From the IMG/VR virus record IMGVR_UViG_3300005965_000002, positions 194,581-258,580 of that record: 64,000 bases of DNA. The stretch is one strand, 5' to 3'. Below are positions 1 to 64,000 of the stretch, in pieces. The notes beneath the pieces were generated by a model. The model had not been told where the DNA came from and made no database searches. It saw nothing but the letters and a program-made list of their open reading frames with translations. A program made the translations under genes and the position numbers. Position 1 is the stretch's first letter. The number at the start of each line of letters is the position of its first letter.

Positions 1-3000
1 AACTTTTTGAAGAGAATTTCAGTAGGTGACAAATTTAGGATAGAAGGAAAGAAAAACAGGTATACCATAGGAAAAATAGAAGTAGGTAAGGATAGTAGAG
101 TAGGAGGCACTTATGAAGTGCTGGTTATGGAGGACGGTAAGTATTTCACTGAAAGCGGCATTCAGACAATTGCTATACAGGTAAAAGAAGATGGAAGAAA
201 AGTAAGGGAAGAAGTAGTAAAAGAATTTTTTGGTGACCAGGTAAAAACAAAAAGTTTTTCAGAATTTGAGTCCTTCTATGCAGGAGAAGGCTATAAATTA
301 GAGGTGCAAACATTTAATCCAGCTTTTTTCCCAGCGTATGATGATAATTTTAATTTGGGTGTAAAGATAGAAGGAAAAGACATTGATGGGAAGGTCCCAA
401 ATAAAAATCAAATCAAAAAATTTGGGCGTTTTAATTTCTTTGCTGCTCTTTTTGCGCTAGTACCTGGCGAATATGATCCAGCAGAAAACTTTAGATTACA
501 AGCCGGGCACTTAGATGAAGATTCTTTGACTTTCGTGCCTGAAGAAACTATTACTGTAAACATCGCTGATTTGAATTATTTCCAGGAAAGAAATGTAATT
601 AACGTACAGGACGCTCTGTATAAGAATACGGATGGTGACGCTGATGATAATGATAAGCCTGGGTTGAGTAAATATTTCTATCTTTCCCTGGAGCGCGTAT
701 ACGTAGCAGGCTCAGAAGAAGGATATGTAGAAGGATTTGTTCTTAGATCAAGGGATAAAAATAAAGTCTTTAGATTTTTATTAGAAGATGGATTAGACGT
801 AGCTGACCAGTATGGATATAGAGATATTGATGAAACTACGGGCAATAGTATAGTATACGAAAATTTCTATGATCCCAATAATATTTATAGATGGCTTCTT
901 AAAGAGCAGCAGGCATGGCTTACGGAGGAAGCAATAATTAGAGATGTTTTTGATGTAAGCGATAAAATTGGTAGAGCTTTTGAGGCCGCTATCCTAAACG
1001 GATCCATAAGTGGTTTTAAAGACGATCTTATAAGTATAAGTAATGTACTAGATGTGAGAATCCCAAGGTATATGGACCACTTACTATTCCTTACCGGAAT
1101 GACTTCGGAACAGGGTCCTATTGAAAGGACAATGGAAGAGGTTATTATCTCTGAGACTGGTGAGCTTAGTTTTGCTTCCCCTGCTATTAAGGAATCTTAT
1201 GAAGACGCAGCAGGAAAGACAGGGACAAAAGGAGCAATCCAGGTATATCAGGATTTTTTGAATGAGCAGAATTTAGCGATATCGGTAAATGCTAGTAACA
1301 GGTCTATATGGATCACGGACTATATCAGGTGGGTTTTGAGCCTAAATGAAGGAACGGTTTTTCAGAAAGAAGCACGCAGGCAGTACGATTTGTTGAGGCA
1401 AGATATTGATATAGGTTTCTTATCTTTTGATGCTGTGTCTTTGCGGTATAACCAGAACCCGGAAGCATATCTATTATCTAATCCTAAGTACGGAGTTTAT
1501 AGCTATTCTAATTCTGGCCCGTCATTAGTGCTCCAGGTAGAAGCAGACAGTGTAAGTAATTCAGAAGATCAAGGTGTCAGAACATTCGTATTTCCATTTA
1601 GAGAGCACACAACCCTAAGCTCGTTAATTTCAGCCGTAAACAGCCAAGCTAAAGTTGGTAATGAACAGCTCTTTTCTGCTCAGCTAATCTTTGCTCATTA
1701 CCCTAAAGGAAACTATACAACTCAGAGGTTGGTATATACGGATGGTTTATTAAGCATAGATGATGACACTGTCTCGATACAGGCTTCTAACGTTTCTGAC
1801 CACAGAAAAAATGATAGTAGAGTGCTTTTCCTTGATAAACGTAGGGAGCAGCGTCTTATCCTCGATAATGCCGATAGTACCGCTATTGAGCCGTTTCCTA
1901 CTTATGTAAGTAACGGAGACCCAAATAAGAAATTCATAGACGATCTGAATATTAAAGTACCCGGCAGGTGGGCTCGGGTACCGGAAGATTTTCCTGAAGG
2001 CTATTTTGATGTCCTTAAAATAGGTCCTTATAATTCAAATTGGTCTATTTCCTATACCTTTGAAGATACTTATAAGGATGGAACAACAAGGGACGACATT
2101 ACTACGCCAGAAGATGTTATCGATAGGTATAACGAGCAAAGCCGGGTAGATATAGATAAAGATACATGGGAAGTTCTTCTATCTCGTGGTAACAAGAGTC
2201 GCCCCGAGACTTTCCTCTTGAAGAAATTAATAATCACGAAGAAAGGCGTTACCTCGTTCGATGAGGAATTCGACTTAAGGAGATACGAGGATATCTCCAG
2301 TCTTGTTACCGCTATTAATTCTGCTAAAGATGATCAGGGTAATAGGCTTTTCAAAGCCGAGGTCGTAGGAGAAGAAAACATTCAAGGCAGAATGAAAAGT
2401 TATGAGCTAAAGGCGGACTATGAGAGGCAGATATTGAAGGTATTAGTTGGGGTAGACGTAGATACTACCGATACTGAATCAGTCCAATATTATCTAAGAG
2501 ATTTTCCGGTGGGATGGAAGGTGGCAACTGTAGAATTAGACCCGGGGCAAACCGCTACTATAGAAATTAACCCTAAAAGATATAGTTTACTTGAAAATTA
2601 TGCTTTTTTACCGGAGCCCCCAGAGCAGGCCCGGGATACCGCTCTTTCTAACCAGAAAATAGATATTTTGCCTTTTGATCTTTATACATGGGCGGAAAAC
2701 GGGTCATATAAAATCGAGTACGAGGTGTCTGGGGACACAGTAATCAAAAATAGTTTAATACTATCAAGCGATAGAGGTACTTGTACGATACCTCTCAAGG
2801 AAGAAGAGCTTTTATACGATTATTCTGGTGACGGCAAGGGTTTAATTAACAGGATCAACAGAAATCCTGATTGTAACAGGTATTGGTATGCAAATCTAAA
2901 ATTTGGAAGAAAGGGAAAAAATAATTTTGTGTACACCTATCTTCCTAAGACTAAATCTACCTCTGTGCCTAAAGCATCTTTAGAGGATTTATACCTGGAT

Positions 3001-4656
3001 AAAGATTCTGCTTTAACAATAGAATCCGATGGGATCAATTTTGAATATCAGGTAGTTCCTACGGATACTCTACCATCTCCGATAGATCTAGACACAGTAT
3101 ATGAGTCTAAGCAATTAAATTTAGAAGCTGATATAGGTGCTATAAGGTTAAGCTTTGGGGATGGGTACACTAACAGTACTCAGGGGACTTACACGATAGA
3201 CGGAACAGCAGAGACCCTATCTTTTTCAGTGAGCTATGAGTATGATTATGAATATTCGGTATCATTTAATCTATCATCTTATACCTTAGACGACTTAAAA
3301 GATGCTATTAATGGTGAGCGGGATCCTGTTACTAATACTGATTTATTTAACGCTTCCCGTGGCGTAGGGGTGCCAGAATCTGAACCAGCAAGTAAGTTGG
3401 TTGTACAGTCAGGGGATCTTCCGGGTACGTTGCTGAAATCTGATTCTCCTTCTGAGGCTATAGTTATTTCCTTATTACCCCCGGATCCTTCGTACACGGT
3501 TAGATCGGCTAGGTATTCTGTATCCCCTGGTGGGACACTTACATTACAGGCTACCTTAAGGTACACAGGAACATTTAATCCTCCTGCATTTAATCTATTA
3601 AGCGCGTCTTATGGTACTTTGCAGAATCTTACTGAGGCTATCGGAGACCTAAAACCGGATTCAGCCTTTAATAGTATATTTAATGCTGAGCTGTTAATAC
3701 CAGATGATGATTCTACTGATTTATTAGATTCGGGAGGCGCTCAAGCGTTAGGGGAGTTCTCATATTTACGTTTACAATCAGTTAAATCATACGATATTAC
3801 TAATATTACTTTAAACGGATTAGTATCCTCTATTAACAATGATGCTGATAGTACCGGGTTTACGGCTACCGCTGTTGAAGGGTATGGTACTTATCCAGCT
3901 AAGTATTTAGTGCCTAGTTCTACGGCACAAACTGCTGATGAATCAATAGAGCTAGTAATTGATTTAAGAAATCAGACGGGATTGCGGCTGTTGAATATGG
4001 ACACACCAGCATCCTATGAAGTTAGCGGTACTGGTTTAAATAAGAGTTTGACTGTAAATAAAGATAATAAAACAAAAGTTTTTAAGCTTACGACTAAACA
4101 GCTTAACACTATTAGAGATAACTTATCTGGTAGTGTGCTGTCAGGATTACAGGAGATAGGAATATACCCAATACTTCTAGAAAGTAATCAGTTCGGCTTA
4201 CTAAATAATGTTGATAGTAATGATCTACCAATAAATGCTCCTCCAAGTTCTGGAGCTCATGTTTATTTTGGATTTCTTTCTGACATCCGTTTTTATCAGA
4301 TTTCTGATAAAAATTTGGATGCACAGCTATCGTACATTAAACGTAGGCTGGCAAAGCCCTGGAAAGACAGCGAAGGTAATTTCATTCCCGATTATTATAA
4401 TAGTGATAATTACTATGACTTTGAGTACGGAATTAGTAGGGATCAATTTTTAAGCTTTTTAAGGGATACCAGGTTTACACAATTAGCCAACAGCATAATA
4501 AATGAAGAGCTTAATAATAAAGCCTATCTGTGGCTTTATTTAAAATTTCACAGGGAGTTCGGATGCGACCAACAGGTAAAGGTACTGACCAAACAGATAG
4601 AGGAAGACGAGGAGTCAGGAAATCAACTGGGGATAGCACCAATAAGTGGAGAGTAA
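1..4656 (+). CDS. Very large virion/tail-associated structural protein, 5'-truncated
   Basis: Frame is open from base 1, so the TTG at 7 is probably not the real start. Acidic, beta-rich, with repeated F-x-L...L-x-x-L-x-x-A-I-N motifs. Lies upstream of the baseplate genes. Confidence 0.7.
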   Translation, partial: NFLKRISVGDKFRIEGKKNRYTIGKIEVGKDSRVGGTYEVLVMEDGKYFTESGIQTIAIQVKEDGRKVREEVVKEFFGDQVKTKSFSEFESFYAGEGYKLEVQTFNPAFFPAYDDNFNLGVKIEGKDIDGKVPNKNQIKKFGRFNFFAALFALVPGEYDPAENFRLQAGHLDEDSLTFVPEETITVNIADLNYFQERNVINVQDALYKNTDGDADDNDKPGLSKYFYLSLERVYVAGSEEGYVEGFVLRSRDKNKVFRFLLEDGLDVADQYGYRDIDETTGNSIVYENFYDPNNIYRWLLKEQQAWLTEEAIIRDVFDVSDKIGRAFEAAILNGSISGFKDDLISISNVLDVRIPRYMDHLLFLTGMTSEQGPIERTMEEVIISETGELSFASPAIKESYEDAAGKTGTKGAIQVYQDFLNEQNLAISVNASNRSIWITDYIRWVLSLNEGTVFQKEARRQYDLLRQDIDIGFLSFDAVSLRYNQNPEAYLLSNPKYGVYSYSNSGPSLVLQVEADSVSNSEDQGVRTFVFPFREHTTLSSLISAVNSQAKVGNEQLFSAQLIFAHYPKGNYTTQRLVYTDGLLSIDDDTVSIQASNVSDHRKNDSRVLFLDKRREQRLILDNADSTAIEPFPTYVSNGDPNKKFIDDLNIKVPGRWARVPEDFPEGYFDVLKIGPYNSNWSISYTFEDTYKDGTTRDDITTPEDVIDRYNEQSRVDIDKDTWEVLLSRGNKSRPETFLLKKLIITKKGVTSFDEEFDLRRYEDISSLVTAINSAKDDQGNRLFKAEVVGEENIQGRMKSYELKADYERQILKVLVGVDVDTTDTESVQYYLRDFPVGWKVATVELDPGQTATIEINPKRYSLLENYAFLPEPPEQARDTALSNQKIDILPFDLYTWAENGSYKIEYEVSGDTVIKNSLILSSDRGTCTIPLKEEELLYDYSGDGKGLINRINRNPDCNRYWYANLKFGRKGKNNFVYTYLPKTKSTSVPKASLEDLYLDKDSALTIESDGINFEYQVVPTDTLPSPIDLDTVYESKQLNLEADIGAIRLSFGDGYTNSTQGTYTIDGTAETLSFSVSYEYDYEYSVSFNLSSYTLDDLKDAINGERDPVTNTDLFNASRGVGVPESEPASKLVVQSGDLPGTLLKSDSPSEAIVISLLPPDPSYTVRSARYSVSPGGTLTLQATLRYTGTFNPPAFNLLSASYGTLQNLTEAIGDLKPDSAFNSIFNAELLIPDDDSTDLLDSGGAQALGEFSYLRLQSVKSYDITNITLNGLVSSINNDADSTGFTATAVEGYGTYPAKYLVPSSTAQTADESIELVIDLRNQTGLRLLNMDTPASYEVSGTGLNKSLTVNKDNKTKVFKLTTKQLNTIRDNLSGSVLSGLQEIGIYPILLESNQFGLLNNVDSNDLPINAPPSSGAHVYFGFLSDIRFYQISDKNLDAQLSYIKRRLAKPWKDSEGNFIPDYYNSDNYYDFEYGISRDQFLSFLRDTRFTQLANSIINEELNNKAYLWLYLKFHREFGCDQQVKVLTKQIEEDEESGNQLGIAPISGE

Positions 4657-4781
4657 TTAAACCTCAAGAGCGTACGTCTCCTATTTTAGATGAAATGATG
4701 GCTCCGATTATATCGGCTGTCGATAGAACTATAGATATTGAAAAAGAGAATCTTTTGCAGAAGATAAAGAGGACTGTATGA
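4563..4781 (+). CDS. Small hypothetical protein overlapping the end of the upstream gene (start uncertain)
   Basis: Fills the 4657-4777 gap and ends in an ATGA overlap with the next gene. ATG at 4563 is preceded by GGGAG; alternative ATG at 4695. Confidence 0.45.
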   Translation: MRPTGKGTDQTDRGRRGVRKSTGDSTNKWRVIKPQERTSPILDEMMAPIISAVDRTIDIEKENLLQKIKRTV

Positions 4782-6487
4782 AGGTCAGATTTTCTCCCAG
4801 CAGGGGATCAGAACTCGTAAAACCTAAGATAGAAGAAGATACTACGGCTGTATCATTTTCTGATTTATTAGGATTTACTGTGCAGCCTTCAAGTACGGCG
4901 TTTGCCGAGCGGTCCCCTGGGACGACAACTAGCAGCTACGACTGGAAGAATTGGACTCTTAACTTTGGGTTGTCGGATGTACAAAAATTTGTTAATGGGG
5001 CAGATTATGTGCTCTCTACTTTACAGATAATCTCAGAAACTATTAGTAGTACAGCAAAGATATTAAGGTTATTTTCAAACGACTTAAAGTCTGTCTCAAG
5101 GCTATTAAAAACTGTATCAAATGCCCTGGTAAGTAGTATTCGTGGTTTCACCGAGTCTTTGGCGTCCACGCCACTAGCCGTTACCCTGATTCTACCTGAT
5201 GTGGATAAACGAAAATCCGGGTTTGTTAATCCAATAAATATGGGATTTCAAGAGTTTAAAACGAGGGTTTCTAGTGCTTGTTTGAACCCAAATGATCCAG
5301 GAGCTCCAAAATTTGAAGAGCCGGATCAGGTTGGTGGTATAGTGGTTGCAGGTATCGCAGGCCAGAACGACCCTAATGCTTTGTTTGACACTTTACGTAA
5401 TTTTGACATTTTATCGAGGTTCTTCAGCTTTAAAAACCCGAATTTATCATCTCCACAAAACGTGACATTAAAAGCAGGGAGATACGGTAAGGACGATAGG
5501 TTTGGTGTAAAGGTCATATGGGACCACCCAGGGACACTCGGTATTAAAAATTTCGCCATTTTCCGTAGCAGATACCATAATGGTTATATAAGTAATGTGG
5601 AATACAACGGGAAACCGGTAACAATAAATGTATTTGAGGATGAAGATTTTAATAATAACGAGCCGGTTATTAAGTCAGCCTTGTTGACTCGGCCTAAATT
5701 TAGTTATATAGATTACGAAGTCGAAGAGGGCGTTCAGTATCACTATGTAGTATACAGTTTACCTAGTAAGGATTATCTGGAAAAAGTACCTGTAATGAAA
5801 TCTTTAAAAAGTCCATTAGCGTCAAATAGGGTATCCATTGTTGCAAGAAACTGCATTCCTGTCTCTGAGCTAAGAGAAAAGTTGTTACTGGATGTAGACG
5901 GAAATCCTGTAGATCCTGATTTTTTTGACTCCGAATGGATATCCCTCAACGTCAGGTCTCTCTTAGGAACTGAATTTGAAAATATTTTGAGACGATTAGA
6001 AAGATACGTTGATATCTTTAACGGCTGGGTAACTACAGGAAGTGATGCCATAACGCAGTATGTTGACTTTTATTCTAACAGAATAAGGCAGTATACTAAT
6101 ATAATAAAAACTATACAAGATACAATACAAACAATATCACAGTATCGACTTGGGGGCAGTATACTTTATTTAGAATTAGAATTGGAAAATGGTGGTATTG
6201 AGAATTTTGTGCGCCGGTTTAATGATGCTACTATTAGTCCGGATGTTCTTGAATTGGATGGAATTTATTTCGGAATAGTAATAGTTTATGGTTTTCCAAA
6301 CTTTAATAGCCGCACGTATAAGCTATATTTCCCGCAGGAAGAAATAGATCAATTGCAGACGAGATTAGATATGAGTAAATCTTCTAAAGAATTTTTTAAT
6401 AAGGAAAAAGAAAGAATAAAAGAACTGATCGACAGTAGCGATAATGCTTTTTCTTTCTTAAAAGAAACATTATTTGGCGGAGATTAA
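4778..6487 (+). CDS. Putative virion protein: helical N and C regions flanking an Ig/FN3-like domain
   Basis: 569 aa; FN3-like pattern PQNVTL...VKVIWDHP...FAIFRS...YIDYEVEEGVQYHYVVYS; tail-module context. Confidence 0.6.
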   Translation: MKVRFSPSRGSELVKPKIEEDTTAVSFSDLLGFTVQPSSTAFAERSPGTTTSSYDWKNWTLNFGLSDVQKFVNGADYVLSTLQIISETISSTAKILRLFSNDLKSVSRLLKTVSNALVSSIRGFTESLASTPLAVTLILPDVDKRKSGFVNPINMGFQEFKTRVSSACLNPNDPGAPKFEEPDQVGGIVVAGIAGQNDPNALFDTLRNFDILSRFFSFKNPNLSSPQNVTLKAGRYGKDDRFGVKVIWDHPGTLGIKNFAIFRSRYHNGYISNVEYNGKPVTINVFEDEDFNNNEPVIKSALLTRPKFSYIDYEVEEGVQYHYVVYSLPSKDYLEKVPVMKSLKSPLASNRVSIVARNCIPVSELREKLLLDVDGNPVDPDFFDSEWISLNVRSLLGTEFENILRRLERYVDIFNGWVTTGSDAITQYVDFYSNRIRQYTNIIKTIQDTIQTISQYRLGGSILYLELELENGGIENFVRRFNDATISPDVLELDGIYFGIVIVYGFPNFNSRTYKLYFPQEEIDQLQTRLDMSKSSKEFFNKEKERIKELIDSSDNAFSFLKETLFGGD

Positions 6488-6488
6488 T

Positions 6489-7913
6489 ATGGGATACAGG
6501 CGTGATAACATAAATAATCTTTCTAAGATCGATAGGGTTGATGATTTAATTGATTATCAGGATCTTCTGGAGGTTGCCAGCCAAACTCAGGAGCACAGAA
6601 GCCTCTATATCGAGCATCTTCGGGTAGAGCAACGTAGGTATGAAAAAAGGATTAAAGAGCTCACTCGGCAAAGGTCCCAACAAATTCTACTCAAGGATAT
6701 ACTTACAAAGACAGATAACCCTGAGGAGACTTTAAAAACTTATAGGCCATCGGTCTTCCACGTACCTAAGCCCGATCAGTCATTAGAGAAATTTGATTAC
6801 TCAAAGATTTATGGGCCTAATCCCTCCTTTGATATGAAATCTGTAGCTCAGGAAGAGATAAGAGACGTAATCCGAGCTATTGATATAGCTATTAGAGATA
6901 TTGATTATGAGCTATCCAAAACCGACTTATTTGAAAGACGGACTTCGTATATAATAAAAAAACTCCAGTCTCAGGAAAGTAGCCTAAATAAAGCTAAGCT
7001 TACTAGCGGGGCAAGGTATAAAAATATTGTTCAGAATATATCTGATATAAACAATGTGATCAGTAAGGTGAGTAGCTTAATATTTGTTTTAGAAGATATA
7101 CCTGAGAATTTTACCACTGAAAGTGAATCTAAGAAGTTCGAAACCGAGTTTAACCAAAAAACTTTTTCATATAATTTGGAGCGTAGGGCACTAATTGAAA
7201 TTTCTGAGGATTATATAGAAGATTACCCCGAGCAGACAGTAGCAACTACTTATATTATCGATTTAAGAGTTTACGTGGAATCTTTACCACAGCAACTCAC
7301 AGTCATAATGCCTCAGAAAGAAGAGGTATTAAAGACATTAAAAGTATTTTTAAAGAGAGCTATATCCGATAAGATCAGAATAAAAGGAAAACTTGAGGCT
7401 TTGGCTGGGGAAAAACATAATGCTGAGATAAATAAGAGGGTCAAAGATCTAAAGGATGAGCTTAATACGCAGTTAGCTACAGACGCTATAAATGATATAG
7501 TTGATAAGTCACTCACACAAGATGTAGCTCGCCAAGCCACACAGAGACTAAAAACAGCCACTGATAATAGAATTAGGCGCTTTCGAGAAAGACTAAAAAA
7601 GGCAAACACTGTAGAGCTCATAAATGATTTCAAGTATGAATATTTAAACTGGGGATCTCTTTTTAAGAGAACCGAGGAAAAGGATCGTACAGGTGATCAG
7701 ACTTTAGAAGAGTATTGGAGAGAAGAGCTTAGACAAAAATATGGAGGTGACATACCTTTTTGTGACGAGGTGCGTCTTCTGGACGGCAGCTTCGCTAAAA
7801 AGACAGATGTGATATTAGACTCAGAATCAGGCACATATATTAGGCGGCAAGATAAGAAAAATCAAGAAATTATAGATGAAAATCTGGCGAATGACCCTCG
7901 CCAGAGGATTTAA
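6489..7913 (+). CDS. Hypothetical coiled-coil protein
   Basis: Long charged helical ORF. ATG at 6489 follows GGAG (the track starts at 6474). Confidence 0.65.
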   Translation: MGYRRDNINNLSKIDRVDDLIDYQDLLEVASQTQEHRSLYIEHLRVEQRRYEKRIKELTRQRSQQILLKDILTKTDNPEETLKTYRPSVFHVPKPDQSLEKFDYSKIYGPNPSFDMKSVAQEEIRDVIRAIDIAIRDIDYELSKTDLFERRTSYIIKKLQSQESSLNKAKLTSGARYKNIVQNISDINNVISKVSSLIFVLEDIPENFTTESESKKFETEFNQKTFSYNLERRALIEISEDYIEDYPEQTVATTYIIDLRVYVESLPQQLTVIMPQKEEVLKTLKVFLKRAISDKIRIKGKLEALAGEKHNAEINKRVKDLKDELNTQLATDAINDIVDKSLTQDVARQATQRLKTATDNRIRRFRERLKKANTVELINDFKYEYLNWGSLFKRTEEKDRTGDQTLEEYWREELRQKYGGDIPFCDEVRLLDGSFAKKTDVILDSESGTYIRRQDKKNQEIIDENLANDPRQRI

Positions 7914-7925
7914 TTATCTACTAAT
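7911..7925 (+). promoter_or_regulatory. Candidate late promoter TAATTATCTACTAAT
   Basis: Motif recurs in intergenic gaps before structural genes (21181, 32569, 40420, 63112). Confidence 0.55.
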
Positions 7926-7940
7926 TAAAAGACCTTCCAT

Positions 7941-8690
7941 ATGTCACAAGATTTTAAAATACAGAATAGATGCGATCATAAGATAAATTGGGAGGAAGGA
8001 ACTCTTTCTTCTGATAGAAAACGCATAGATGTCACTTATCGAATAGCTTCTAAATCATCTGTTTCGTTACGAATAAATAATGTAGCTATTCCAACCTCGA
8101 ATTATAAAATAGTAAAAGACGTAACGGTAGTCGATACTGAAAAGCCTTTTTATATACTAATGAACAATAAAATAAGGCATAATAACCCTCTGGTCGAGGT
8201 AAAGTACGTAACTTTTTTAAATAGATGCCCAAAATGCCAGGGTACTAAATTTTTGGATGATATTGCTTATAGTTCATCTGGGGATATTACACAAGTAAAA
8301 GATGAATTTTTATTGTTACAAACAGTAGAGAAGTACATAGTTACAAATATAAGAAGTAACAAATTTCATTCTTGGATGGGAACTAACCTCCATGAATTAG
8401 TAGGTACAAAGATACTGGACATGGAATTACTACGGAATAAAGTTGTAGATGAAGTAAACTCGGCTATAGAAAAGCTAAAGGATATTCAGAGGCAGTTAGT
8501 CTCTACCGGAAGGCCGGTAAGTGCGGGTGAGCTTTTTGGTGAATTGATATCAGTAGACCTCACCCAGGATTTCGAAGATTTAAGCATAATATCAGTAACC
8601 GTAAGATTTACAGCTCAAAGCGGAAAAAGGCTAAACTATACGCAATTACTGGAGCTGGCAGATCTAAGGCAAAGGATTAACTTCTCATGA
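7941..8690 (+). CDS. Baseplate protein with CxxC and C-terminal gp25/GpW-like domain
   Basis: CPKC; LLLQTVEKYIVT...FHSWMGTNLHELVG...ISVTVRFTAQSG fits a gp25-like pattern; directly upstream of baseplate J. Confidence 0.6.
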   Translation: MSQDFKIQNRCDHKINWEEGTLSSDRKRIDVTYRIASKSSVSLRINNVAIPTSNYKIVKDVTVVDTEKPFYILMNNKIRHNNPLVEVKYVTFLNRCPKCQGTKFLDDIAYSSSGDITQVKDEFLLLQTVEKYIVTNIRSNKFHSWMGTNLHELVGTKILDMELLRNKVVDEVNSAIEKLKDIQRQLVSTGRPVSAGELFGELISVDLTQDFEDLSIISVTVRFTAQSGKRLNYTQLLELADLRQRINFS

Positions 8691-11600
8691 CTATAGCTGC
8701 TCCTATTATTGAGTACCCTATGACCGATTGGACTGGCAGCGGTACTGATAAATATTACACATCTGAATTGATACAGATAATATCGGGCACTGTTCCTGTG
8801 ACTACTGCTGACGTTCAGGAACTAGGCTCTATAATTACTGTAGAGTTTAGGTACAGAATTACCTCAGGCGGCACTACTTCGCCTTATTCTAACTTTAGCA
8901 ATGCTGGAATCACAGTAGGTAGCACTCTTAGCACGGCTACTGAAATTCCCTGGTCGCTAAACACAGAAGGTATAGTTAGCTTCGATGTTGATGATACTAT
9001 AGAGTTTGAATTAAAAACAGTAAAAAGAATTTCAAACAATCAGGGTGCTGGTTATGTATCCGAAGAGAGCTCCCTATCAAAGGTAACAGTAGGGATTATT
9101 GCAGAAGATAAAATCACGGCTTCTGTCATAGAACCTACTGGAACCAGATTAGAGCGTGCTAGGGATTACATAAAGGTATTTGTCCCGGTTAATTCTTTAA
9201 AGACAAACAGAGACAATGATCTTGTAGGCGTAAACTTTTACATTTCATTAGATGCCGGTGGTGGAGTAAACGGTTACCAAAAGATAAATCAATCCTATAT
9301 TGTTGAAGCAGATGTGTCGGAAACAGAATCGGAAGTATTACAGGTTTCATCAACGGAAGATACTACTAATAACCTGACGGTTACAACTACAAAAACCCGT
9401 CAGGTGCAAAGAGAGTACGTAACTTACACTATCAATTCAACAGTATTGAATAGACTTGTATCCGAGAATAAAATTAGGAATGTATTTTTGGATAACGATG
9501 CTACTTTAAACCCGGACATAGTTTATTATTTTGTAACCACTGCTCTTTCCTTTGATAAGTCATTAAAGCAGGTCGTCGAGAGTAATTACTCGGTTGAACT
9601 TGAGGGTGAATTCCTGGAATATGCTACAGATTTTCAAAGCATACCGGGTAGAAATAATTCGGATATAATTTTTTCTGTAACAAAAACTCTTACTACTGAT
9701 AATAATACTGTTAATGTAATAGGCGGTTCTGTTGTAAGAGACATATTAGATCCCGTAGCATTAGAATTTTCTAAGTATTACATAATTCAGGATTTTATAT
9801 TCAAGACGCTATCAGTGGATACGCTTATAGATTTTGACGACGCCGATGGAGATGGTGTCAGTGATCCCATCGAAACTAATATAGATAAGCGAAACTTAGC
9901 CGACGCTCTCGGGATTAGGGATGGGGCAAATTTACAGTTAATTATAAATGAACAGTTCGATAAAAGAGCTGCAAACTGCAATATCACACGACGAGATCCG
10001 ATACAGGCTACAGGTAAAGTAACTTTTTTTGTATCGAATGCCCCGACAAATGATATAATCATTCCAGCAGGTACTCAGGTAAGCACAGCGGCTGACCCGA
10101 CTACGGGCTCAACATCCGTGGCTTTTACTGTAGTAGGGACAAAATTAATTGATTCTTCAAATCCTGACTTTTACTATAATCCTACTTTAAGAAGATACGA
10201 AATTGAGGCTGACGTAAGGGCTGTGCTCGGCGGGTCTCAAGGTAATGTACCAGCTGGGTCTATAGAAAGAGCTACTGGATTACCTAGTAATATCCAGGTA
10301 ACTAATACTAATCCCACTAACTACGGCGCTAATAGAGAAACTAATAGAGAGTTGTCCGAAAGAATAAAGCTAGCTATAGCTGGTGTGGATTCAGGTACAG
10401 AGGGTGGCTACAAGAAAACGAGCGAAAGCGTTCCCGGGGTACAGCAGGCCCGAGTAGAAAAAGCTGGTGATGAATTAATGGTTAGAGATTTGGATATCTC
10501 CAGCAGAAGACATTTGGGCGGTAAAGTAGACATATACATTAAAGGCGAGAGAAGACGCCAATACATTGATCAGGTAGCCTTTAAATTTGAGTACCCCACC
10601 GACACATTCGGTAAGCTCAGCGGGGAGAGATTTTACGTAATTAATGCTAATGAATTTAGAATCCAAACCCGGAATACAAAAGTTACGGCCACTAATCCTA
10701 TTATTTCGGTTTCTAATGTTAGAAATGTAACTAGAGGATCAGATTATGATATAAGCGGGTACCGTATTATAGGGGATGGGGATACCGTAATTTTAGAAAA
10801 TAATCAGACCAATAATAGAATAGGTATGGCTACATTAGATGTGATAGAGGTAAACTACAGCTATCGAAGCTCTAATGTAATTACTCTGGAACATCAACCC
10901 GTAAATACTATTATTTCTGTAACTGATTCAGATGGTAATCTGGTAGATGAAGCAGAATATAGGTTAGTGAGACTGGAAGATCCGCTGCTAACGGGGGAGT
11001 CCTCTATTTCTAAATATGGTATAGAATTCTTATTCGACTCTCAAAATGACGTAAATGAATTTAGACAGATAGATGATGAGCAACATGACATGTTTCTCGA
11101 TATACCGATATCTTTGTCTTTAAAGGGTGTAGATATTGATTCCATTACGGTTTTGAACGCGGATGACGAATCCATAGTCTATAAAAAAGATATAGACTAT
11201 GAGGTTACCGGAGGGACGCAGGTCATACCAACACAATTATCCCTGCTGCCTAATAGTGCGATTAGGCAAGGACAAAGAATCTCTGTATCTTATAGAGCAA
11301 ATGAAAATTTTGAGGTCACATACCAAGCCAACTCATTGGTTGAGCAAGCTCAAGAAGAAGTAGAAAAGTTAAAGCACGCAGATGCCGATGTTGTTGTTAA
11401 ACAAGGGATAGGAAATAGAGTCGATATCAGCGCCCGTGTTATAAAAGATGGAAGGTTAGATAGTAGGTATTTAGAATCTGATCGAACTGTTTTAAAATCT
11501 AGAATACAAACAGCCGTAGCTAACTATGTACAAAAGCTCAGGATGGGGGAAACCTTTACTCAGGCCTCACTGGTAAATGTTATCCGTAGCGTACCTGGGG

Positions 11601-12085
11601 TAAAAGATATAAAATTGCCCTTAATACGAATGATGAAACGTAACGGGTCTTTTATTCCTCTCGATGATTTAGGGAATCTTTCATTTGAAGTTTTCCAGAA
11701 AACTAGCAGCAGTGGGGTGCCCTCGTATAGGACACTTGATAGTGTTCTTACTTACCGGACTTCAGAAAACGGCGGGCCTGATCACCTTTTCCGTACCGTT
11801 TACGAGGATAATATCAGCTTAATGCTTGTAGATGACCCGACTGAGGTATCGCATGGTCCTGGTAGAGCTTATATACAGTCTGATGGTAGGATCATAGTCA
11901 GTACAAAAGACGGGGCCCCTCCACAAAGTAAATACTATAAAGCTGCCTATTACGTTTTATACCCAAATGATGTTAATGTAGCTGAGGATATAGAAACCAC
12001 GGAAATTGAATACCTAGTGGTGGACTCAGCTAGTTTAAAAGATTTAGAAATTATAACTGAGCAAGTTACCAGAAGAGGATTATAA
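8687..12085 (+). CDS. Baseplate J-like (P2 gpJ / T4 gp6) wedge protein with large insertions
   Basis: ATGKVTFF...IIIPAGTQVST...AVLGGSQGNVPAGSI...VTNTNPTNYGANRETNRELSERI...GTEGGY...VPGVQQARV, and C-terminal LVNVIRSVPGVKDI. Confidence 0.85.
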   Translation: MTIAAPIIEYPMTDWTGSGTDKYYTSELIQIISGTVPVTTADVQELGSIITVEFRYRITSGGTTSPYSNFSNAGITVGSTLSTATEIPWSLNTEGIVSFDVDDTIEFELKTVKRISNNQGAGYVSEESSLSKVTVGIIAEDKITASVIEPTGTRLERARDYIKVFVPVNSLKTNRDNDLVGVNFYISLDAGGGVNGYQKINQSYIVEADVSETESEVLQVSSTEDTTNNLTVTTTKTRQVQREYVTYTINSTVLNRLVSENKIRNVFLDNDATLNPDIVYYFVTTALSFDKSLKQVVESNYSVELEGEFLEYATDFQSIPGRNNSDIIFSVTKTLTTDNNTVNVIGGSVVRDILDPVALEFSKYYIIQDFIFKTLSVDTLIDFDDADGDGVSDPIETNIDKRNLADALGIRDGANLQLIINEQFDKRAANCNITRRDPIQATGKVTFFVSNAPTNDIIIPAGTQVSTAADPTTGSTSVAFTVVGTKLIDSSNPDFYYNPTLRRYEIEADVRAVLGGSQGNVPAGSIERATGLPSNIQVTNTNPTNYGANRETNRELSERIKLAIAGVDSGTEGGYKKTSESVPGVQQARVEKAGDELMVRDLDISSRRHLGGKVDIYIKGERRRQYIDQVAFKFEYPTDTFGKLSGERFYVINANEFRIQTRNTKVTATNPIISVSNVRNVTRGSDYDISGYRIIGDGDTVILENNQTNNRIGMATLDVIEVNYSYRSSNVITLEHQPVNTIISVTDSDGNLVDEAEYRLVRLEDPLLTGESSISKYGIEFLFDSQNDVNEFRQIDDEQHDMFLDIPISLSLKGVDIDSITVLNADDESIVYKKDIDYEVTGGTQVIPTQLSLLPNSAIRQGQRISVSYRANENFEVTYQANSLVEQAQEEVEKLKHADADVVVKQGIGNRVDISARVIKDGRLDSRYLESDRTVLKSRIQTAVANYVQKLRMGETFTQASLVNVIRSVPGVKDIKLPLIRMMKRNGSFIPLDDLGNLSFEVFQKTSSSGVPSYRTLDSVLTYRTSENGGPDHLFRTVYEDNISLMLVDDPTEVSHGPGRAYIQSDGRIIVSTKDGAPPQSKYYKAAYYVLYPNDVNVAEDIETTEIEYLVVDSASLKDLEIITEQVTRRGL

Positions 12086-12087
12086 AG

Positions 12088-15000
12088 ATGGCCACAAACC
12101 TCGGTGATGATGTTTTTAGCGTATATGACGGACTTTCTTATGCCTATGATAAGGTATTCTTCCAACCCGGAAAGCCTCCTCTTGCTGCAGAGCTTAATGA
12201 TGCCCAGCAGTTTGTTGAACTACTTTCACAAAAGAGCACGGGGCACTTACCCTCTGGGTGGTTAACCAGTAGGTCTCACTATACTTCTTCTGAATTAGTG
12301 AATAAGTTTTACACTCAGAACCCAAAAGGAGCCAAACCAGAGGTAGCTTTGGTAAACGGTTGGCCAATCTATGTAACCAACACGGATACTGAACTAAAGC
12401 ACGTAAACTCTATAGATTTTAATGATTTTGAGTTACGCTCAGGTACGCGAGTAGACGGAGTTTTCCTTGAAGTATGGAGAAAGAAAATAGCTCCTAATAG
12501 AGATGATATGGATGCTTCGTCAGCTAAGCCTCAGCCCATACGTATCACCAACGATATTAATAGTGTTGATATGCTTGATAACAATATTGGATGGGCTGTC
12601 GGGGATAATGGAGTCATTTTAAAGACTACAGATGGCGGTAACAATTGGGTTTCTAAAGAGGCTCCTGTTTCTGTAAGTTGGAAGGCTGTCAAATTTCTAA
12701 ACAGCTCTATTGGGTTTGCCGTGGGTTCTGGCGGATACATCATTAAGAGCTTAAACGGCGGACAAACCTGGTTTACGGTAGATACCGACATAAACGATAC
12801 GTTGAACGATATAGTGATTTTAGATTCTAAAAATGTGGTGGCAGTTGGTAATAACGGCACGGTTCTATTAGCATCCGATGGTTTAACTTTTAATGTGATT
12901 ACTCAGACTTCAGGGGTCACGGAAGATTTTAACGGTGTATTTTTCTTTGATACATCTGTGGGGTGGGTCGTAGGAAATAATGGCACACTTCTTATTTCTT
13001 TAGATGGCGGTAGATCCTGGACTAAACAAACCATTACTGATTCAGATACAAATGCTAAGATTGAGAAAAATCTAAATTCTGTTGGTTTTTATAATTTAAA
13101 TGATGGGATTATAGTAGGTGATGATGGCCTAATCCTAAAGAGCACAGATGGTGGGTATAACTGGGCTAACGTGAGCGGCAGAATATGGACAGGATCCGAA
13201 TATAAGTCCCTAGTTCAGATAGACCCACGAAAAGAGAACCATCTAAATAAAGTGTTTATTAGCAGAAACTTTCCGTTAAATTTTACCATTTCAGTTTATT
13301 CTTCATCTAAGAATTTTTTCACTGGTGCCACATATAAGATATCTCCTGCAAGTAGTCCGAATTCGTTAGTGCTTGAGTGGAGAGGTGTGCAGGACGGAAA
13401 GTCTTACTCAAAGGTATTAGACCTTGAGGTATACGCATCATCAGAAGAACTGAGAGATGCTATCAATAATATAACAAGTCCTTATTTAGCATCAGATGTG
13501 GGTTTACCCTATGACGATAGAAGAAAAACAAGAGTTTTCGAGTCTATCGTAAACTTCGCCCCCATTGCTTCTCCGTCAAATATTAACCCTATATCTGGAA
13601 CGATACCTTCCAGGACAACTACTAATATCAACTTTTCTATTGAGGATAGAGCATGGATAGCCGGTAATGACGGCACCGTACTGACCACGGTTAATAGCGG
13701 TTCTAGGTGGCAAATATCAGATACCGGTAAGGGTATAGACTTTTATGGTATAGAATTCATAGACGAGAATTTAGGTTGGGTGGTAGGTGCCGAGGGTTTT
13801 ATCCTAAAGTATGACCCGGAAAACCAGACTAACAATTATGAAGAGCAGACTACGGATTTAAGTGTGGAGACTACAGAGAGAATATATCCGGAGGGAAATA
13901 TCTTATCAGACGCCGAAGATTTCCTTGAGGATTTAATGGTCGATCCTAATGTGGGTGTTGAAACCTCCAGGAGAGTCCAAATTCAGTACCGTATTCGGAT
14001 AGTGGATGGAGTGGATCCTTTTAATTATCCTGAGGCAGGGTTAGGTGCTCAGTACGTATACAGCCAAGGGCCTAACAATAATGCATCGGATGCGGGTAGC
14101 TACACGTTTAAGAATATGGGCAGTGAGAATGGAGACTACGGGCTTTGGAGAGCTCGGTGCAGGAACACCTTTGATGGGTTTACTTGGGCTGTCCCAATGT
14201 TTTTTGTGTCAAGAAGGAATTCGTCCCCTTTTAATATAGAGTCTAATATTAATGGTTCTACCTATTTTGAATTAGGAGCTGTCCGCCCGGATGGTCTAAC
14301 ATATGAAGAGATTGTAGATACTGATATTGTAGATCTTAGAAGAAAGTTAAATATCAATTCCTATAGTCATTTGCTTGAGCAAAATTTGGACTCTCTGCTA
14401 AGCAATAATCTTAGGACAAAGCTCGATAATAGAGATAACCGTGGTACTCAATTTAGCACAAGTATAATGGGGGTTGACTCTTATGAGGGAATTTCTTCCA
14501 TTGGAAATTTAGCTACAGGAGGAGTTTCTTCAACAGCGGTTGTTCGAGAAGATGTTAAGCAATTGAATCCTACAATAGCATTGACCGAAACAGAGCTCAC
14601 TTTTGGACCCCGCGAAAAGGCTCTGTATCATAACGACTTGGCTTTTTATAGCGCTGTCGTCGTACGTGATGGTGAAGTTACTACTGAGCCTGTGGAAGGT
14701 ACCTGGGAGGGTTTGGGTACAAATACGGTAACTTTTGTTTTGAGTGATGCTAATGTTGCAGAAAACAACATCGAATATAGATTTACAGCCAGCTACATAG
14801 ACTACTCAGGTACAGGTTTATCCAAGGTCCCCCACAAGCCTTTAGGTATTCTCTACGTACCGGATGCCACGGGCAACTCCAGATTTTATCGAGGTATAAA
14901 TACTCGTGACGTGTCCCAGACCATTGAGACTTTAGCGGAAAGAGTAACCGGGTATCCTGATTATACCGTGGCCTATTCCGGTAGGACCATTTTGGATAAT

Positions 15001-16563
15001 AAAGAATCCAGAGATCTGTATAAGTTAGCCGTAACCTCGGATGAGGGTAGTACTTCTTATAACAGATCAGTACGTACCTTTAAAGGACAACAATTTAGAG
15101 GGTCATTGGTAGAATACCATTATTTCTATCGGACAAGTGCTCCCACCAGAACTTTGGAAATACCGAAAAACGTAAACAATTATAGTGTGTTTTCTGTTCG
15201 TCAGGTAAAAGGAGTAAATGGATCCCTTTATAAGATTTCTAATAGTTATGCTAAGGGGGAAACACTTAGAGACTGGAAAATTAATGATCTGAATCAGTCG
15301 GTGAATAGCAATATTATTATTTATCTTGATGAGTCATTCACTATACCTGCTGATACTGTGGTAGAAGTGATAATGGAAGTTAATACGGCACCATCCTCTT
15401 TATACTCTGATTTAGGTATCACAGTTACCAATGAGGGTGATAATCAGGGAAGTTTACGTGCTCCGTATATCGCAAACTATAATGTAGGATCAAAAGGCAT
15501 AGGCGGACTATACAGCTCCATCCTATTTCCAGTTTTTATCAATGATCAGCAGAATTATATAGAGGTCGATTTAAATAATCAAAAAAAAATAAATCAAGAT
15601 GAGCCCTATACGGGGTTTCCGGCTTTTTCTGGTATGGGAGAATTAGAAGATGGGTCAATTCTTGGTGTAAGCACAATTCAAACCGATGACAGCAACCATC
15701 AGCTCTATGTTTGGTACCAGGAGAATACCGGAAAAAAACAATTTTCTGCTTTACCCATTTCAAGCATTACAGGTACAACGGACGACCCGGATAATACCGG
15801 ACTAGGAACATCAATAATCAGGCTGAATATAGACCCTAGAGTTACCCTCAGCCAGAAGCTGGTGTACGTGCCTATGCTCGTTAAGCAGACTACTCTACCT
15901 AATTTAGGAGATACTAGCGTAGCATACGCTACATATTATTACAGGCCCTATCAAACATTGAATACATTACCGGAGTCACTATCTGTAGAAATAATGAAGT
16001 CTTTTGAGAATGTTTACGTATCTAACCTCGGAACTGGCGGTACTCCAATAATTAGAGGGGAGCCGTACCAGAACCCTATTGAGCATATTCCTGTGAATGA
16101 CCCTGGATTTCTGAATGAGAACATATTTTCAAATGTTGATGATTTAGATTTTATTAATTATAGTATTGATTCAGGGTTTGTTAAACTGCCCGCTATAATC
16201 TCCAGGACATTGGGAAAAACAATTACTCTATCAAATCCTAATAATGTGGGGGATAGCCTGGGTAGGGCTTTCTACTCAGAGTGCTCCGAAAATTTCAGGG
16301 TACAGGCTGAGGATTTAACTATTGCTACTCCAAGAAAAGTTTTTATACCAATGATCGCCAGAATAAGGTCAGCCGTAACAGAGCCTTTTGTTAGGGGAGA
16401 GCTGGTGCTGTTGGTAGTCTCAAAGGTGTATAAAGCTAGAATCGAAAACTCTACTGGTTTTTATGAGGACGAGAATGAGGAATACCAGCCCGGTTACATA
16501 GAGGAAGCTGATACTGCAGTAGGTGTATACCGCCTGGCAAATAAACCCATTGTTCGGATGTAA
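12088..16563 (+). CDS. Baseplate/tail structural protein (DUF4815-like N-terminus) with inserted BNR/YCF48-type beta-propeller
   Basis: YDKVFFQPGKPPLAAELNDAQ; multiple GWAVGDNGVILKTTDGGxxW repeats; paralogous to 42062..45631. Confidence 0.75.
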   Translation: MATNLGDDVFSVYDGLSYAYDKVFFQPGKPPLAAELNDAQQFVELLSQKSTGHLPSGWLTSRSHYTSSELVNKFYTQNPKGAKPEVALVNGWPIYVTNTDTELKHVNSIDFNDFELRSGTRVDGVFLEVWRKKIAPNRDDMDASSAKPQPIRITNDINSVDMLDNNIGWAVGDNGVILKTTDGGNNWVSKEAPVSVSWKAVKFLNSSIGFAVGSGGYIIKSLNGGQTWFTVDTDINDTLNDIVILDSKNVVAVGNNGTVLLASDGLTFNVITQTSGVTEDFNGVFFFDTSVGWVVGNNGTLLISLDGGRSWTKQTITDSDTNAKIEKNLNSVGFYNLNDGIIVGDDGLILKSTDGGYNWANVSGRIWTGSEYKSLVQIDPRKENHLNKVFISRNFPLNFTISVYSSSKNFFTGATYKISPASSPNSLVLEWRGVQDGKSYSKVLDLEVYASSEELRDAINNITSPYLASDVGLPYDDRRKTRVFESIVNFAPIASPSNINPISGTIPSRTTTNINFSIEDRAWIAGNDGTVLTTVNSGSRWQISDTGKGIDFYGIEFIDENLGWVVGAEGFILKYDPENQTNNYEEQTTDLSVETTERIYPEGNILSDAEDFLEDLMVDPNVGVETSRRVQIQYRIRIVDGVDPFNYPEAGLGAQYVYSQGPNNNASDAGSYTFKNMGSENGDYGLWRARCRNTFDGFTWAVPMFFVSRRNSSPFNIESNINGSTYFELGAVRPDGLTYEEIVDTDIVDLRRKLNINSYSHLLEQNLDSLLSNNLRTKLDNRDNRGTQFSTSIMGVDSYEGISSIGNLATGGVSSTAVVREDVKQLNPTIALTETELTFGPREKALYHNDLAFYSAVVVRDGEVTTEPVEGTWEGLGTNTVTFVLSDANVAENNIEYRFTASYIDYSGTGLSKVPHKPLGILYVPDATGNSRFYRGINTRDVSQTIETLAERVTGYPDYTVAYSGRTILDNKESRDLYKLAVTSDEGSTSYNRSVRTFKGQQFRGSLVEYHYFYRTSAPTRTLEIPKNVNNYSVFSVRQVKGVNGSLYKISNSYAKGETLRDWKINDLNQSVNSNIIIYLDESFTIPADTVVEVIMEVNTAPSSLYSDLGITVTNEGDNQGSLRAPYIANYNVGSKGIGGLYSSILFPVFINDQQNYIEVDLNNQKKINQDEPYTGFPAFSGMGELEDGSILGVSTIQTDDSNHQLYVWYQENTGKKQFSALPISSITGTTDDPDNTGLGTSIIRLNIDPRVTLSQKLVYVPMLVKQTTLPNLGDTSVAYATYYYRPYQTLNTLPESLSVEIMKSFENVYVSNLGTGGTPIIRGEPYQNPIEHIPVNDPGFLNENIFSNVDDLDFINYSIDSGFVKLPAIISRTLGKTITLSNPNNVGDSLGRAFYSECSENFRVQAEDLTIATPRKVFIPMIARIRSAVTEPFVRGELVLLVVSKVYKARIENSTGFYEDENEEYQPGYIEEADTAVGVYRLANKPIVRM

Positions 16564-16566
16564 TAC

Positions 16567-17643
16567 ATGGAAATTCGTTTAGGAAAAAACAATGTCATTA
16601 GAAGAGTTAAGGATGGACAAGGCAATACTAAGTACATCGTTAACTTAGGTACTATCATATATAACAATGTATTTAAGACATTAGATAACCTTGAAATTCC
16701 TATTTTTAATGAATCCATATTTAGATTGCCTGATGATGCCAATAAGTACGCTGCTGTAAACGCTTACTATAATGTAGAGCAAGGCAGGTTCATATTTAAG
16801 ACAGTCAAGAAGTCTATCTCAAATATCGGCTCTGTTAAGTCTGATGTAGTATATAATTCACTTCCTATCTGCCAGTTCATTTTAAGGCAAGTAGACCCTA
16901 CTTTTGAAGTTATTCAAGTCTATGAGTATTCACAAGCTGCTACTTTTAGTATCTCAGATTCTCTAGAAAAAGGAGAAAAGGGGCTGCAGGGTCCTTTAGG
17001 GCAGACAGGAGCTCAAGGAGAAACAGGAGCTTTAGGCATAACAGGAGCTTTAGGAGAAATAGGATATACGGGTATACAAGGACCTACAGGCGTAGGTGAG
17101 ACAGGGTATCACGGCCCGCAAGGAGAAACAGGGTGGTATCCCGATCTTGATTTAACTTTTCACTTAAAATTTAAGAGTGCAGATACGGTGCAGGTCGATT
17201 ACTCCGTTTATGAAAAAGATTTTCAATGGATTTCTAGTGGTGCCTCCTATTTTTCTACAGAGACAGGAATAATTGATAATGCCCATTTTGCTCAGTACGT
17301 CGGTGGGACTTCTAGATATTTAAGAAATGAATACATTGGTATCGGTAAGTCAGGTATAGGTTCAACCGGTTCTTTTTCTATGTGGTTCCGTCTTGACGTT
17401 CCGCCAATTCCTTCTTTTACGTATAGCATAGATTCACAAGTATCTACGAAGGTACGGTTTCAGGATACTTCTGAGAATTATCCGTCGAACTGGTTCTGGG
17501 AATTTGGTGGAATAAATAAGACCAGCACCGGTACAGATATCCCTGTCATTGATTTTGAATCCTCAGGATCATATGAGGTTTCATTGACGGCTACTAACAA
17601 TTATGGATCTAATAAAGTTACTCAAATTGTAGTGGTTCCATAA
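16567..17643 (+). CDS. Collagen-like fibre protein with partial LamG and C-terminal PKD domain
   Basis: Gly-X-Y run at 16972-17139; SFSMWFR; PKD motif NWFWEFGG...GSYEVSLTATN. Confidence 0.8.
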   Translation: MEIRLGKNNVIRRVKDGQGNTKYIVNLGTIIYNNVFKTLDNLEIPIFNESIFRLPDDANKYAAVNAYYNVEQGRFIFKTVKKSISNIGSVKSDVVYNSLPICQFILRQVDPTFEVIQVYEYSQAATFSISDSLEKGEKGLQGPLGQTGAQGETGALGITGALGEIGYTGIQGPTGVGETGYHGPQGETGWYPDLDLTFHLKFKSADTVQVDYSVYEKDFQWISSGASYFSTETGIIDNAHFAQYVGGTSRYLRNEYIGIGKSGIGSTGSFSMWFRLDVPPIPSFTYSIDSQVSTKVRFQDTSENYPSNWFWEFGGINKTSTGTDIPVIDFESSGSYEVSLTATNNYGSNKVTQIVVVP

Positions 17644-18164
17644 TGGATAGAATATTAGCAATGATTCCGTTAAAAGATGGGCACGCCTTTAAGTCTGAGG
17701 TTTTAAGGGGCTTGTGCAAGCAAACAGTGCCTGTTGATATAATGGCTGTTTCTAGACCTAAAAGCGAAAGGCATCGTAATATTCCTGCGGGATATATATC
17801 GATGTCAGAATGTAGAAATATAGCAAAAGAAGAGGGTTTGGAGCAATACAATTCTGAATATTTTCTTTTGCTCAATAGAGACGTGGTATTAAAAAGAGAC
17901 ACAGATATTGAGGATATGATAAATTTTCTTCAGTTTAATAGAGATTTTGGAGCTGTAGCTATAAATACTAGAAAAAAAGAAATCCGATTATTGGTTGATA
18001 ATACTCATACAGATATAGCATGCATGGTAATAAGAAGAAGTATATTGGAGAAGATTACTTTTCATAATGAAAAACATTGTAATTGCAGATGCGTGTGTGG
18101 CTATATAAGATCTAACGGTTTGAGTGTGGGCTACATAGACCATAGAAAATGTCCGGAGATTTAA
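17643..18164 (+). CDS. Small GT-A (GT2-like) glycosyltransferase with atypical motifs
   Basis: ILAMIP...L-x-KQT...SECRNIA...SEYFLLLNRDVVL...DIACMVIRRSILEKITF...IRSNGLSVGY follows the GT-A layout. Confidence 0.65.
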   Translation: MDRILAMIPLKDGHAFKSEVLRGLCKQTVPVDIMAVSRPKSERHRNIPAGYISMSECRNIAKEEGLEQYNSEYFLLLNRDVVLKRDTDIEDMINFLQFNRDFGAVAINTRKKEIRLLVDNTHTDIACMVIRRSILEKITFHNEKHCNCRCVCGYIRSNGLSVGYIDHRKCPEI

Positions 18165-21100
18165 ATGCTAGATTCTGTTTATTTTGTAGACCTATCAGCT
18201 ACGGGTACTAGCCACGCAGGTACACCAAAAGATCCTTTTTCTTATGAGGATTTTTCTAATATTGTTGGGCCTTCAACTGATGATGAGCTTTTCTATTTTA
18301 AGGGCCAATATACTATTACATCTGCATCACCAGCATTTAATACGGGTGGCGGTAATAAAAGAATAATAGCATGGGACTTAGAAGAGTTTGGTCCTTGGAG
18401 ATTAAAGGTAGAAGACTTTTCTAAATTTTCATTAGGATCTACTTTTATCATAGAAGATGGTATCCTTTTAATAGATGACACAGGGGATATATCTTTTGAC
18501 TTATTTCAACTAGAAAACGTCTATTTATATAGAAAAACATCTACAATTACAGACAAATTTATATTGGGAGGCTCGGCTGCTTCTAATATCTATATGTCCA
18601 CAGTACAGATAGATGGAATTTTAGAGTACGACACCGGATCCATAACTACTAGTTGTCTTAAGGTAGAGAACGGTATATCAATTCCTTCTACAGCATCCAC
18701 CGCAGCACTAACCTATTCTACTTACAACGGAGATTCTACTGCAGTTACTCCTGATCCTGGATTCTCAGGGTATTTTAACTTTGCGAACAACCAGGATTTA
18801 TTTGATTTTACGGGAATTACGGACATAAATGATGACCCGCAGTTCCCTTCCGGGATTACTGTATCCGACCCTTTTAATGACCCCATTACCTTCTTTTTTG
18901 ACGGTAATCCCAAAGTTAGATCCCAGGGTGCCTTTTATAGCAATGGGGCTAATCCAATAGTTTATGTAGATTTGAATAGTGGTGTCCCCGCTGGTAGTGG
19001 GACTTCCGGATCCCCCTATAATTTTACTCAATTTTATTCTGACCTGGATACCCGGTCATATGACACGGGTACGATTATTAAGCTTAAAGGGATGGCACAA
19101 ACTACTAATTATATTTCTATAGGCCAAAGATCGTTTGAGGGACATCTACTATTAGAAAGGTGGGAGAGTAGTATCCCCTGGGGAATTCATACTACGGATG
19201 GTATATCAAATAGAGGTATATCAAGAGGCGGAATATTTAAAACTGATGCCGATTTTATTAATACATTGGATTTGTCGAATACCTACTTAGAGGCAAATAG
19301 AGTAATACTGTATTCTACTGATAGAGGTGCTAAGATTAAAGGATCTACAGTGATAAGTTCTGGCACCCCAACAAGGATAGGTGACTGCTACACTCCCGAG
19401 ATATACCTATTTGTCGATTCTAATTACATAGATTCCGGGGTAGCGGATGTCGGGTCAGATGTTTTTGTGTGGTATTTTGGGTTGTCCACAGCGTTTAGCC
19501 AAGCCTCTAATTCCGAATCTGACTTTTTTGATCCTTCTGAGGGTATTATTAAGACCTTTCAATTAGATGATTGCGTTTTTGGTGTCACTCCCTCAGTGGT
19601 TTCTTTTTCTACTACTTTCGATGAAAATAATTACTTATACCCTTCCGATATATATAATAGCATCACTACTACCTCTTCAGATTATAGCACGAAATCAGGT
19701 TACTCTACTGGTATCTCAGGCAATCCCAGATACGGGGTGGGTGCCTACTATTTTCCGGAGGTGGTAGCTTCCTTTACAGCGTCCCCTACTTCAGGCGGTA
19801 TACCGTTAGAAGTGAATTTTAATAATGACTCTACAGGTATTATAACTGAATACTCATGGGATTTTGGAGATGGTACTACTTCTACAGAAGAAAACCCTGT
19901 AAAGACTTATACCAGTGCGGGTACTTATACGGTTACGTTGACAGTTACTGGGTTAGAAGGGATTACTGATACTTTTACTAGAACTGATTATATTATAGCA
20001 GTTGATTCACTCACAGCTGGGTTTTCAGGATCACCTTTATCTGGATCAGAGCCCCTCACTGTTAATTTTACGGATAGCTCAATCGGTGACATAAGTTATC
20101 GTATATGGAATTTTGGTGATGGTACGGCTTTAGAAGATGTAACCGATCCATCTCATACTTATAGTAATCCAGGAACATATACCGTCTCTCTTACAGTGCG
20201 TGATGCAGATTCTAATGAAGATACAGAAACTAAAACAGATTATGTAGAAGTATCCTCTGGACCTTTAACTGCTAATTTCACGGGTACCCCACAATCTGGA
20301 GAAAAACCACTTACTGTTAATTTTACAGATAATTCTGCGGGCAGTATTACATACAGATTGTGGGATTTTGGAGATGGGAATACGCAAGAAAACGTTACTG
20401 ACCCATCTCATACTTATAGCGACTCCGGCGTTTACACAGTTTCTTTAACTATTAGAGATGCATCTCTCAATCAAGATATAAAAACAAGAACCGAGTATAT
20501 AACAGTTACAGAGCCGCCTCTAAATGCTGATTTTTCTGCTAGTCCTGTTTTTGGCACTGAGCCTTTATCAGTATCTTTTACAGATAGCTCTACAGGGGAT
20601 ATATCTTATAGGCTATGGACCTTTGGTGACGGGACTTCTGAAGAAGATACCGTAAACCCCTCCCATACATATACCAGCCCTGGTTTATACACAGTCAGCC
20701 TGTTGGTGAGGGATCCTTCATTAGAAGAAGATTTAGAGACAAAGGTTAACTACGTAACTGTAGGTGAAGATTTTATAGTAGCCGACAAGGTTTTGATGGA
20801 ATCCAGTAATGCTTCTACAGGGGATTATTGGAAGATATACATAGATGACCAGAAAAGATTTGTTTTTGAGACCAATGTATATATATGGAGAACTGTAGAT
20901 CCTCAAGCTGAGATTAAAAAATGGACGTTTATCCAATTTTTACCGCATAAAGATACCATGTACGTTGGGAAATACAGCTCTGGTTGGAAAAAAGTAGATC
21001 TTGTTAAATTCATTAACGGGTCTCCGGATACTCCAACCAGCACCAGAACGTATGTCGTTCCGAATTCTACATTTAAGATAGACGACATTCAAATATGGGA

Positions 21101-21173
21101 TAAAGAAGTAAACAAAAAAACCCATTTTCAGCAAAATAGGGGTAAAGCGGGATTACTGGATAATCGATCCTAA
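18165..21173 (+). CDS. Fibre/adhesin: two short beta-helix-like modules, four PKD domains, partial C-terminal LamG
   Basis: Four WDFGDG/WNFGDG/WTFGDG PKD repeats; C-terminal KWTFIQF...KIDDIQIWDK. Confidence 0.85.
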   Translation: MLDSVYFVDLSATGTSHAGTPKDPFSYEDFSNIVGPSTDDELFYFKGQYTITSASPAFNTGGGNKRIIAWDLEEFGPWRLKVEDFSKFSLGSTFIIEDGILLIDDTGDISFDLFQLENVYLYRKTSTITDKFILGGSAASNIYMSTVQIDGILEYDTGSITTSCLKVENGISIPSTASTAALTYSTYNGDSTAVTPDPGFSGYFNFANNQDLFDFTGITDINDDPQFPSGITVSDPFNDPITFFFDGNPKVRSQGAFYSNGANPIVYVDLNSGVPAGSGTSGSPYNFTQFYSDLDTRSYDTGTIIKLKGMAQTTNYISIGQRSFEGHLLLERWESSIPWGIHTTDGISNRGISRGGIFKTDADFINTLDLSNTYLEANRVILYSTDRGAKIKGSTVISSGTPTRIGDCYTPEIYLFVDSNYIDSGVADVGSDVFVWYFGLSTAFSQASNSESDFFDPSEGIIKTFQLDDCVFGVTPSVVSFSTTFDENNYLYPSDIYNSITTTSSDYSTKSGYSTGISGNPRYGVGAYYFPEVVASFTASPTSGGIPLEVNFNNDSTGIITEYSWDFGDGTTSTEENPVKTYTSAGTYTVTLTVTGLEGITDTFTRTDYIIAVDSLTAGFSGSPLSGSEPLTVNFTDSSIGDISYRIWNFGDGTALEDVTDPSHTYSNPGTYTVSLTVRDADSNEDTETKTDYVEVSSGPLTANFTGTPQSGEKPLTVNFTDNSAGSITYRLWDFGDGNTQENVTDPSHTYSDSGVYTVSLTIRDASLNQDIKTRTEYITVTEPPLNADFSASPVFGTEPLSVSFTDSSTGDISYRLWTFGDGTSEEDTVNPSHTYTSPGLYTVSLLVRDPSLEEDLETKVNYVTVGEDFIVADKVLMESSNASTGDYWKIYIDDQKRFVFETNVYIWRTVDPQAEIKKWTFIQFLPHKDTMYVGKYSSGWKKVDLVKFINGSPDTPTSTRTYVVPNSTFKIDDIQIWDKEVNKKTHFQQNRGKAGLLDNRS

Positions 21174-21180
21174 CATTAAA

Positions 21181-21195
21181 CCATGATCTATTAAT
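21181..21195 (+). promoter_or_regulatory. Candidate late promoter (core ATCTATTAAT)
   Basis: Intergenic match to the core of the recurrent motif. Confidence 0.45.
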
Positions 21196-21237
21196 ATTTT
21201 TCCCTTATCATTACATGCAGCGAATAGATGAGGGAAT

Positions 21238-21708
21238 ATGAGTTTAGATGCGGCTTTTACAGTAAATTCAAATGTAGGCGCGGCTCCTTTTAGTGTAACT
21301 TTTTCATCTACACTTTTAGAGGGCACAGCTTCTTCCTATTTGTGGGATTTTGGGGATGGCACCACTAGTACTCAAGCATCTCCTACACATACTTACAATA
21401 ACTTAGGCTTATATACTGTTAAGCTTACAGTTTCTAATAGTAGTACTTCAGAGTCTATTACCCTCACAAAAAATAAGCATATAATTGTTGTAGCTGTAGA
21501 TTTTGAAGCTATCCCTGTACAGGGATATGCTCCGTTGTCGGTAAAATTCACCGACAAAAGCACAGCTCCTACGGGTTTTTCTATTGCTTCAAGATCCTGG
21601 AGCTTTGGAGATGGGTCTAGTGCGGTCACATCTCAAAACCCTGTCCATTCGTACTCGCAACCGGGTACATATGCTGTTGATCTACAGCTTACGGTAAAGA
21701 GGACATAA
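21238..21708 (+). CDS. Tandem two-PKD-domain protein
   Basis: YLWDFGDG and RSWSFGDG PKD motifs. Confidence 0.9.
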   Translation: MSLDAAFTVNSNVGAAPFSVTFSSTLLEGTASSYLWDFGDGTTSTQASPTHTYNNLGLYTVKLTVSNSSTSESITLTKNKHIIVVAVDFEAIPVQGYAPLSVKFTDKSTAPTGFSIASRSWSFGDGSSAVTSQNPVHSYSQPGTYAVDLQLTVKRT

Positions 21709-21709
21709 A

Positions 21710-24700
21710 ATGAGCATCGTTTATGTATATAAGAAGGCTACTGGGGCTAATAACGGTACTAGTTGGACAGACGCTTATACCGAACTTTATACAGCGGTTA
21801 ATAATGCCTCTGCGGGGGATGAGCTTTGGGTAGCGCAAAGCAACGGTTTCCTTGAGTGGTACCATCCGGGACCTGGTGTTTCTCCTAGCACTGAAGTAAT
21901 AACAGTAAATAAGCCTTTAACCATCTACGGTGGGATGCCCGTAGGTAGCACTTCTATTAGTGAAAGAACTTTCGATAAAAAAAGTATACTTAACGGGCAA
22001 AGTAACTCTTTTCATTCCCTATTAAAGCTCGAAATTAGTACAGGCGAGTTTATATTAGATAATTTTGACATAGTGAATTTTGGTACTACGTCATCATACC
22101 CCATTATAGTGGACGGTACTGGCCCGGAAATAACACAGGTTAAGTTTAAAAATTGTTTATTTGAAGGTAATGTGTCTTCTGTAGCTTGTGTATATGAATT
22201 AGCTTCAAATAATTCTGTTTTGGCTATAGAAAATTGTTATTTCACCAGGAATGAAGGCAAACTTTCTTCCTGTATTTCTAAAAATAGTATCTTAGCACTT
22301 TATGTAAATAATTCAGCATTTTTTAATAATAAGGCTGATTCTACGACAACTACACAGTCGGGAGCAATCTATTCTATATATGAGACAACGATAGACAACT
22401 GCGTTTTTAAAGAAAATGAAGGTGATCTCGCAGGAGCAGTTTATATAGTTAATTACGGGGCTTATACAATAGATATAAATCATTGTGTTTTTTACAAAAA
22501 TAAATCAACTGCAAATCCTGCCCTATATGGAAGTGGGGGGGCTCTTCGTATAGCAACTAAAAGTGATGAAAGCGTAAAGAACTCTATCTTTTGGGAAAAT
22601 GAGAGCACGTTATCTTCAAACGGTAACCAGATATATGTAATAAATACAAGTTCTACAACTGTATCCTTTGAAGTGCAGCATTGTTGTATTCAGGACGGTA
22701 TCTCGACAGGAGCAGTACTAACAGAGAATAGTCCAGGAAACATAGTTGTTTCAGATGACGGCACGCTAGTCATAACTGACCCACTATTTAGAGAACCTTC
22801 TTTATTTGGGTTTGATGCTCATTCTTTTCTTTGTGAAGGCCAAGCTTTAGACGGTTTAGATATAGGTATTGTAGGAAACGATGTATCGGATTTTGAGTTT
22901 TTTCCCACTTCTGGATTTTCGCCTCTATCTACTACAGCCGTTTCGACCGGTAGGTATAAATGGGGTTATGAATTTGATTTCTTATGGGAAATAGATGGGG
23001 TTTCAAAAACAGATCCGCTTCCCACATATAACCTTGAAGAAGCAAAATATTATAATGTTTCCTTACATACTAAGGTAGTAGAATTTTCAGTTTATTTATG
23101 TGGCTTTTCCTCTGCCTATAAATATGAGGATTCCTCGATAAAATTATCCTATTTAAATGTAGAAACTAATATTAATCCCTCTTTTACTGTAACTCCTATA
23201 GAGGGTGATGTACCATTAAATGTAAAATTTACTGACACCACTACGGGTACAATTACTTCTTGGCTGTGGTCTTTCGGAGATGATGGGACGGATACCGATC
23301 AAAATCCTGATCGTACTTTTGCAGCAAATGGTCTCTATGATGTAGAATTAACGGTTACCGGTCCTGAGGGTAGTTTTTCTACTAATCTATTCGAGCAAAC
23401 AGGAGAAGACTATATTAATGTAAGACCTGTAGCGGATTTCAACCTAAGTTCTTCTATTATATCTATTGGTGACACTGTTAATTTTACTGATCAGTCATTA
23501 GTGACCATATGCGGATGGGTTTGGTCGTGGTATAAAAAAGGGAGCTCGCCTGAGGACGGGGAAATATTTTATTCTACAGAACCGGAAGCTTTAAACTGGC
23601 CCTATGAAGATCCTTCCCTAACTTTTTCAAGTCCTACGTTCTCTCCCGGGGAGACATATGTAGTTTCGTTAAAGGTTTATAGTCCTTATGAAGGGACTGT
23701 TATCGATGATGAAGCGAATATTAGCAATAATACAACCACTAAAGAAGTGACTATACTTGCTGAAGTTTCCGCTAATTTTACTTTTACTCCTAATACAGGC
23801 CAGCAGCCATTAACTGTAAATTTTGAGGATACCTCTACCGGAGGTGCAGATGCTTGGAGTTGGGATTTTGGTGACGGGGACACATCTACCAGTCAGGATC
23901 CTAGTCATACCTATACCGAAAATGGTTCCTATACTGTTACACTTACGGCTACACGTACTAGCCCGGCTTCTACCGATACTATTACTAAAACTGTAAATGT
24001 TTCCCCTAGGGCTGAATTTGAAGCTAGCCCAGTTTCAGGATACACCCCGCTAACCGTGCAGTTTACTGATAAGTCGGTGACTACAGTAACTAACTGGCAG
24101 TGGTATTTTGGAGATGGTACCTCAAGTAGTTCTCAGAACCCCACAAAGACTTACAACCAAACTGGGACTTATACTGTTGAACTCATAGTTACAGGTCCTG
24201 GGGGGTCAGGATCAGCTACTAAAACAGATTACATTACTGCTGACTTCCCGGGAGATGCATACTATGTAGACTTAAACAAAACAGCTTCTGGGGCAGGCAC
24301 GGAGACCGACCCTTTTAATTATGAAGATTTTAGTAGTAGAACAACAAGCGCTGATAACTCCTTGGAGTATAAAATTAGAGGTTCATTAAATCTACAACAA
24401 GGTGTTCATTCTTCTTCTACAATTGGAGAATCGAATATAGTAATGACGCCTTGGGATTTAGATAGGTATGGTCCTTGGCGATTACATGTGTCTTCATCAA
24501 ACTTTGATAATCTAAATATATCAGCAAAGAAAATTTCTGGTGCTATCCTAGCTACTGATTTAGATATTTCGTCTGGGGATCCCGTAAGATTCAATTTATA
24601 CCTATGTGGATCCACTATAGAAAACACTCATATAGTTTCACATGATAGATTATTTTTTACACTTTACGGGGATGCGTACATATGTGGTAGTAATATAGTC

Positions 24701-25717
24701 GGGCCCAGTGGGAATAAAACTCTTCTCGATATAAATAGCGAAGAGGATTCTGATCCTGTTCAATTTTCTATTAAAGACTCTATTATAGATTTTAAGGATT
24801 TAGGAGTAACGGGAGATAGCGCTAAGCTAGAGGGGTCCATCCTGAGGACAAGCAACACATCTTTTAACTATGGTGGAATAAATAGAATTGGGGATTTACA
24901 TGGTATCACGGGTATTCATGTGGATCCACAATTTGATTTTGATATACCAGAGGCGTGGCCTGATTGGAACGCTGGAGCTAATGCCTCTACTAGCCCAGAT
25001 GACTCAACAAAGTGGGCAAGGTGGTCTACCTGGGGTAAATTAGTACGGGTAGGCAGCAGTGAGTATACGGAGATACCCACGGGTTTATTTGAGAATGATA
25101 GGCTAGGTATAGGTGCTCTATATTTTGATACTAACCCAACATTTACGGTTAACTATACAGAAGGTAACCTTGTTAGTGTACTGGATAGACCAGAAAAAAC
25201 TTGTAATCAATTTATAGCGATAGGGTGGGTAAAAAACCCATCTGTTTCTGACGGCAAAATTATTTATCCTATAGCTGTGTCAGATATGTACGGGAATGTC
25301 CTTGGAGATGATGTTGCTTCTTTTAAAATAGGAATAAAAAGGGAAGACGAGGACTATCGTCTTGTTTATTCCGGAGCGCAGTCTTTGCTAATAAATAGAT
25401 CTAATAGAATAGATTTAGCTGATAATAAATGGCATTTTTTGAGCTATGTTTGTGTTAATGATGAAGGGTTAATGAAGTTCTATGTCGATGGTATTGAGGT
25501 TCCTTCTGATACGGATACGGATGATGAGGGTTTTACAAAGAATATAGCCAGGTCTAAATTTGTGCGCATAGGAGGAGGGGATGTCTATAGCCCCTACCTT
25601 ACTCAAGAGAGTTCTGCTATATCGCTGTATAATTGGAGAGTAGGATTTAATTTTACCATTCATCAAGAATGGCTAAAAGAGTTAATGGAAATAGATAAAA
25701 CAAACTTGGGTATATAA
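21710..25717 (+). CDS. Adhesin/fibre: right-handed beta-helix, PKD repeats, GPW module, C-terminal LamG-like domain
   Basis: N-cap YVYKKATGANNGTSWTDAY; F-x-x-N/GGA repeats; several WxFGDG; DNKWHFLSYV...KFYVDG. Confidence 0.85.
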   Translation: MSIVYVYKKATGANNGTSWTDAYTELYTAVNNASAGDELWVAQSNGFLEWYHPGPGVSPSTEVITVNKPLTIYGGMPVGSTSISERTFDKKSILNGQSNSFHSLLKLEISTGEFILDNFDIVNFGTTSSYPIIVDGTGPEITQVKFKNCLFEGNVSSVACVYELASNNSVLAIENCYFTRNEGKLSSCISKNSILALYVNNSAFFNNKADSTTTTQSGAIYSIYETTIDNCVFKENEGDLAGAVYIVNYGAYTIDINHCVFYKNKSTANPALYGSGGALRIATKSDESVKNSIFWENESTLSSNGNQIYVINTSSTTVSFEVQHCCIQDGISTGAVLTENSPGNIVVSDDGTLVITDPLFREPSLFGFDAHSFLCEGQALDGLDIGIVGNDVSDFEFFPTSGFSPLSTTAVSTGRYKWGYEFDFLWEIDGVSKTDPLPTYNLEEAKYYNVSLHTKVVEFSVYLCGFSSAYKYEDSSIKLSYLNVETNINPSFTVTPIEGDVPLNVKFTDTTTGTITSWLWSFGDDGTDTDQNPDRTFAANGLYDVELTVTGPEGSFSTNLFEQTGEDYINVRPVADFNLSSSIISIGDTVNFTDQSLVTICGWVWSWYKKGSSPEDGEIFYSTEPEALNWPYEDPSLTFSSPTFSPGETYVVSLKVYSPYEGTVIDDEANISNNTTTKEVTILAEVSANFTFTPNTGQQPLTVNFEDTSTGGADAWSWDFGDGDTSTSQDPSHTYTENGSYTVTLTATRTSPASTDTITKTVNVSPRAEFEASPVSGYTPLTVQFTDKSVTTVTNWQWYFGDGTSSSSQNPTKTYNQTGTYTVELIVTGPGGSGSATKTDYITADFPGDAYYVDLNKTASGAGTETDPFNYEDFSSRTTSADNSLEYKIRGSLNLQQGVHSSSTIGESNIVMTPWDLDRYGPWRLHVSSSNFDNLNISAKKISGAILATDLDISSGDPVRFNLYLCGSTIENTHIVSHDRLFFTLYGDAYICGSNIVGPSGNKTLLDINSEEDSDPVQFSIKDSIIDFKDLGVTGDSAKLEGSILRTSNTSFNYGGINRIGDLHGITGIHVDPQFDFDIPEAWPDWNAGANASTSPDDSTKWARWSTWGKLVRVGSSEYTEIPTGLFENDRLGIGALYFDTNPTFTVNYTEGNLVSVLDRPEKTCNQFIAIGWVKNPSVSDGKIIYPIAVSDMYGNVLGDDVASFKIGIKREDEDYRLVYSGAQSLLINRSNRIDLADNKWHFLSYVCVNDEGLMKFYVDGIEVPSDTDTDDEGFTKNIARSKFVRIGGGDVYSPYLTQESSAISLYNWRVGFNFTIHQEWLKELMEIDKTNLGI

Positions 25718-25726
25718 GAGGGCGTA

Positions 25727-28700
25727 ATGGCGATTATTTATGTAAATGAAAGCGCAAGCGGTTCAAATAATGGTACTACTTGGACTGATGCTTACACTAG
25801 CCTAGTTACAGCTTTATCCTCGGCGACTGACGGGGATGAGTTGTGGGTGGCCCAAGGTACATATTCACCAGGAGGGGCAGCGGGTGACTTTTTTGACGTT
25901 GCTGTTTCCAACCTAAGTATATACGGAGGGTTTCGAGGGGATGAAGTAAATAAGAATCAGAGAGATAGAACAAGATTTGAATCCATTCTCGACGGCGACG
26001 GTGTAAATGAAGCGATATTAAAAAATACAAACACAACATATCCATCCACTCTAATAATAGACAGTCTGTATTTTGAAAATTGCGCAGGTGATTTTTTCTT
26101 ATCAGCTTTAGTCTTTAATTATTCAGGAACAGACGGAGACGATAACTTAGAAGTATACAATAGCGTGTTCCGCAATAATAGCGGTTTCGACGGCGGTGCC
26201 GTTACAATTATAGGAAACGCATTTTATTCTTATTGGAAAATAGAGAATTGTGAGTTTTATAATAACACAGCCTCACGCAATGGTGGGGCTATTTATGTGG
26301 GTGGTACATATGTTGGCGGTACAAATATTAGGAATTGTATGTTTCATAACAATTCTGCTGTTAGAGGCGGTGCCGTTTATATTAGTACAAGACTAAATGT
26401 CTTGGAATCTTGTGCGTTCTATAATAATACCGTGACAGAGAACGGTGGTGCTGTATACAATACGTTAACAACAGCAACCTTCAGAAACAATTCTTTCTAC
26501 GGGAATACAGCGGGTATTAACGGTGGAGCACTTTTCATAGTTAACTCAAATACAGACCCTTATAATTGTGTTTTTTATGGTAACACCGCTACTTCCTCAG
26601 GTAATGACATTTATGTAGATCCTTTTGTTTTAGGTTCCGAAATAAACTATTGCTCTGCTACGTCTTTATCCGCACCTGATGTAGTAAATATTACAATTGG
26701 TAGTAGTAATGTAGCTGGAGATCCAAATTTTGTCGATCCTTCTAATGGCGACTTAAGGTTAAAGTATACATCACAATGCATTGACGCTGGAGATGGAGAT
26801 AACGCCACTACATACGACATCGAAGGGAATCCAAGAGTCCAGGTAAAAACTAGTCCTGCTGGCACAGGGTCTCCCAATTATACAGATATGGGAGCCTATG
26901 AGTTTTCAGATGCTGTGAAAAGATATTACGTACAGCTTAGTAACTCATACACGTCTACAGGCCATACAGGTTCATATAATGATCCATACTCTTATGAAGA
27001 TTTTGTAAGTAATATTTCCGCTGCTACAGGTAGAGCTATCTATCTTTTAAAGGGGACAAGGTCCTCATCCCTATCGGATATTACCGCTACCTCTCTTTAT
27101 CAAGTAAGCCTTATCGCTTGGGACTTAAATGAGTACGGTCCCTGGAGAATACTACAGCCATCGAATGCTTTTGATGTAGATGCTTATATGCAAGATGGTA
27201 TTGTAGATGCTGAGCGCATTTACTCTCTTAATGGAAGTAAGAGAATGTATATGCAGGGTAGTGCCGCGTCTACGACCGACTATATAGCGGGTACCCACGA
27301 ACAAACTAATTTCGTAAATACGGGTACGTCTAATCCGTTTACAGTAGAGACAGGAGACACAGCTACTGTCGATAGGTGCATCTTCAATGGTAATGAGGTT
27401 TTTGTAGATACCGGCGCTACATTTACCGTATCTAACAGTGTCAGTAATATTATTACCGGAGGAGCCTTTCTCACGGGCACAGGCACTATTAGCTCCTCTA
27501 ATATGACATACGGATGGAATCCTCCAGTTCTGCCGAGTAACACGAGTACAGATCTAACTGTATTTTCCTTAGATGGAGGTACTAGCCCAGCAACAATAAG
27601 TGATACTGCTGGGGTAGGGTATGACGACGGATGGGCTAATGGTGAGTCTATATTTGTTAATCTATCCGTATCTTCTACAGGTAATGATGGTTACTATGGG
27701 GAAAATGCTGTAGGACTAACCGAATTTATAGCAGCACTTTCGGATGGTCTAACATTTTATTTAAGAGGAAAAGCAAGTCTTCCAAGTTCTACGAATATCA
27801 CAATAACATCAGGCACAGCATCTTTTAAAGCCTGGAATCTTTCTAAGTATGGACCGTGGAAGTTAGAGATTAATAAGAATGCTGTAGGAGGTTTTTCCTC
27901 TGGCAGAGTCAACATGCAAGGTGGAAGTATAAGAAATAATTATTCAGGGGGAGCGGGTGACTTATTTCTTAATAACGGAGAAGATCTTTACATAGAGTCG
28001 GTTGGTAATCAATCAACTATTTACGGTAACTTAACTAGATGTACCCTTAATTTTGATACGAGAGTACTTGTACAAAGTGACAGTAGCGCAACTTTTAATA
28101 ATTGCATACTGAATAAAACAGGGTCGGCTAAGCTAGATTGTCAGAATGTAGGCGTAGACTTGATAATTAGCAATAGCATATCTGATGCGTCTAACTTCGC
28201 GGATTTGGTAGATGATAACTCAAGCGGTGGAGCCCTAGTATATGGAGAAGATAACACCTTTAACTGGACGGCTCCTACATTACCAGATTGGGATACCTCA
28301 GACTATAATGAATATCGATTAGCGGGATCGCCGTCAGCTATTTATTATGGTGTGCAGAGTTTTCTTACCACGATTTACGTAGACATAGCAAGTAGTAATG
28401 ATACCTCTCTTACAGAAGGCGGTGATAGCTCATCCCCGGCATCTTACATATATTTAAATGATGTTATCTCTAGGATGCGCGGAGGGGATTTTAGGCTAAA
28501 AGGCGTGAGGGATATCACGAATACTGCTGCCGATGAGATTTATTGGTTAAATGAGGGTATACCGTATAGAAACAACCTTTTATCTGATTGGGATAATGAT
28601 ACCGAAGGGCCCTGGAGATTAAGAGCCGACAAAGTTACCCTTAGTGGGGTAAACTTATTTAATGGTATCATATACTCGGATAAGCATGTTTATCTAACTG

Positions 28701-31700
28701 GATACACTATAGAGCCCTATACCGACACAACTTACTTTAGAGATGTCTTTGTAAGGGCGAGTGACCAGATAATAATAGGGTCTGGGGGATATGAGTTCTA
28801 CGGCGACACGCTTCTTTCCGAAGCTAATCCCATAGCTTTTGTAGAGACAGTACCTCTAAGCCAGAACAATACCTGGTCTTATATAAACGATGGTTTTGTA
28901 GGCGGTGAATATAACACTTGGTGGAGTACCGATTTTAGAACAGGTACTGACGCATGGGAGCTTGAGGAAATACCCGAAGGTAGTGATAACTGGGTAGCGG
29001 TTCAGAATAGTTCTGTAAATGTAAGGCTGACTCCTACGGGAGTAGCTTTAACTGGAGATTTTGTTTATAGATTCTGTATAGTAGATTCTAAAACTGGATT
29101 AGGAAATAGATCAGAAAAGTTTTATATATATGACGATACTGCGGGAACAGCTCGAGGCGGAATTGAATTCAGTATGGGCACAAATGTGCTCGAATTTGTA
29201 GATGCTTCCTTAGTAACTCTCGATTCTGTTATAGTGCCTACGGATCTTTATGACAAAATCTATATAGAGTTAAGGAGAAAAGATGGCGTAATTACTGCAT
29301 CTTACTCCCCATATGTGCCAGATAATTATACGGATTTTTCTGGATCGTATACTTATGCCGACCCACATTACATAGTAATGGAGGGTGGTGATGTTATAGG
29401 TGCAGGCTGCTTTGCTCTGCAGGTTGAGGGTTCTACACCAGGGGATACTTCTAGTTTACCATATGGAGCAAAAGACCTTGATGCTATTCTAAAGGATTCT
29501 GTAATAGATACTCTCACTGTTTCTGAATCTTCATGGTCTTTTAATAGCATAAGTCTTTCTTATATAGCACAAACAGATAGTACGTGGTCAGCTAGTGGCT
29601 TAGTGTATTCCGGAACCAATCAGTCTGGATGGGTTTCAGCTACTTGGCCAGCTTGGTCCTCCGTTTTATCTAATACAAAGGCAGATTTTGGGCTTTCTGT
29701 TATAGGATCAGGAATCACTCTATCAGGTTCAGGAAATTATACCAATTATAATGAGGGTCTGTGGGGAGAAATTAGAACAAATGTTGGGGCGTATTACTTT
29801 GATACAGCTCTAAATTTTACGGCTTCTCCCACTCTAGCCTATTTTAGCCCTACTAACCCGGCACCTGTTACATTTACAGCAATTGATGATACGGGCGCTA
29901 CCTCATGGAGATGGGATTTTGGGGATGGTACTGATTTTTATACTACCGATCCTTTATTTAAAAACCCGACCCACAGCTATACGTCAGAAGGTGTGTTTAC
30001 TGTCTCCTTGACTATAAACGAATCCCCTGTTACTACAGTTACTAAAGCGGGATACATAATAATTCTTAGGACTCTAGAAGCTACCATAGTAGCTGATCCT
30101 CGTTTTTACTATGGGGCTATACCTCCTGGCGGGCTTCCTGTAGATTTTGGAGTAACTAACCCCACTAGGACATTAGATCCTACACCTGCTGGGGTTTACC
30201 CTGGTTTTTCCTGGGATTATGGAGACGGATCTGCTGTAGTCACAGGATTAACGGGGCCTTCCCACGATTTTACTTCTTATGGAACGTTTAATGCACAATT
30301 AACAGTAAGAGACATAGGAGTTTCGGGTCTAGATTCCACAAAGCAGCTCACATCATTTGATATTGATGTTAAGATTTATAATCTAACTATATCTGTAAGC
30401 CCTACTTTAGGTAAAAAGCCTTTAGTTGTCAATTTTACAGCGACGCCTGCCTCTGGATTTTCTCCTGTGTCCTATCATTGGATATTCAGAGATGGGGCGG
30501 AATCATCCTCTCAGAGCCCGACGCATCAGTATACAACTGAAGGAGTGTATGATACAGTACTGATAATAGATCAAGGTTTTGCTACTCAACAGATATTTAG
30601 CTCGGATGCAAGTTATCCAGGAGTCGATGTTGTTGACCCTGATATGCAAGTAATTGTATCCAGCGTTGATTCTGTTTTTACCGTATCTCCTATTTATGGG
30701 TATATTCCTTTAACCGGCTTGTTTGAAGACAATAGTATAGGTAATATAACCGGTTGGCAGTGGGATTTTGATGATGGCTCCTCTCAGGTACTAGGGGAAA
30801 CAGGACTTTTTCATATCTACGACACGGCTAATACATATAATCCTACACTTACCGTGTATGATATATACGGTCTTACGGATACATCTTCTGCAGAGGTGAT
30901 AGCATTATCTCCTTTAGATATAGATGTCTCAGATTCGACACCAACCGTAACTCAGTCAGTAACCTTCAGCCCTGTTAATGATACTTACGCTAATCAATGG
31001 GTGTGGGATCTTATTTATGTGGATCCAATACTCGGAGAGATAACAATAGATCGAAAAACAACTTCTACACAAGCTGACAGAAACTACGTAAAAGATATAG
31101 TAGTACCTGGTGATTATAAAATCCAACTTACTATTACGGATGACCTGGGTAACTCGTATAGTAAAATCGAATCTTTTACAGCATCCGAAAATATCAGCAT
31201 CGTCACTGATCCTTCTCCCGCTACAGGAGAAGTTCCTTTAGAGGTTGATTTTTCTACTTCTGGTTTGGACCTGACAGGAATTAATAGTATTAAATGGGAT
31301 TTAAATGGTGATGGGACAACGGATTCAACAAGCGATACTTCTTCTTATACTTATAATACTCCGGATACTTATTCTTCTACCCTGGTAGTAGAGTGGCATA
31401 TTGAGGATGTTGACAACTCAGCGCTATCTACTACGGTGTCTATCCAGAGAGGAATTTTTGTAATAGCCGGTCAGAATCCTCTTGTGATTTCGATTTCTGC
31501 TAATCCCTTACATGGACATAAACCTCTTGTGTCTACTTTTGCAGGATCTGCAAATAATAGCGTTTCTACCTGGAAGTGGGAAGTAAGAAAAGCATCGACC
31601 TCATATACTACTATCGGTTCAACACAGCAGATTACATATACTTTTTCTGAGTCCGGTGAGTACTCGGTTAGACTTACAGTTACGGATGTGTATGGGGAAA

Positions 31701-31915
31701 CTGATTCTGCTACTGTAAGAATAACTGTCGTAAACGATATCTCCACTTACGATAGAGCCCCGGATCCAGATAAGTTAATGGAGATTACCGGGCCTGGGCA
31801 GCTTCAGATTTTTAATGGTGGTAGAGGCGTACGCTTTAGGATACCGAGTGGGGAAACAAGCCAAAAACCCTATGGCTTTAAGAGATCCAACGGGCCTAGC
31901 CATATATATGATTAG
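25727..31915 (+). CDS. 2062-aa adhesin/fibre: GGA/FxxN beta-helix with choice-of-anchor-Q-like end, three GPW modules, multiple PKD domains
   Basis: GGAVTI/GGAIYV/FYNN repeats; DPNFVDPSNGDLRLKYTSQCIDAG...DMGAYE; about 6-7 PKD-like domains in the C-terminal third. Confidence 0.85.
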   Translation: MAIIYVNESASGSNNGTTWTDAYTSLVTALSSATDGDELWVAQGTYSPGGAAGDFFDVAVSNLSIYGGFRGDEVNKNQRDRTRFESILDGDGVNEAILKNTNTTYPSTLIIDSLYFENCAGDFFLSALVFNYSGTDGDDNLEVYNSVFRNNSGFDGGAVTIIGNAFYSYWKIENCEFYNNTASRNGGAIYVGGTYVGGTNIRNCMFHNNSAVRGGAVYISTRLNVLESCAFYNNTVTENGGAVYNTLTTATFRNNSFYGNTAGINGGALFIVNSNTDPYNCVFYGNTATSSGNDIYVDPFVLGSEINYCSATSLSAPDVVNITIGSSNVAGDPNFVDPSNGDLRLKYTSQCIDAGDGDNATTYDIEGNPRVQVKTSPAGTGSPNYTDMGAYEFSDAVKRYYVQLSNSYTSTGHTGSYNDPYSYEDFVSNISAATGRAIYLLKGTRSSSLSDITATSLYQVSLIAWDLNEYGPWRILQPSNAFDVDAYMQDGIVDAERIYSLNGSKRMYMQGSAASTTDYIAGTHEQTNFVNTGTSNPFTVETGDTATVDRCIFNGNEVFVDTGATFTVSNSVSNIITGGAFLTGTGTISSSNMTYGWNPPVLPSNTSTDLTVFSLDGGTSPATISDTAGVGYDDGWANGESIFVNLSVSSTGNDGYYGENAVGLTEFIAALSDGLTFYLRGKASLPSSTNITITSGTASFKAWNLSKYGPWKLEINKNAVGGFSSGRVNMQGGSIRNNYSGGAGDLFLNNGEDLYIESVGNQSTIYGNLTRCTLNFDTRVLVQSDSSATFNNCILNKTGSAKLDCQNVGVDLIISNSISDASNFADLVDDNSSGGALVYGEDNTFNWTAPTLPDWDTSDYNEYRLAGSPSAIYYGVQSFLTTIYVDIASSNDTSLTEGGDSSSPASYIYLNDVISRMRGGDFRLKGVRDITNTAADEIYWLNEGIPYRNNLLSDWDNDTEGPWRLRADKVTLSGVNLFNGIIYSDKHVYLTGYTIEPYTDTTYFRDVFVRASDQIIIGSGGYEFYGDTLLSEANPIAFVETVPLSQNNTWSYINDGFVGGEYNTWWSTDFRTGTDAWELEEIPEGSDNWVAVQNSSVNVRLTPTGVALTGDFVYRFCIVDSKTGLGNRSEKFYIYDDTAGTARGGIEFSMGTNVLEFVDASLVTLDSVIVPTDLYDKIYIELRRKDGVITASYSPYVPDNYTDFSGSYTYADPHYIVMEGGDVIGAGCFALQVEGSTPGDTSSLPYGAKDLDAILKDSVIDTLTVSESSWSFNSISLSYIAQTDSTWSASGLVYSGTNQSGWVSATWPAWSSVLSNTKADFGLSVIGSGITLSGSGNYTNYNEGLWGEIRTNVGAYYFDTALNFTASPTLAYFSPTNPAPVTFTAIDDTGATSWRWDFGDGTDFYTTDPLFKNPTHSYTSEGVFTVSLTINESPVTTVTKAGYIIILRTLEATIVADPRFYYGAIPPGGLPVDFGVTNPTRTLDPTPAGVYPGFSWDYGDGSAVVTGLTGPSHDFTSYGTFNAQLTVRDIGVSGLDSTKQLTSFDIDVKIYNLTISVSPTLGKKPLVVNFTATPASGFSPVSYHWIFRDGAESSSQSPTHQYTTEGVYDTVLIIDQGFATQQIFSSDASYPGVDVVDPDMQVIVSSVDSVFTVSPIYGYIPLTGLFEDNSIGNITGWQWDFDDGSSQVLGETGLFHIYDTANTYNPTLTVYDIYGLTDTSSAEVIALSPLDIDVSDSTPTVTQSVTFSPVNDTYANQWVWDLIYVDPILGEITIDRKTTSTQADRNYVKDIVVPGDYKIQLTITDDLGNSYSKIESFTASENISIVTDPSPATGEVPLEVDFSTSGLDLTGINSIKWDLNGDGTTDSTSDTSSYTYNTPDTYSSTLVVEWHIEDVDNSALSTTVSIQRGIFVIAGQNPLVISISANPLHGHKPLVSTFAGSANNSVSTWKWEVRKASTSYTTIGSTQQITYTFSESGEYSVRLTVTDVYGETDSATVRITVVNDISTYDRAPDPDKLMEITGPGQLQIFNGGRGVRFRIPSGETSQKPYGFKRSNGPSHIYD

Positions 31916-31923
31916 GATATGAT

Positions 31924-32571
31924 ATGTTAAAAAGTAAAAAGAACACGATAAATGCTTCTTTAAAACCAACTATATCTAAGGGGACTGTTAGAATAAATGC
32001 GGGTTCCTTTGTATTTGATAATAATTGGATAAATTTTAGAGGCAAACTGTTTAAGCTAGATGACTATATAGGTAGGGTCTTAGCTCCGCCTAGGACAAGG
32101 TTTTTTAATGATCGAAATTACGCTTTCTATTTAGTTATTGGATTAGATAAAAATGGGGAGCTGACTTATTTAGAGGGTAACCAGGTAAAGTTTTCTTCTA
32201 TTAAGTCTGTACCAGTACCGTCTGTGATAGATATTATTCCTCTTGTGGGGCTTATTGTTATTCAGGATGGCTCTAGAGATCTAAACTTTGGCTACAAACC
32301 TTTGAATGATTCCAATGTCATATTTTTTTCTGGTGCCGGTAATGTCCTCGATAAAGATAAAAAGGGAATTCAGGGAGAATCAAATAGATCATATGGGTAT
32401 ACAGGGCTGTTGGGGGAGACAGGAATAGAGGGAGAGCGGGGCGCAAAAGGCTTGAGGGGTGAGACTGGAATAATTGGCCCTACTATTTATGGGGATCGGG
32501 GGGAAACCGGTACTAAAGGTATGACAGGAATTAACTGGAATATACATATTCCCTTTGAATTCTTTCTCTAA
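31924..32571 (+). CDS. Collagen-like protein (paralog of 32600 and probably 16567)
   Basis: Gly-X-Y run at 32365-32535; N-domain shares (L/F)FNxR and QDGS with the next gene. Confidence 0.8.
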   Translation: MLKSKKNTINASLKPTISKGTVRINAGSFVFDNNWINFRGKLFKLDDYIGRVLAPPRTRFFNDRNYAFYLVIGLDKNGELTYLEGNQVKFSSIKSVPVPSVIDIIPLVGLIVIQDGSRDLNFGYKPLNDSNVIFFSGAGNVLDKDKKGIQGESNRSYGYTGLLGETGIEGERGAKGLRGETGIIGPTIYGDRGETGTKGMTGINWNIHIPFEFFL

Positions 32572-32583
32572 TTATCTAATAAT
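32569..32583 (+). promoter_or_regulatory. Candidate late promoter TAATTATCTAATAAT
   Basis: Recurrent motif upstream of a structural gene. Confidence 0.55.
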
Positions 32584-32599
32584 AACTTTGGCTTAAAAT

Positions 32600-33829
32600 A
32601 TGGCATTTAGAACTAGAAAAGTAGCTGATTTCTCTACCCTTAATAAAGATGTTAATGTCCACGGCGAGAATGTCGTGTCCATTAAAGGGGGCTCTGTTGC
32701 TATCGGAGATACCTGGATACAGTTTAAAGGTACTAAAATTGATCTCCAGGATTTTGTAGAAAAGTATATAACCAATTCAAGAAGGTTGTTTAATCAGCGA
32801 TTTGGTGTGCTTTATGTATTGATAGCGATTAACGAGAAAGCACAGTTAGAAGTAATACCTAGTATATCGTATAACAAGACATCGACCGGTGATGTTAAAG
32901 TTTTTCCTAGTTTATCGAGTAAATTACCTATAATGGTAGTTAAGCTTACCCAAGATGGAAGCTACGGGTTAACCGGTATTAGTAGAATAACTGAAAGCGA
33001 TGTAGAACAGTACTTAGGGTATGGTAATTTTACTCTGAGGGGCCCTCAGGGAGAAACAGGGGGTCTTGGCAGTACCGGTTTTCAAGGACTTACCGGTTTT
33101 ATCGGAGCTACTGGTTATTCTGGTCCTACAGGGCTACAAGGAGAGACCGGAATTAATAGTTTTTCTGTAAAAGGGTATCCTGGAGTTAGAGGAGAGCAGG
33201 GGGAGAGCCTTCCAGCTTTTGAACCGACCAGATATGCGATTCCAGTAGCAAATTTTGTAGGTGCCCCTTTAAGCGGAGAAGCAAGTCTTTCTGTATCCTT
33301 TACCGATTTATCAAACGGAAATCCAACTTCCTGGCTATGGGATTTTGGGGATGGAAATACTTCTACTCAACAGAATCCGACTCATAGTTACGCTTCAGCT
33401 GGGACATATACTGTGTCTTTGGTAACTACGAGCCCAGCTGGTGAGGATCAAGAGATTAAATATGATTACATAACAGTTACCGAAGCATTAGCTGCTGATT
33501 TTGCGGTAACCCCCACAGAAGGTGACGAGAGAGTAACTACATTTAATTTTGATGGCAGTTTCTCAGCCGGAACGATAACTTCATATAGTTGGGATTTTGG
33601 AGATTCAATTTCTGCTACGGGAGAGACTGCGACCCATGTTTATAATGGGGTATCTGGTCAAATTACAGTATCCCTTACAGTAACGGGGCCTTCTGGCTCA
33701 GATACTGTATCAAAAACTATTACTGTGGACGGGTACATAATACAGAGCACAACAGATGACGATGAAGATACCTGGCAGGATACAGCGGATAGTTCAGAGG
33801 ATAATGTACAAAATTCATCGGAGGAATAA
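32600..33829 (+). CDS. Collagen-like protein with two PKD domains and an acidic tail
   Basis: Gly-X-Y run at 33041-33208; WLWDFGDG and YSWDFGDS. Confidence 0.85.
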   Translation: MAFRTRKVADFSTLNKDVNVHGENVVSIKGGSVAIGDTWIQFKGTKIDLQDFVEKYITNSRRLFNQRFGVLYVLIAINEKAQLEVIPSISYNKTSTGDVKVFPSLSSKLPIMVVKLTQDGSYGLTGISRITESDVEQYLGYGNFTLRGPQGETGGLGSTGFQGLTGFIGATGYSGPTGLQGETGINSFSVKGYPGVRGEQGESLPAFEPTRYAIPVANFVGAPLSGEASLSVSFTDLSNGNPTSWLWDFGDGNTSTQQNPTHSYASAGTYTVSLVTTSPAGEDQEIKYDYITVTEALAADFAVTPTEGDERVTTFNFDGSFSAGTITSYSWDFGDSISATGETATHVYNGVSGQITVSLTVTGPSGSDTVSKTITVDGYIIQSTTDDDEDTWQDTADSSEDNVQNSSEE

Positions 33830-35713
33830 ATGTCCAGCAATTCAACTGATAAACATATTTTGGCCATAACTGGGACGACCGCTCAGTTGTTCTGTGGCAC
33901 ACAAGCTCAGACTTTAAAAAGTCCTCAAATAGCAATAGAAACTACATCGGATATAAGACAATCCTTTGACTCTCGTCTGGTATTTAGAAATGCTTGTGGA
34001 TGGTTTAGGCACGGAGCTGTATTGGATGACCTGGACGCCAACAAAATGGTAGGCGGTCTTCATCGAGCAAGGAACCTGACACAGATAGAAGCTGATCTGG
34101 ATTACCCTGCTACTGGCTGGACTAGTTTAAGAGCATGTGGGATGCTAGCTTATGTGTGGGATGATGATAAGTATTATAAATTAGAGAGCGATCTTACAAC
34201 CTGGACAGAATTAAAATTCGATGTCACGCAACTTAATGACTTAAATGACGTTCAGATAAACTCTGTTGCTAAAAACCAGGTCTTGGTGTACGACACCGCT
34301 AACTCTAAATGGAATAACATAGCCTACTCCTTAGCTAATTTGCCGGATACTACTGTTAGTTCTCCTGCTGAAAATCATATATTAAAATATGATAGTAGCA
34401 CATCAAAATGGATCAATGCCGTCAACTCTTTGACTAATTTATCTGATACTAGTATCGGTTCTCCGTCAGGAGATCAGTACCTAAAGTTTAATGGTGGCTC
34501 TTCTAAGTGGGAAGCTGCTACTCTTAGTCTTAATCTTGATGATATAGCTGATGTAGATATTACATCGGTTGAAGATGGTAGCATGCTTTATTATGACGGT
34601 ACTAATAAAAGTAAATGGGTGAATACTACGACTTTAAGTATATCTTCGACAGGAAAATTGACTGTTAATTGTGACGATACCTTGTTTTGTGGAACTATAA
34701 CTTTATATAGGTCAGATGATCCCCATTACGGTCTTTTTATAAAAGATAATGTAACTTCTAGATATATAGACTTAAGTATTTCAGATTCTGACTATATGTA
34801 TTTCCGCGCTGTATCAGATTCCACTACTCAACCTATTATTAACTACGAATACGTCTTAAGCGACTCTACGTCCGATAGTGGTAGCGAACCCGCCCATTTA
34901 ATGGAATACTCTATATCTGGTGGGTCGAAAGTAGTTAACAGGGATTTATTAAGGATTGATAATGGTTCTGCGGGTTCTAAAGTTATACTCACTCGTTTGC
35001 GAGGAGATGGGGAGCTAAATTTAAATTTTTATGGTGACGCAGACTTTGGTGGACATACGGTAGGTAGAAAGATGCTTCATTTTCAGTTACACGATGATGG
35101 TTTTTCTAATCCAGCTATGTCTGCAGATGATAACCCACTAGAAAAAACTATAGGAATTATAAAACCTATTTACGATGACGTCATGTACGGATCTGGGCAC
35201 GGAGGGTTGAACATTACATCCTACAGTGATTCATCTATATCTATGATATTATGTGGTGTTTCACCATCGCCCCCTACTTATGACGGTTACCCTTCTAATA
35301 CTGAAGCCGTAGTAACCGTAGTGGCAGCCACTACTTCAGGGGGATCCTTAGCCTCTTTAGTGGCAGCCGATAATGCGTTCGCCGTGCTTAATAGAGACAG
35401 AGGATTACTGTTAGTAAAAGGAAATGGAGATTTAATTATTGATGGTTCTCAATCGTCCTATGACGCAGAAGACGATTTACAGTTAGTGGAAACTGCAAAA
35501 CTTACATTAGCCGGGATAACAGAGGGTGTCATTGATAAGTACAAAGAAAGACTTAATTCTCTGGGCATCATGCACGGTAACTTAATTAATGTACGTAAGA
35601 TGCACGCCCTGGAGTTAGGTGCGTTAGGTCAGATGATGAATATGGTCAGAGGTTTAGCGGAAAAAATAGGTGTCTCGGAAGACGAGCTTTTTGCCATGTC
35701 TAAAGTTTATTAA
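33830..35713 (+). CDS. Tail fibre / receptor-binding protein
   Basis: Four ~33-aa repeats LxxLxDxxIxS...LxYD...KWxN typical of fibre shafts; helical chaperone-like C-terminus. Confidence 0.75.
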   Translation: MSSNSTDKHILAITGTTAQLFCGTQAQTLKSPQIAIETTSDIRQSFDSRLVFRNACGWFRHGAVLDDLDANKMVGGLHRARNLTQIEADLDYPATGWTSLRACGMLAYVWDDDKYYKLESDLTTWTELKFDVTQLNDLNDVQINSVAKNQVLVYDTANSKWNNIAYSLANLPDTTVSSPAENHILKYDSSTSKWINAVNSLTNLSDTSIGSPSGDQYLKFNGGSSKWEAATLSLNLDDIADVDITSVEDGSMLYYDGTNKSKWVNTTTLSISSTGKLTVNCDDTLFCGTITLYRSDDPHYGLFIKDNVTSRYIDLSISDSDYMYFRAVSDSTTQPIINYEYVLSDSTSDSGSEPAHLMEYSISGGSKVVNRDLLRIDNGSAGSKVILTRLRGDGELNLNFYGDADFGGHTVGRKMLHFQLHDDGFSNPAMSADDNPLEKTIGIIKPIYDDVMYGSGHGGLNITSYSDSSISMILCGVSPSPPTYDGYPSNTEAVVTVVAATTSGGSLASLVAADNAFAVLNRDRGLLLVKGNGDLIIDGSQSSYDAEDDLQLVETAKLTLAGITEGVIDKYKERLNSLGIMHGNLINVRKMHALELGALGQMMNMVRGLAEKIGVSEDELFAMSKVY

Positions 35714-35718
35714 TAATT

Positions 35719-38700
35719 ATGAGAAATATTAGTCAAATATCAAATCAAGATAGAGTCGGTGAAAGTAGAACCGATACTGGGATCGAGTTTCAAAAGAACC
35801 TTCGTGAGGTAACTAATAATATCCAAGCGAGGCTGCTGAGAAATCTACCTAGTAATTATCCCCGGACTACAAACACCAATCTTGCTTTACTGTATAAAGC
35901 TATAGCTGAGGAAATAGCGCGTCTACAGGTTAGCCTTTCTAATATTAACTTAGATCAATACCACGAAGGTACAAGAACCAAGTACCTTTATCAGATACTC
36001 GGGGATTTGCTGTTTTTGGGTGAAAGATCCATAAATGAGAAGCTAACTGATGTAGAATACAGAGAGTATCTTTTAAAAATACGTAATGCATACCTTGGCG
36101 GTAGCGGTAAGGATAATTTAGAATCATCTGTATCCGAAATTTTAGGTCTTCCCGTAAAATTGAAAGAGTTGTATCTTGAGCTGCGTAAGCCAGACACAGT
36201 GTACAACCTAAAGGATACAAACAAAATCTTCTTTGATATATTAATGGATTCAGTTTCCGCCAGTTCCAACATCGGAGACTTGTTAGAAGATTTGAATTTC
36301 TTTATTAGCCTTATCAGACCGGCTCATGTTTTGTATGACACTAGGTTGATATGGACTGACGAATTTAAAAATAACGATCAAAAATGTACCTTTGAGTACG
36401 TTACTAACCCTATTGCAGAAACTGTTTACGACACAGAAATAGCTTATGTAGTAACGTACGATTTAAAGAAGCTATATAAGTTAGAGAGCTCGGGAAGCGG
36501 CAGCGGTTACGGAGTGATAACAAAAATAGAAGGCGATACTGAAAAAATCATATTAGAAGATGGTAAAGTATTAATATACAGTTCTGATACCGATTACTTT
36601 GAGAAAGATGGGAGTGAAGTAAGCAGTGCTTCTTTAAGTGATTTTTCCGTCGGGGATCCTGTAGAATATTCTGCTACTAAAGATTCTTCTTCAAATTCCT
36701 CAGTTATTAAATCTGATTGGTCCTACTCCGGTACGATCTCTGATATTGATGAATCGCTATCAATAATTACTTTATCCGATAACTCTAAAATTGTATATAA
36801 CTCTGATACATTGTTCTATACCAGGGATGGAAACGGAGAATATAGAACATTCTTTTCTACTATAGAAATCGGTGACGAACTTGTATTTAAGGCAGAGAAA
36901 TTTACATCGGAGTTTACCTTCTACAACACTCCTGAAGAAGTAAAAGATAATTATTACGCCCAGTTTGACCGCACAGTTAGATCTAAGCCTTACTTTCAGG
37001 AGAATGTAAAGAAGAAGCTAAAAACCATCAATAATCTTTCTGAAGGTTATCATGTAATAAATGAGAATGGTGTAGCTAAGGTAGTAAAAGTAGATGGAAG
37101 CTTTTACAAGTTTTTAAACGAGAAGTACTATAAAGAGATTTCAGTAACTCGGTTTGATCTTTTCATAGACGGGGTTTTTAAGCAAGAGCTAGAGTATGAG
37201 GAACCGGAGATTGTACCAAGCTTATCAGAGATAAAAAGCATCTTCATAGATGTATACGGTTATACTGAGATAATAGAGCCTGATTCGAATTGGGAAATTA
37301 AAAAGACTACCACTAAGAAGTATAAAGAGGCGCAGGATGGCGGCTCTTTGATGACTACTTCTGACGATAGTATGCATTTATGCGACAGAAAGGGGTCATG
37401 TTACCTTACCCCCTTCTATGAAGATACAAGAAAATATTTCACCTGGCCAAGTCTACAGCTAATATCAGGATTTATAAAAATAGATTACGATACCGATGAA
37501 GACGGAGATAATGCTGAGGATAAATTAATAGATGGTTATTCTGAAGACACCACTGGAAAAAGTACACCTGCTTATTTTAATATTTCTTCAGACCCCAACT
37601 CTTATTCCATGCCCTCATTGCCAATGTTCAGTGCAGAGGGGGATCTAGCTGAAGCATCAGATCTAGTAGTTTACTTAGATGGGCTAAAGGTAGATAACGC
37701 AATATCCTCTGTAGACCCCTGGACTGGGGAGGTGACATTAAATTTTCTCCCGCCATATTATACGACATTACGTATAGACTATTATTACGCAAAAAGATAT
37801 CCGAACCCAGTACAATACCGGGAAGAATTTAAAACCGATATTGTTGATGATGAGGAAAATGTAGGTGGTGAATTTTCCATTATACCTCAGAATGGAGTGG
37901 TAAAGAGGCTTTATTGGCCGTACGAGATATCGGATCCATTAATGTATGGTGACTCTAGGGATTACAATGTAAATTTGTTTCCTATACTAAATCGAGAGGG
38001 ACATTTAGCTGATGTTGATGATATTAAGGTATCGGTGGGGTATACGGTAGTTGCAGGGACACTAGAAGCCGATGAAGGTAGTTCTTCTTTAACTTCTACA
38101 GAAACTAATTGGGATGAAGTCCAAGATAATGATACAGTAATTATCGAGGCCCCTAATTATTTAGATCAAGAGATAATCTATAATATTAATTCTGTAGAAT
38201 CTAGTGAAGAAATAACTATTGATGCTAATTTTGGTGTAGACTCGGGGACTTATTCGTACAAAATTATACGATATGTAACAGTAGAAAACGCAGTAGAATC
38301 AGTAAGGCCTTTATTGGGTCATGTTAGGATTAACTTTTTACCACCTTCTGGGTCAATAATAAAGTTTGATTACTACTATACGCACTTTGAAAGAAAGTAT
38401 AGATTTGTCCCTGATTTTGTAGATGCTTTTTCAAGAACTACAGATACCGCTTGGGTATATAATGGATCAGGGTATCTACTAGATGCCTTTTATGGTCCTA
38501 GGTTTGGCTATAGCCATATCTATGACCAAGGGGTTACTGGTATACAAGAGCCAGTCATTGACTTTGAAAAAATTAAAAAAATAGGATATCGGTATAGAGC
38601 TTTCATGCTTTCCGAAAGCTCTGTGCTTAATTCCCCTGAGACTCTTATTCTCGATGGTTATGAAAAGTATGGCACGCAGGCCTCTTTAAAGTCCAATAGA

Positions 38701-40422
38701 AATTTATTAGATCAGTACGGGCTCACTTTTAGTCCTGAATATCTATTGGACAAAGATAAGAATGTCATTCTTAATGATAAATATTTGGAAAAAGAATTAC
38801 CTGCAAATACTGTGCTGTATGAGGGCACTCCTCTTTTTATAGAAACATTCACAGATGACGGGCATTATAAGAGATTTATACTCCCTGATGGAGAAGATAC
38901 TTATGAGGAGGCTGATGAATACACTCACGACCTTAAGGCTGGATTTAGTATTATAGATCCAGATCAATCAGGATTCATCGATGAAAACCCTATTTGCGAA
39001 TATGATAAAAACGAAAAACTGAATTTTTATTCTGACCTCAAGATAGTTGAGTTTGATAATGGGGGCTATGACGCACATCTGGCATCCATTTCAGAAGGTA
39101 GCAGATCTCTACCTTTCTCTTTTTCATATGTGGATATCTATTATCCTAATAGAGAGCTCAGAATTAACGATTATCTGGATTATATAAATCTGCTTCCTTC
39201 AGAAATTGAGACAGGTAGAGCCCAGACATTAAACGGATCTAAGACCATCAAAGCCATAGATAAAAATTGGCTTACTCTCCATAGAGGTGATGCAATCACT
39301 TTTAAGGAAGTACCCATAACTGAATGGGATGATGATTCCAAAGAATACGTGACCACATATGAGGATGTAGTATATACTGTAGTTGAGATCATCGATTATC
39401 AAACAGTAAGGCTGCACACCAGTTTTAAACATAAAACGGGACGCTATGATTATCAGATAGTTAGAGATTCTGTGATTGCTGTGGACGTGTTGCTGCCGGG
39501 CGGTAACTATGTAGTGAATAACGGCGTAACAGGTAAGGTTGGAAATCTAAATAGAGAGCTCGTATTTAAAGAATCTACTGGGTTTGGCTATGGCTTACCA
39601 GAGTCCGTACTAAAAAATTTACCTGGATATTCAGGTGCTGGTTTTTCCTTGAATTTTCCGGATCCTGACCCCGATCCTTATCCTCGTAGCCCAGACAACC
39701 CTTATATTACAGGTTTACCCGCAGGATCTGAGCTATTAAGCTCTGAGATTATTAAATGGGATGGAAGTTCAGTCTATAATGTAACAGGTTCTCTGTCAGG
39801 ATTCACAGGACCAAGTGGGGCTGTTGATCTCGGTTTGACTGGTCCTACGGGATCTTATAACCCCCTAATAGTAACCGACGATGACAAATATTTTGTCCCA
39901 AGTGCTGTAACTGGTACATACGCCTCCTATAGTGAAGCAGAATACAGGGTACAATGGAGAGATTGGGATCAGGACTTAGTGCTTATTTCTTTTGGCGGGG
40001 GGACTGGTGCTGGTGGAGAAACCTCTCCTAGTGGTATTTTATTAGAAGATCCTATTAACATGACCGATGATATAGGGGACAGTATAAGAAGAAGTTATTG
40101 GGATCCTAATAAGTATAGAGCTGGAGAAACAGGTATTATTCATAATTACTATTTTGGAACATTATTAGAGATGTCTGAAGACGAGGACTCTACTGTAGAT
40201 ACTACTTTAAATACGGACGCTCTCATAGCGTTAGATAGCAATGAGGCTATGTATTTAGATTATCTCTATTTAAATGACCCCTATACTGGAATTAATAACG
40301 CCGTATCTGCTTTAAATTTAAATAGCGATACATATCCTCTCTATACTAGGTTCGTAAGAGAAATATTACACGATAACTCCCTTAAGGTCACAGAAATTAA
40401 AGAGTTCGGTAGAACGAGCTAA
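35719..40422 (+). CDS. Large baseplate wedge protein (P2 gpI-like N-terminus) with many appended modules
   Basis: LLRNLPSNYP...LYQILG...EYREYLLKIRNAYLGGS...LIRPAHVLY resembles gpI-type wedge proteins; internal duplicated modules. Confidence 0.65.
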   Translation: MRNISQISNQDRVGESRTDTGIEFQKNLREVTNNIQARLLRNLPSNYPRTTNTNLALLYKAIAEEIARLQVSLSNINLDQYHEGTRTKYLYQILGDLLFLGERSINEKLTDVEYREYLLKIRNAYLGGSGKDNLESSVSEILGLPVKLKELYLELRKPDTVYNLKDTNKIFFDILMDSVSASSNIGDLLEDLNFFISLIRPAHVLYDTRLIWTDEFKNNDQKCTFEYVTNPIAETVYDTEIAYVVTYDLKKLYKLESSGSGSGYGVITKIEGDTEKIILEDGKVLIYSSDTDYFEKDGSEVSSASLSDFSVGDPVEYSATKDSSSNSSVIKSDWSYSGTISDIDESLSIITLSDNSKIVYNSDTLFYTRDGNGEYRTFFSTIEIGDELVFKAEKFTSEFTFYNTPEEVKDNYYAQFDRTVRSKPYFQENVKKKLKTINNLSEGYHVINENGVAKVVKVDGSFYKFLNEKYYKEISVTRFDLFIDGVFKQELEYEEPEIVPSLSEIKSIFIDVYGYTEIIEPDSNWEIKKTTTKKYKEAQDGGSLMTTSDDSMHLCDRKGSCYLTPFYEDTRKYFTWPSLQLISGFIKIDYDTDEDGDNAEDKLIDGYSEDTTGKSTPAYFNISSDPNSYSMPSLPMFSAEGDLAEASDLVVYLDGLKVDNAISSVDPWTGEVTLNFLPPYYTTLRIDYYYAKRYPNPVQYREEFKTDIVDDEENVGGEFSIIPQNGVVKRLYWPYEISDPLMYGDSRDYNVNLFPILNREGHLADVDDIKVSVGYTVVAGTLEADEGSSSLTSTETNWDEVQDNDTVIIEAPNYLDQEIIYNINSVESSEEITIDANFGVDSGTYSYKIIRYVTVENAVESVRPLLGHVRINFLPPSGSIIKFDYYYTHFERKYRFVPDFVDAFSRTTDTAWVYNGSGYLLDAFYGPRFGYSHIYDQGVTGIQEPVIDFEKIKKIGYRYRAFMLSESSVLNSPETLILDGYEKYGTQASLKSNRNLLDQYGLTFSPEYLLDKDKNVILNDKYLEKELPANTVLYEGTPLFIETFTDDGHYKRFILPDGEDTYEEADEYTHDLKAGFSIIDPDQSGFIDENPICEYDKNEKLNFYSDLKIVEFDNGGYDAHLASISEGSRSLPFSFSYVDIYYPNRELRINDYLDYINLLPSEIETGRAQTLNGSKTIKAIDKNWLTLHRGDAITFKEVPITEWDDDSKEYVTTYEDVVYTVVEIIDYQTVRLHTSFKHKTGRYDYQIVRDSVIAVDVLLPGGNYVVNNGVTGKVGNLNRELVFKESTGFGYGLPESVLKNLPGYSGAGFSLNFPDPDPDPYPRSPDNPYITGLPAGSELLSSEIIKWDGSSVYNVTGSLSGFTGPSGAVDLGLTGPTGSYNPLIVTDDDKYFVPSAVTGTYASYSEAEYRVQWRDWDQDLVLISFGGGTGAGGETSPSGILLEDPINMTDDIGDSIRRSYWDPNKYRAGETGIIHNYYFGTLLEMSEDEDSTVDTTLNTDALIALDSNEAMYLDYLYLNDPYTGINNAVSALNLNSDTYPLYTRFVREILHDNSLKVTEIKEFGRTS

Positions 40423-40434
40423 TAATCTATTAAT
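40420..40434 (+). promoter_or_regulatory. Candidate late promoter TAATAATCTATTAAT
   Basis: Recurrent motif, followed by an 8-bp hairpin (40446-40466) and GAGGAG RBS. Confidence 0.55.
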
Positions 40435-40494
40435 CAAAAGTACATATATAGAGTGTATCTCTATATCTAAATTAAAATTTAAGTGAGGAGCATC

Positions 40495-41076
40495 ATGGCC
40501 CTGTTTAAAGAGATTTTAAAGAAAACCAAGCCACTAGGAATGTTGTTTGGTTCGGCGTTGCGTTACCAAGAGGAAGGTCCCAAGGTGAAGGGTCATCTTA
40601 CTATACATTTGTATGAGGGTGGCAAAGAGATCTATTCATATGAAAAGCACAATATTATTGTGAATAGTGCTTCTATTCTTATTGCTCAATTGTTAAAAGA
40701 TAATACAGAACCCGATAACGGGATTTCTTATCTTGGGGTCGGCAGCGGATCTGGTGGTTGGGACCCTTTTGACCCACCCGCCCCTACTACCTCTCAGACT
40801 CAATTAGAGAATGAGTTCTCAAGAAAATCTATTGATTTAAAGAGCTTTGTAGATCCTGACACTGGAGAGCCCACAACAACTCCTACGAATATAGTCGATT
40901 ATTCGGTCACATTTGGGGAAGCTGAAGCCGTAGGTCCTATTATGGAGCTTGCTTTATTCGGTGGTGACGCTACATCTTCTTTGAATTCGGGGACAATGGT
41001 AAATTGGAGAACCTTCCCGGTGATCAATAAGACAAACTCTATGATCATGACTATTATTTTTAGAATTACTTCATAA
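40495..41076 (+). CDS. Baseplate/tail-fibre attachment protein (fibre N-terminal-like domain)
   Basis: HNIIVN...ISYLGVGSG...TQLENEFSRK...TFGEAEAVGPIMELALF pattern; ATG at 40495 follows GAGGAG. Confidence 0.7.
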   Translation: MALFKEILKKTKPLGMLFGSALRYQEEGPKVKGHLTIHLYEGGKEIYSYEKHNIIVNSASILIAQLLKDNTEPDNGISYLGVGSGSGGWDPFDPPAPTTSQTQLENEFSRKSIDLKSFVDPDTGEPTTTPTNIVDYSVTFGEAEAVGPIMELALFGGDATSSLNSGTMVNWRTFPVINKTNSMIMTIIFRITS

Positions 41077-41077
41077 T

Positions 41078-42049
41078 ATGAAGCATTTACTTAAAAAGAT
41101 ATCATATAGTAGGTCCAAGGTAATAGGGCATGTTAAGATAAAGGATGATAGCTTAGCTATCCTATCGGAAAACAGCTCTGTACGGTATATTCTGAATGGT
41201 TGCGAGGTGTTTACCGGGCCTTTAAGAGAAGCATCCAAGGACGTAAACACCTCTGTCATAGCAAGTTTAGTGGCGGTTCTAAAGAGTGATGACGATAGCA
41301 AATTAAGTTTTTATTCGGGGGACTGGAAGAGCGCCCCCGATCATTATTTAGAAAAGACAGTAAACTATATAAAGGCCTCTATAGATGAAAATAAATTTTC
41401 TGTCTATAAAAAAGCTACTGATGCTAAGAACATGGAAAAGGCGCTAAATATTGACGTAGCTATGCCGACAGATATTCAGGAGGCGGATAAGGTAATAAAA
41501 AACAACACGGTAGTACTGTGCTCTATAATGAGAGATGCTATGCGCGTGTTGCAGAAAGCCTTGGATCATGGTACCCTTTTATGTAGGAAAAAATTGGTAC
41601 CAAGCATGTGGGGGGCAAAAGATACTCAAAAGTTTATTAATGAGATCAAATATCAAATTATCGATAATAAGTGTCTTTGGTCACAAATGGAAATTCTTTA
41701 TGTAACCATGACAAAGGCCGTCAATAGGTTAGTAATAAAACTGAATGAGAATTTAAAAGAAAATGCTCAATTTATTACTGAAGTAATTATTCCTGATATC
41801 ATAAAATGCTACGAGGATATGAAAACAATTATAGTAAAAGCGGTAACGATACTCACTCCTCTTATTTACGTTGATGACATTTTTCATAAGAACACCACAT
41901 ATCCCGCTACTTGGTTTTTTACGGAAGAAGTATTAGACGGGTTACGGGAAGAGTATAACAAGCTAATAAAGTTCTTGACCCAAATACCTGTTATTGAGAC
42001 TAAAGTAATCTACCCGTTAGATTTTTATAAACTTCAGATATCCTATTAA
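41078..42049 (+). CDS. Hypothetical protein
   Basis: 323-aa ORF tightly packed between structural genes; no recognisable motif. Confidence 0.6.
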   Translation: MKHLLKKISYSRSKVIGHVKIKDDSLAILSENSSVRYILNGCEVFTGPLREASKDVNTSVIASLVAVLKSDDDSKLSFYSGDWKSAPDHYLEKTVNYIKASIDENKFSVYKKATDAKNMEKALNIDVAMPTDIQEADKVIKNNTVVLCSIMRDAMRVLQKALDHGTLLCRKKLVPSMWGAKDTQKFINEIKYQIIDNKCLWSQMEILYVTMTKAVNRLVIKLNENLKENAQFITEVIIPDIIKCYEDMKTIIVKAVTILTPLIYVDDIFHKNTTYPATWFFTEEVLDGLREEYNKLIKFLTQIPVIETKVIYPLDFYKLQISY

Positions 42050-42061
42050 TAGGAAATCCTA

Positions 42062-45000
42062 ATGAGCGATAATTTTGGAACAAATCAGAATCGTGTATTA
42101 GACGTAGAGAATCGTAGCCTGGACAATGTTGTATTCCAGAATAGGATCCCAAGTCTTACGTCTGAACTCAACCTAATAAATCAGATATCAAACGATAAGA
42201 CTCAAAAGGTTCTGAAGTCTATATATCCTTCCGGTTGGTTGAAGGTAGATAGTATAGATCAGTTATCTGATAGCATTACTGAGAATAATGCTAGAAGTGG
42301 ACAGGTTCTATGCTCTTCCTCTTATGGATCTAATACCTTTAAATTAGTATCTACGGATATGTCGAATGTAGCGGTAGTTAATGGGTGGCCTATATTAATT
42401 CAAAAGACAATTCCTGAAAAACCATATGACCTAGTTAAAGATCTTATTTCCATAAAATTGCCCCCTAATTCTGGTTCATACAGGTATGATGTAGTTTTTC
42501 TAGAAGTATGGAGAAAACTTGTAGGAGAAAGTGATTTAATATACCCGTACGGAAATGTCCAGGCTCCCTCTTCCTTAGATAAACAGATAGTATGGGATAG
42601 TGTCGGGATTGAAACCACAAAGAGAGTGCAGCTACAGTATAGAATTAGAGATAAAATAGACAGTGCCTATACTAGCAATATTGATTTTAACCAGTACCCC
42701 GAAGGGTTAGGTTCACCTCAGATAAAAGCTATAGGGGGAAACCCAGACGGAACCTTTACTACTTACTCTTTTACTAATGCAGGAGTAAAAGATCCGGGAT
42801 TATATATAGCCGGGACAGGATCAGATGCTGACAAAATAGCTTTAAATACAGTAGACGGTTTTGTGTATGCTATTCCAATGTTTGTCGTCTACAGAAGAGC
42901 TAACTATGATTATAGCACAAATAAAATCCATGGTGCTAAAGTAACTAGTAATAATACTCGTTCCGACCGTCCTGATGGTAAAAAATTAGATTTAATATAT
43001 AGTTCAGATATTGTAGACCTGCGACATACGTCACTGTCTAGTAACGGTAACCTGGATAGCATTTTAAAGAGAAGTTTCAGAAAACTAATATCAGGAAATC
43101 TGAGAACAAAAATAGGAAAAGTATTTGGGAACTCTGGGTCTAGGTATACGGCTTCCGGGGGCTCCGAGATACTTAAAATAGAGCAACTGAACGGGAGCGG
43201 TAGTTTACCAAACATTGGAAGCGGAAGTGATTCTGGTGCAAATTCTGTAAAAAGAACACAATTTTCTTTTGCTTCGGGTTACTCAAAAAGAAACGTAGTT
43301 CAACTTGATATCTCTCCCGAAAGTACATGGCATACTAACGAAATAAATCTTAACACTTATTTTATCCAATCTTTCGGGACTATAACAGACGTGACTGGAA
43401 TTTTTTATGTAGATAGTTCAAGCAGTCCCGCGACTAGCGACGGTATCGATATCAGTTGGGATTATGCTGATCCTGATCCAAGCGATAAAGTCTATGTAAA
43501 ATATAAAGCAACTACTATCTATAAATTAGTTCAGAATAATTCATATTCTAATACAGACCAGATAATTGAAAAAGACGCTAACTCTATAACACTTGCTAGT
43601 GGAAGAAAATTAGATGTATCAGGAACTGTCTCTTATAAATCTAAAGATTTAGAGGGCAATACGGAGGCAATAACTAGTGTTGACTTATCTGTAAATGATT
43701 ATATAGAATACGAAGATGATCCCTATATAGAGTTTACAAACCAAGCACCTATAAGCGGTAAAAGCACTACAGATGTGAAAGTTTTTGTAGAGTTTGACTT
43801 TTACTATAACGAGAGCAATAACGGTTTTAAGGATTTGCCTAAAAAGATACTAGAGGTTAATAAAGATTATCGAGTGCCTATTCCTGTCAGAAATAGCGAT
43901 GTCTTGTTGAGGTATGATAATGACCTCAATCTATTAGAGTTTAATAACGGTTTAGCCTCCGATGGTACCTCCGAGAACGATTATGTTCATTATGCAGGTG
44001 GTAACGAAACTGAAAATTACAATTTTGGTGTGGACTTAGTAATCCACCGAACAATCGACGTTAGATCTGGAGGATTTTCTATAGAGTGCGAGAACGGAAA
44101 ATTAAACGGGTATCCGGTTTTAGGCGTAAAAACAGTACAGTATAAAGAACTCGGAACTTGGTCAGACCCTATTTCCTTTAGTCTACAAATGGAAAGAACT
44201 ACTTCTTCAATTTTTTATATAAAAAGTACAGGATTATCTGACGGTTCTTATGAGTTTAAAATAACACTCTCTGTAGGATCTAATGAATTTGGGTCGTTTA
44301 AGTTTTTCGAAACAAGTCATCAAGCAAGAGGTGTCGTAGATACGTATGAATTAATAGAGATTGATGCTTCGGCTGTTAGTAACGGATCGGCAGATTGGGT
44401 AGTTGAAAGCTTAGACAAGCCTTTCATAGCTTTTTCCTCAAAGACATTTAATTCTAACCCTGTAGAATCACAAGCATATGTATATGTTAGAAGATCTGAT
44501 CACTCAACTTATTATGCTGCTGAATCCTTCGAGCTGTACCACCCATCAGCAACTAGTGACCCTGCTAATAGCTTTTTACCGGTAGAACCCGATCAATATG
44601 GAGAAGATTATTTACCAAACAGATTAAAAATAAAACTGAGAAATCCTTTGGAAATTCTTGATGTAAAAGTAGTAGCACTCGTACGAAGCTACGTAGAGTC
44701 TGGAGAGGGCGCTTATAATTTCGTTTTGAATGTTTCTCCGTATCAGGGAAGGTTAGAGTTATCAACAGATAAGTTTTACGGAAAAATAGTAGCGCAAGGC
44801 CCAGCGCTAATAACCACATCAGGGTCTGGTAAAATTAGTAACTACACCTACTCTAAGGGTTCTGTAACAGTAATAAATAACTCAAGAACAGTTAATGGAA
44901 AAAATACTGATTGGGTCCAGGACTCAGGAGCTACTTTTAACGTTCTTTCAGGGGACTACATTTCGATCAATGGTTCCAATTACTATAGAATTGAAGAGGT

Positions 45001-45631
45001 TCAACCTACACACCTGACTTTATCAGAAAAGTTCTACTCACCCTCTGGGGCTCCTTCTGCAAATTCATCATATCAGATTGTAAGACTTGATGTCCCAAAA
45101 AGTTATTTAGCTAATGTAATCGATAGAATGCCAACCCTTAAGTTAGAAAATGATTACCAGGCTAAATCTACCCTTATGGATGTAGGAAATATTGAAACTG
45201 ATATATATGAAACAAATCCTCGTTTAGTAGGCCAATCACCTCTTGATGCCGCTACAAATGATTTTACGGTGGGTGATTCATCAAGTATAAGGTTGCGTGG
45301 CTTTTCTAATTTTAAGCTTACTTTGTCAAACTCCTCAGAATTTTTTGGTAAGAAAACTACTTCTATAGAATATGAAAAAATGAAAGCTATGATTGATGAT
45401 AGCTCTTTAGAGTGGAGTACCGAAGAAGGAGTAAAAAAGGTTTATCAATCCTATATCCTTAACGCTGCGGTTAGCAGTAATCCCTCAGATTTAAGTGGTA
45501 AATTATATATGGTTGTTATTGCTAACGAAACAGGATTAAAAAGCGGAGCAACTATCCTAAATGGAAATTCAGAAATAGATGTTGTCGATTTGTTCGAGTT
45601 AGAGGGAAGACCGATCATTAAAACTGTATAA
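42062..45631 (+). CDS. Baseplate/tail structural protein (DUF4815-like), paralog of 12088..16563
   Basis: Shared blocks VNGWPI, FLEVWRK, IYPxGN, VGxETxxRVQxQYRIR, DGFxxAxPMF, RPDG...DIVDLR. Confidence 0.75.
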   Translation: MSDNFGTNQNRVLDVENRSLDNVVFQNRIPSLTSELNLINQISNDKTQKVLKSIYPSGWLKVDSIDQLSDSITENNARSGQVLCSSSYGSNTFKLVSTDMSNVAVVNGWPILIQKTIPEKPYDLVKDLISIKLPPNSGSYRYDVVFLEVWRKLVGESDLIYPYGNVQAPSSLDKQIVWDSVGIETTKRVQLQYRIRDKIDSAYTSNIDFNQYPEGLGSPQIKAIGGNPDGTFTTYSFTNAGVKDPGLYIAGTGSDADKIALNTVDGFVYAIPMFVVYRRANYDYSTNKIHGAKVTSNNTRSDRPDGKKLDLIYSSDIVDLRHTSLSSNGNLDSILKRSFRKLISGNLRTKIGKVFGNSGSRYTASGGSEILKIEQLNGSGSLPNIGSGSDSGANSVKRTQFSFASGYSKRNVVQLDISPESTWHTNEINLNTYFIQSFGTITDVTGIFYVDSSSSPATSDGIDISWDYADPDPSDKVYVKYKATTIYKLVQNNSYSNTDQIIEKDANSITLASGRKLDVSGTVSYKSKDLEGNTEAITSVDLSVNDYIEYEDDPYIEFTNQAPISGKSTTDVKVFVEFDFYYNESNNGFKDLPKKILEVNKDYRVPIPVRNSDVLLRYDNDLNLLEFNNGLASDGTSENDYVHYAGGNETENYNFGVDLVIHRTIDVRSGGFSIECENGKLNGYPVLGVKTVQYKELGTWSDPISFSLQMERTTSSIFYIKSTGLSDGSYEFKITLSVGSNEFGSFKFFETSHQARGVVDTYELIEIDASAVSNGSADWVVESLDKPFIAFSSKTFNSNPVESQAYVYVRRSDHSTYYAAESFELYHPSATSDPANSFLPVEPDQYGEDYLPNRLKIKLRNPLEILDVKVVALVRSYVESGEGAYNFVLNVSPYQGRLELSTDKFYGKIVAQGPALITTSGSGKISNYTYSKGSVTVINNSRTVNGKNTDWVQDSGATFNVLSGDYISINGSNYYRIEEVQPTHLTLSEKFYSPSGAPSANSSYQIVRLDVPKSYLANVIDRMPTLKLENDYQAKSTLMDVGNIETDIYETNPRLVGQSPLDAATNDFTVGDSSSIRLRGFSNFKLTLSNSSEFFGKKTTSIEYEKMKAMIDDSSLEWSTEEGVKKVYQSYILNAAVSSNPSDLSGKLYMVVIANETGLKSGATILNGNSEIDVVDLFELEGRPIIKTV

Positions 45632-45642
45632 TGGGATAGAAA

Positions 45643-46800
45643 ATGAGTACTATAGAGGAAAGACTATATAAGGCAGTAATGGCCGCAGATGCAAAAGATG
45701 TTTTAGATGCTCAGCCCGCTAATAATCCGACAGTACTAAGGTACTATTATTATGAGACGTCTATAGCCGCAAATGATATTAATCAAATAGATTATGATAG
45801 AGTATTTGAGGTTGTGTCAAAAGCCAATGATCCATCAGCTATTAAGAATGTTATATCTCGTTTAGAAAAAAGCTTAACTGGTGGTGATAAAGGTGATAAT
45901 TTTGGTTGGACTAATTTGGTAGTTAAGGCTGATAACTATAATGGAAGAACGGTTGTATACAGATGCGGCTTGCGTAGAGATGGGCAGCAAGTTATTAACG
46001 CAAATAGAAAAGCGATTTCTGAAGATGGCGCTAATATAAATCTGGATGATTTCGAGAATAAATTTAACTTATTTGTAAGTCAGTTTGGCGGCAAATATGT
46101 GAATGTGCAGTTTGGTCCAAATGATTATTTTGTAGAAGGTGAGCCGGAAGAAGAACATTTAAAAATGTTATTGAAAGCCGACATTAACTATAATAGGAAG
46201 AATAAGCCTGGCCAAAGCGGGGTGCAAAAGACATCGCAAGAGTTTATGAGAGATTTATCAAATCTTAGATTATTTTTGATACCGCAGAACCAGCTTGCGT
46301 CTCCTGATTATCAATTAGCACAGACAGATGAGTTTGCTGGTATACCAGGGCAGTTAGAAAAATTAAAACAGATAGCAGATAAGAGATTAAAGGAACTAGG
46401 CTCAGAGCAACCGGAAGAAGAATCCCTGGGAGAAAAGATGAAAACGGATAAACCGAATAAACCTAAAGAACCAATGACTACTGAAAAATCGAAAGATAAA
46501 TATGTACAAGCCTCTGTTGACGACTACACCCATGAGTATACTGGCGGGTTTGATATTATGCAGAGGTTAGTGAGAGACCAGCATAAAAAAATGAAAGTCC
46601 GTAAAGAAGCTCAGGATACCTCCAAGCAAATGCACCAGAAGGCTAAGAAGTACGAAGAAATTGCTAAGGTATTAAAGGACACTTCCCAGAAATTACAGCA
46701 AGTAGAAAAAACGGTTGAACAAACTGAGTCCGCATATTCCCCTAATAAGTATGCCTCAATGACACAGCGCGTTTTAAAAAAGTATATGCAGGAATTGTAA
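45643..46800 (+). CDS. Hypothetical protein, possibly an internal virion protein
   Basis: 385 aa with charged helical C-terminus; last gene of the structural block. Confidence 0.6.
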   Translation: MSTIEERLYKAVMAADAKDVLDAQPANNPTVLRYYYYETSIAANDINQIDYDRVFEVVSKANDPSAIKNVISRLEKSLTGGDKGDNFGWTNLVVKADNYNGRTVVYRCGLRRDGQQVINANRKAISEDGANINLDDFENKFNLFVSQFGGKYVNVQFGPNDYFVEGEPEEEHLKMLLKADINYNRKNKPGQSGVQKTSQEFMRDLSNLRLFLIPQNQLASPDYQLAQTDEFAGIPGQLEKLKQIADKRLKELGSEQPEEESLGEKMKTDKPNKPKEPMTTEKSKDKYVQASVDDYTHEYTGGFDIMQRLVRDQHKKMKVRKEAQDTSKQMHQKAKKYEEIAKVLKDTSQKLQQVEKTVEQTESAYSPNKYASMTQRVLKKYMQEL

Positions 46801-46810
46801 AAAAGTAAAC

Positions 46811-46839
46811 AGGTTTAATCAGATAAACCTAATGTTTTT
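46811..46839 (+). terminator. Possible weak terminator hairpin
   Basis: AGGTTTA-6 nt-TAAACCT followed by AATGTTTTT, directly after the structural block. Confidence 0.3.
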
Positions 46840-46896
46840 AAAAAAGTTAATGAGTCCCCGTTTTTGGATTTTTTCTAAAAAAATAGTTTTTGATGC

Positions 46897-46925
46897 TTTA
46901 AGTTCGTATTGCTGATCAGTATATT
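46897..46925 (+). promoter_or_regulatory. Sigma70-like promoter TTTAAG-17-TATATT for the replication operon
   Basis: 17-bp spacing; near-identical architecture at 58656-58684. Confidence 0.45.
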
Positions 46926-46970
46926 AATACGAGCACAAATAGTTTATAGATTAAGAGGACCACAGATTAA

Positions 46971-48734
46971 ATGGCGAGCTTTGCAAAAAGACCTTCCAAT
47001 CTTGATACCATCCTAGCCATCCGATCTAAAAAGGATCTCAAACTCAAACCTAATAAGTATCTAAAAGATACTACTGAGTTGAGATACTACCAAATAGTCG
47101 GGTGCCTTCATTTTCTCCTACTCTCCAGATTTATTCTTGGCGATAGCGCCGGTTTAGGTAAAACCCTGCAATCTATATCGGGGTATGTCTTCTCTCTTAT
47201 AAGACACCCAGGCCTAAAACTTCTAATCGTTACTCAAAAATCTGCTCGTTATCAATGGAAAGAGGAATTTGATAAATTCACTCAGGGCATCACGTCTCAT
47301 GTAGTACAAAACACATGGGGCAAGGTAGTAGGTGATGATATTTTTGGGGAGCCGAAAGAGCTAAGAAAAAAAGGCTACAAGGTAGAAACATTAACCGGAC
47401 TTGATGCCCGAATAGCCCAGTATCAAACCATCGATACTGATGTGCTTATCGTTAACTGGTACGCTGTTCAGAATGAGGCAAAAATACTCTGTGAGAACAG
47501 ACTGCCCGATTATATGGTAATTTTCGATGAAATTCAGGAAATAAAAAACAACGAAACAGTAGCTTATTTAGGCGCTCAGTATCTGGTAAAGCACTCTGTT
47601 AAGGCGGCAGGTCTCAGTGCTACTATCATTAAGAATAGGCTCGAAGAAGCATATAATATATTTGAAGCTATTATCCCCGGTATCTTTGGTGGTAAACAGA
47701 AGTTCCTAAAGCATTACACGAATCAGAAAAAAATAAAGATGAGGCGTGGGGGCCGTACCCGCTTTATTAATAAGATAGCATCTTACAAAAATTTGGGTGA
47801 TTTCAAGGAAGTAATACGCCCCTATTTCTTGATCCGCAGAACCTCGGAGGTAGCCTCAGAGCTGCCTAGTTTAATATCCAAGCGGGTACTCCTGGATATG
47901 GACGAAGACCAGTTTTCTCTGTATAAGGAAGCTTTGGCTGGTGATGTATATCGTCGGATAGTAAAAAAGCGATACTTCGAGTTTAAAGAGCTGGTTGAAT
48001 CCAAAGAACAGCCTACTGATAAAGAATTAGAGAAGCTTGAAAAATTAGAGACTCAGTATGATGAGTCTACTATGGAAGATTGCATGTGGAAGAATAAAGC
48101 GGCTTCTCTCACATATTGCCAGATGATATCCAACGGCCCCCAGTGGCTGGATGAAGATGAAAAGGGCTCCAGTGTAAAAGAAGAAGAGTTTAAGCGTATA
48201 TTTGAACAAGAGTTGTGCGCAGAGAAAGTGATCGTTTTCACTCGTTTCGAGTCTGGAGTAAAAAGGCTGGAAAAGATTTTAGAAAATCTTGGGTTAAAGT
48301 CGGTTAAAGTGACCGGGACTATGAACCAGAAGAAAAGGGACGCGGCTCGTCATGCTTTTCAAAACGATGATGATGTAACAGCTATCATCATTACTTCTGC
48401 AGGTTCTGCTGCAATCAATTTGCAAAAAGCCAATGTTTTATTGTTTTATGACACTCCATGGAGTTATGGAGATCTGTATCAAACTATAGGTAGAGCTCAG
48501 CGTATTGGTAGTATGCATGAGCATGTTTATGTGCTTCATTTTGTTGCTAAGGGTACCATCGATGAGCATGTTTTGAATGTGTTAAAAGATAAGAAAAAGC
48601 TTATTAATGAAGTAATGGGAGATATAGCCGAAGGCTCTCTGGAATTTGATAAAAATAAGGAATTGTTCGTTGAGGAGGAAAGTGATATCGATGCCCTCTT
48701 TGACGCTGTTTTTGACTACCAAGAGGAAAAATGA
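46971..48734 (+). CDS. SNF2-family (SF2) helicase/ATPase
   Basis: GDSAGLGKT, IFDEIQ, LSAT, KVIVFTRF, INLQKAN, QTIGRAQRIG. Confidence 0.92.
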   Translation: MASFAKRPSNLDTILAIRSKKDLKLKPNKYLKDTTELRYYQIVGCLHFLLLSRFILGDSAGLGKTLQSISGYVFSLIRHPGLKLLIVTQKSARYQWKEEFDKFTQGITSHVVQNTWGKVVGDDIFGEPKELRKKGYKVETLTGLDARIAQYQTIDTDVLIVNWYAVQNEAKILCENRLPDYMVIFDEIQEIKNNETVAYLGAQYLVKHSVKAAGLSATIIKNRLEEAYNIFEAIIPGIFGGKQKFLKHYTNQKKIKMRRGGRTRFINKIASYKNLGDFKEVIRPYFLIRRTSEVASELPSLISKRVLLDMDEDQFSLYKEALAGDVYRRIVKKRYFEFKELVESKEQPTDKELEKLEKLETQYDESTMEDCMWKNKAASLTYCQMISNGPQWLDEDEKGSSVKEEEFKRIFEQELCAEKVIVFTRFESGVKRLEKILENLGLKSVKVTGTMNQKKRDAARHAFQNDDDVTAIIITSAGSAAINLQKANVLLFYDTPWSYGDLYQTIGRAQRIGSMHEHVYVLHFVAKGTIDEHVLNVLKDKKKLINEVMGDIAEGSLEFDKNKELFVEEESDIDALFDAVFDYQEEK

Positions 48735-49420
48735 GCTGTCCTTACTGTAATGATGCAGGGTTTATAAATAAGATAAGAAAAACGAGAGATAGGCATGGAA
48801 ATGAAATGGAGAAGAACGCTTCTCTACCCTGTCTGTGCAGAATAAACCCCTCGATCAGTAAAAAATATAAGGTGCTCTCCGGCACCCCCGATGCTGTTCC
48901 TGCTGATATTAAAGAAGCAGTAAAAACTCTCGGGTTCAGGCACCTGTTGGTGGTAGGACCAGAGCAGCTCTTCCTATATGCTGTAAGGGCTTTCATTGCT
49001 TGCCCTCTATATTTTTCCTGGCGCTCTTTTATCATACTCAACGGCTATGAGATGATAAAAGATTTCCATAGTGCAGGAGCTCAAGAGGGGCGCAGCCTAA
49101 ATGATTTATTAGAATACGATCTTTTAGTACTTACATGTTTTGCTACTGCAAGTATGGCTCCTATGAAGGAAGCTGTGTATCAAGTCATAAGAGATAGGAT
49201 TGTACGAAATAAGCCGGTATGGATCTTTGCAGCTTCCGTACGAGATTTTGAGCTCAGCCAAGAATTTTCTAAGGATCTATTCGATGTAATGAAAAGAGCT
49301 CAATTCAAATCATTTAGTGTAGATAAGTTCAAATTTCAGCAGACAGTTTCAAGAACTGCCTACCACCAAGCATTGATCGCTCAAAAAAGGGAAGCTCAGG
49401 AAGACGCTGGGAGCTATTAA
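48731..49420 (+). CDS. DnaC/DnaI-like helicase-loader homolog with N-terminal Zn finger and degenerate ATPase motifs
   Basis: CPYC...PCLC; LLVVGP without GKT; YDLLVL without DD; VIRDRIVRNKPVWI; lies just upstream of DnaB. Confidence 0.55.
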   Translation: MSCPYCNDAGFINKIRKTRDRHGNEMEKNASLPCLCRINPSISKKYKVLSGTPDAVPADIKEAVKTLGFRHLLVVGPEQLFLYAVRAFIACPLYFSWRSFIILNGYEMIKDFHSAGAQEGRSLNDLLEYDLLVLTCFATASMAPMKEAVYQVIRDRIVRNKPVWIFAASVRDFELSQEFSKDLFDVMKRAQFKSFSVDKFKFQQTVSRTAYHQALIAQKREAQEDAGSY

Positions 49421-49463
49421 AATATTAGTATTTAGCTTCATTTTTCAGATTAACTGTTAAAAT

Positions 49464-50999
49464 ATGATTACATTAGATACCATTTTCAGATCTGTTCTGA
49501 ATTTCAAAACTGCTGACGGAAAACCTACCCTATCCCAAGAGGATTTGGTTAAGAATTTCCGGTCGCTGCAGAAGATTATTCCTAGTACGCCAGAGGATCC
49601 AGCGTATAAGAGGCTCTACACTTTTTTATATGATTTTCTGAAGAAGTGTGAAGGAGAGTTTTTAGAGCTTCCTTCTTATCAGTATACGAAAAAGTACTTT
49701 GAGGATAGGGAAGGAAACGAAGCAGTACTCGCTGTATTAGAGCGGATAAAAAATGAGAGGCCCTGTGAGGGCGAAGAATTCAGAAGTATACTGCGTGAGT
49801 ATAAAGAGGACCAGGCGCTTGAGGAGTTAGAGTACGTTTTAAATAATGTTAATAAAATAGCTAGAGTAGGCCTTGAGGTAGGGGTTGGAAGAAATAAAAA
49901 GAAGATAGAAGGTTTAGAAGCAGCTATAGGATACTTTGCAGAAAAATCCCGTAAGCTTCGGCAAAACCGTACGAACATTGTCACCCAATCCCAGATTATA
50001 TCCAAGAAGAGTGCAGAGAGCGTTAAGAAAAAATACCAGCAAGTAAAAACAGAACCCGAAGATGTAATGGGTATCCCAACCGGTATCGATGCTATAGATA
50101 AAAACTGTAACGGTTTGGGAAGATCTCAGTTAATGCTCGTAGGTGCTTTTACCGCTCACGGTAAGACAACGTTTTCCATGAATATGGCATATCAAGCCAT
50201 CATCTCTGGGTGGAATACCTGTTATGTTTCTCTGGAAATGTCTCACGACGAGATACGTGATAAATTTTACACACTCCATACGTGTCACCCTAAATTCCGC
50301 ACATTGTATCCTCATCTTAGCCACGTAGTAGGAAAAATCAACGTCAACGACGTAACGTATGGGTTGCTCAGAGATGAAGAAGAAGAGCTCTTTTACATAG
50401 CCTCTGAGGACTTCGGTAGCATAGAGAGCAATGGGTATGGGATGTGTGATCTGTGGCAACCGGAGAAAACGCTTACCACGTTGGGAGATATAGAATTTCA
50501 TCTTCTTGACGTGCAGCAGCAATTTAAGGCAGGTGATCGTGATCTAGAATTTTGCGTCATTGACTATATCACTCTTTTAGGCATTGATAAGGACATGAAG
50601 AGTCATGACCATAAGCAGGATATGAACAATATAATTAAAAGCTTGAAGCGGACCTGCTTGACCTTCAACCATGGCGCTGGTATAAGAATGGTTTCCCCTT
50701 TCCAGATCAGCCGTAGAGCTTTTCTTGAAGCTAAAAAGAACGAGGGCCGCTATGACGCTACTGCTTTAGGTGACTATAACGAAGCTGAAAGATCGGCTGA
50801 TATAGTAGTATCCCTGTATGTAGATGAAGAAATGAGGGAAAGCGGACAGACCCGTATACAGAATCTTAAGAGTAGAAGAGATAAGCATTTCCCTACATGC
50901 ATAGCCAATGTTAATCAGGCTAATGGCTGTATTACAGATAGGATAGAGTTAACGGATGAAGATCCTGTAGAAATCATCGGACAGGTATATGGGCTATAA
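49464..50999 (+). CDS. dnaB: Replicative DnaB-like helicase
   Basis: GIPTGIDAID, VGAFTAHGKTT, YVSLEMS, VIDYITLL, ERSADIV, KSR. Confidence 0.9.
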   Translation: MITLDTIFRSVLNFKTADGKPTLSQEDLVKNFRSLQKIIPSTPEDPAYKRLYTFLYDFLKKCEGEFLELPSYQYTKKYFEDREGNEAVLAVLERIKNERPCEGEEFRSILREYKEDQALEELEYVLNNVNKIARVGLEVGVGRNKKKIEGLEAAIGYFAEKSRKLRQNRTNIVTQSQIISKKSAESVKKKYQQVKTEPEDVMGIPTGIDAIDKNCNGLGRSQLMLVGAFTAHGKTTFSMNMAYQAIISGWNTCYVSLEMSHDEIRDKFYTLHTCHPKFRTLYPHLSHVVGKINVNDVTYGLLRDEEEELFYIASEDFGSIESNGYGMCDLWQPEKTLTTLGDIEFHLLDVQQQFKAGDRDLEFCVIDYITLLGIDKDMKSHDHKQDMNNIIKSLKRTCLTFNHGAGIRMVSPFQISRRAFLEAKKNEGRYDATALGDYNEAERSADIVVSLYVDEEMRESGQTRIQNLKSRRDKHFPTCIANVNQANGCITDRIELTDEDPVEIIGQVYGL

Positions 51000-51540
51000 G
51001 GATTTAAAGGCCGTAAAGGAGGAAATTAAAAAGCATGTTTCCCTAAAAGACATACTTATAGAGTCAGGGAAAATAAATGGTATATTACCCGAAGAGCAGT
51101 TCTCTTGTACATTCCATGGAGCAGATTTTAAAAAGAGTGCTAGATATTACGAAGAATCAGATACATGCCATTGTTTCACATGTCATAAGAGTTGGGACCT
51201 ATACTCTTATTTACAGCAGCGGGATACATTAACGTTTAAGCAGACGCTTAATTACCTATTAAAAACATACCGTATTGATATATCTAAGCTCCCCGATGCA
51301 ATCTCTACTAATACAAACCTACGTAAGCAAAATAAACAGGGTTATGACAATAAGAAATTATTCCTTTTTAAAGTAAAGGATATGATTTCTAGTTTTGAAA
51401 ACAAAATACCGGCTGAAAAATATATCCGGTTAGTTTACGCCTATATGGTTATCAAGTATTCATTCAAAGAAGAGAATGAATTTTTAGAGAACGCTCTAAA
51501 ATTAAAAAGAGCGGTGGAGAAGATCAGTAAGGAGATTTAG
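50989..51540 (+). CDS. Stand-alone CHC2 (DnaG-type) zinc-finger protein without TOPRIM
   Basis: CTFH...CHCFTC...FKQTLNYL; only 183 aa. Confidence 0.75.
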   Translation: MGYKDLKAVKEEIKKHVSLKDILIESGKINGILPEEQFSCTFHGADFKKSARYYEESDTCHCFTCHKSWDLYSYLQQRDTLTFKQTLNYLLKTYRIDISKLPDAISTNTNLRKQNKQGYDNKKLFLFKVKDMISSFENKIPAEKYIRLVYAYMVIKYSFKEENEFLENALKLKRAVEKISKEI

Positions 51541-54500
51541 ATGCCGAAGATGGATATGGGATTAGCTACCAGGGAATTAGATATGTTTGTGGATGATAAT
51601 GTCAAAGATATTATTGACCTACATCCATGGATGCAAGACAAAGAATTTAAGTTATTGACTGATAGAAAAGAGATAGAAAATTATATCTATAGCTTAATAG
51701 AGAATGGTATCGCTGCTCTAGATCTTGAAACCACATCGTTGAACACTCGGGTAATAGACGGTGAGATCGTCGCCAAGCTTGTCGGTATTTGTTTAGCCCC
51801 AAGCGCTAACGAATCCGCTTACATACCTGTAGGGCACGAGGGATATGATGATAATGTCTCCTATGAATTTGCTGTCCATATGCTTAAGCTCCTCTGTCTA
51901 TCCGATTGCCGTTTAATATTCCATAATTTTAAATATGACGGACAAGTTCTGTACAATCACGGCATCAAGATGCTTGATCCTGATCAGATAGAGGATACGC
52001 TGCTGATGGCTGCGGTCGAAGATGCTTCACGAAAAAATAAACGTCTGAAGTACCTATCTGAGCATCTTTTGGGAAGGCCCATGCTTGAGATAAGTAACCT
52101 GGGTGTAGAAGGGTCAAAGAAAAAAGTAGTAAGTTTTACCGATGTATCGCCTAAAAAAGCGGTTATATACGGCGGCTCTGATGCTATGAATACGTTCGCC
52201 CTATATGAGTATTTAGCTAAGAGCTTAAATAAGCAGGACCCGAATGGGGCTGGAGGCCCCTGGCTCGTATACAACAAGATTGAGAAAAGAGCCGTGTTTC
52301 CGGTGATGGAGATGGAGCGCAATCTTGTAAAAATGAACAGGAAAAAATTAGAGGCAATTCGTGATGAGATACATCTAAAGGTAAAAGACTGTGTTACTAA
52401 TATCTATAAGTTAGCTGGTAGAGAATTTGATATAGCTAGCGGCAAACAGTTAGGTGAAGTTCTTTTCGATGAAATGGGTGTAAGATACCCGGAAAAAGAA
52501 AAGAACGATAACGGTACGTATAAGACCGACGAAAAGACTTTAGAGAAGATTAAAGATGAGTCCCCGCTAGTACAATACATTTTAAACTACCGGTCCTACC
52601 AAAAAACCCTTTCCACCTATGTGAATAACTTCCTCAAAAACATGGATAGTAATGATGAGGTGAAATTTCAGTTGAATCAGGTACAAGCGGATACTGGAAG
52701 ATTTTCAGCCTCAGGTGGAGCAGGTTTGGAAAAGGACGGTTATTCAGGGGTGAATTGTCAGAATATTAGTACCTATAATAAGAAGGACCCCACCTCATTT
52801 GATCTTAGAGATTGTGTGGAAGCGCATGAAGGCTATAAGATTGTTGCTATCGACTACAGCGGAGAGGAACTGCGTATAGCCACAAACTTGTCAAAGGAGC
52901 CAAAATGGGTAGATGAGTTTAATAACGGTACCGGCGATATCCATACTATTACTGGCAGGGCTATTCATGGAAGAGAAAATATTACAAAAGCAGAACGTTC
53001 GACTGGAAAAGTCTTAAACTTCCTCACATTGTATGGCGGAGGAGCGCTAGGATTTTCCCAGCAGGCAAAAATTCCATTAGAGACTGCTAAAAAAATGCAG
53101 TATAATTTCTTCAAAAGTCTGCCCGGCTTGAAAAAATGGATAGATCTTGAAGCCGCTAGATCTAGAAAAAGAGGTTATAGTAAAACGGCCTTTGGTAGAA
53201 GAAGGAATCTTAGTTTTTTCTACGAATCAACAGATCGGTATACAAAATCCCAGGGAGATAGAAGAGCAGTCAATAGTGCCGTCCAAGGATGCCTACAACC
53301 ACATGAGAGGTGTTTAACTAATAAAGGCTATTTGCCTATAGCTGAAATTCAGAGAAGGCTATCTATAGGACAACCTTTAAAAGTATGGACAGGTACTTCT
53401 TGGGAAGATTTTACAGTGCTTAATAGAGGTGAGTGCCAGTGGGCCCAGATTAAGTTAATAAATGGTATGGTTCTGGATTGTGACACACGCCATGAAGTTT
53501 TAACTGTAGGTAAAAATGGATATGAATTTAAAAAATACGAGGATTTAGATGAGACTACTAATATCTGTGTCTCCGCACCGAATTGCCTGGAATTTGGTGA
53601 AATACCGGAAAAAAAGAAATTTAGCGGGGGGAGTGCACATAACTCAAAAGATATCAGGTTAAAAGATAAAAAAGATTTTGAATTTATTTCCTTTTTTATG
53701 GGGATTTTAATTGGAGACGGAAATACTCGCGGTTTTATAGATGGAAACAAATGCTCTACTACAATTTCTTTTGGAAGAAATAAAATAGAAGAATATTATC
53801 GAGTACTTCAAGAAGGATTTACCCGTATAGGAGTTACTCTTGCCCCTTACCGAAAAACTAAGGAAGCTAAAGGAGAAAGTTATCAAGCAGATATTTCTTC
53901 TAAAGCTTTAATTGAATTGTTAAAATATTACGGATATAATCAGGCTAATTCAAAGACTAAGAGAGTTCCTACGCTATTGTATGAGTGCCCGGTATTTATG
54001 AGACGTGCTTTTATCAAGGGATGTTTATTATCAGATGGTAGCAGAAGCGCTAAGAATAGATATGGTATACATAATAAAAATGAAAAATTATTACTGGATA
54101 TACAGCTTTTAGCTTGGACTATCGGATTAGCTTCTTATGTAAAAAATAGAAAAGACGGTAGTTCAATTTTGCTGTGGTCGGATCTCTCTTTGGTTGAGGA
54201 GACCTTTGGTTTAAGTGTAAGAAAAAGAAAAACGGGGGGATCAATGTTACTCCCAGGTTTTCTTTATGATGAAGTTTATGATTTATTGAAAGATAAGGAC
54301 TATGCTAAAGTTAATAGTGACAAGGCACTTGTAAGTCATATAAAAAATAAGAAAAAAATACTTGTTCCTACTGTAATTAAACTATTAAAAAAGTATAATT
54401 GTGAATTGCCAACAATTTATTACCATTATCCTTTAGAAATAAAGAACCAAATAGATACAATATCTAATACTTATACTTTATCAGTAAAATCTCCTTTACA

Positions 54501-55440
54501 TAGATTTGACTCAGCTGGGATTATAAGTAAAAATACAGGGGCTGACGTTATTAAAATAGCATTATATCGCGTCTGGAAGTGGATCTATGATAATGGATAT
54601 GAGAATGAAGTGAAGATACTCATGCCCGTCCACGATGAAATTGTATTTGAGTTGAAGGGTGAATGGGAAAAGCTTGATTATTATATCCCGGAATTAGTTA
54701 GAATCATGAAGCTGGATGACCTGGTGGAAAAATTAGGTTGGGATGTGCGCTTTGAACTCGATGCTGAATTTGGAGATACTTGGAAAGTGGAATACGACTA
54801 TTACAAGATAAAAGCGGGGAAACAAGAATACGGCCCTGCTAAAGATGCAGAACAGAATGAAGAATTTATATCAGATGAGATAAAAAATGAAAACACAATT
54901 GAAAATATGTCTTCAAACTTTAACCCCTCTGAGGAAGGAAAGGAGAATACTTCAGAGGAAGTATCGGAAAAAATAACCGCTGCAGAAAAACTTACCGTAA
55001 GTCAGCCAGTACAAAAATTGCCTCAGGAAGAATATGAAGCTCACCCGATTACACTAAATGATTCTACAGTGCACCATTTTGTGGTAACTATAAGAGATCA
55101 AATTAATAAAAAAGCAAACGACTCGGGAAAAAGTACGGATCTACTTGATAACTTAGAAAAAGAAACAGATAAGGCTGAAATATCTAACGGTTCAAATTTA
55201 TTAGACCGCTTGGATGACGATGACTACTTCGTCTATCCAATATCAAAAAACAAGTTAGATTTTGTAATTTCAGAGCAGTTTGCTACGGTATTAAGGTTAT
55301 TAGTGCATGGAAACGATGTGTTTGTAGGCCCTAAAAAGAGAATAAAATTGAAGCTCCCGGATGGACAGGTAGCCTATGTTTGTAGAAAAAAAGTATCAAT
55401 CGATGCGTTCGTTTTTGCATGTACCTGGCTTAATATTTAG
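51541..55440 (+). CDS. polA: Family A DNA polymerase (3'-5' exonuclease + polymerase) with intein and C-terminal extension
   Basis: Exo motifs DLET, HNFKYD, YGGSD; TGRFS; motif A DYSGEELR; motif B RSTGKVLNFLTLYG; motif C VHDE. Confidence 0.95.
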   Translation: MPKMDMGLATRELDMFVDDNVKDIIDLHPWMQDKEFKLLTDRKEIENYIYSLIENGIAALDLETTSLNTRVIDGEIVAKLVGICLAPSANESAYIPVGHEGYDDNVSYEFAVHMLKLLCLSDCRLIFHNFKYDGQVLYNHGIKMLDPDQIEDTLLMAAVEDASRKNKRLKYLSEHLLGRPMLEISNLGVEGSKKKVVSFTDVSPKKAVIYGGSDAMNTFALYEYLAKSLNKQDPNGAGGPWLVYNKIEKRAVFPVMEMERNLVKMNRKKLEAIRDEIHLKVKDCVTNIYKLAGREFDIASGKQLGEVLFDEMGVRYPEKEKNDNGTYKTDEKTLEKIKDESPLVQYILNYRSYQKTLSTYVNNFLKNMDSNDEVKFQLNQVQADTGRFSASGGAGLEKDGYSGVNCQNISTYNKKDPTSFDLRDCVEAHEGYKIVAIDYSGEELRIATNLSKEPKWVDEFNNGTGDIHTITGRAIHGRENITKAERSTGKVLNFLTLYGGGALGFSQQAKIPLETAKKMQYNFFKSLPGLKKWIDLEAARSRKRGYSKTAFGRRRNLSFFYESTDRYTKSQGDRRAVNSAVQGCLQPHERCLTNKGYLPIAEIQRRLSIGQPLKVWTGTSWEDFTVLNRGECQWAQIKLINGMVLDCDTRHEVLTVGKNGYEFKKYEDLDETTNICVSAPNCLEFGEIPEKKKFSGGSAHNSKDIRLKDKKDFEFISFFMGILIGDGNTRGFIDGNKCSTTISFGRNKIEEYYRVLQEGFTRIGVTLAPYRKTKEAKGESYQADISSKALIELLKYYGYNQANSKTKRVPTLLYECPVFMRRAFIKGCLLSDGSRSAKNRYGIHNKNEKLLLDIQLLAWTIGLASYVKNRKDGSSILLWSDLSLVEETFGLSVRKRKTGGSMLLPGFLYDEVYDLLKDKDYAKVNSDKALVSHIKNKKKILVPTVIKLLKKYNCELPTIYYHYPLEIKNQIDTISNTYTLSVKSPLHRFDSAGIISKNTGADVIKIALYRVWKWIYDNGYENEVKILMPVHDEIVFELKGEWEKLDYYIPELVRIMKLDDLVEKLGWDVRFELDAEFGDTWKVEYDYYKIKAGKQEYGPAKDAEQNEEFISDEIKNENTIENMSSNFNPSEEGKENTSEEVSEKITAAEKLTVSQPVQKLPQEEYEAHPITLNDSTVHHFVVTIRDQINKKANDSGKSTDLLDNLEKETDKAEISNGSNLLDRLDDDDYFVYPISKNKLDFVISEQFATVLRLLVHGNDVFVGPKKRIKLKLPDGQVAYVCRKKVSIDAFVFACTWLNI
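53290..54534 (+). mobile_element. 415-aa intein with LAGLIDADG homing endonuclease in PolA
   Basis: Interrupts NSAVQG|TGADVIK; begins CL, ends SKN with +1 Thr; GILIGDG and AFIKGCLLSDG helices. Confidence 0.92.
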
Positions 55441-55473
55441 GTAGCTTTCTGCTTCCATGTTTTGGAGGCATAA

Positions 55474-56106
55474 ATGGTACCTGTACGCACAGTAGAAGAT
55501 TTCCAAAAGAAAAATGAGGCTGAATTAAGATCATTCTTTACCTATAAAACCGGTATATATGATCCGGAAGTCCACGATGAGACTATTCAAGAATTTTACG
55601 TAAAACTGATTGAATCGAGAGCACTTGAGTCATTCGATCCCGAAAAAAGAAATATCGGTACGGAGGAAAGCTGTTTTAATCAGTACATAATAAGTCTTTT
55701 TTGCTGGATGCTTCCCGTATTAAAGAGGAGAAATCCTAATGTCAATCATCAACTAATGTCCCGGGTTGATATTGGTGAGACTACACCTAAAAGAGTAGAT
55801 ATCTGGGAACTGCTGAGCAAAAATTTTCAGCACACAAATTTTCAGGTAGAGGAATCTTTCAATACATCAGCCTTAGAGGATCAGCAGGAACAGGAAGCTC
55901 ATCAATTACTAGAGGATTTTATATCCTATATCCATCGTACTGAATCCCAAACTAAGGCTAGAAAATTTGAATTATATCTGAGAAGAAAAATGGAAGGGTG
56001 CAAGGCAACGGATATAGCTATTATGTTAGGAGTTTCCAATTATATGGTAACGATTATTAAGCAGGATATCCACAAAAGATTTAAGCATTGGATAAAAAAT
56101 GGATAA
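55474..56106 (+). CDS. Phage ECF-type sigma-70-like factor
   Basis: Region-2-like ETIQEFYVKLIE...FDPEK...FNQY; region-4 HTH LRRKMEGCKATDIAIMLGVS. Confidence 0.65.
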   Translation: MVPVRTVEDFQKKNEAELRSFFTYKTGIYDPEVHDETIQEFYVKLIESRALESFDPEKRNIGTEESCFNQYIISLFCWMLPVLKRRNPNVNHQLMSRVDIGETTPKRVDIWELLSKNFQHTNFQVEESFNTSALEDQQEQEAHQLLEDFISYIHRTESQTKARKFELYLRRKMEGCKATDIAIMLGVSNYMVTIIKQDIHKRFKHWIKNG

Positions 56107-56290
56107 GAAGGCTCTTAAAAGGCTTACATATATTCAGACGGTCTCGAAAATAAGAGAATTTCAGGAATTACTGAAAAAGTACCAAGCGAACGATAAAGAT
56201 TTGCCGCCTGATTTTAACTACAAAGACACAATATTAGGACTACATTTCTTACGAAATCGAATGCGTTCTTTAAAAAATAGAAAAAGTTAA
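56099..56290 (+). CDS. Small basic hypothetical protein
   Basis: 63 aa; start overlaps the upstream gene's end. Confidence 0.55.
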   Translation: MDKKALKRLTYIQTVSKIREFQELLKKYQANDKDLPPDFNYKDTILGLHFLRNRMRSLKNRKS

Positions 56291-56318
56291 TTACATTAGA
56301 TTAAGAAAAGGAGTAGTA

Positions 56319-57110
56319 ATGAAAATTACTTTTCTCGGCAGTGGGTCGGCATTTACCCTGAACAACTATCAGAGCAATATTCTCATTGAAGTAGGTGGGA
56401 AGAAAATGCTTTTTGATTGCGGCTCTGATATCCGGTTCTCCCTGAATGATAAAGGTCTTTCTGCCTTAGATATTGATGCAGTCTATATTTCTCACCTGCA
56501 CGCTGATCATATAGGCGGGTTAGAATATCTGGCTTTTGTGAGCTACTTTGGGAAGGTAATCAAAGGCGCTCCTAAAATCGTGCTGCTATGCCCACATAAC
56601 TTAATCGAACCTCTTTGGGAGAATTCTTTAAAAAATGGGTTGAGTTCGGTAAGTGATAGTGATACTGATATAAATGATTTTTTTACCATAGAACCTTTGC
56701 CCGTAAACGGCACCACTACCTTTAGGTGTTTTGGTGATAGAGGCTTGGATATGGTAGTAGTACCAACGATGCACTGTTTTGCTAATAAAAATGTTATGAA
56801 ATCCCACGGGCTTTTACTTAGTGTACCGAGAAGTAATAAAAAGGTATACATCACATCGGATACCCAATTTAGTCCTTATCAGACGGAAGCTGCGATGGAG
56901 AAAGCAGATGTGATTTTTCATGACTGCGAAGTGTCTCCTCAGAAAAGCCGGGTCCACGCAAACTACGAAGATTTAAAAAAGCTACCACCAGAAATCAAAA
57001 AGAAAATGTGGCTGTATCATTACAACGACTGCATTTTACCTAATGCTAGAGAAGATGGATTTCAGGGTTTTGTGATGAAGGGCCAGGCGTTCGATGATAA
57101 ATATCTTTAA
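56319..57110 (+). CDS. MBL-fold phosphodiesterase, Apyc1 (anti-Pycsar)-like
   Basis: LGSGSAF, FDCG, SHLHADHIGGLE, PLWENSLKNGL, SDT, IFHDC, VHANYEDLKKLP, MWLYHY; AGGAG RBS. Confidence 0.8.
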   Translation: MKITFLGSGSAFTLNNYQSNILIEVGGKKMLFDCGSDIRFSLNDKGLSALDIDAVYISHLHADHIGGLEYLAFVSYFGKVIKGAPKIVLLCPHNLIEPLWENSLKNGLSSVSDSDTDINDFFTIEPLPVNGTTTFRCFGDRGLDMVVVPTMHCFANKNVMKSHGLLLSVPRSNKKVYITSDTQFSPYQTEAAMEKADVIFHDCEVSPQKSRVHANYEDLKKLPPEIKKKMWLYHYNDCILPNAREDGFQGFVMKGQAFDDKYL

Positions 57111-57124
57111 CATTTGAGGCGGCT

Positions 57125-57497
57125 ATGATTACTGTTTACGTAGCAAGTTTACGTAGCAAGTCCGTACACCAGAGGAGATGTAGGTCAAAACGTAAAAGCA
57201 CAGCTTGATGTGGGCGATGAGTTAATGGATTTAGGTTATTGTCCTATCCTTCCTCTGCTTACTCACTTTCAGTATATCCATAAACCTCGTTGCTATGAAG
57301 ACTGGATGCAGGTAGATGAGGAGCTAGTCAGTAGAAGTGATGTTCTTCTTAGACTCCCCGGTGAGTCGCCCGGAGCGGATAGAGAGATAGCGCGAGCTAA
57401 ATCATTAGGAATACCTGTAGTGTATAGTGTCGAAGAATTAAAGGCTGCAAAAATCAAAGAACGATTTATACGCCAAATGAAATCCCCAGTATCCTAA
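57125..57497 (+). pseudogene. NDT-fold (DUF4406/DUF1937-like) gene frameshifted by a 13-bp tandem duplication
   Basis: Removing one GTTTACGTAGCAA copy restores MITVYVASPYTRGDV...SDVLLRLPGESPGADRE (119 aa); GAGG RBS before ATG 57125. Confidence 0.8.
57134..57161 (+). repeat. Perfect 13-bp tandem duplication (GTTTACGTAGCAA x2 + GT)
   Basis: Read directly from the sequence. Confidence 0.95.
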
Positions 57498-57520
57498 GAT
57501 CAGGAGACAAATAAGATTAT

Positions 57521-58654
57521 ATGGAAGATATAAATGTAGACGAACTGTTAGGCGTAGAAGAAGAAGTTTCAGCAAATCCGGATGTTTCAGCAGATGCTGA
57601 AAACTACATAATGAGTGAAATTGCTAGCGACGACTCATCAAAGAAGTTAGAAGAAGGGCTGGCTTTTTGGAATAGATCCTGCCGGGATTTATATATTGAT
57701 TTCCGCCAGACCAGTCTAGAGGCTAACGATGATGAAATGTGCCTCAAGTTTGACGATACAGATTTTTTCCCGAAGCCTCTTTATTTTAAGGTAAATCCGG
57801 AAGATCCTAAGAATCCTTTAATAATCCATGCCTGGAAACAATTTTGTAAAATTGTAGGTATCCCGGTCGGTTTTTTTATGGACGCTAGACCGGCCTTGAA
57901 AAAACAGATCTATGATACCTGGAAGGCTACGCTATCTGCTGACGAAAAAAAGGCTACCTGCATAGCTCGTATCAGAGATTCACAGGATTGTGCTATAATC
58001 CGGGCTATAGTACCCGATAACTTTTCTCCGCTACAGAATCATGAGATTATTAATATAATTAATCAAAGTATTGATTATAAGTTTTTCAGGTTAGAGGATG
58101 TAAAAGGTGACCAGAGAGATGATCTTATATTACATGCCCGGTATGTCTTTGGAGAAATTTTCCAGGTAGCAGGCCAAGAGGCATGCCTTGGATTCTCCGT
58201 AACAGCTTCCGAGTTAGGTGCCTGCCCTCTGAATATTGATTCCTTTCTATATCTGATGGAAAGCAAAACTGTATTTTTTGCTACCTACGGTAAAGAGTCA
58301 TTTTTTCAGACAAAATATGAGGGTGTACAGCCTAATGAGCTAAAAGAGCTTTTCCCTAAGTTGATCGAGCGTATCGAATCCGAAAGGGATGAAATTAAAG
58401 AGAGGGTAGAGAAGACCAATAAAGAAGTTGTTCCGATGGATGAGGCTGTAAAATTGAGGGACTACAAAAAAATACCTACTAAGTTCAAGAAGTCTCTCTT
58501 CAAAGAGGTAGCCGGTTGTGGGGATGATATGGGTACCCGCTTGGATTTTGCGCGGCATGTGGGGTTGATAGCAAAGGATTTTGATGTCCTCAAGCGTATA
58601 GACATAGAAAAAGCTGCTGGTAAGTATCTAAATTTGGTTTTTAGTAAGAAATAG
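57521..58654 (+). CDS. DUF932-like protein
   Basis: AWKQFCKIVGIP...IRAIVPDNFSPLQNHEII...GFSVTASELG...IDSFLY. Confidence 0.6.
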   Translation: MEDINVDELLGVEEEVSANPDVSADAENYIMSEIASDDSSKKLEEGLAFWNRSCRDLYIDFRQTSLEANDDEMCLKFDDTDFFPKPLYFKVNPEDPKNPLIIHAWKQFCKIVGIPVGFFMDARPALKKQIYDTWKATLSADEKKATCIARIRDSQDCAIIRAIVPDNFSPLQNHEIINIINQSIDYKFFRLEDVKGDQRDDLILHARYVFGEIFQVAGQEACLGFSVTASELGACPLNIDSFLYLMESKTVFFATYGKESFFQTKYEGVQPNELKELFPKLIERIESERDEIKERVEKTNKEVVPMDEAVKLRDYKKIPTKFKKSLFKEVAGCGDDMGTRLDFARHVGLIAKDFDVLKRIDIEKAAGKYLNLVFSKK

Positions 58655-58655
58655 A

Positions 58656-58684
58656 TTTAAATAATCATTTTAAAATGGTATATT
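58656..58684 (+). promoter_or_regulatory. Sigma70-like promoter TTTAAA-17-TATATT with extended -10 TG
   Basis: Intergenic, followed by AAGGAG RBS. Confidence 0.5.
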
Positions 58685-58697
58685 CTAAGGAGAAGTT

Positions 58698-59240
58698 ATG
58701 TCAGAGACAGGAATTCAAAAAGTGCTCGCTAAAGAATTTAGTAACTTCAATCTGAACCGTCTCTTTCAAGAGGCTGTGAAAAACATGAGCGATAAGGCTC
58801 CTTTTTCTATCGAGCCTTTTGAGTTTGAAGCAGACAAAAAGAGTTACATGATTACTCCTACCAGGGTTGATCATGAAGAGGTCATTAAAAAGGCAAATAG
58901 CTCATGTAAGGATTGTTATGGAAAAGGTTATTTCGTATCTAATATCCTAAAAACTAAGCTGCCAGATCCTTCCGTTTATCTTGAGATTAAACCAGAGCAT
59001 TCCATGCCGGAGACCCTTTCAGAGGAACAGCAAAAGATTTGGATGGAGCGAGAAGAGAAGCTCTATAAGGAAAGCAAGACATGGCGTCTAATGAACATAT
59101 GCCCATGTGCAATAAAAAGATACGTTAAGAATAAACCCAATATTATGTACAACAACACTCAGACACTTTTTATTGACTTCGATTATGACCTGATTGCAGT
59201 CGATAAAAAGGAAGATGCTGTGGATGAGAAAACCAGCTAA
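58698..59240 (+). CDS. Hypothetical Zn-finger protein
   Basis: CKDCYGKG...ICPC; strong RBS. Confidence 0.65.
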   Translation: MSETGIQKVLAKEFSNFNLNRLFQEAVKNMSDKAPFSIEPFEFEADKKSYMITPTRVDHEEVIKKANSSCKDCYGKGYFVSNILKTKLPDPSVYLEIKPEHSMPETLSEEQQKIWMEREEKLYKESKTWRLMNICPCAIKRYVKNKPNIMYNNTQTLFIDFDYDLIAVDKKEDAVDEKTS

Positions 59241-59252
59241 GGAGGTTTGATA

Positions 59253-59402
59253 GTGGTCAATATGACCAGAGCTGAAAAACGTAATGACCAATTTCAGCAG
59301 ATGTATAACGAGCTTGTTAAAGAAGGAAGAAAGCCTACAAAGGCATTAAAGGAAACTCGGAAGAAGTTTAACACTCGGAATATAGAAAAAAGGTTTGTAT
59401 AA
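59253..59402 (+). CDS. 49-aa basic protein not in the ORF track
   Basis: TAAGGAGGT RBS, GTG start, MVNMTRAEKRND...KRFV, TAATG overlap with the ligase start. Confidence 0.65.
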   Translation: MVNMTRAEKRNDQFQQMYNELVKEGRKPTKALKETRKKFNTRNIEKRFV

Positions 59403-61408
59403 TGGATAATTTGGACAAACTTCTTAAAAGGCTAGATGAGGCAGATAAGGCTTACTATGTAGATGGTGAGTCTATAATGAGTGATACTGCTTATGACCTT
59501 TTAAGAGATAAAGTCCTAAAGCAGTTGCCCCCTGATCACCCACGATTTAAAAAGGTAGGGCACGCAGCAGTAAGCTCCTGGCCTAAGGAAAAGCATACTA
59601 TCTTCATGGGCAGTCAGAATAAGGTAGCTACAGAGCAGGCTATCAGGGATTGGGTGACGGCTGTGATGAAGGACCTCGGTTTGTCTGAATGCCCAGAATT
59701 TATCCTTCAGCATAAAATTGATGGTTTTTCTCTTGAAGCCAAATATCTGGACAATAAATTGGAAAAAGCCGTAACCAGAGGAAATGGCATAGTCGGGGAA
59801 AACATACTGCAGAATGCCCAGCACTTTCGTTTTCTCCCGGGGCTGCTTCCTCTTGATAAGGAAGTAGTTGTGCGGGGAGAAGGTGTCCTCACGAAGGAAA
59901 ACTTTGAAGTAATTCAGAGTAATACTGGAGATCATTACAAAAACGGCAGGAATGCTGCAGCAGGTATAAGCCGTAGATATGATGGAGCCTACTCCGAGTT
60001 TGTCTCCTTTATAGCCTATGATATAAATGCTCAAGTAAAATACGAAACCGAAAAGATAGAGGTTTTGGATAAGCTTGGATTTCAGCCAGTAGTCACGTAT
60101 ACTGCTAAATCTATAGATGAAATAATTTCAATCTATAAGGATTATAAGGAGAGTAAAAGGGAAAAACTCCCTTACGGAATAGATGGTTTAGTGCTCAAGC
60201 TGAATGAGATTGAACTTCAGGAGAAGAGAGGTGTAAACCGAAACCGGCCCGAAGGGCAGATTGCTCTGAAGTTTGATACTGATCAAGCGATTACAACCGT
60301 TAAGAGTATACAGGTCCAGGTGGGCAGGACTGGTAAACTGACACCTGTAGCAATCCTGGAACCGGTAGATCTTATGGGTTCTACTGTCCAGAAGGCTACT
60401 CTTCACAATTTTGCCTATATTGATTCTAATTTTATCGGAGTTGGGGCAGAGGTTGTTGTTGAGAAGAAAGGCGATATCATTCCTCAGGTAGTAGATATAG
60501 CTGCTCCCGGCGATGATTATCAACGCATAACGGATTGCCCGTCTTGTGGGGGCAATCTAACCAACGATGGTGTGAATCTATGGTGTCGTAACCACGGTTG
60601 TAAGGAACGAGAGGTCAATAGGATTTCTTATTGGGCTAAGACAATAGATATAAAGGGCTTTTCAAATAAGTTCATAGAAAAACTTTGGGATGAGGAACGT
60701 ATCACTTCTGCCTCGGATCTCTATAAGCTTCAGCCGGATGACTTTTTGGGGTTAGATGGCTTTGGAGAGAAGAAGGTAAAGGGTTTTATAAAGGCACTGA
60801 AGAACACATCCGTAATGTACCTGGATACTTTTATTACTGCTCTAGGTATACCCACCTGTTCATCCTCTACTGCAGAAATTCTGATGAACAAGTTCGATAC
60901 TTGGGAAAATGTAAAGAAGATTTCTGTAGATGACTTGATACAGATTCCCGGATTTGCTCTTACTTCAGCGACAGCAATCTGCAATGGTATAAAAGACGTG
61001 TCCAGTATGGCTGATGATCTGCTGGAAGCAATTGAGATCAAAAAGAGGAAAACAGGAGCTCTTACAGGAAAGACCGTGTGTATCACAGGCAGTTTGACTT
61101 CTATGTCTCGTAACGAAGCCAAAGATCTCGTGGTAGAAAACGGAGGATCCTTTAAATCATCCGTAACAGCAGACCTGTCTTACTTAGTAACTAATGATCC
61201 TGATTCAGGTACTGGTAAAAATGCCAAAGCAGACAAGTATAATAATGCTGCGAAGGATAAAGGAGAAGAGCCTCCGATTAAGGTCATTAATGAAGAAGAG
61301 TTTTTACGCATAATTGGCTATACGACCGTACAGAAGGAAATAGAAGAACAAGAAGATAAAAAAGAAGATAAAGTCATACTGGAAGACATTAACCTTTTTG
61401 AGGAATAA
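59402..61408 (+). CDS. ligA: NAD-dependent DNA ligase
   Basis: KIDG, TRGNG, RGE, IDGLV, QVGRTGKLTP, KGDIIPQV, CPSC Zn finger, HhH and BRCT. Confidence 0.97.
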   Translation: MDNLDKLLKRLDEADKAYYVDGESIMSDTAYDLLRDKVLKQLPPDHPRFKKVGHAAVSSWPKEKHTIFMGSQNKVATEQAIRDWVTAVMKDLGLSECPEFILQHKIDGFSLEAKYLDNKLEKAVTRGNGIVGENILQNAQHFRFLPGLLPLDKEVVVRGEGVLTKENFEVIQSNTGDHYKNGRNAAAGISRRYDGAYSEFVSFIAYDINAQVKYETEKIEVLDKLGFQPVVTYTAKSIDEIISIYKDYKESKREKLPYGIDGLVLKLNEIELQEKRGVNRNRPEGQIALKFDTDQAITTVKSIQVQVGRTGKLTPVAILEPVDLMGSTVQKATLHNFAYIDSNFIGVGAEVVVEKKGDIIPQVVDIAAPGDDYQRITDCPSCGGNLTNDGVNLWCRNHGCKEREVNRISYWAKTIDIKGFSNKFIEKLWDEERITSASDLYKLQPDDFLGLDGFGEKKVKGFIKALKNTSVMYLDTFITALGIPTCSSSTAEILMNKFDTWENVKKISVDDLIQIPGFALTSATAICNGIKDVSSMADDLLEAIEIKKRKTGALTGKTVCITGSLTSMSRNEAKDLVVENGGSFKSSVTADLSYLVTNDPDSGTGKNAKADKYNNAAKDKGEEPPIKVINEEEFLRIIGYTTVQKEIEEQEDKKEDKVILEDINLFEE

Positions 61409-61409
61409 A

Positions 61410-61874
61410 ATGGGCAACTCTCTTATTAGTGTAGGTGATCTGAAAAGAGAAGAGTATAAAGATGAAATTATACTAACGAAGCATATAGTCTATTTTTGTA
61501 ACTGTTCCTGTATCGATCACCACTCAAGAATCCTGTTTTATAGGGAACTCAGTAAAAAGGGTTATGTTGCTCTCGATGATATCACATGGGAGTTTAACAT
61601 TACTCATTTAGTTGGTCCCAGGATTTGTTATACGACACCGAGCCACGTTCTGGAATTCTTTTCAGTAGCTATAAAGAAACTGTTTGCCAGAGTCGTAGCT
61701 GCCAAAAATATTTTACTCGGGAAACCTGTCCATTTTAATAGCGATATTTGCATAAATACAAAAGAAATGCGTGAAATAATGGATGCAGTGGGTGTCTGTA
61801 CTAAAGAACTGGATGAAGCTCAAGAAAAAATTGCCCAAGAGCTAAAACTTAAAAAAGAGAGTACTAATGTTTAA
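61410..61874 (+). CDS. Hypothetical protein
   Basis: ATG at 61410 after GAGGA; CNCSCxxH cluster. Confidence 0.6.
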   Translation: MGNSLISVGDLKREEYKDEIILTKHIVYFCNCSCIDHHSRILFYRELSKKGYVALDDITWEFNITHLVGPRICYTTPSHVLEFFSVAIKKLFARVVAAKNILLGKPVHFNSDICINTKEMREIMDAVGVCTKELDEAQEKIAQELKLKKESTNV

Positions 61875-62190
61875 AGCAGACACGATAGCCCGAATACATA
61901 AGGTCATTAGGCGTATGGTAAAGGATCACCCGGAATATGCAAGTACTTTAGAATTTGCGGATTTATTTAATACAGAAGACCCAGAAGATTATCAGAGAGT
62001 AAAAAGCGTAACAGATTATTTGAAAAGAAACCTGACGGACGAAGAGATCGAAGTCGCCGCTGAACAAGTTGCTATTAATATGTGCTCTATTTCTGAATTT
62101 GACTCCATTAAGGAGAAAGAAAAGGAATATGAGAAGTTTAAAATATATGTCCGGAATACTATATTATATGGACCCCCGGTGATAAAATAA
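61867..62190 (+). CDS. Hypothetical protein
   Basis: 107 aa; start overlaps the upstream gene's end. Confidence 0.6.
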   Translation: MFKADTIARIHKVIRRMVKDHPEYASTLEFADLFNTEDPEDYQRVKSVTDYLKRNLTDEEIEVAAEQVAINMCSISEFDSIKEKEKEYEKFKIYVRNTILYGPPVIK

Positions 62191-62205
62191 AAAGGAATAT
62201 AGAAT

Positions 62206-63102
62206 ATGTTATTAAAAGATTTAGTGGTATCAGAGTGTAACATTCGAGACGTCGATGTAGAGGTTTTAGATATTGAAGGTTTAAAAGATTCAATTGCATC
62301 TCAGGGCCTTATTAGTAAAATTATATTGAGACCTACTGCTGACGATAAGTATGAGATTATTGCCGGGCAAAGACGTTACTTAGCTCTAAAAGAAATCCAT
62401 GGAGAAGATTATGAGCTCCCAAAAGAATCATATAAGGTTTTTTATACACTCGATGATAGGGATGCAGTCCTGCTTTCTGTGTCGGAGAATACTCAAAGGC
62501 GAGAACTAAGCCCTTTTGAGATGAATAAGGCCGCTCTTAAATTGAACCAGGTAGTGGGGTTATCGGATAAGGATATAGCCAAATATCTTAATATTACCCC
62601 GTATAGATTAAAAAGAATTATCGCTTTGAGTGCCGATAAGAATAAGATGACTGAAGAAATCCGTGAAGAGCTTAAAAAACCTGATAACCAGGCTAAGTTC
62701 AGCGACGCCCATTGGGATAAACTAAAAAATGTGGAAGATAAAGAAACTATTAAAGATGTCTATGAACAGATTGTTGATAAATCCCTTCCTCCTAGAGATG
62801 TCCCGAAAATAATAGGGGCTATTGAAAAGGTCCGAAAGGCTGAAAATAACGCCACACAACCCAATGCCTATTGCTCTGGCAGTACTGACGACGGAGCACC
62901 CGACAACCCTGGGGGTGTAATCCAATATGCCCACAAAGGCGAGCTGTCTTTGGAAGAAAACGGTGACAATAAGATATTGCGAGTAAAAGGCCGGGGAGAA
63001 GATGAGGAAGTACCTATTGACCATTATCTCGAATACTTACGTCATCCTGAGAAATTTAAATGTACAGTTACATTTAGGCTAAAAGTAATTCCCCTTGATT
63101 AA
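62206..63102 (+). CDS. ParB/RepB/Spo0J-like protein
   Basis: LKDSIASQGLISKIILRP...YEIIAGQRRYLA...SENTQRRELSPFE, followed by an HTH. Confidence 0.85.
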   Translation: MLLKDLVVSECNIRDVDVEVLDIEGLKDSIASQGLISKIILRPTADDKYEIIAGQRRYLALKEIHGEDYELPKESYKVFYTLDDRDAVLLSVSENTQRRELSPFEMNKAALKLNQVVGLSDKDIAKYLNITPYRLKRIIALSADKNKMTEEIREELKKPDNQAKFSDAHWDKLKNVEDKETIKDVYEQIVDKSLPPRDVPKIIGAIEKVRKAENNATQPNAYCSGSTDDGAPDNPGGVIQYAHKGELSLEENGDNKILRVKGRGEDEEVPIDHYLEYLRHPEKFKCTVTFRLKVIPLD

Positions 63103-63111
63103 AGCCTCTCA

Positions 63112-63126
63112 TAATTATCTTTTAAT
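63112..63126 (+). promoter_or_regulatory. Candidate late promoter TAATTATCTTTTAAT
   Basis: Recurrent motif at the switch from replication genes back to a structural gene; this copy does not overlap a stop codon. Confidence 0.6.
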
Positions 63127-63129
63127 GTT

Positions 63130-63154
63130 TAATTATCTACGATATAGATAATTA
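63130..63154. repeat. 10-bp inverted repeat TAATTATCTA-CGATA-TAGATAATTA
   Basis: Read directly; each arm is the first 10 bp of the late motif. Confidence 0.8.
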
Positions 63155-63183
63155 TTGCTTTTATTTAATATTGGGAGACTCCC

Positions 63184-64000
63184 ATGGCACAATTTACCTC
63201 TCCATATTCGGATTTAACATACTCGAAGGGACCTAAGACCTTATATTTTAAGGAAGAAGGTGTCTTTGAAGTAGTGCTAAATGTACCCCAAACAGATGAT
63301 GACGATGAATGGGGTCGTACACTAATTATAGGTCAGCGCCAGACTATTGATAAAGTGACTGATATTCTTGTTGACCTATACGGTATTGATGGCACCTATG
63401 GTATCGATGCTGACGTAACTGCATTAAAAAAAGTAGTTAAGCTCAATAACGCTGTCTACACAGAAGGAACAACATCCGGGGTAGAACTGAGTATTGGTGA
63501 TACTGTTATTGAACATGATTCCGCTGTTTTTGGGGGGTCCTTAAGTGTGTCCGGTGATTCTGCTTTGGCTGGTAGCTTGTCCGTAGTAAGTGATTTCTCT
63601 GTTGGTGGTGACATCAACCAAAACCCAATTGGTACGAACGCTAAATTAAGTGCAATACAAGCTAACGGTTTAGTAGTTTGTGGTACAGTTTACGTACAAG
63701 CGGGGGATACTGGAGGAGGTAGCCTTACTACTACTTCGAGCATTTCAGCCGGTAGCTTGTCTGTCACGGGCACTACCACCCTTAATGAAATCGAAGCAGG
63801 CAGTCTAAAAGTATCAGGTGATACCACTTTTGATGGAACTCTTAGTGTAGCGCGTAACGTATACATTGGTGGTGACATCAACCAAAACCCAATTGGTACG
63901 AACGCTAAATTAGGTGCAATACAAGCTAACGGTTTAGTAGTTTGTGGTACAGTTTACGTACAAGCGGGGGATACTGGAGGAGGTAGCCTTACTACTACTT
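63184..64000 (+). CDS. Fibre-like structural protein with Gly/Ser/Thr beta-repeats, 3'-truncated (absent from the ORF track)
   Basis: GGGAG RBS and ATG 63184; MAQFTSPYSD...GSLSVSGDSALAGSLSV... open to the window end. Confidence 0.8.
   Translation, partial: MAQFTSPYSDLTYSKGPKTLYFKEEGVFEVVLNVPQTDDDDEWGRTLIIGQRQTIDKVTDILVDLYGIDGTYGIDADVTALKKVVKLNNAVYTEGTTSGVELSIGDTVIEHDSAVFGGSLSVSGDSALAGSLSVVSDFSVGGDINQNPIGTNAKLSAIQANGLVVCGTVYVQAGDTGGGSLTTTSSISAGSLSVTGTTTLNEIEAGSLKVSGDTTFDGTLSVARNVYIGGDINQNPIGTNAKLGAIQANGLVVCGTVYVQAGDTGGGSLTTT
63602..64000 (+). repeat. Direct repeat with 264-bp period: 63602-63736 matches 63866-64000 with one mismatch
   Basis: Read directly; the second copy is cut by the window edge. 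Confidence 0.95.

What the first reader, a model, noticed from the sequence alone, without database searches (positions are those of the whole stretch)
7911..63126. Conserved upstream motif TAATWATCTWHTAAT marks structural genes; phage sigma-like factor is a candidate reader
Seen: TAATTATCTACTAAT (7911), ccATGATCTATTAAT (21181), TAATTATCTAATAAT (32569), TAATAATCTATTAAT (40420) and TAATTATCTTTTAAT (63112). These occupy the larger intergenic gaps before structural genes, and I did not see the motif before replication genes. In three copies the first TAA is the upstream stop codon, but not at 63112. Known: T4-like late promoters are single short elements read by a phage sigma (gp55). Inference: a distinct late-promoter consensus, possibly read by the ECF-like protein at 55474-56106.
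Basis: partly seen in the sequence, partly recalled or inferred. Interest (0 to 1): 0.65.

Follow-up and report, generated by a model that had tools for sequence, protein, structure and literature searches.

The report
Phage promoter motif for virion genes
A 16-base signal (TAATWATCTWTTAATA) in front of tail, baseplate and other genes of an uncultivated huge phage is most likely a phage-specific promoter class, conserved in related phages, and a divergent phage sigma-like protein is a plausible but unproven reader.

Summary
The window is the last 64 kb of a 258,580-bp phage contig, estimated 55% complete, from a hypersaline-lake metagenome.

**The motif.** It is a sharp 16-bp block, TAATWATCTWTTAATA, with about 40 copies in the contig.
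- 39 copies lie in the 6% of non-coding DNA, against 0.75 expected.
- 37 of 42 point the same way as the next gene, a median of 41 nt before its start.
- There is no -35 element.
- The motif recurs at orthologous positions in relatives whose GC content ranges from 39% to 61%.

**A second class.** A sigma70-type motif, TTTAAA-N17-GTATATT, precedes tRNA, NAD-salvage and replication genes.

Its interpretation is partly supported.
- The motif heads tail-sheath, tail-fibre and baseplate operons. It also heads homing endonuclease genes, a ribonucleotide reductase gene and many unknown genes.
- The 210-aa protein is sigma70/ECF-like by fold, language-model neighbours and a sub-cut-off NCBIfam hit.
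- Nothing ties that protein to this motif. The phage also encodes an RpoD-like sigma, a paralogue of the 210-aa protein, and a protein with only a sigma region 4 domain.
- No transcript data exist.

This is a new member of a known kind: a phage sigma and phage promoter cascade.

The parts
7911..7926 (+). Class L motif copy TAATTATCTACTAATT. Its TAA is the stop codon of the upstream ORF. The downstream ATG (249-aa gene, then a baseplate-wedge gene) lies 14 nt away with no Shine-Dalgarno sequence.
   Evidence: The motif and its 13-14 nt spacing to the ATG are kept in G001, G002 and G005.
21181..21196 (+). Degenerate class L copy CCATGATCTATTAATA, 41 nt before a gene for a PKD-domain protein.
32569..32584 (+). 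Class L copy TAATTATCTAATAATA. Its TAA is the upstream stop codon. It lies 15 nt before the ATG of a collagen/PKD tail-fibre gene.
40420..40435 (+). Class L copy TAATAATCTATTAATC, 47 nt before a gene related to baseplate-wedge proteins (phrog_5417).
   Evidence: Orthologous copies are present in G001 and G002.
63112..63127 (+). Class L copy TAATTATCTTTTAATG between the ParB gene and an unknown gene, 56 nt before its ATG.
   Evidence: The orthologous ParB-to-next-gene spacer keeps the motif in five relatives with 41-61% GC.
57808..57823 (+). Matrix hit TAAGAATCCTTTAATA inside the 377-aa ORF. It may be chance or an internal promoter.
   Evidence: Not followed further.
46897..46925 (+). Class E, sigma70-type promoter-like site TTTAAG-N17-TATATT with a G just before the -10 element. 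It heads the operon running helicase, DnaB, DNA polymerase, P0001.
58656..58684 (+). Class E site TTTAAA-N17-TATATT, 13 nt before the 180-aa gene that precedes the DNA ligase gene.
55474..56106 (+). P0001, a 210-aa divergent two-domain sigma70/ECF-like protein.
   Evidence: It sits next to the polymerase gene in G001, G002 and G005 too.
56099..56290 (+). 63-aa ORF overlapping the end of P0001. In five GC-rich relatives its homologue is fused in frame to the P0001 orthologue, which makes it a likely partner.
63130..63154 (.). Perfect palindrome TAATTATCTA-cgata-TAGATAATTA built from the 5' half of the motif. It starts after a 2-nt gap from the copy at 63112 and may be a gene-specific operator or a 5'-UTR hairpin.
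   Evidence: The arrangement is unique in the contig.

Best explanation
The motif is the core of a phage-specific promoter class, called class L here. It is a single 16-bp block, TAATWATCTWTTAATA, with no -35 element. Transcription would start a few bases downstream.

Class L drives the virion (tail sheath, tail fibre, baseplate) operons. It also drives a set of other genes, notably the genes that lie antisense to the early arm.

A second class, class E (TTTAAA-N17-GTATATT), is sigma70-like. It drives tRNA, NAD-salvage and replication genes, including the operon that encodes the sigma-like protein P0001.

The inferred mechanism has two steps:
1. Host RNA polymerase, with a host or phage RpoD-like sigma, reads class E.
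2. A phage factor made from a class E operon then redirects the core enzyme to class L.

P0001, possibly together with the adjacent 63-aa protein, is the leading candidate for that factor.

**Shown:** the motif's statistics, orientation, spacing and conservation; the existence of two classes; the sigma-like nature of P0001.

**Inferred:** that the motif is a promoter, its timing in infection, and who reads it.

My odds are about 0.8 that it is a promoter element, about 0.6 that a phage-encoded specificity factor on host core enzyme reads it, and about 0.35 that P0001 is that factor.
For: **Statistics.** 39 intergenic hits against 0.75 expected, and 3 in about 243 kb of coding DNA. Nine of nine exact copies outside the window are intergenic.

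**Orientation and spacing.** 37 of 42 copies are co-oriented with the next gene. The median distance to the start codon is 41 nt, with 14 of 33 distances falling at 37-47 nt.

**Antisense genes.** Seven plus-strand genes embedded in the minus-strand left arm need promoters of their own. These are the genes at 3164, 6533, 13394, 19718, 24393, 46052 and 67986. Each has a copy 25-72 nt upstream, often back to back with a leftward class E site.

**Shape.** Information content is confined to 16 columns. There is no -35 element and no separate -10 element.

**Independent test.** The matrix trained on this contig was run on relatives with about 40-57% protein identity.
- G005: 12 of 15 hits fall in its 3.4% non-coding DNA, all co-oriented, median distance 46 nt.
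- G001: 4 of 5 hits are intergenic.

**Orthologous spacers.** They keep the motif while the flanking sequence diverges. This holds in relatives up to 61% GC, where TAAT, C at position 8 and T at position 15 are invariant.

**Functions.**
- Class L precedes tail sheath, collagen-like tail fibre, and baseplate and fibre genes.
- Class E precedes PRPP synthetase, NAMPT, a nucleotidyltransferase, tRNAs, and the operon running from the helicase gene through the DNA polymerase gene to P0001.

**P0001.**
- Its top Foldseek PDB hits are almost all sigma factors.
- The sigma region 4 match has Z about 9 and rmsd 1.7-2.4 A over 70-72 residues.
- The nearest ESM Atlas clusters are sigma70 family, score 0.96.
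- TIGR02937 sigma70-ECF matches over the full length at E 3.5e-6.

**No phage RNA polymerase.** None was detected in this contig or in five relatives.
Against: - No transcription start data exist. All eight sequencing runs that hold the phage are DNA.
- The contig is only about 55% of the genome, so an unseen phage RNA polymerase or another factor cannot be excluded.
- P0001 scores below every curated cut-off: 26.7 bits against 42.9 for TIGR02937, and no Pfam hit at E 0.01.
- A two-domain sigma normally needs -35 and -10 elements about 17 bp apart, which a 16-bp block cannot supply.
- Class E is conserved next to P0001 orthologues as well. P0001 could equally read class E.
- Three other sigma-related proteins are encoded.
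- Class L also heads non-structural genes, so calling it 'late' is an assumption.
Confidence: 0.6

Rival explanations
1. The block is a composite. Its 3' TAATA(W) is a -10 element read by the host primary sigma or the phage RpoD-like sigma. Its 5' TAATWATCT is the site of a phage activator or appropriator that replaces -35 recognition, in the logic of T4 MotA/AsiA or of extended -10 promoters. The 221-aa protein with only a sigma region 4 domain could be that factor.
For: - T and A at the positions equivalent to -12 and -11 are invariant.
- The 5' half is the more conserved half across GC-rich relatives, while the 3' half drifts towards TATTC, which resembles the class E -10 element.
- The 5' half occurs on its own as a perfect palindrome at 63130-63154, as expected of a site for a dimeric DNA-binding protein.
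- The phage encodes an RpoD-like sigma whose TRERVRQI stretch resembles the -35-reading helix of RpoD (my reading of the sequence; domains). It also encodes a protein with only a region 4 domain.
Against: - The position equivalent to -7 is not conserved (A 14, T 19, C 6, G 1), yet primary sigmas depend on T at -7.
- The activator block would abut the -10 element at -23 to -15, unlike known MotA-type sites centred near -30.
- Inverted half-sites near motif copies are not enriched (4 of 42 against about 2 expected).
Confidence: 0.17
2. Class L is read by a phage-encoded RNA polymerase, either single-subunit or phiKZ/AR9-like multisubunit, whose genes lie in the missing 45% of the genome.
For: - The architecture is a contiguous, AT-rich, highly conserved block with no -35 element. 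That resembles the AR9/phiKZ virion-polymerase promoters (AAATATATATTAT-6N-G, PMC5312081) and T7-type promoters.
- The contig is estimated at 55% complete.
Against: - No Rpb2_6, Rpb1_2 or T7-type polymerase domain was found in 258 kb of this phage or in 535 kb of five relatives.
- The T7-type search had no positive control, which weakens that part.
- The phage carries four sigma-related genes, which argues for use of the host core enzyme.
- In AR9 the extended AT-rich block marks the early promoters, which the virion polymerase must read, not those of virion genes (PMC5312081).
Confidence: 0.1
3. The motif is not a promoter. It could be an RNA-level signal (a processing or translation-control site in polycistronic transcripts), or a DNA site for another process such as nucleoid organisation or replication.
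For: - Three window copies overlap the stop codon of the upstream gene, with no terminator between the genes. Read-through transcripts would therefore carry the motif.
- Two genes start only 14-15 nt after it with no Shine-Dalgarno sequence.
Against: - Copies stand in front of isolated antisense genes, which must have promoters of their own, and no other conserved element is found there.
- Several copies directly follow terminator-like hairpins with T-runs.
- The RNA version has no evident structure of its own (my reading of the sequence; no fold was run).
- The strict orientation and the roughly 40-nt spacing fit a promoter plus a 5' UTR.
Confidence: 0.06

Closest known systems
T4 late promoters (TATAAATA) read by gp55 with gp33 and the gp45 clamp
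   Same: Both are single AT-rich elements without a -35 element in front of virion genes. Both rely on a small, divergent, phage-encoded sigma-family protein. A small partner protein is a possible further parallel, with the 63-aa ORF here in the place of gp33.
   Different: The consensus is unrelated and twice as long (16 bp against 8). P0001 has a sigma region 4-like domain, which gp55 lacks. P0001 matched no family annotated as a sigma factor in PHROGs. No link to a sliding clamp has been shown.
phiEco32 gp36 middle/late promoters (tAATGTAtA, start site 6-8 bp downstream) with gp79 (PMC8948821, PMC12276001)
   Same: An ECF-like phage sigma reads a single-element promoter in front of middle and late genes, early genes use sigma70-type promoters, and a small phage protein assists the phage sigma. 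The gp79-dependent open complex (PDB 9m7y) appears among the fold matches of P0001.
   Different: gp36 lacks homology to region 4, which explains its single element, whereas P0001 keeps a region 4-like domain. The motif here is 16 bp rather than 9, with two TAAT repeats 11 bp apart. P0001 shows no sequence similarity to gp36 beyond membership of the superfamily.
SPO1 gp28 and gp33-34 sigma cascade, and phage 7-11 gp47 (GTAAtg-16-aCTA, PMC8948821)
   Same: Successive phage sigmas redirect host core polymerase to phage-specific promoter classes.
   Different: Those promoters are bipartite, with a -35-like and a -10-like element 16-18 bp apart. Class L has no upstream element.
AR9/phiKZ virion-polymerase early promoters (AAATATATATTAT-6N-G; PMC5312081) and T7-type promoters
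   Same: They are contiguous, AT-rich, highly conserved blocks of 13-23 bp next to the start site, repeated many times in a large phage genome.
   Different: They are read by phage RNA polymerases, and none was found here. The phiKZ-type blocks mark early genes rather than virion genes.

Membership tests
Promoter (cis-acting transcription start signal) | Strongly enriched in non-coding DNA relative to composition | tested here: met
   39 hits against 0.75 expected in intergenic DNA, and 3 in about 243 kb of coding DNA. Nine of nine out-of-window exact copies are intergenic.
Promoter (cis-acting transcription start signal) | Co-oriented with, and at a characteristic distance from, the downstream gene, including genes that need a promoter of their own | tested here: met
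   37 of 42 copies are co-oriented, at a median of 41 nt. All seven well-supported antisense genes of the left arm have a copy.
Promoter (cis-acting transcription start signal) | Conserved at orthologous positions while flanking sequence diverges | tested here: met
   Alignments A3, A4 and A5. The matrix transfers to G005 and G001.
Promoter (cis-acting transcription start signal) | Primary transcript 5' ends just downstream; activity lost on mutation | not testable with these tools
   No RNA run holds the phage.
Sigma70-type bipartite promoter | -35 element 16-18 bp upstream of a -10 hexamer | tested here: not met
   No information content outside the 16-bp block. Class E sites in the same genome do meet this feature.
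T4-type late promoter with gp55 | TATAAATA-like 8-bp element and a gp55-family factor | tested here: not met
   The consensus is TAATWATCTWTTAATA. P0001's only PHROG match is phrog_11138, of unknown function, at E 0.002.
Sigma70 family, ECF-like two-domain architecture (for P0001) | Score above the curated family cut-off | tested here: not met
   TIGR02937 scores 26.7 bits against a cut-off of 42.9, at E 3.5e-6 over the full length. No Pfam hit at E 0.01. The G005 orthologue hits Sigma70_r2 at E 0.0058.
Sigma70 family, ECF-like two-domain architecture (for P0001) | Sigma region 2-like helical domain plus sigma region 4 helix-turn-helix fold | tested here: met
   AF2 model with pLDDT 75. Nearly all of the top 50 Foldseek hits are sigma factors, aligned over both domains. 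Region 4 match Z about 9, rmsd 1.7-2.4 A. Atlas neighbours are sigma70 clusters at 0.96. Caveat: Z below about 13 is common for helical proteins.
Sigma70 family, ECF-like two-domain architecture (for P0001) | Binds core RNA polymerase and confers promoter specificity | not testable with these tools
Phage-RNA-polymerase promoter (T7-like or phiKZ-like) | Phage-encoded RNA polymerase present | tested here: inconclusive
   No PF00562, PF00623 or PF00940 match in this contig or in five relatives. All records are fragments, and PF00940 had no positive control.

The most novel reading that the evidence does not exclude
P0001 and the adjacent 63-aa protein, which are separate here and fused in GC-rich relatives, form a previously undescribed clade of megaphage sigma factors. 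This factor would recognise a 16-bp single-block promoter in a non-canonical geometry, with the region 4-like helix-turn-helix reading the TAATWATC half immediately next to the -10-like TAATA half. The pair would be conserved across huge phages from 39% to 61% GC.
Probability: 0.25. Interest if true: 0.55.

Novelty: new member of a known kind. Interest (0 to 1): 0.4.

Why it matters
Huge phages are known almost only from metagenomes, and nothing is known experimentally about how they programme transcription. This contig offers several testable pieces:
- two cleanly separable promoter classes;
- about 40 copies of a 16-bp element;
- four sigma-related genes;
- a candidate sigma and partner pair supported by a gene fusion in relatives.

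Together these give a testable regulatory map and a set of compact orthogonal promoter parts. They also help annotation: genes behind class L copies can be provisionally grouped with the virion genes even when they have no homologues.

The principle itself, a phage sigma redirecting host polymerase to a phage-specific late promoter, is textbook.

Tried and rejected
- **Generic sigma70 and terminator scan of 44001-64000.** It found fewer promoter-like sites than in shuffles (41 against 54.9). Only the genome-specific class E definition is informative.
- **Search for a third promoter class.** Sixty unassigned upstream regions yielded only T-runs and Shine-Dalgarno words.
- **Inverted half-sites next to motif copies.** Not enriched: 4 of 42 against about 2 expected.
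- **Major capsid gene.** Pfam Phage_capsid and Gp23 gave no hit, so I could not test whether the capsid gene carries the motif.
- **Locus search with alignment A1.** The alignment was too divergent. P0001 alone and alignment A2 recovered only the relatives already known in IMG/VR.
- **GenBank phages.** No close relative: the ligase is at most 31% identical.
- **Antennapedia homeodomain.** Weak profile hits of the P0001 helix-turn-helix (E 0.39-1.2) are not significant. I draw nothing from the coincidence with TAAT.
Full report
**Context**

The window is bases 194581-258580 of a 258,580-bp linear IMG/VR virus record. CheckV estimates it at 55% complete. GC content is 38.6%. The standard genetic code gives long ORFs that cover 94% of the contig. 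The runs that hold the contig are hypersaline-lake and microbial-mat metagenomes, all DNA. GenBank phages contain no close relative.

The contig has two arms:
- a left arm, about 0-94 kb, of mostly minus-strand small genes and 37 minus-strand tRNA genes;
- a right arm, 95-258 kb, almost entirely plus-strand.

The window runs as follows:
- 1-46,800: giant baseplate, tail-fibre, PKD and collagen-like genes.
- 46,971-55,440: a helicase, a DnaB-like helicase and a DNA polymerase.
- 55,474-56,106: the 210-aa protein P0001.
- 56,319-57,110: an Apyc1-like metallo-beta-lactamase hydrolase.
- Further on: an NAD-dependent ligase and ParB.

**Observation**

The four exact copies and the degenerate fifth copy are at the stated coordinates. 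No exact copy is expected by chance.

There it finds nine more copies, all intergenic.

Iterating a position matrix sharpens the element to 16 bp, TAATWATCTWTTAATA, with about 40 copies.
- Information content is confined to those 16 columns.
- There is nothing at -35 distance and no separate -10 hexamer downstream.
- The only other signal is a faint YYTT 7-10 nt after the block.

Against a first-order Markov model of the AT-rich (66% AT) intergenic DNA, 39 hits are observed where 0.75 are expected, with a maximum of 4 in 300 simulations. About 243 kb of coding DNA holds only 3 hits, one of which is probably upstream of a mis-called start codon.

**Anatomy**

Of 42 hits, 37 point the same way as the next gene. 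The distance from the end of the block to the start codon has a median of 41 nt, and 14 of 33 distances fall between 37 and 47 nt.

Copies occur on both strands. Seven plus-strand genes are embedded in the minus-strand left arm and therefore need promoters of their own. These are the genes at 3164, 6533, 13394, 19718, 24393, 46052 and 67986. Each has a copy 25-72 nt upstream. Several of these copies stand back to back with a leftward site of the other promoter class.

In the window's structural module the copies recur every 8-13 kb, at gene junctions without terminators. They look like internal operon promoters.

Two structural genes, at 7941 and 32600, begin only 14-15 nt after the block and have no Shine-Dalgarno sequence. 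For the 7941 gene that spacing is conserved in three relatives. If the block is a promoter, these messages are nearly leaderless. This is an inference.

**A second class**

K-mer enrichment reveals a second motif, TTTAAA (or TTGAAT)-N17-GTATATT, a sigma70-type bipartite promoter. About 30 intergenic copies exist. I call it class E.

Class E precedes tRNA genes, PRPP synthetase, NAMPT, a nucleotidyltransferase and regulators. It also heads the early operon that holds the phage's RpoD-like sigma. In the window it precedes two units:
- the operon running helicase, DnaB, polymerase, P0001, at 46897-46925;
- the unit containing the ligase gene, at 58656-58684.

No third class emerged from the unassigned upstream regions.

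**What lies behind class L**

Genes with a recognisable function behind class L copies fall into two groups.
- Virion genes: the tail sheath, a 1,546-aa collagen-like tail fibre, and the window's baseplate, fibre and PKD genes.
- Other genes: two HNH endonucleases, the ribonucleotide reductase large subunit with an HNH insert, and a rubrerythrin-like protein.

Most of the remaining genes are unknown. 'Structural genes' is therefore too narrow. 'A transcription class that includes the virion genes' fits better. Calling it late is an assumption.

**Comparative evidence**

IMG/VR and metagenome searches retrieved relatives with 33-67% protein identity.

The matrix trained on this contig was applied unchanged to two of them:

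| Relative | Contig size | Non-coding | Hits | Intergenic | Co-oriented | Median distance |
|---|---|---|---|---|---|---|
| G005 | 141 kb | 3.4% | 15 | 12 | 12 of 12 | 46 nt |
| G001 | 63 kb | 1.7% | 5 | 4 | 4 of 4 | too few |

Upstream of the orthologues of the 7941 and 40483 genes, the block is an island of identity in otherwise diverged spacers.

The spacer between ParB and the next gene keeps the block in six phages whose GC content ranges from 39% to 61%. TAAT, the C at position 8 and the T at position 15 are invariant. The block lies 41-56 nt from the start codon and often follows a terminator-like hairpin. In the GC-rich members the 3' half drifts from TTAATA towards TTATTC or GTATTC, while the 5' half is retained.

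**The candidate reader**

P0001 has no Pfam hit at E 0.01. Several independent lines nevertheless make it sigma-like:
- NCBIfam TIGR02937 (sigma70-ECF) aligns over its full length at E 3.5e-6, 26.7 bits, below the 42.9-bit cut-off. Its 179-aa paralogue (contig 50081-50620, minus strand) gives E 6e-6.
- A profile of the family hits LuxR/GerE-type helix-turn-helix domains in the PDB.
- The AF2 model (pLDDT 75) retrieves sigma factors almost exclusively, aligned across both domains.
- The C-terminal 80 residues superpose on sigma region 4 at Z about 9, rmsd 1.7-2.4 A.
- Its ESM Atlas neighbours are sigma70-family clusters.

The gene directly follows the DNA polymerase gene in G001, G002 and G005 as well, inside a class E operon. 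That is the position expected of a factor that switches on a later class.

A 63-aa ORF overlaps the end of P0001. Its homologue is fused in frame to the P0001 orthologue in five GC-rich relatives, which suggests the two proteins work together. This recalls gp55 with gp33, or gp36 with gp79.

**Limits**

Nothing links P0001 specifically to class L.
- The phage also encodes an RpoD-like sigma, the paralogue, and a 221-aa protein with only a region 4 domain.
- The RpoD-like sigma keeps a TRERVRQI stretch that I read, from the sequence, as the canonical -35-reading helix of RpoD.
- The class E -10 element, TAGTATATT, is conserved next to P0001 orthologues even at 61% GC.
- A 16-bp block cannot span the usual -35 to -10 distance of a two-domain sigma.
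- No phage RNA polymerase domain was found here or in the relatives, but every record is a fragment.

**Comparison with known systems**

The closest parallels in how it works are three:
- T4 late promoters, a single element read by gp55. This rests on established knowledge.
- The single-element tAATGTAtA promoters of phiEco32, read by the ECF-like gp36 and assisted by gp79 (PMC8948821, PMC12276001).
- The extended AT-rich virion-polymerase promoters of AR9 and phiKZ, which resemble class L in shape (PMC5312081).

Class L differs from all of them in sequence and in length (16 bp, with two TAAT repeats one helical turn apart). It also differs in that its candidate sigma retains a region 4-like domain. 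Huge phages are known to encode sigma70 homologues (PMC7162821). In the papers I searched I found no description of promoter classes defined for them.

**Verdict**

The motif is real, highly significant, and conserved across a clade. It is best read as a phage-specific single-block promoter class.

This is a new member of a known kind, of moderate interest.

Noticed in passing
G000 contig 2056-59314, outside the window; the tRNA with anticodon CUA is at 30968-31041 (-): There are 37 tRNA genes, all on the minus strand of the left arm. One has a CUA anticodon (amber-suppressor type; ARAGORN labels it tRNA-Pyl) and sits 11 nt behind a class E promoter. TAG still ends 53 of 265 called genes, and ORF lengths show no sign of TAG recoding in this fragment.
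   Followed up: partly
window 56099-56290 (+): A 63-aa ORF overlaps the end of the sigma-like gene. Its homologue is a separate small ORF in G001 and G005 and is fused in frame to the sigma-like protein in five GC-rich relatives (L194, L195, L199, L200, L201). This gene fusion suggests the two proteins act together.
   Followed up: partly
window 51541-55440 (+): The DNA polymerase (1,299 aa) carries about 410 residues, roughly 585-996, that are absent from the G001, G002 and G005 orthologues. This is probably an intein or another insertion. Outside the window, the ribonucleotide reductase large subunit (contig 67986-71519) has an HNH insert, and a 510-aa ORF (151773-153305) has an intein splicing domain.
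   Followed up: no
window 63130-63154: A perfect palindrome, TAATTATCTA-cgata-TAGATAATTA, is made of the 5' half of the motif and starts after a 2-nt gap from the copy at 63112. The orthologous spacers in relatives keep a TATAG(TCGG) element 7-16 nt after the motif. This may be a gene-specific operator or a leader structure.
   Followed up: partly
window 46897-46925 and 58656-58684; about 30 further sites in the contig: A second, sigma70-type promoter class, TTTAAA-N17-GTATATT, lies in front of tRNA, NAD-salvage and replication genes. Its -10 region, TAGTATATT, is conserved in relatives with up to 61% GC.
   Followed up: yes
G000 contig 4855-5715 (-), 50081-50620 (-), 103173-103838 (+): Three further sigma-related genes are present: an RpoD-like sigma with regions 1.2, 2, 3 and 4, in a class E operon just downstream of a predicted tRNA-Ala; a 179-aa paralogue of P0001; and a 221-aa protein with only a sigma region 4 domain in its N-terminal half.
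   Followed up: partly
window 56319-57110 (+): A metallo-beta-lactamase-fold hydrolase matches the anti-Pycsar Apyc1 family (97 bits against a cut-off of 50). It is a candidate counter-defence gene, two genes downstream of P0001.
   Followed up: no
window 7941 and 32600 gene starts: Two structural genes start 14-15 nt after the motif with no Shine-Dalgarno sequence. For the 7941 gene the spacing is conserved in G001, G002 and G005, which suggests nearly leaderless messages.
   Followed up: partly
G000 contig 100318-104476: This stretch has unusually long ORF-free gaps of about 1,350, 930 and 640 nt around the gene for the region 4-only protein. A class L copy at 104102 lies 358 nt from the next called gene. 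Small genes or non-coding RNAs may have been missed.
   Followed up: no
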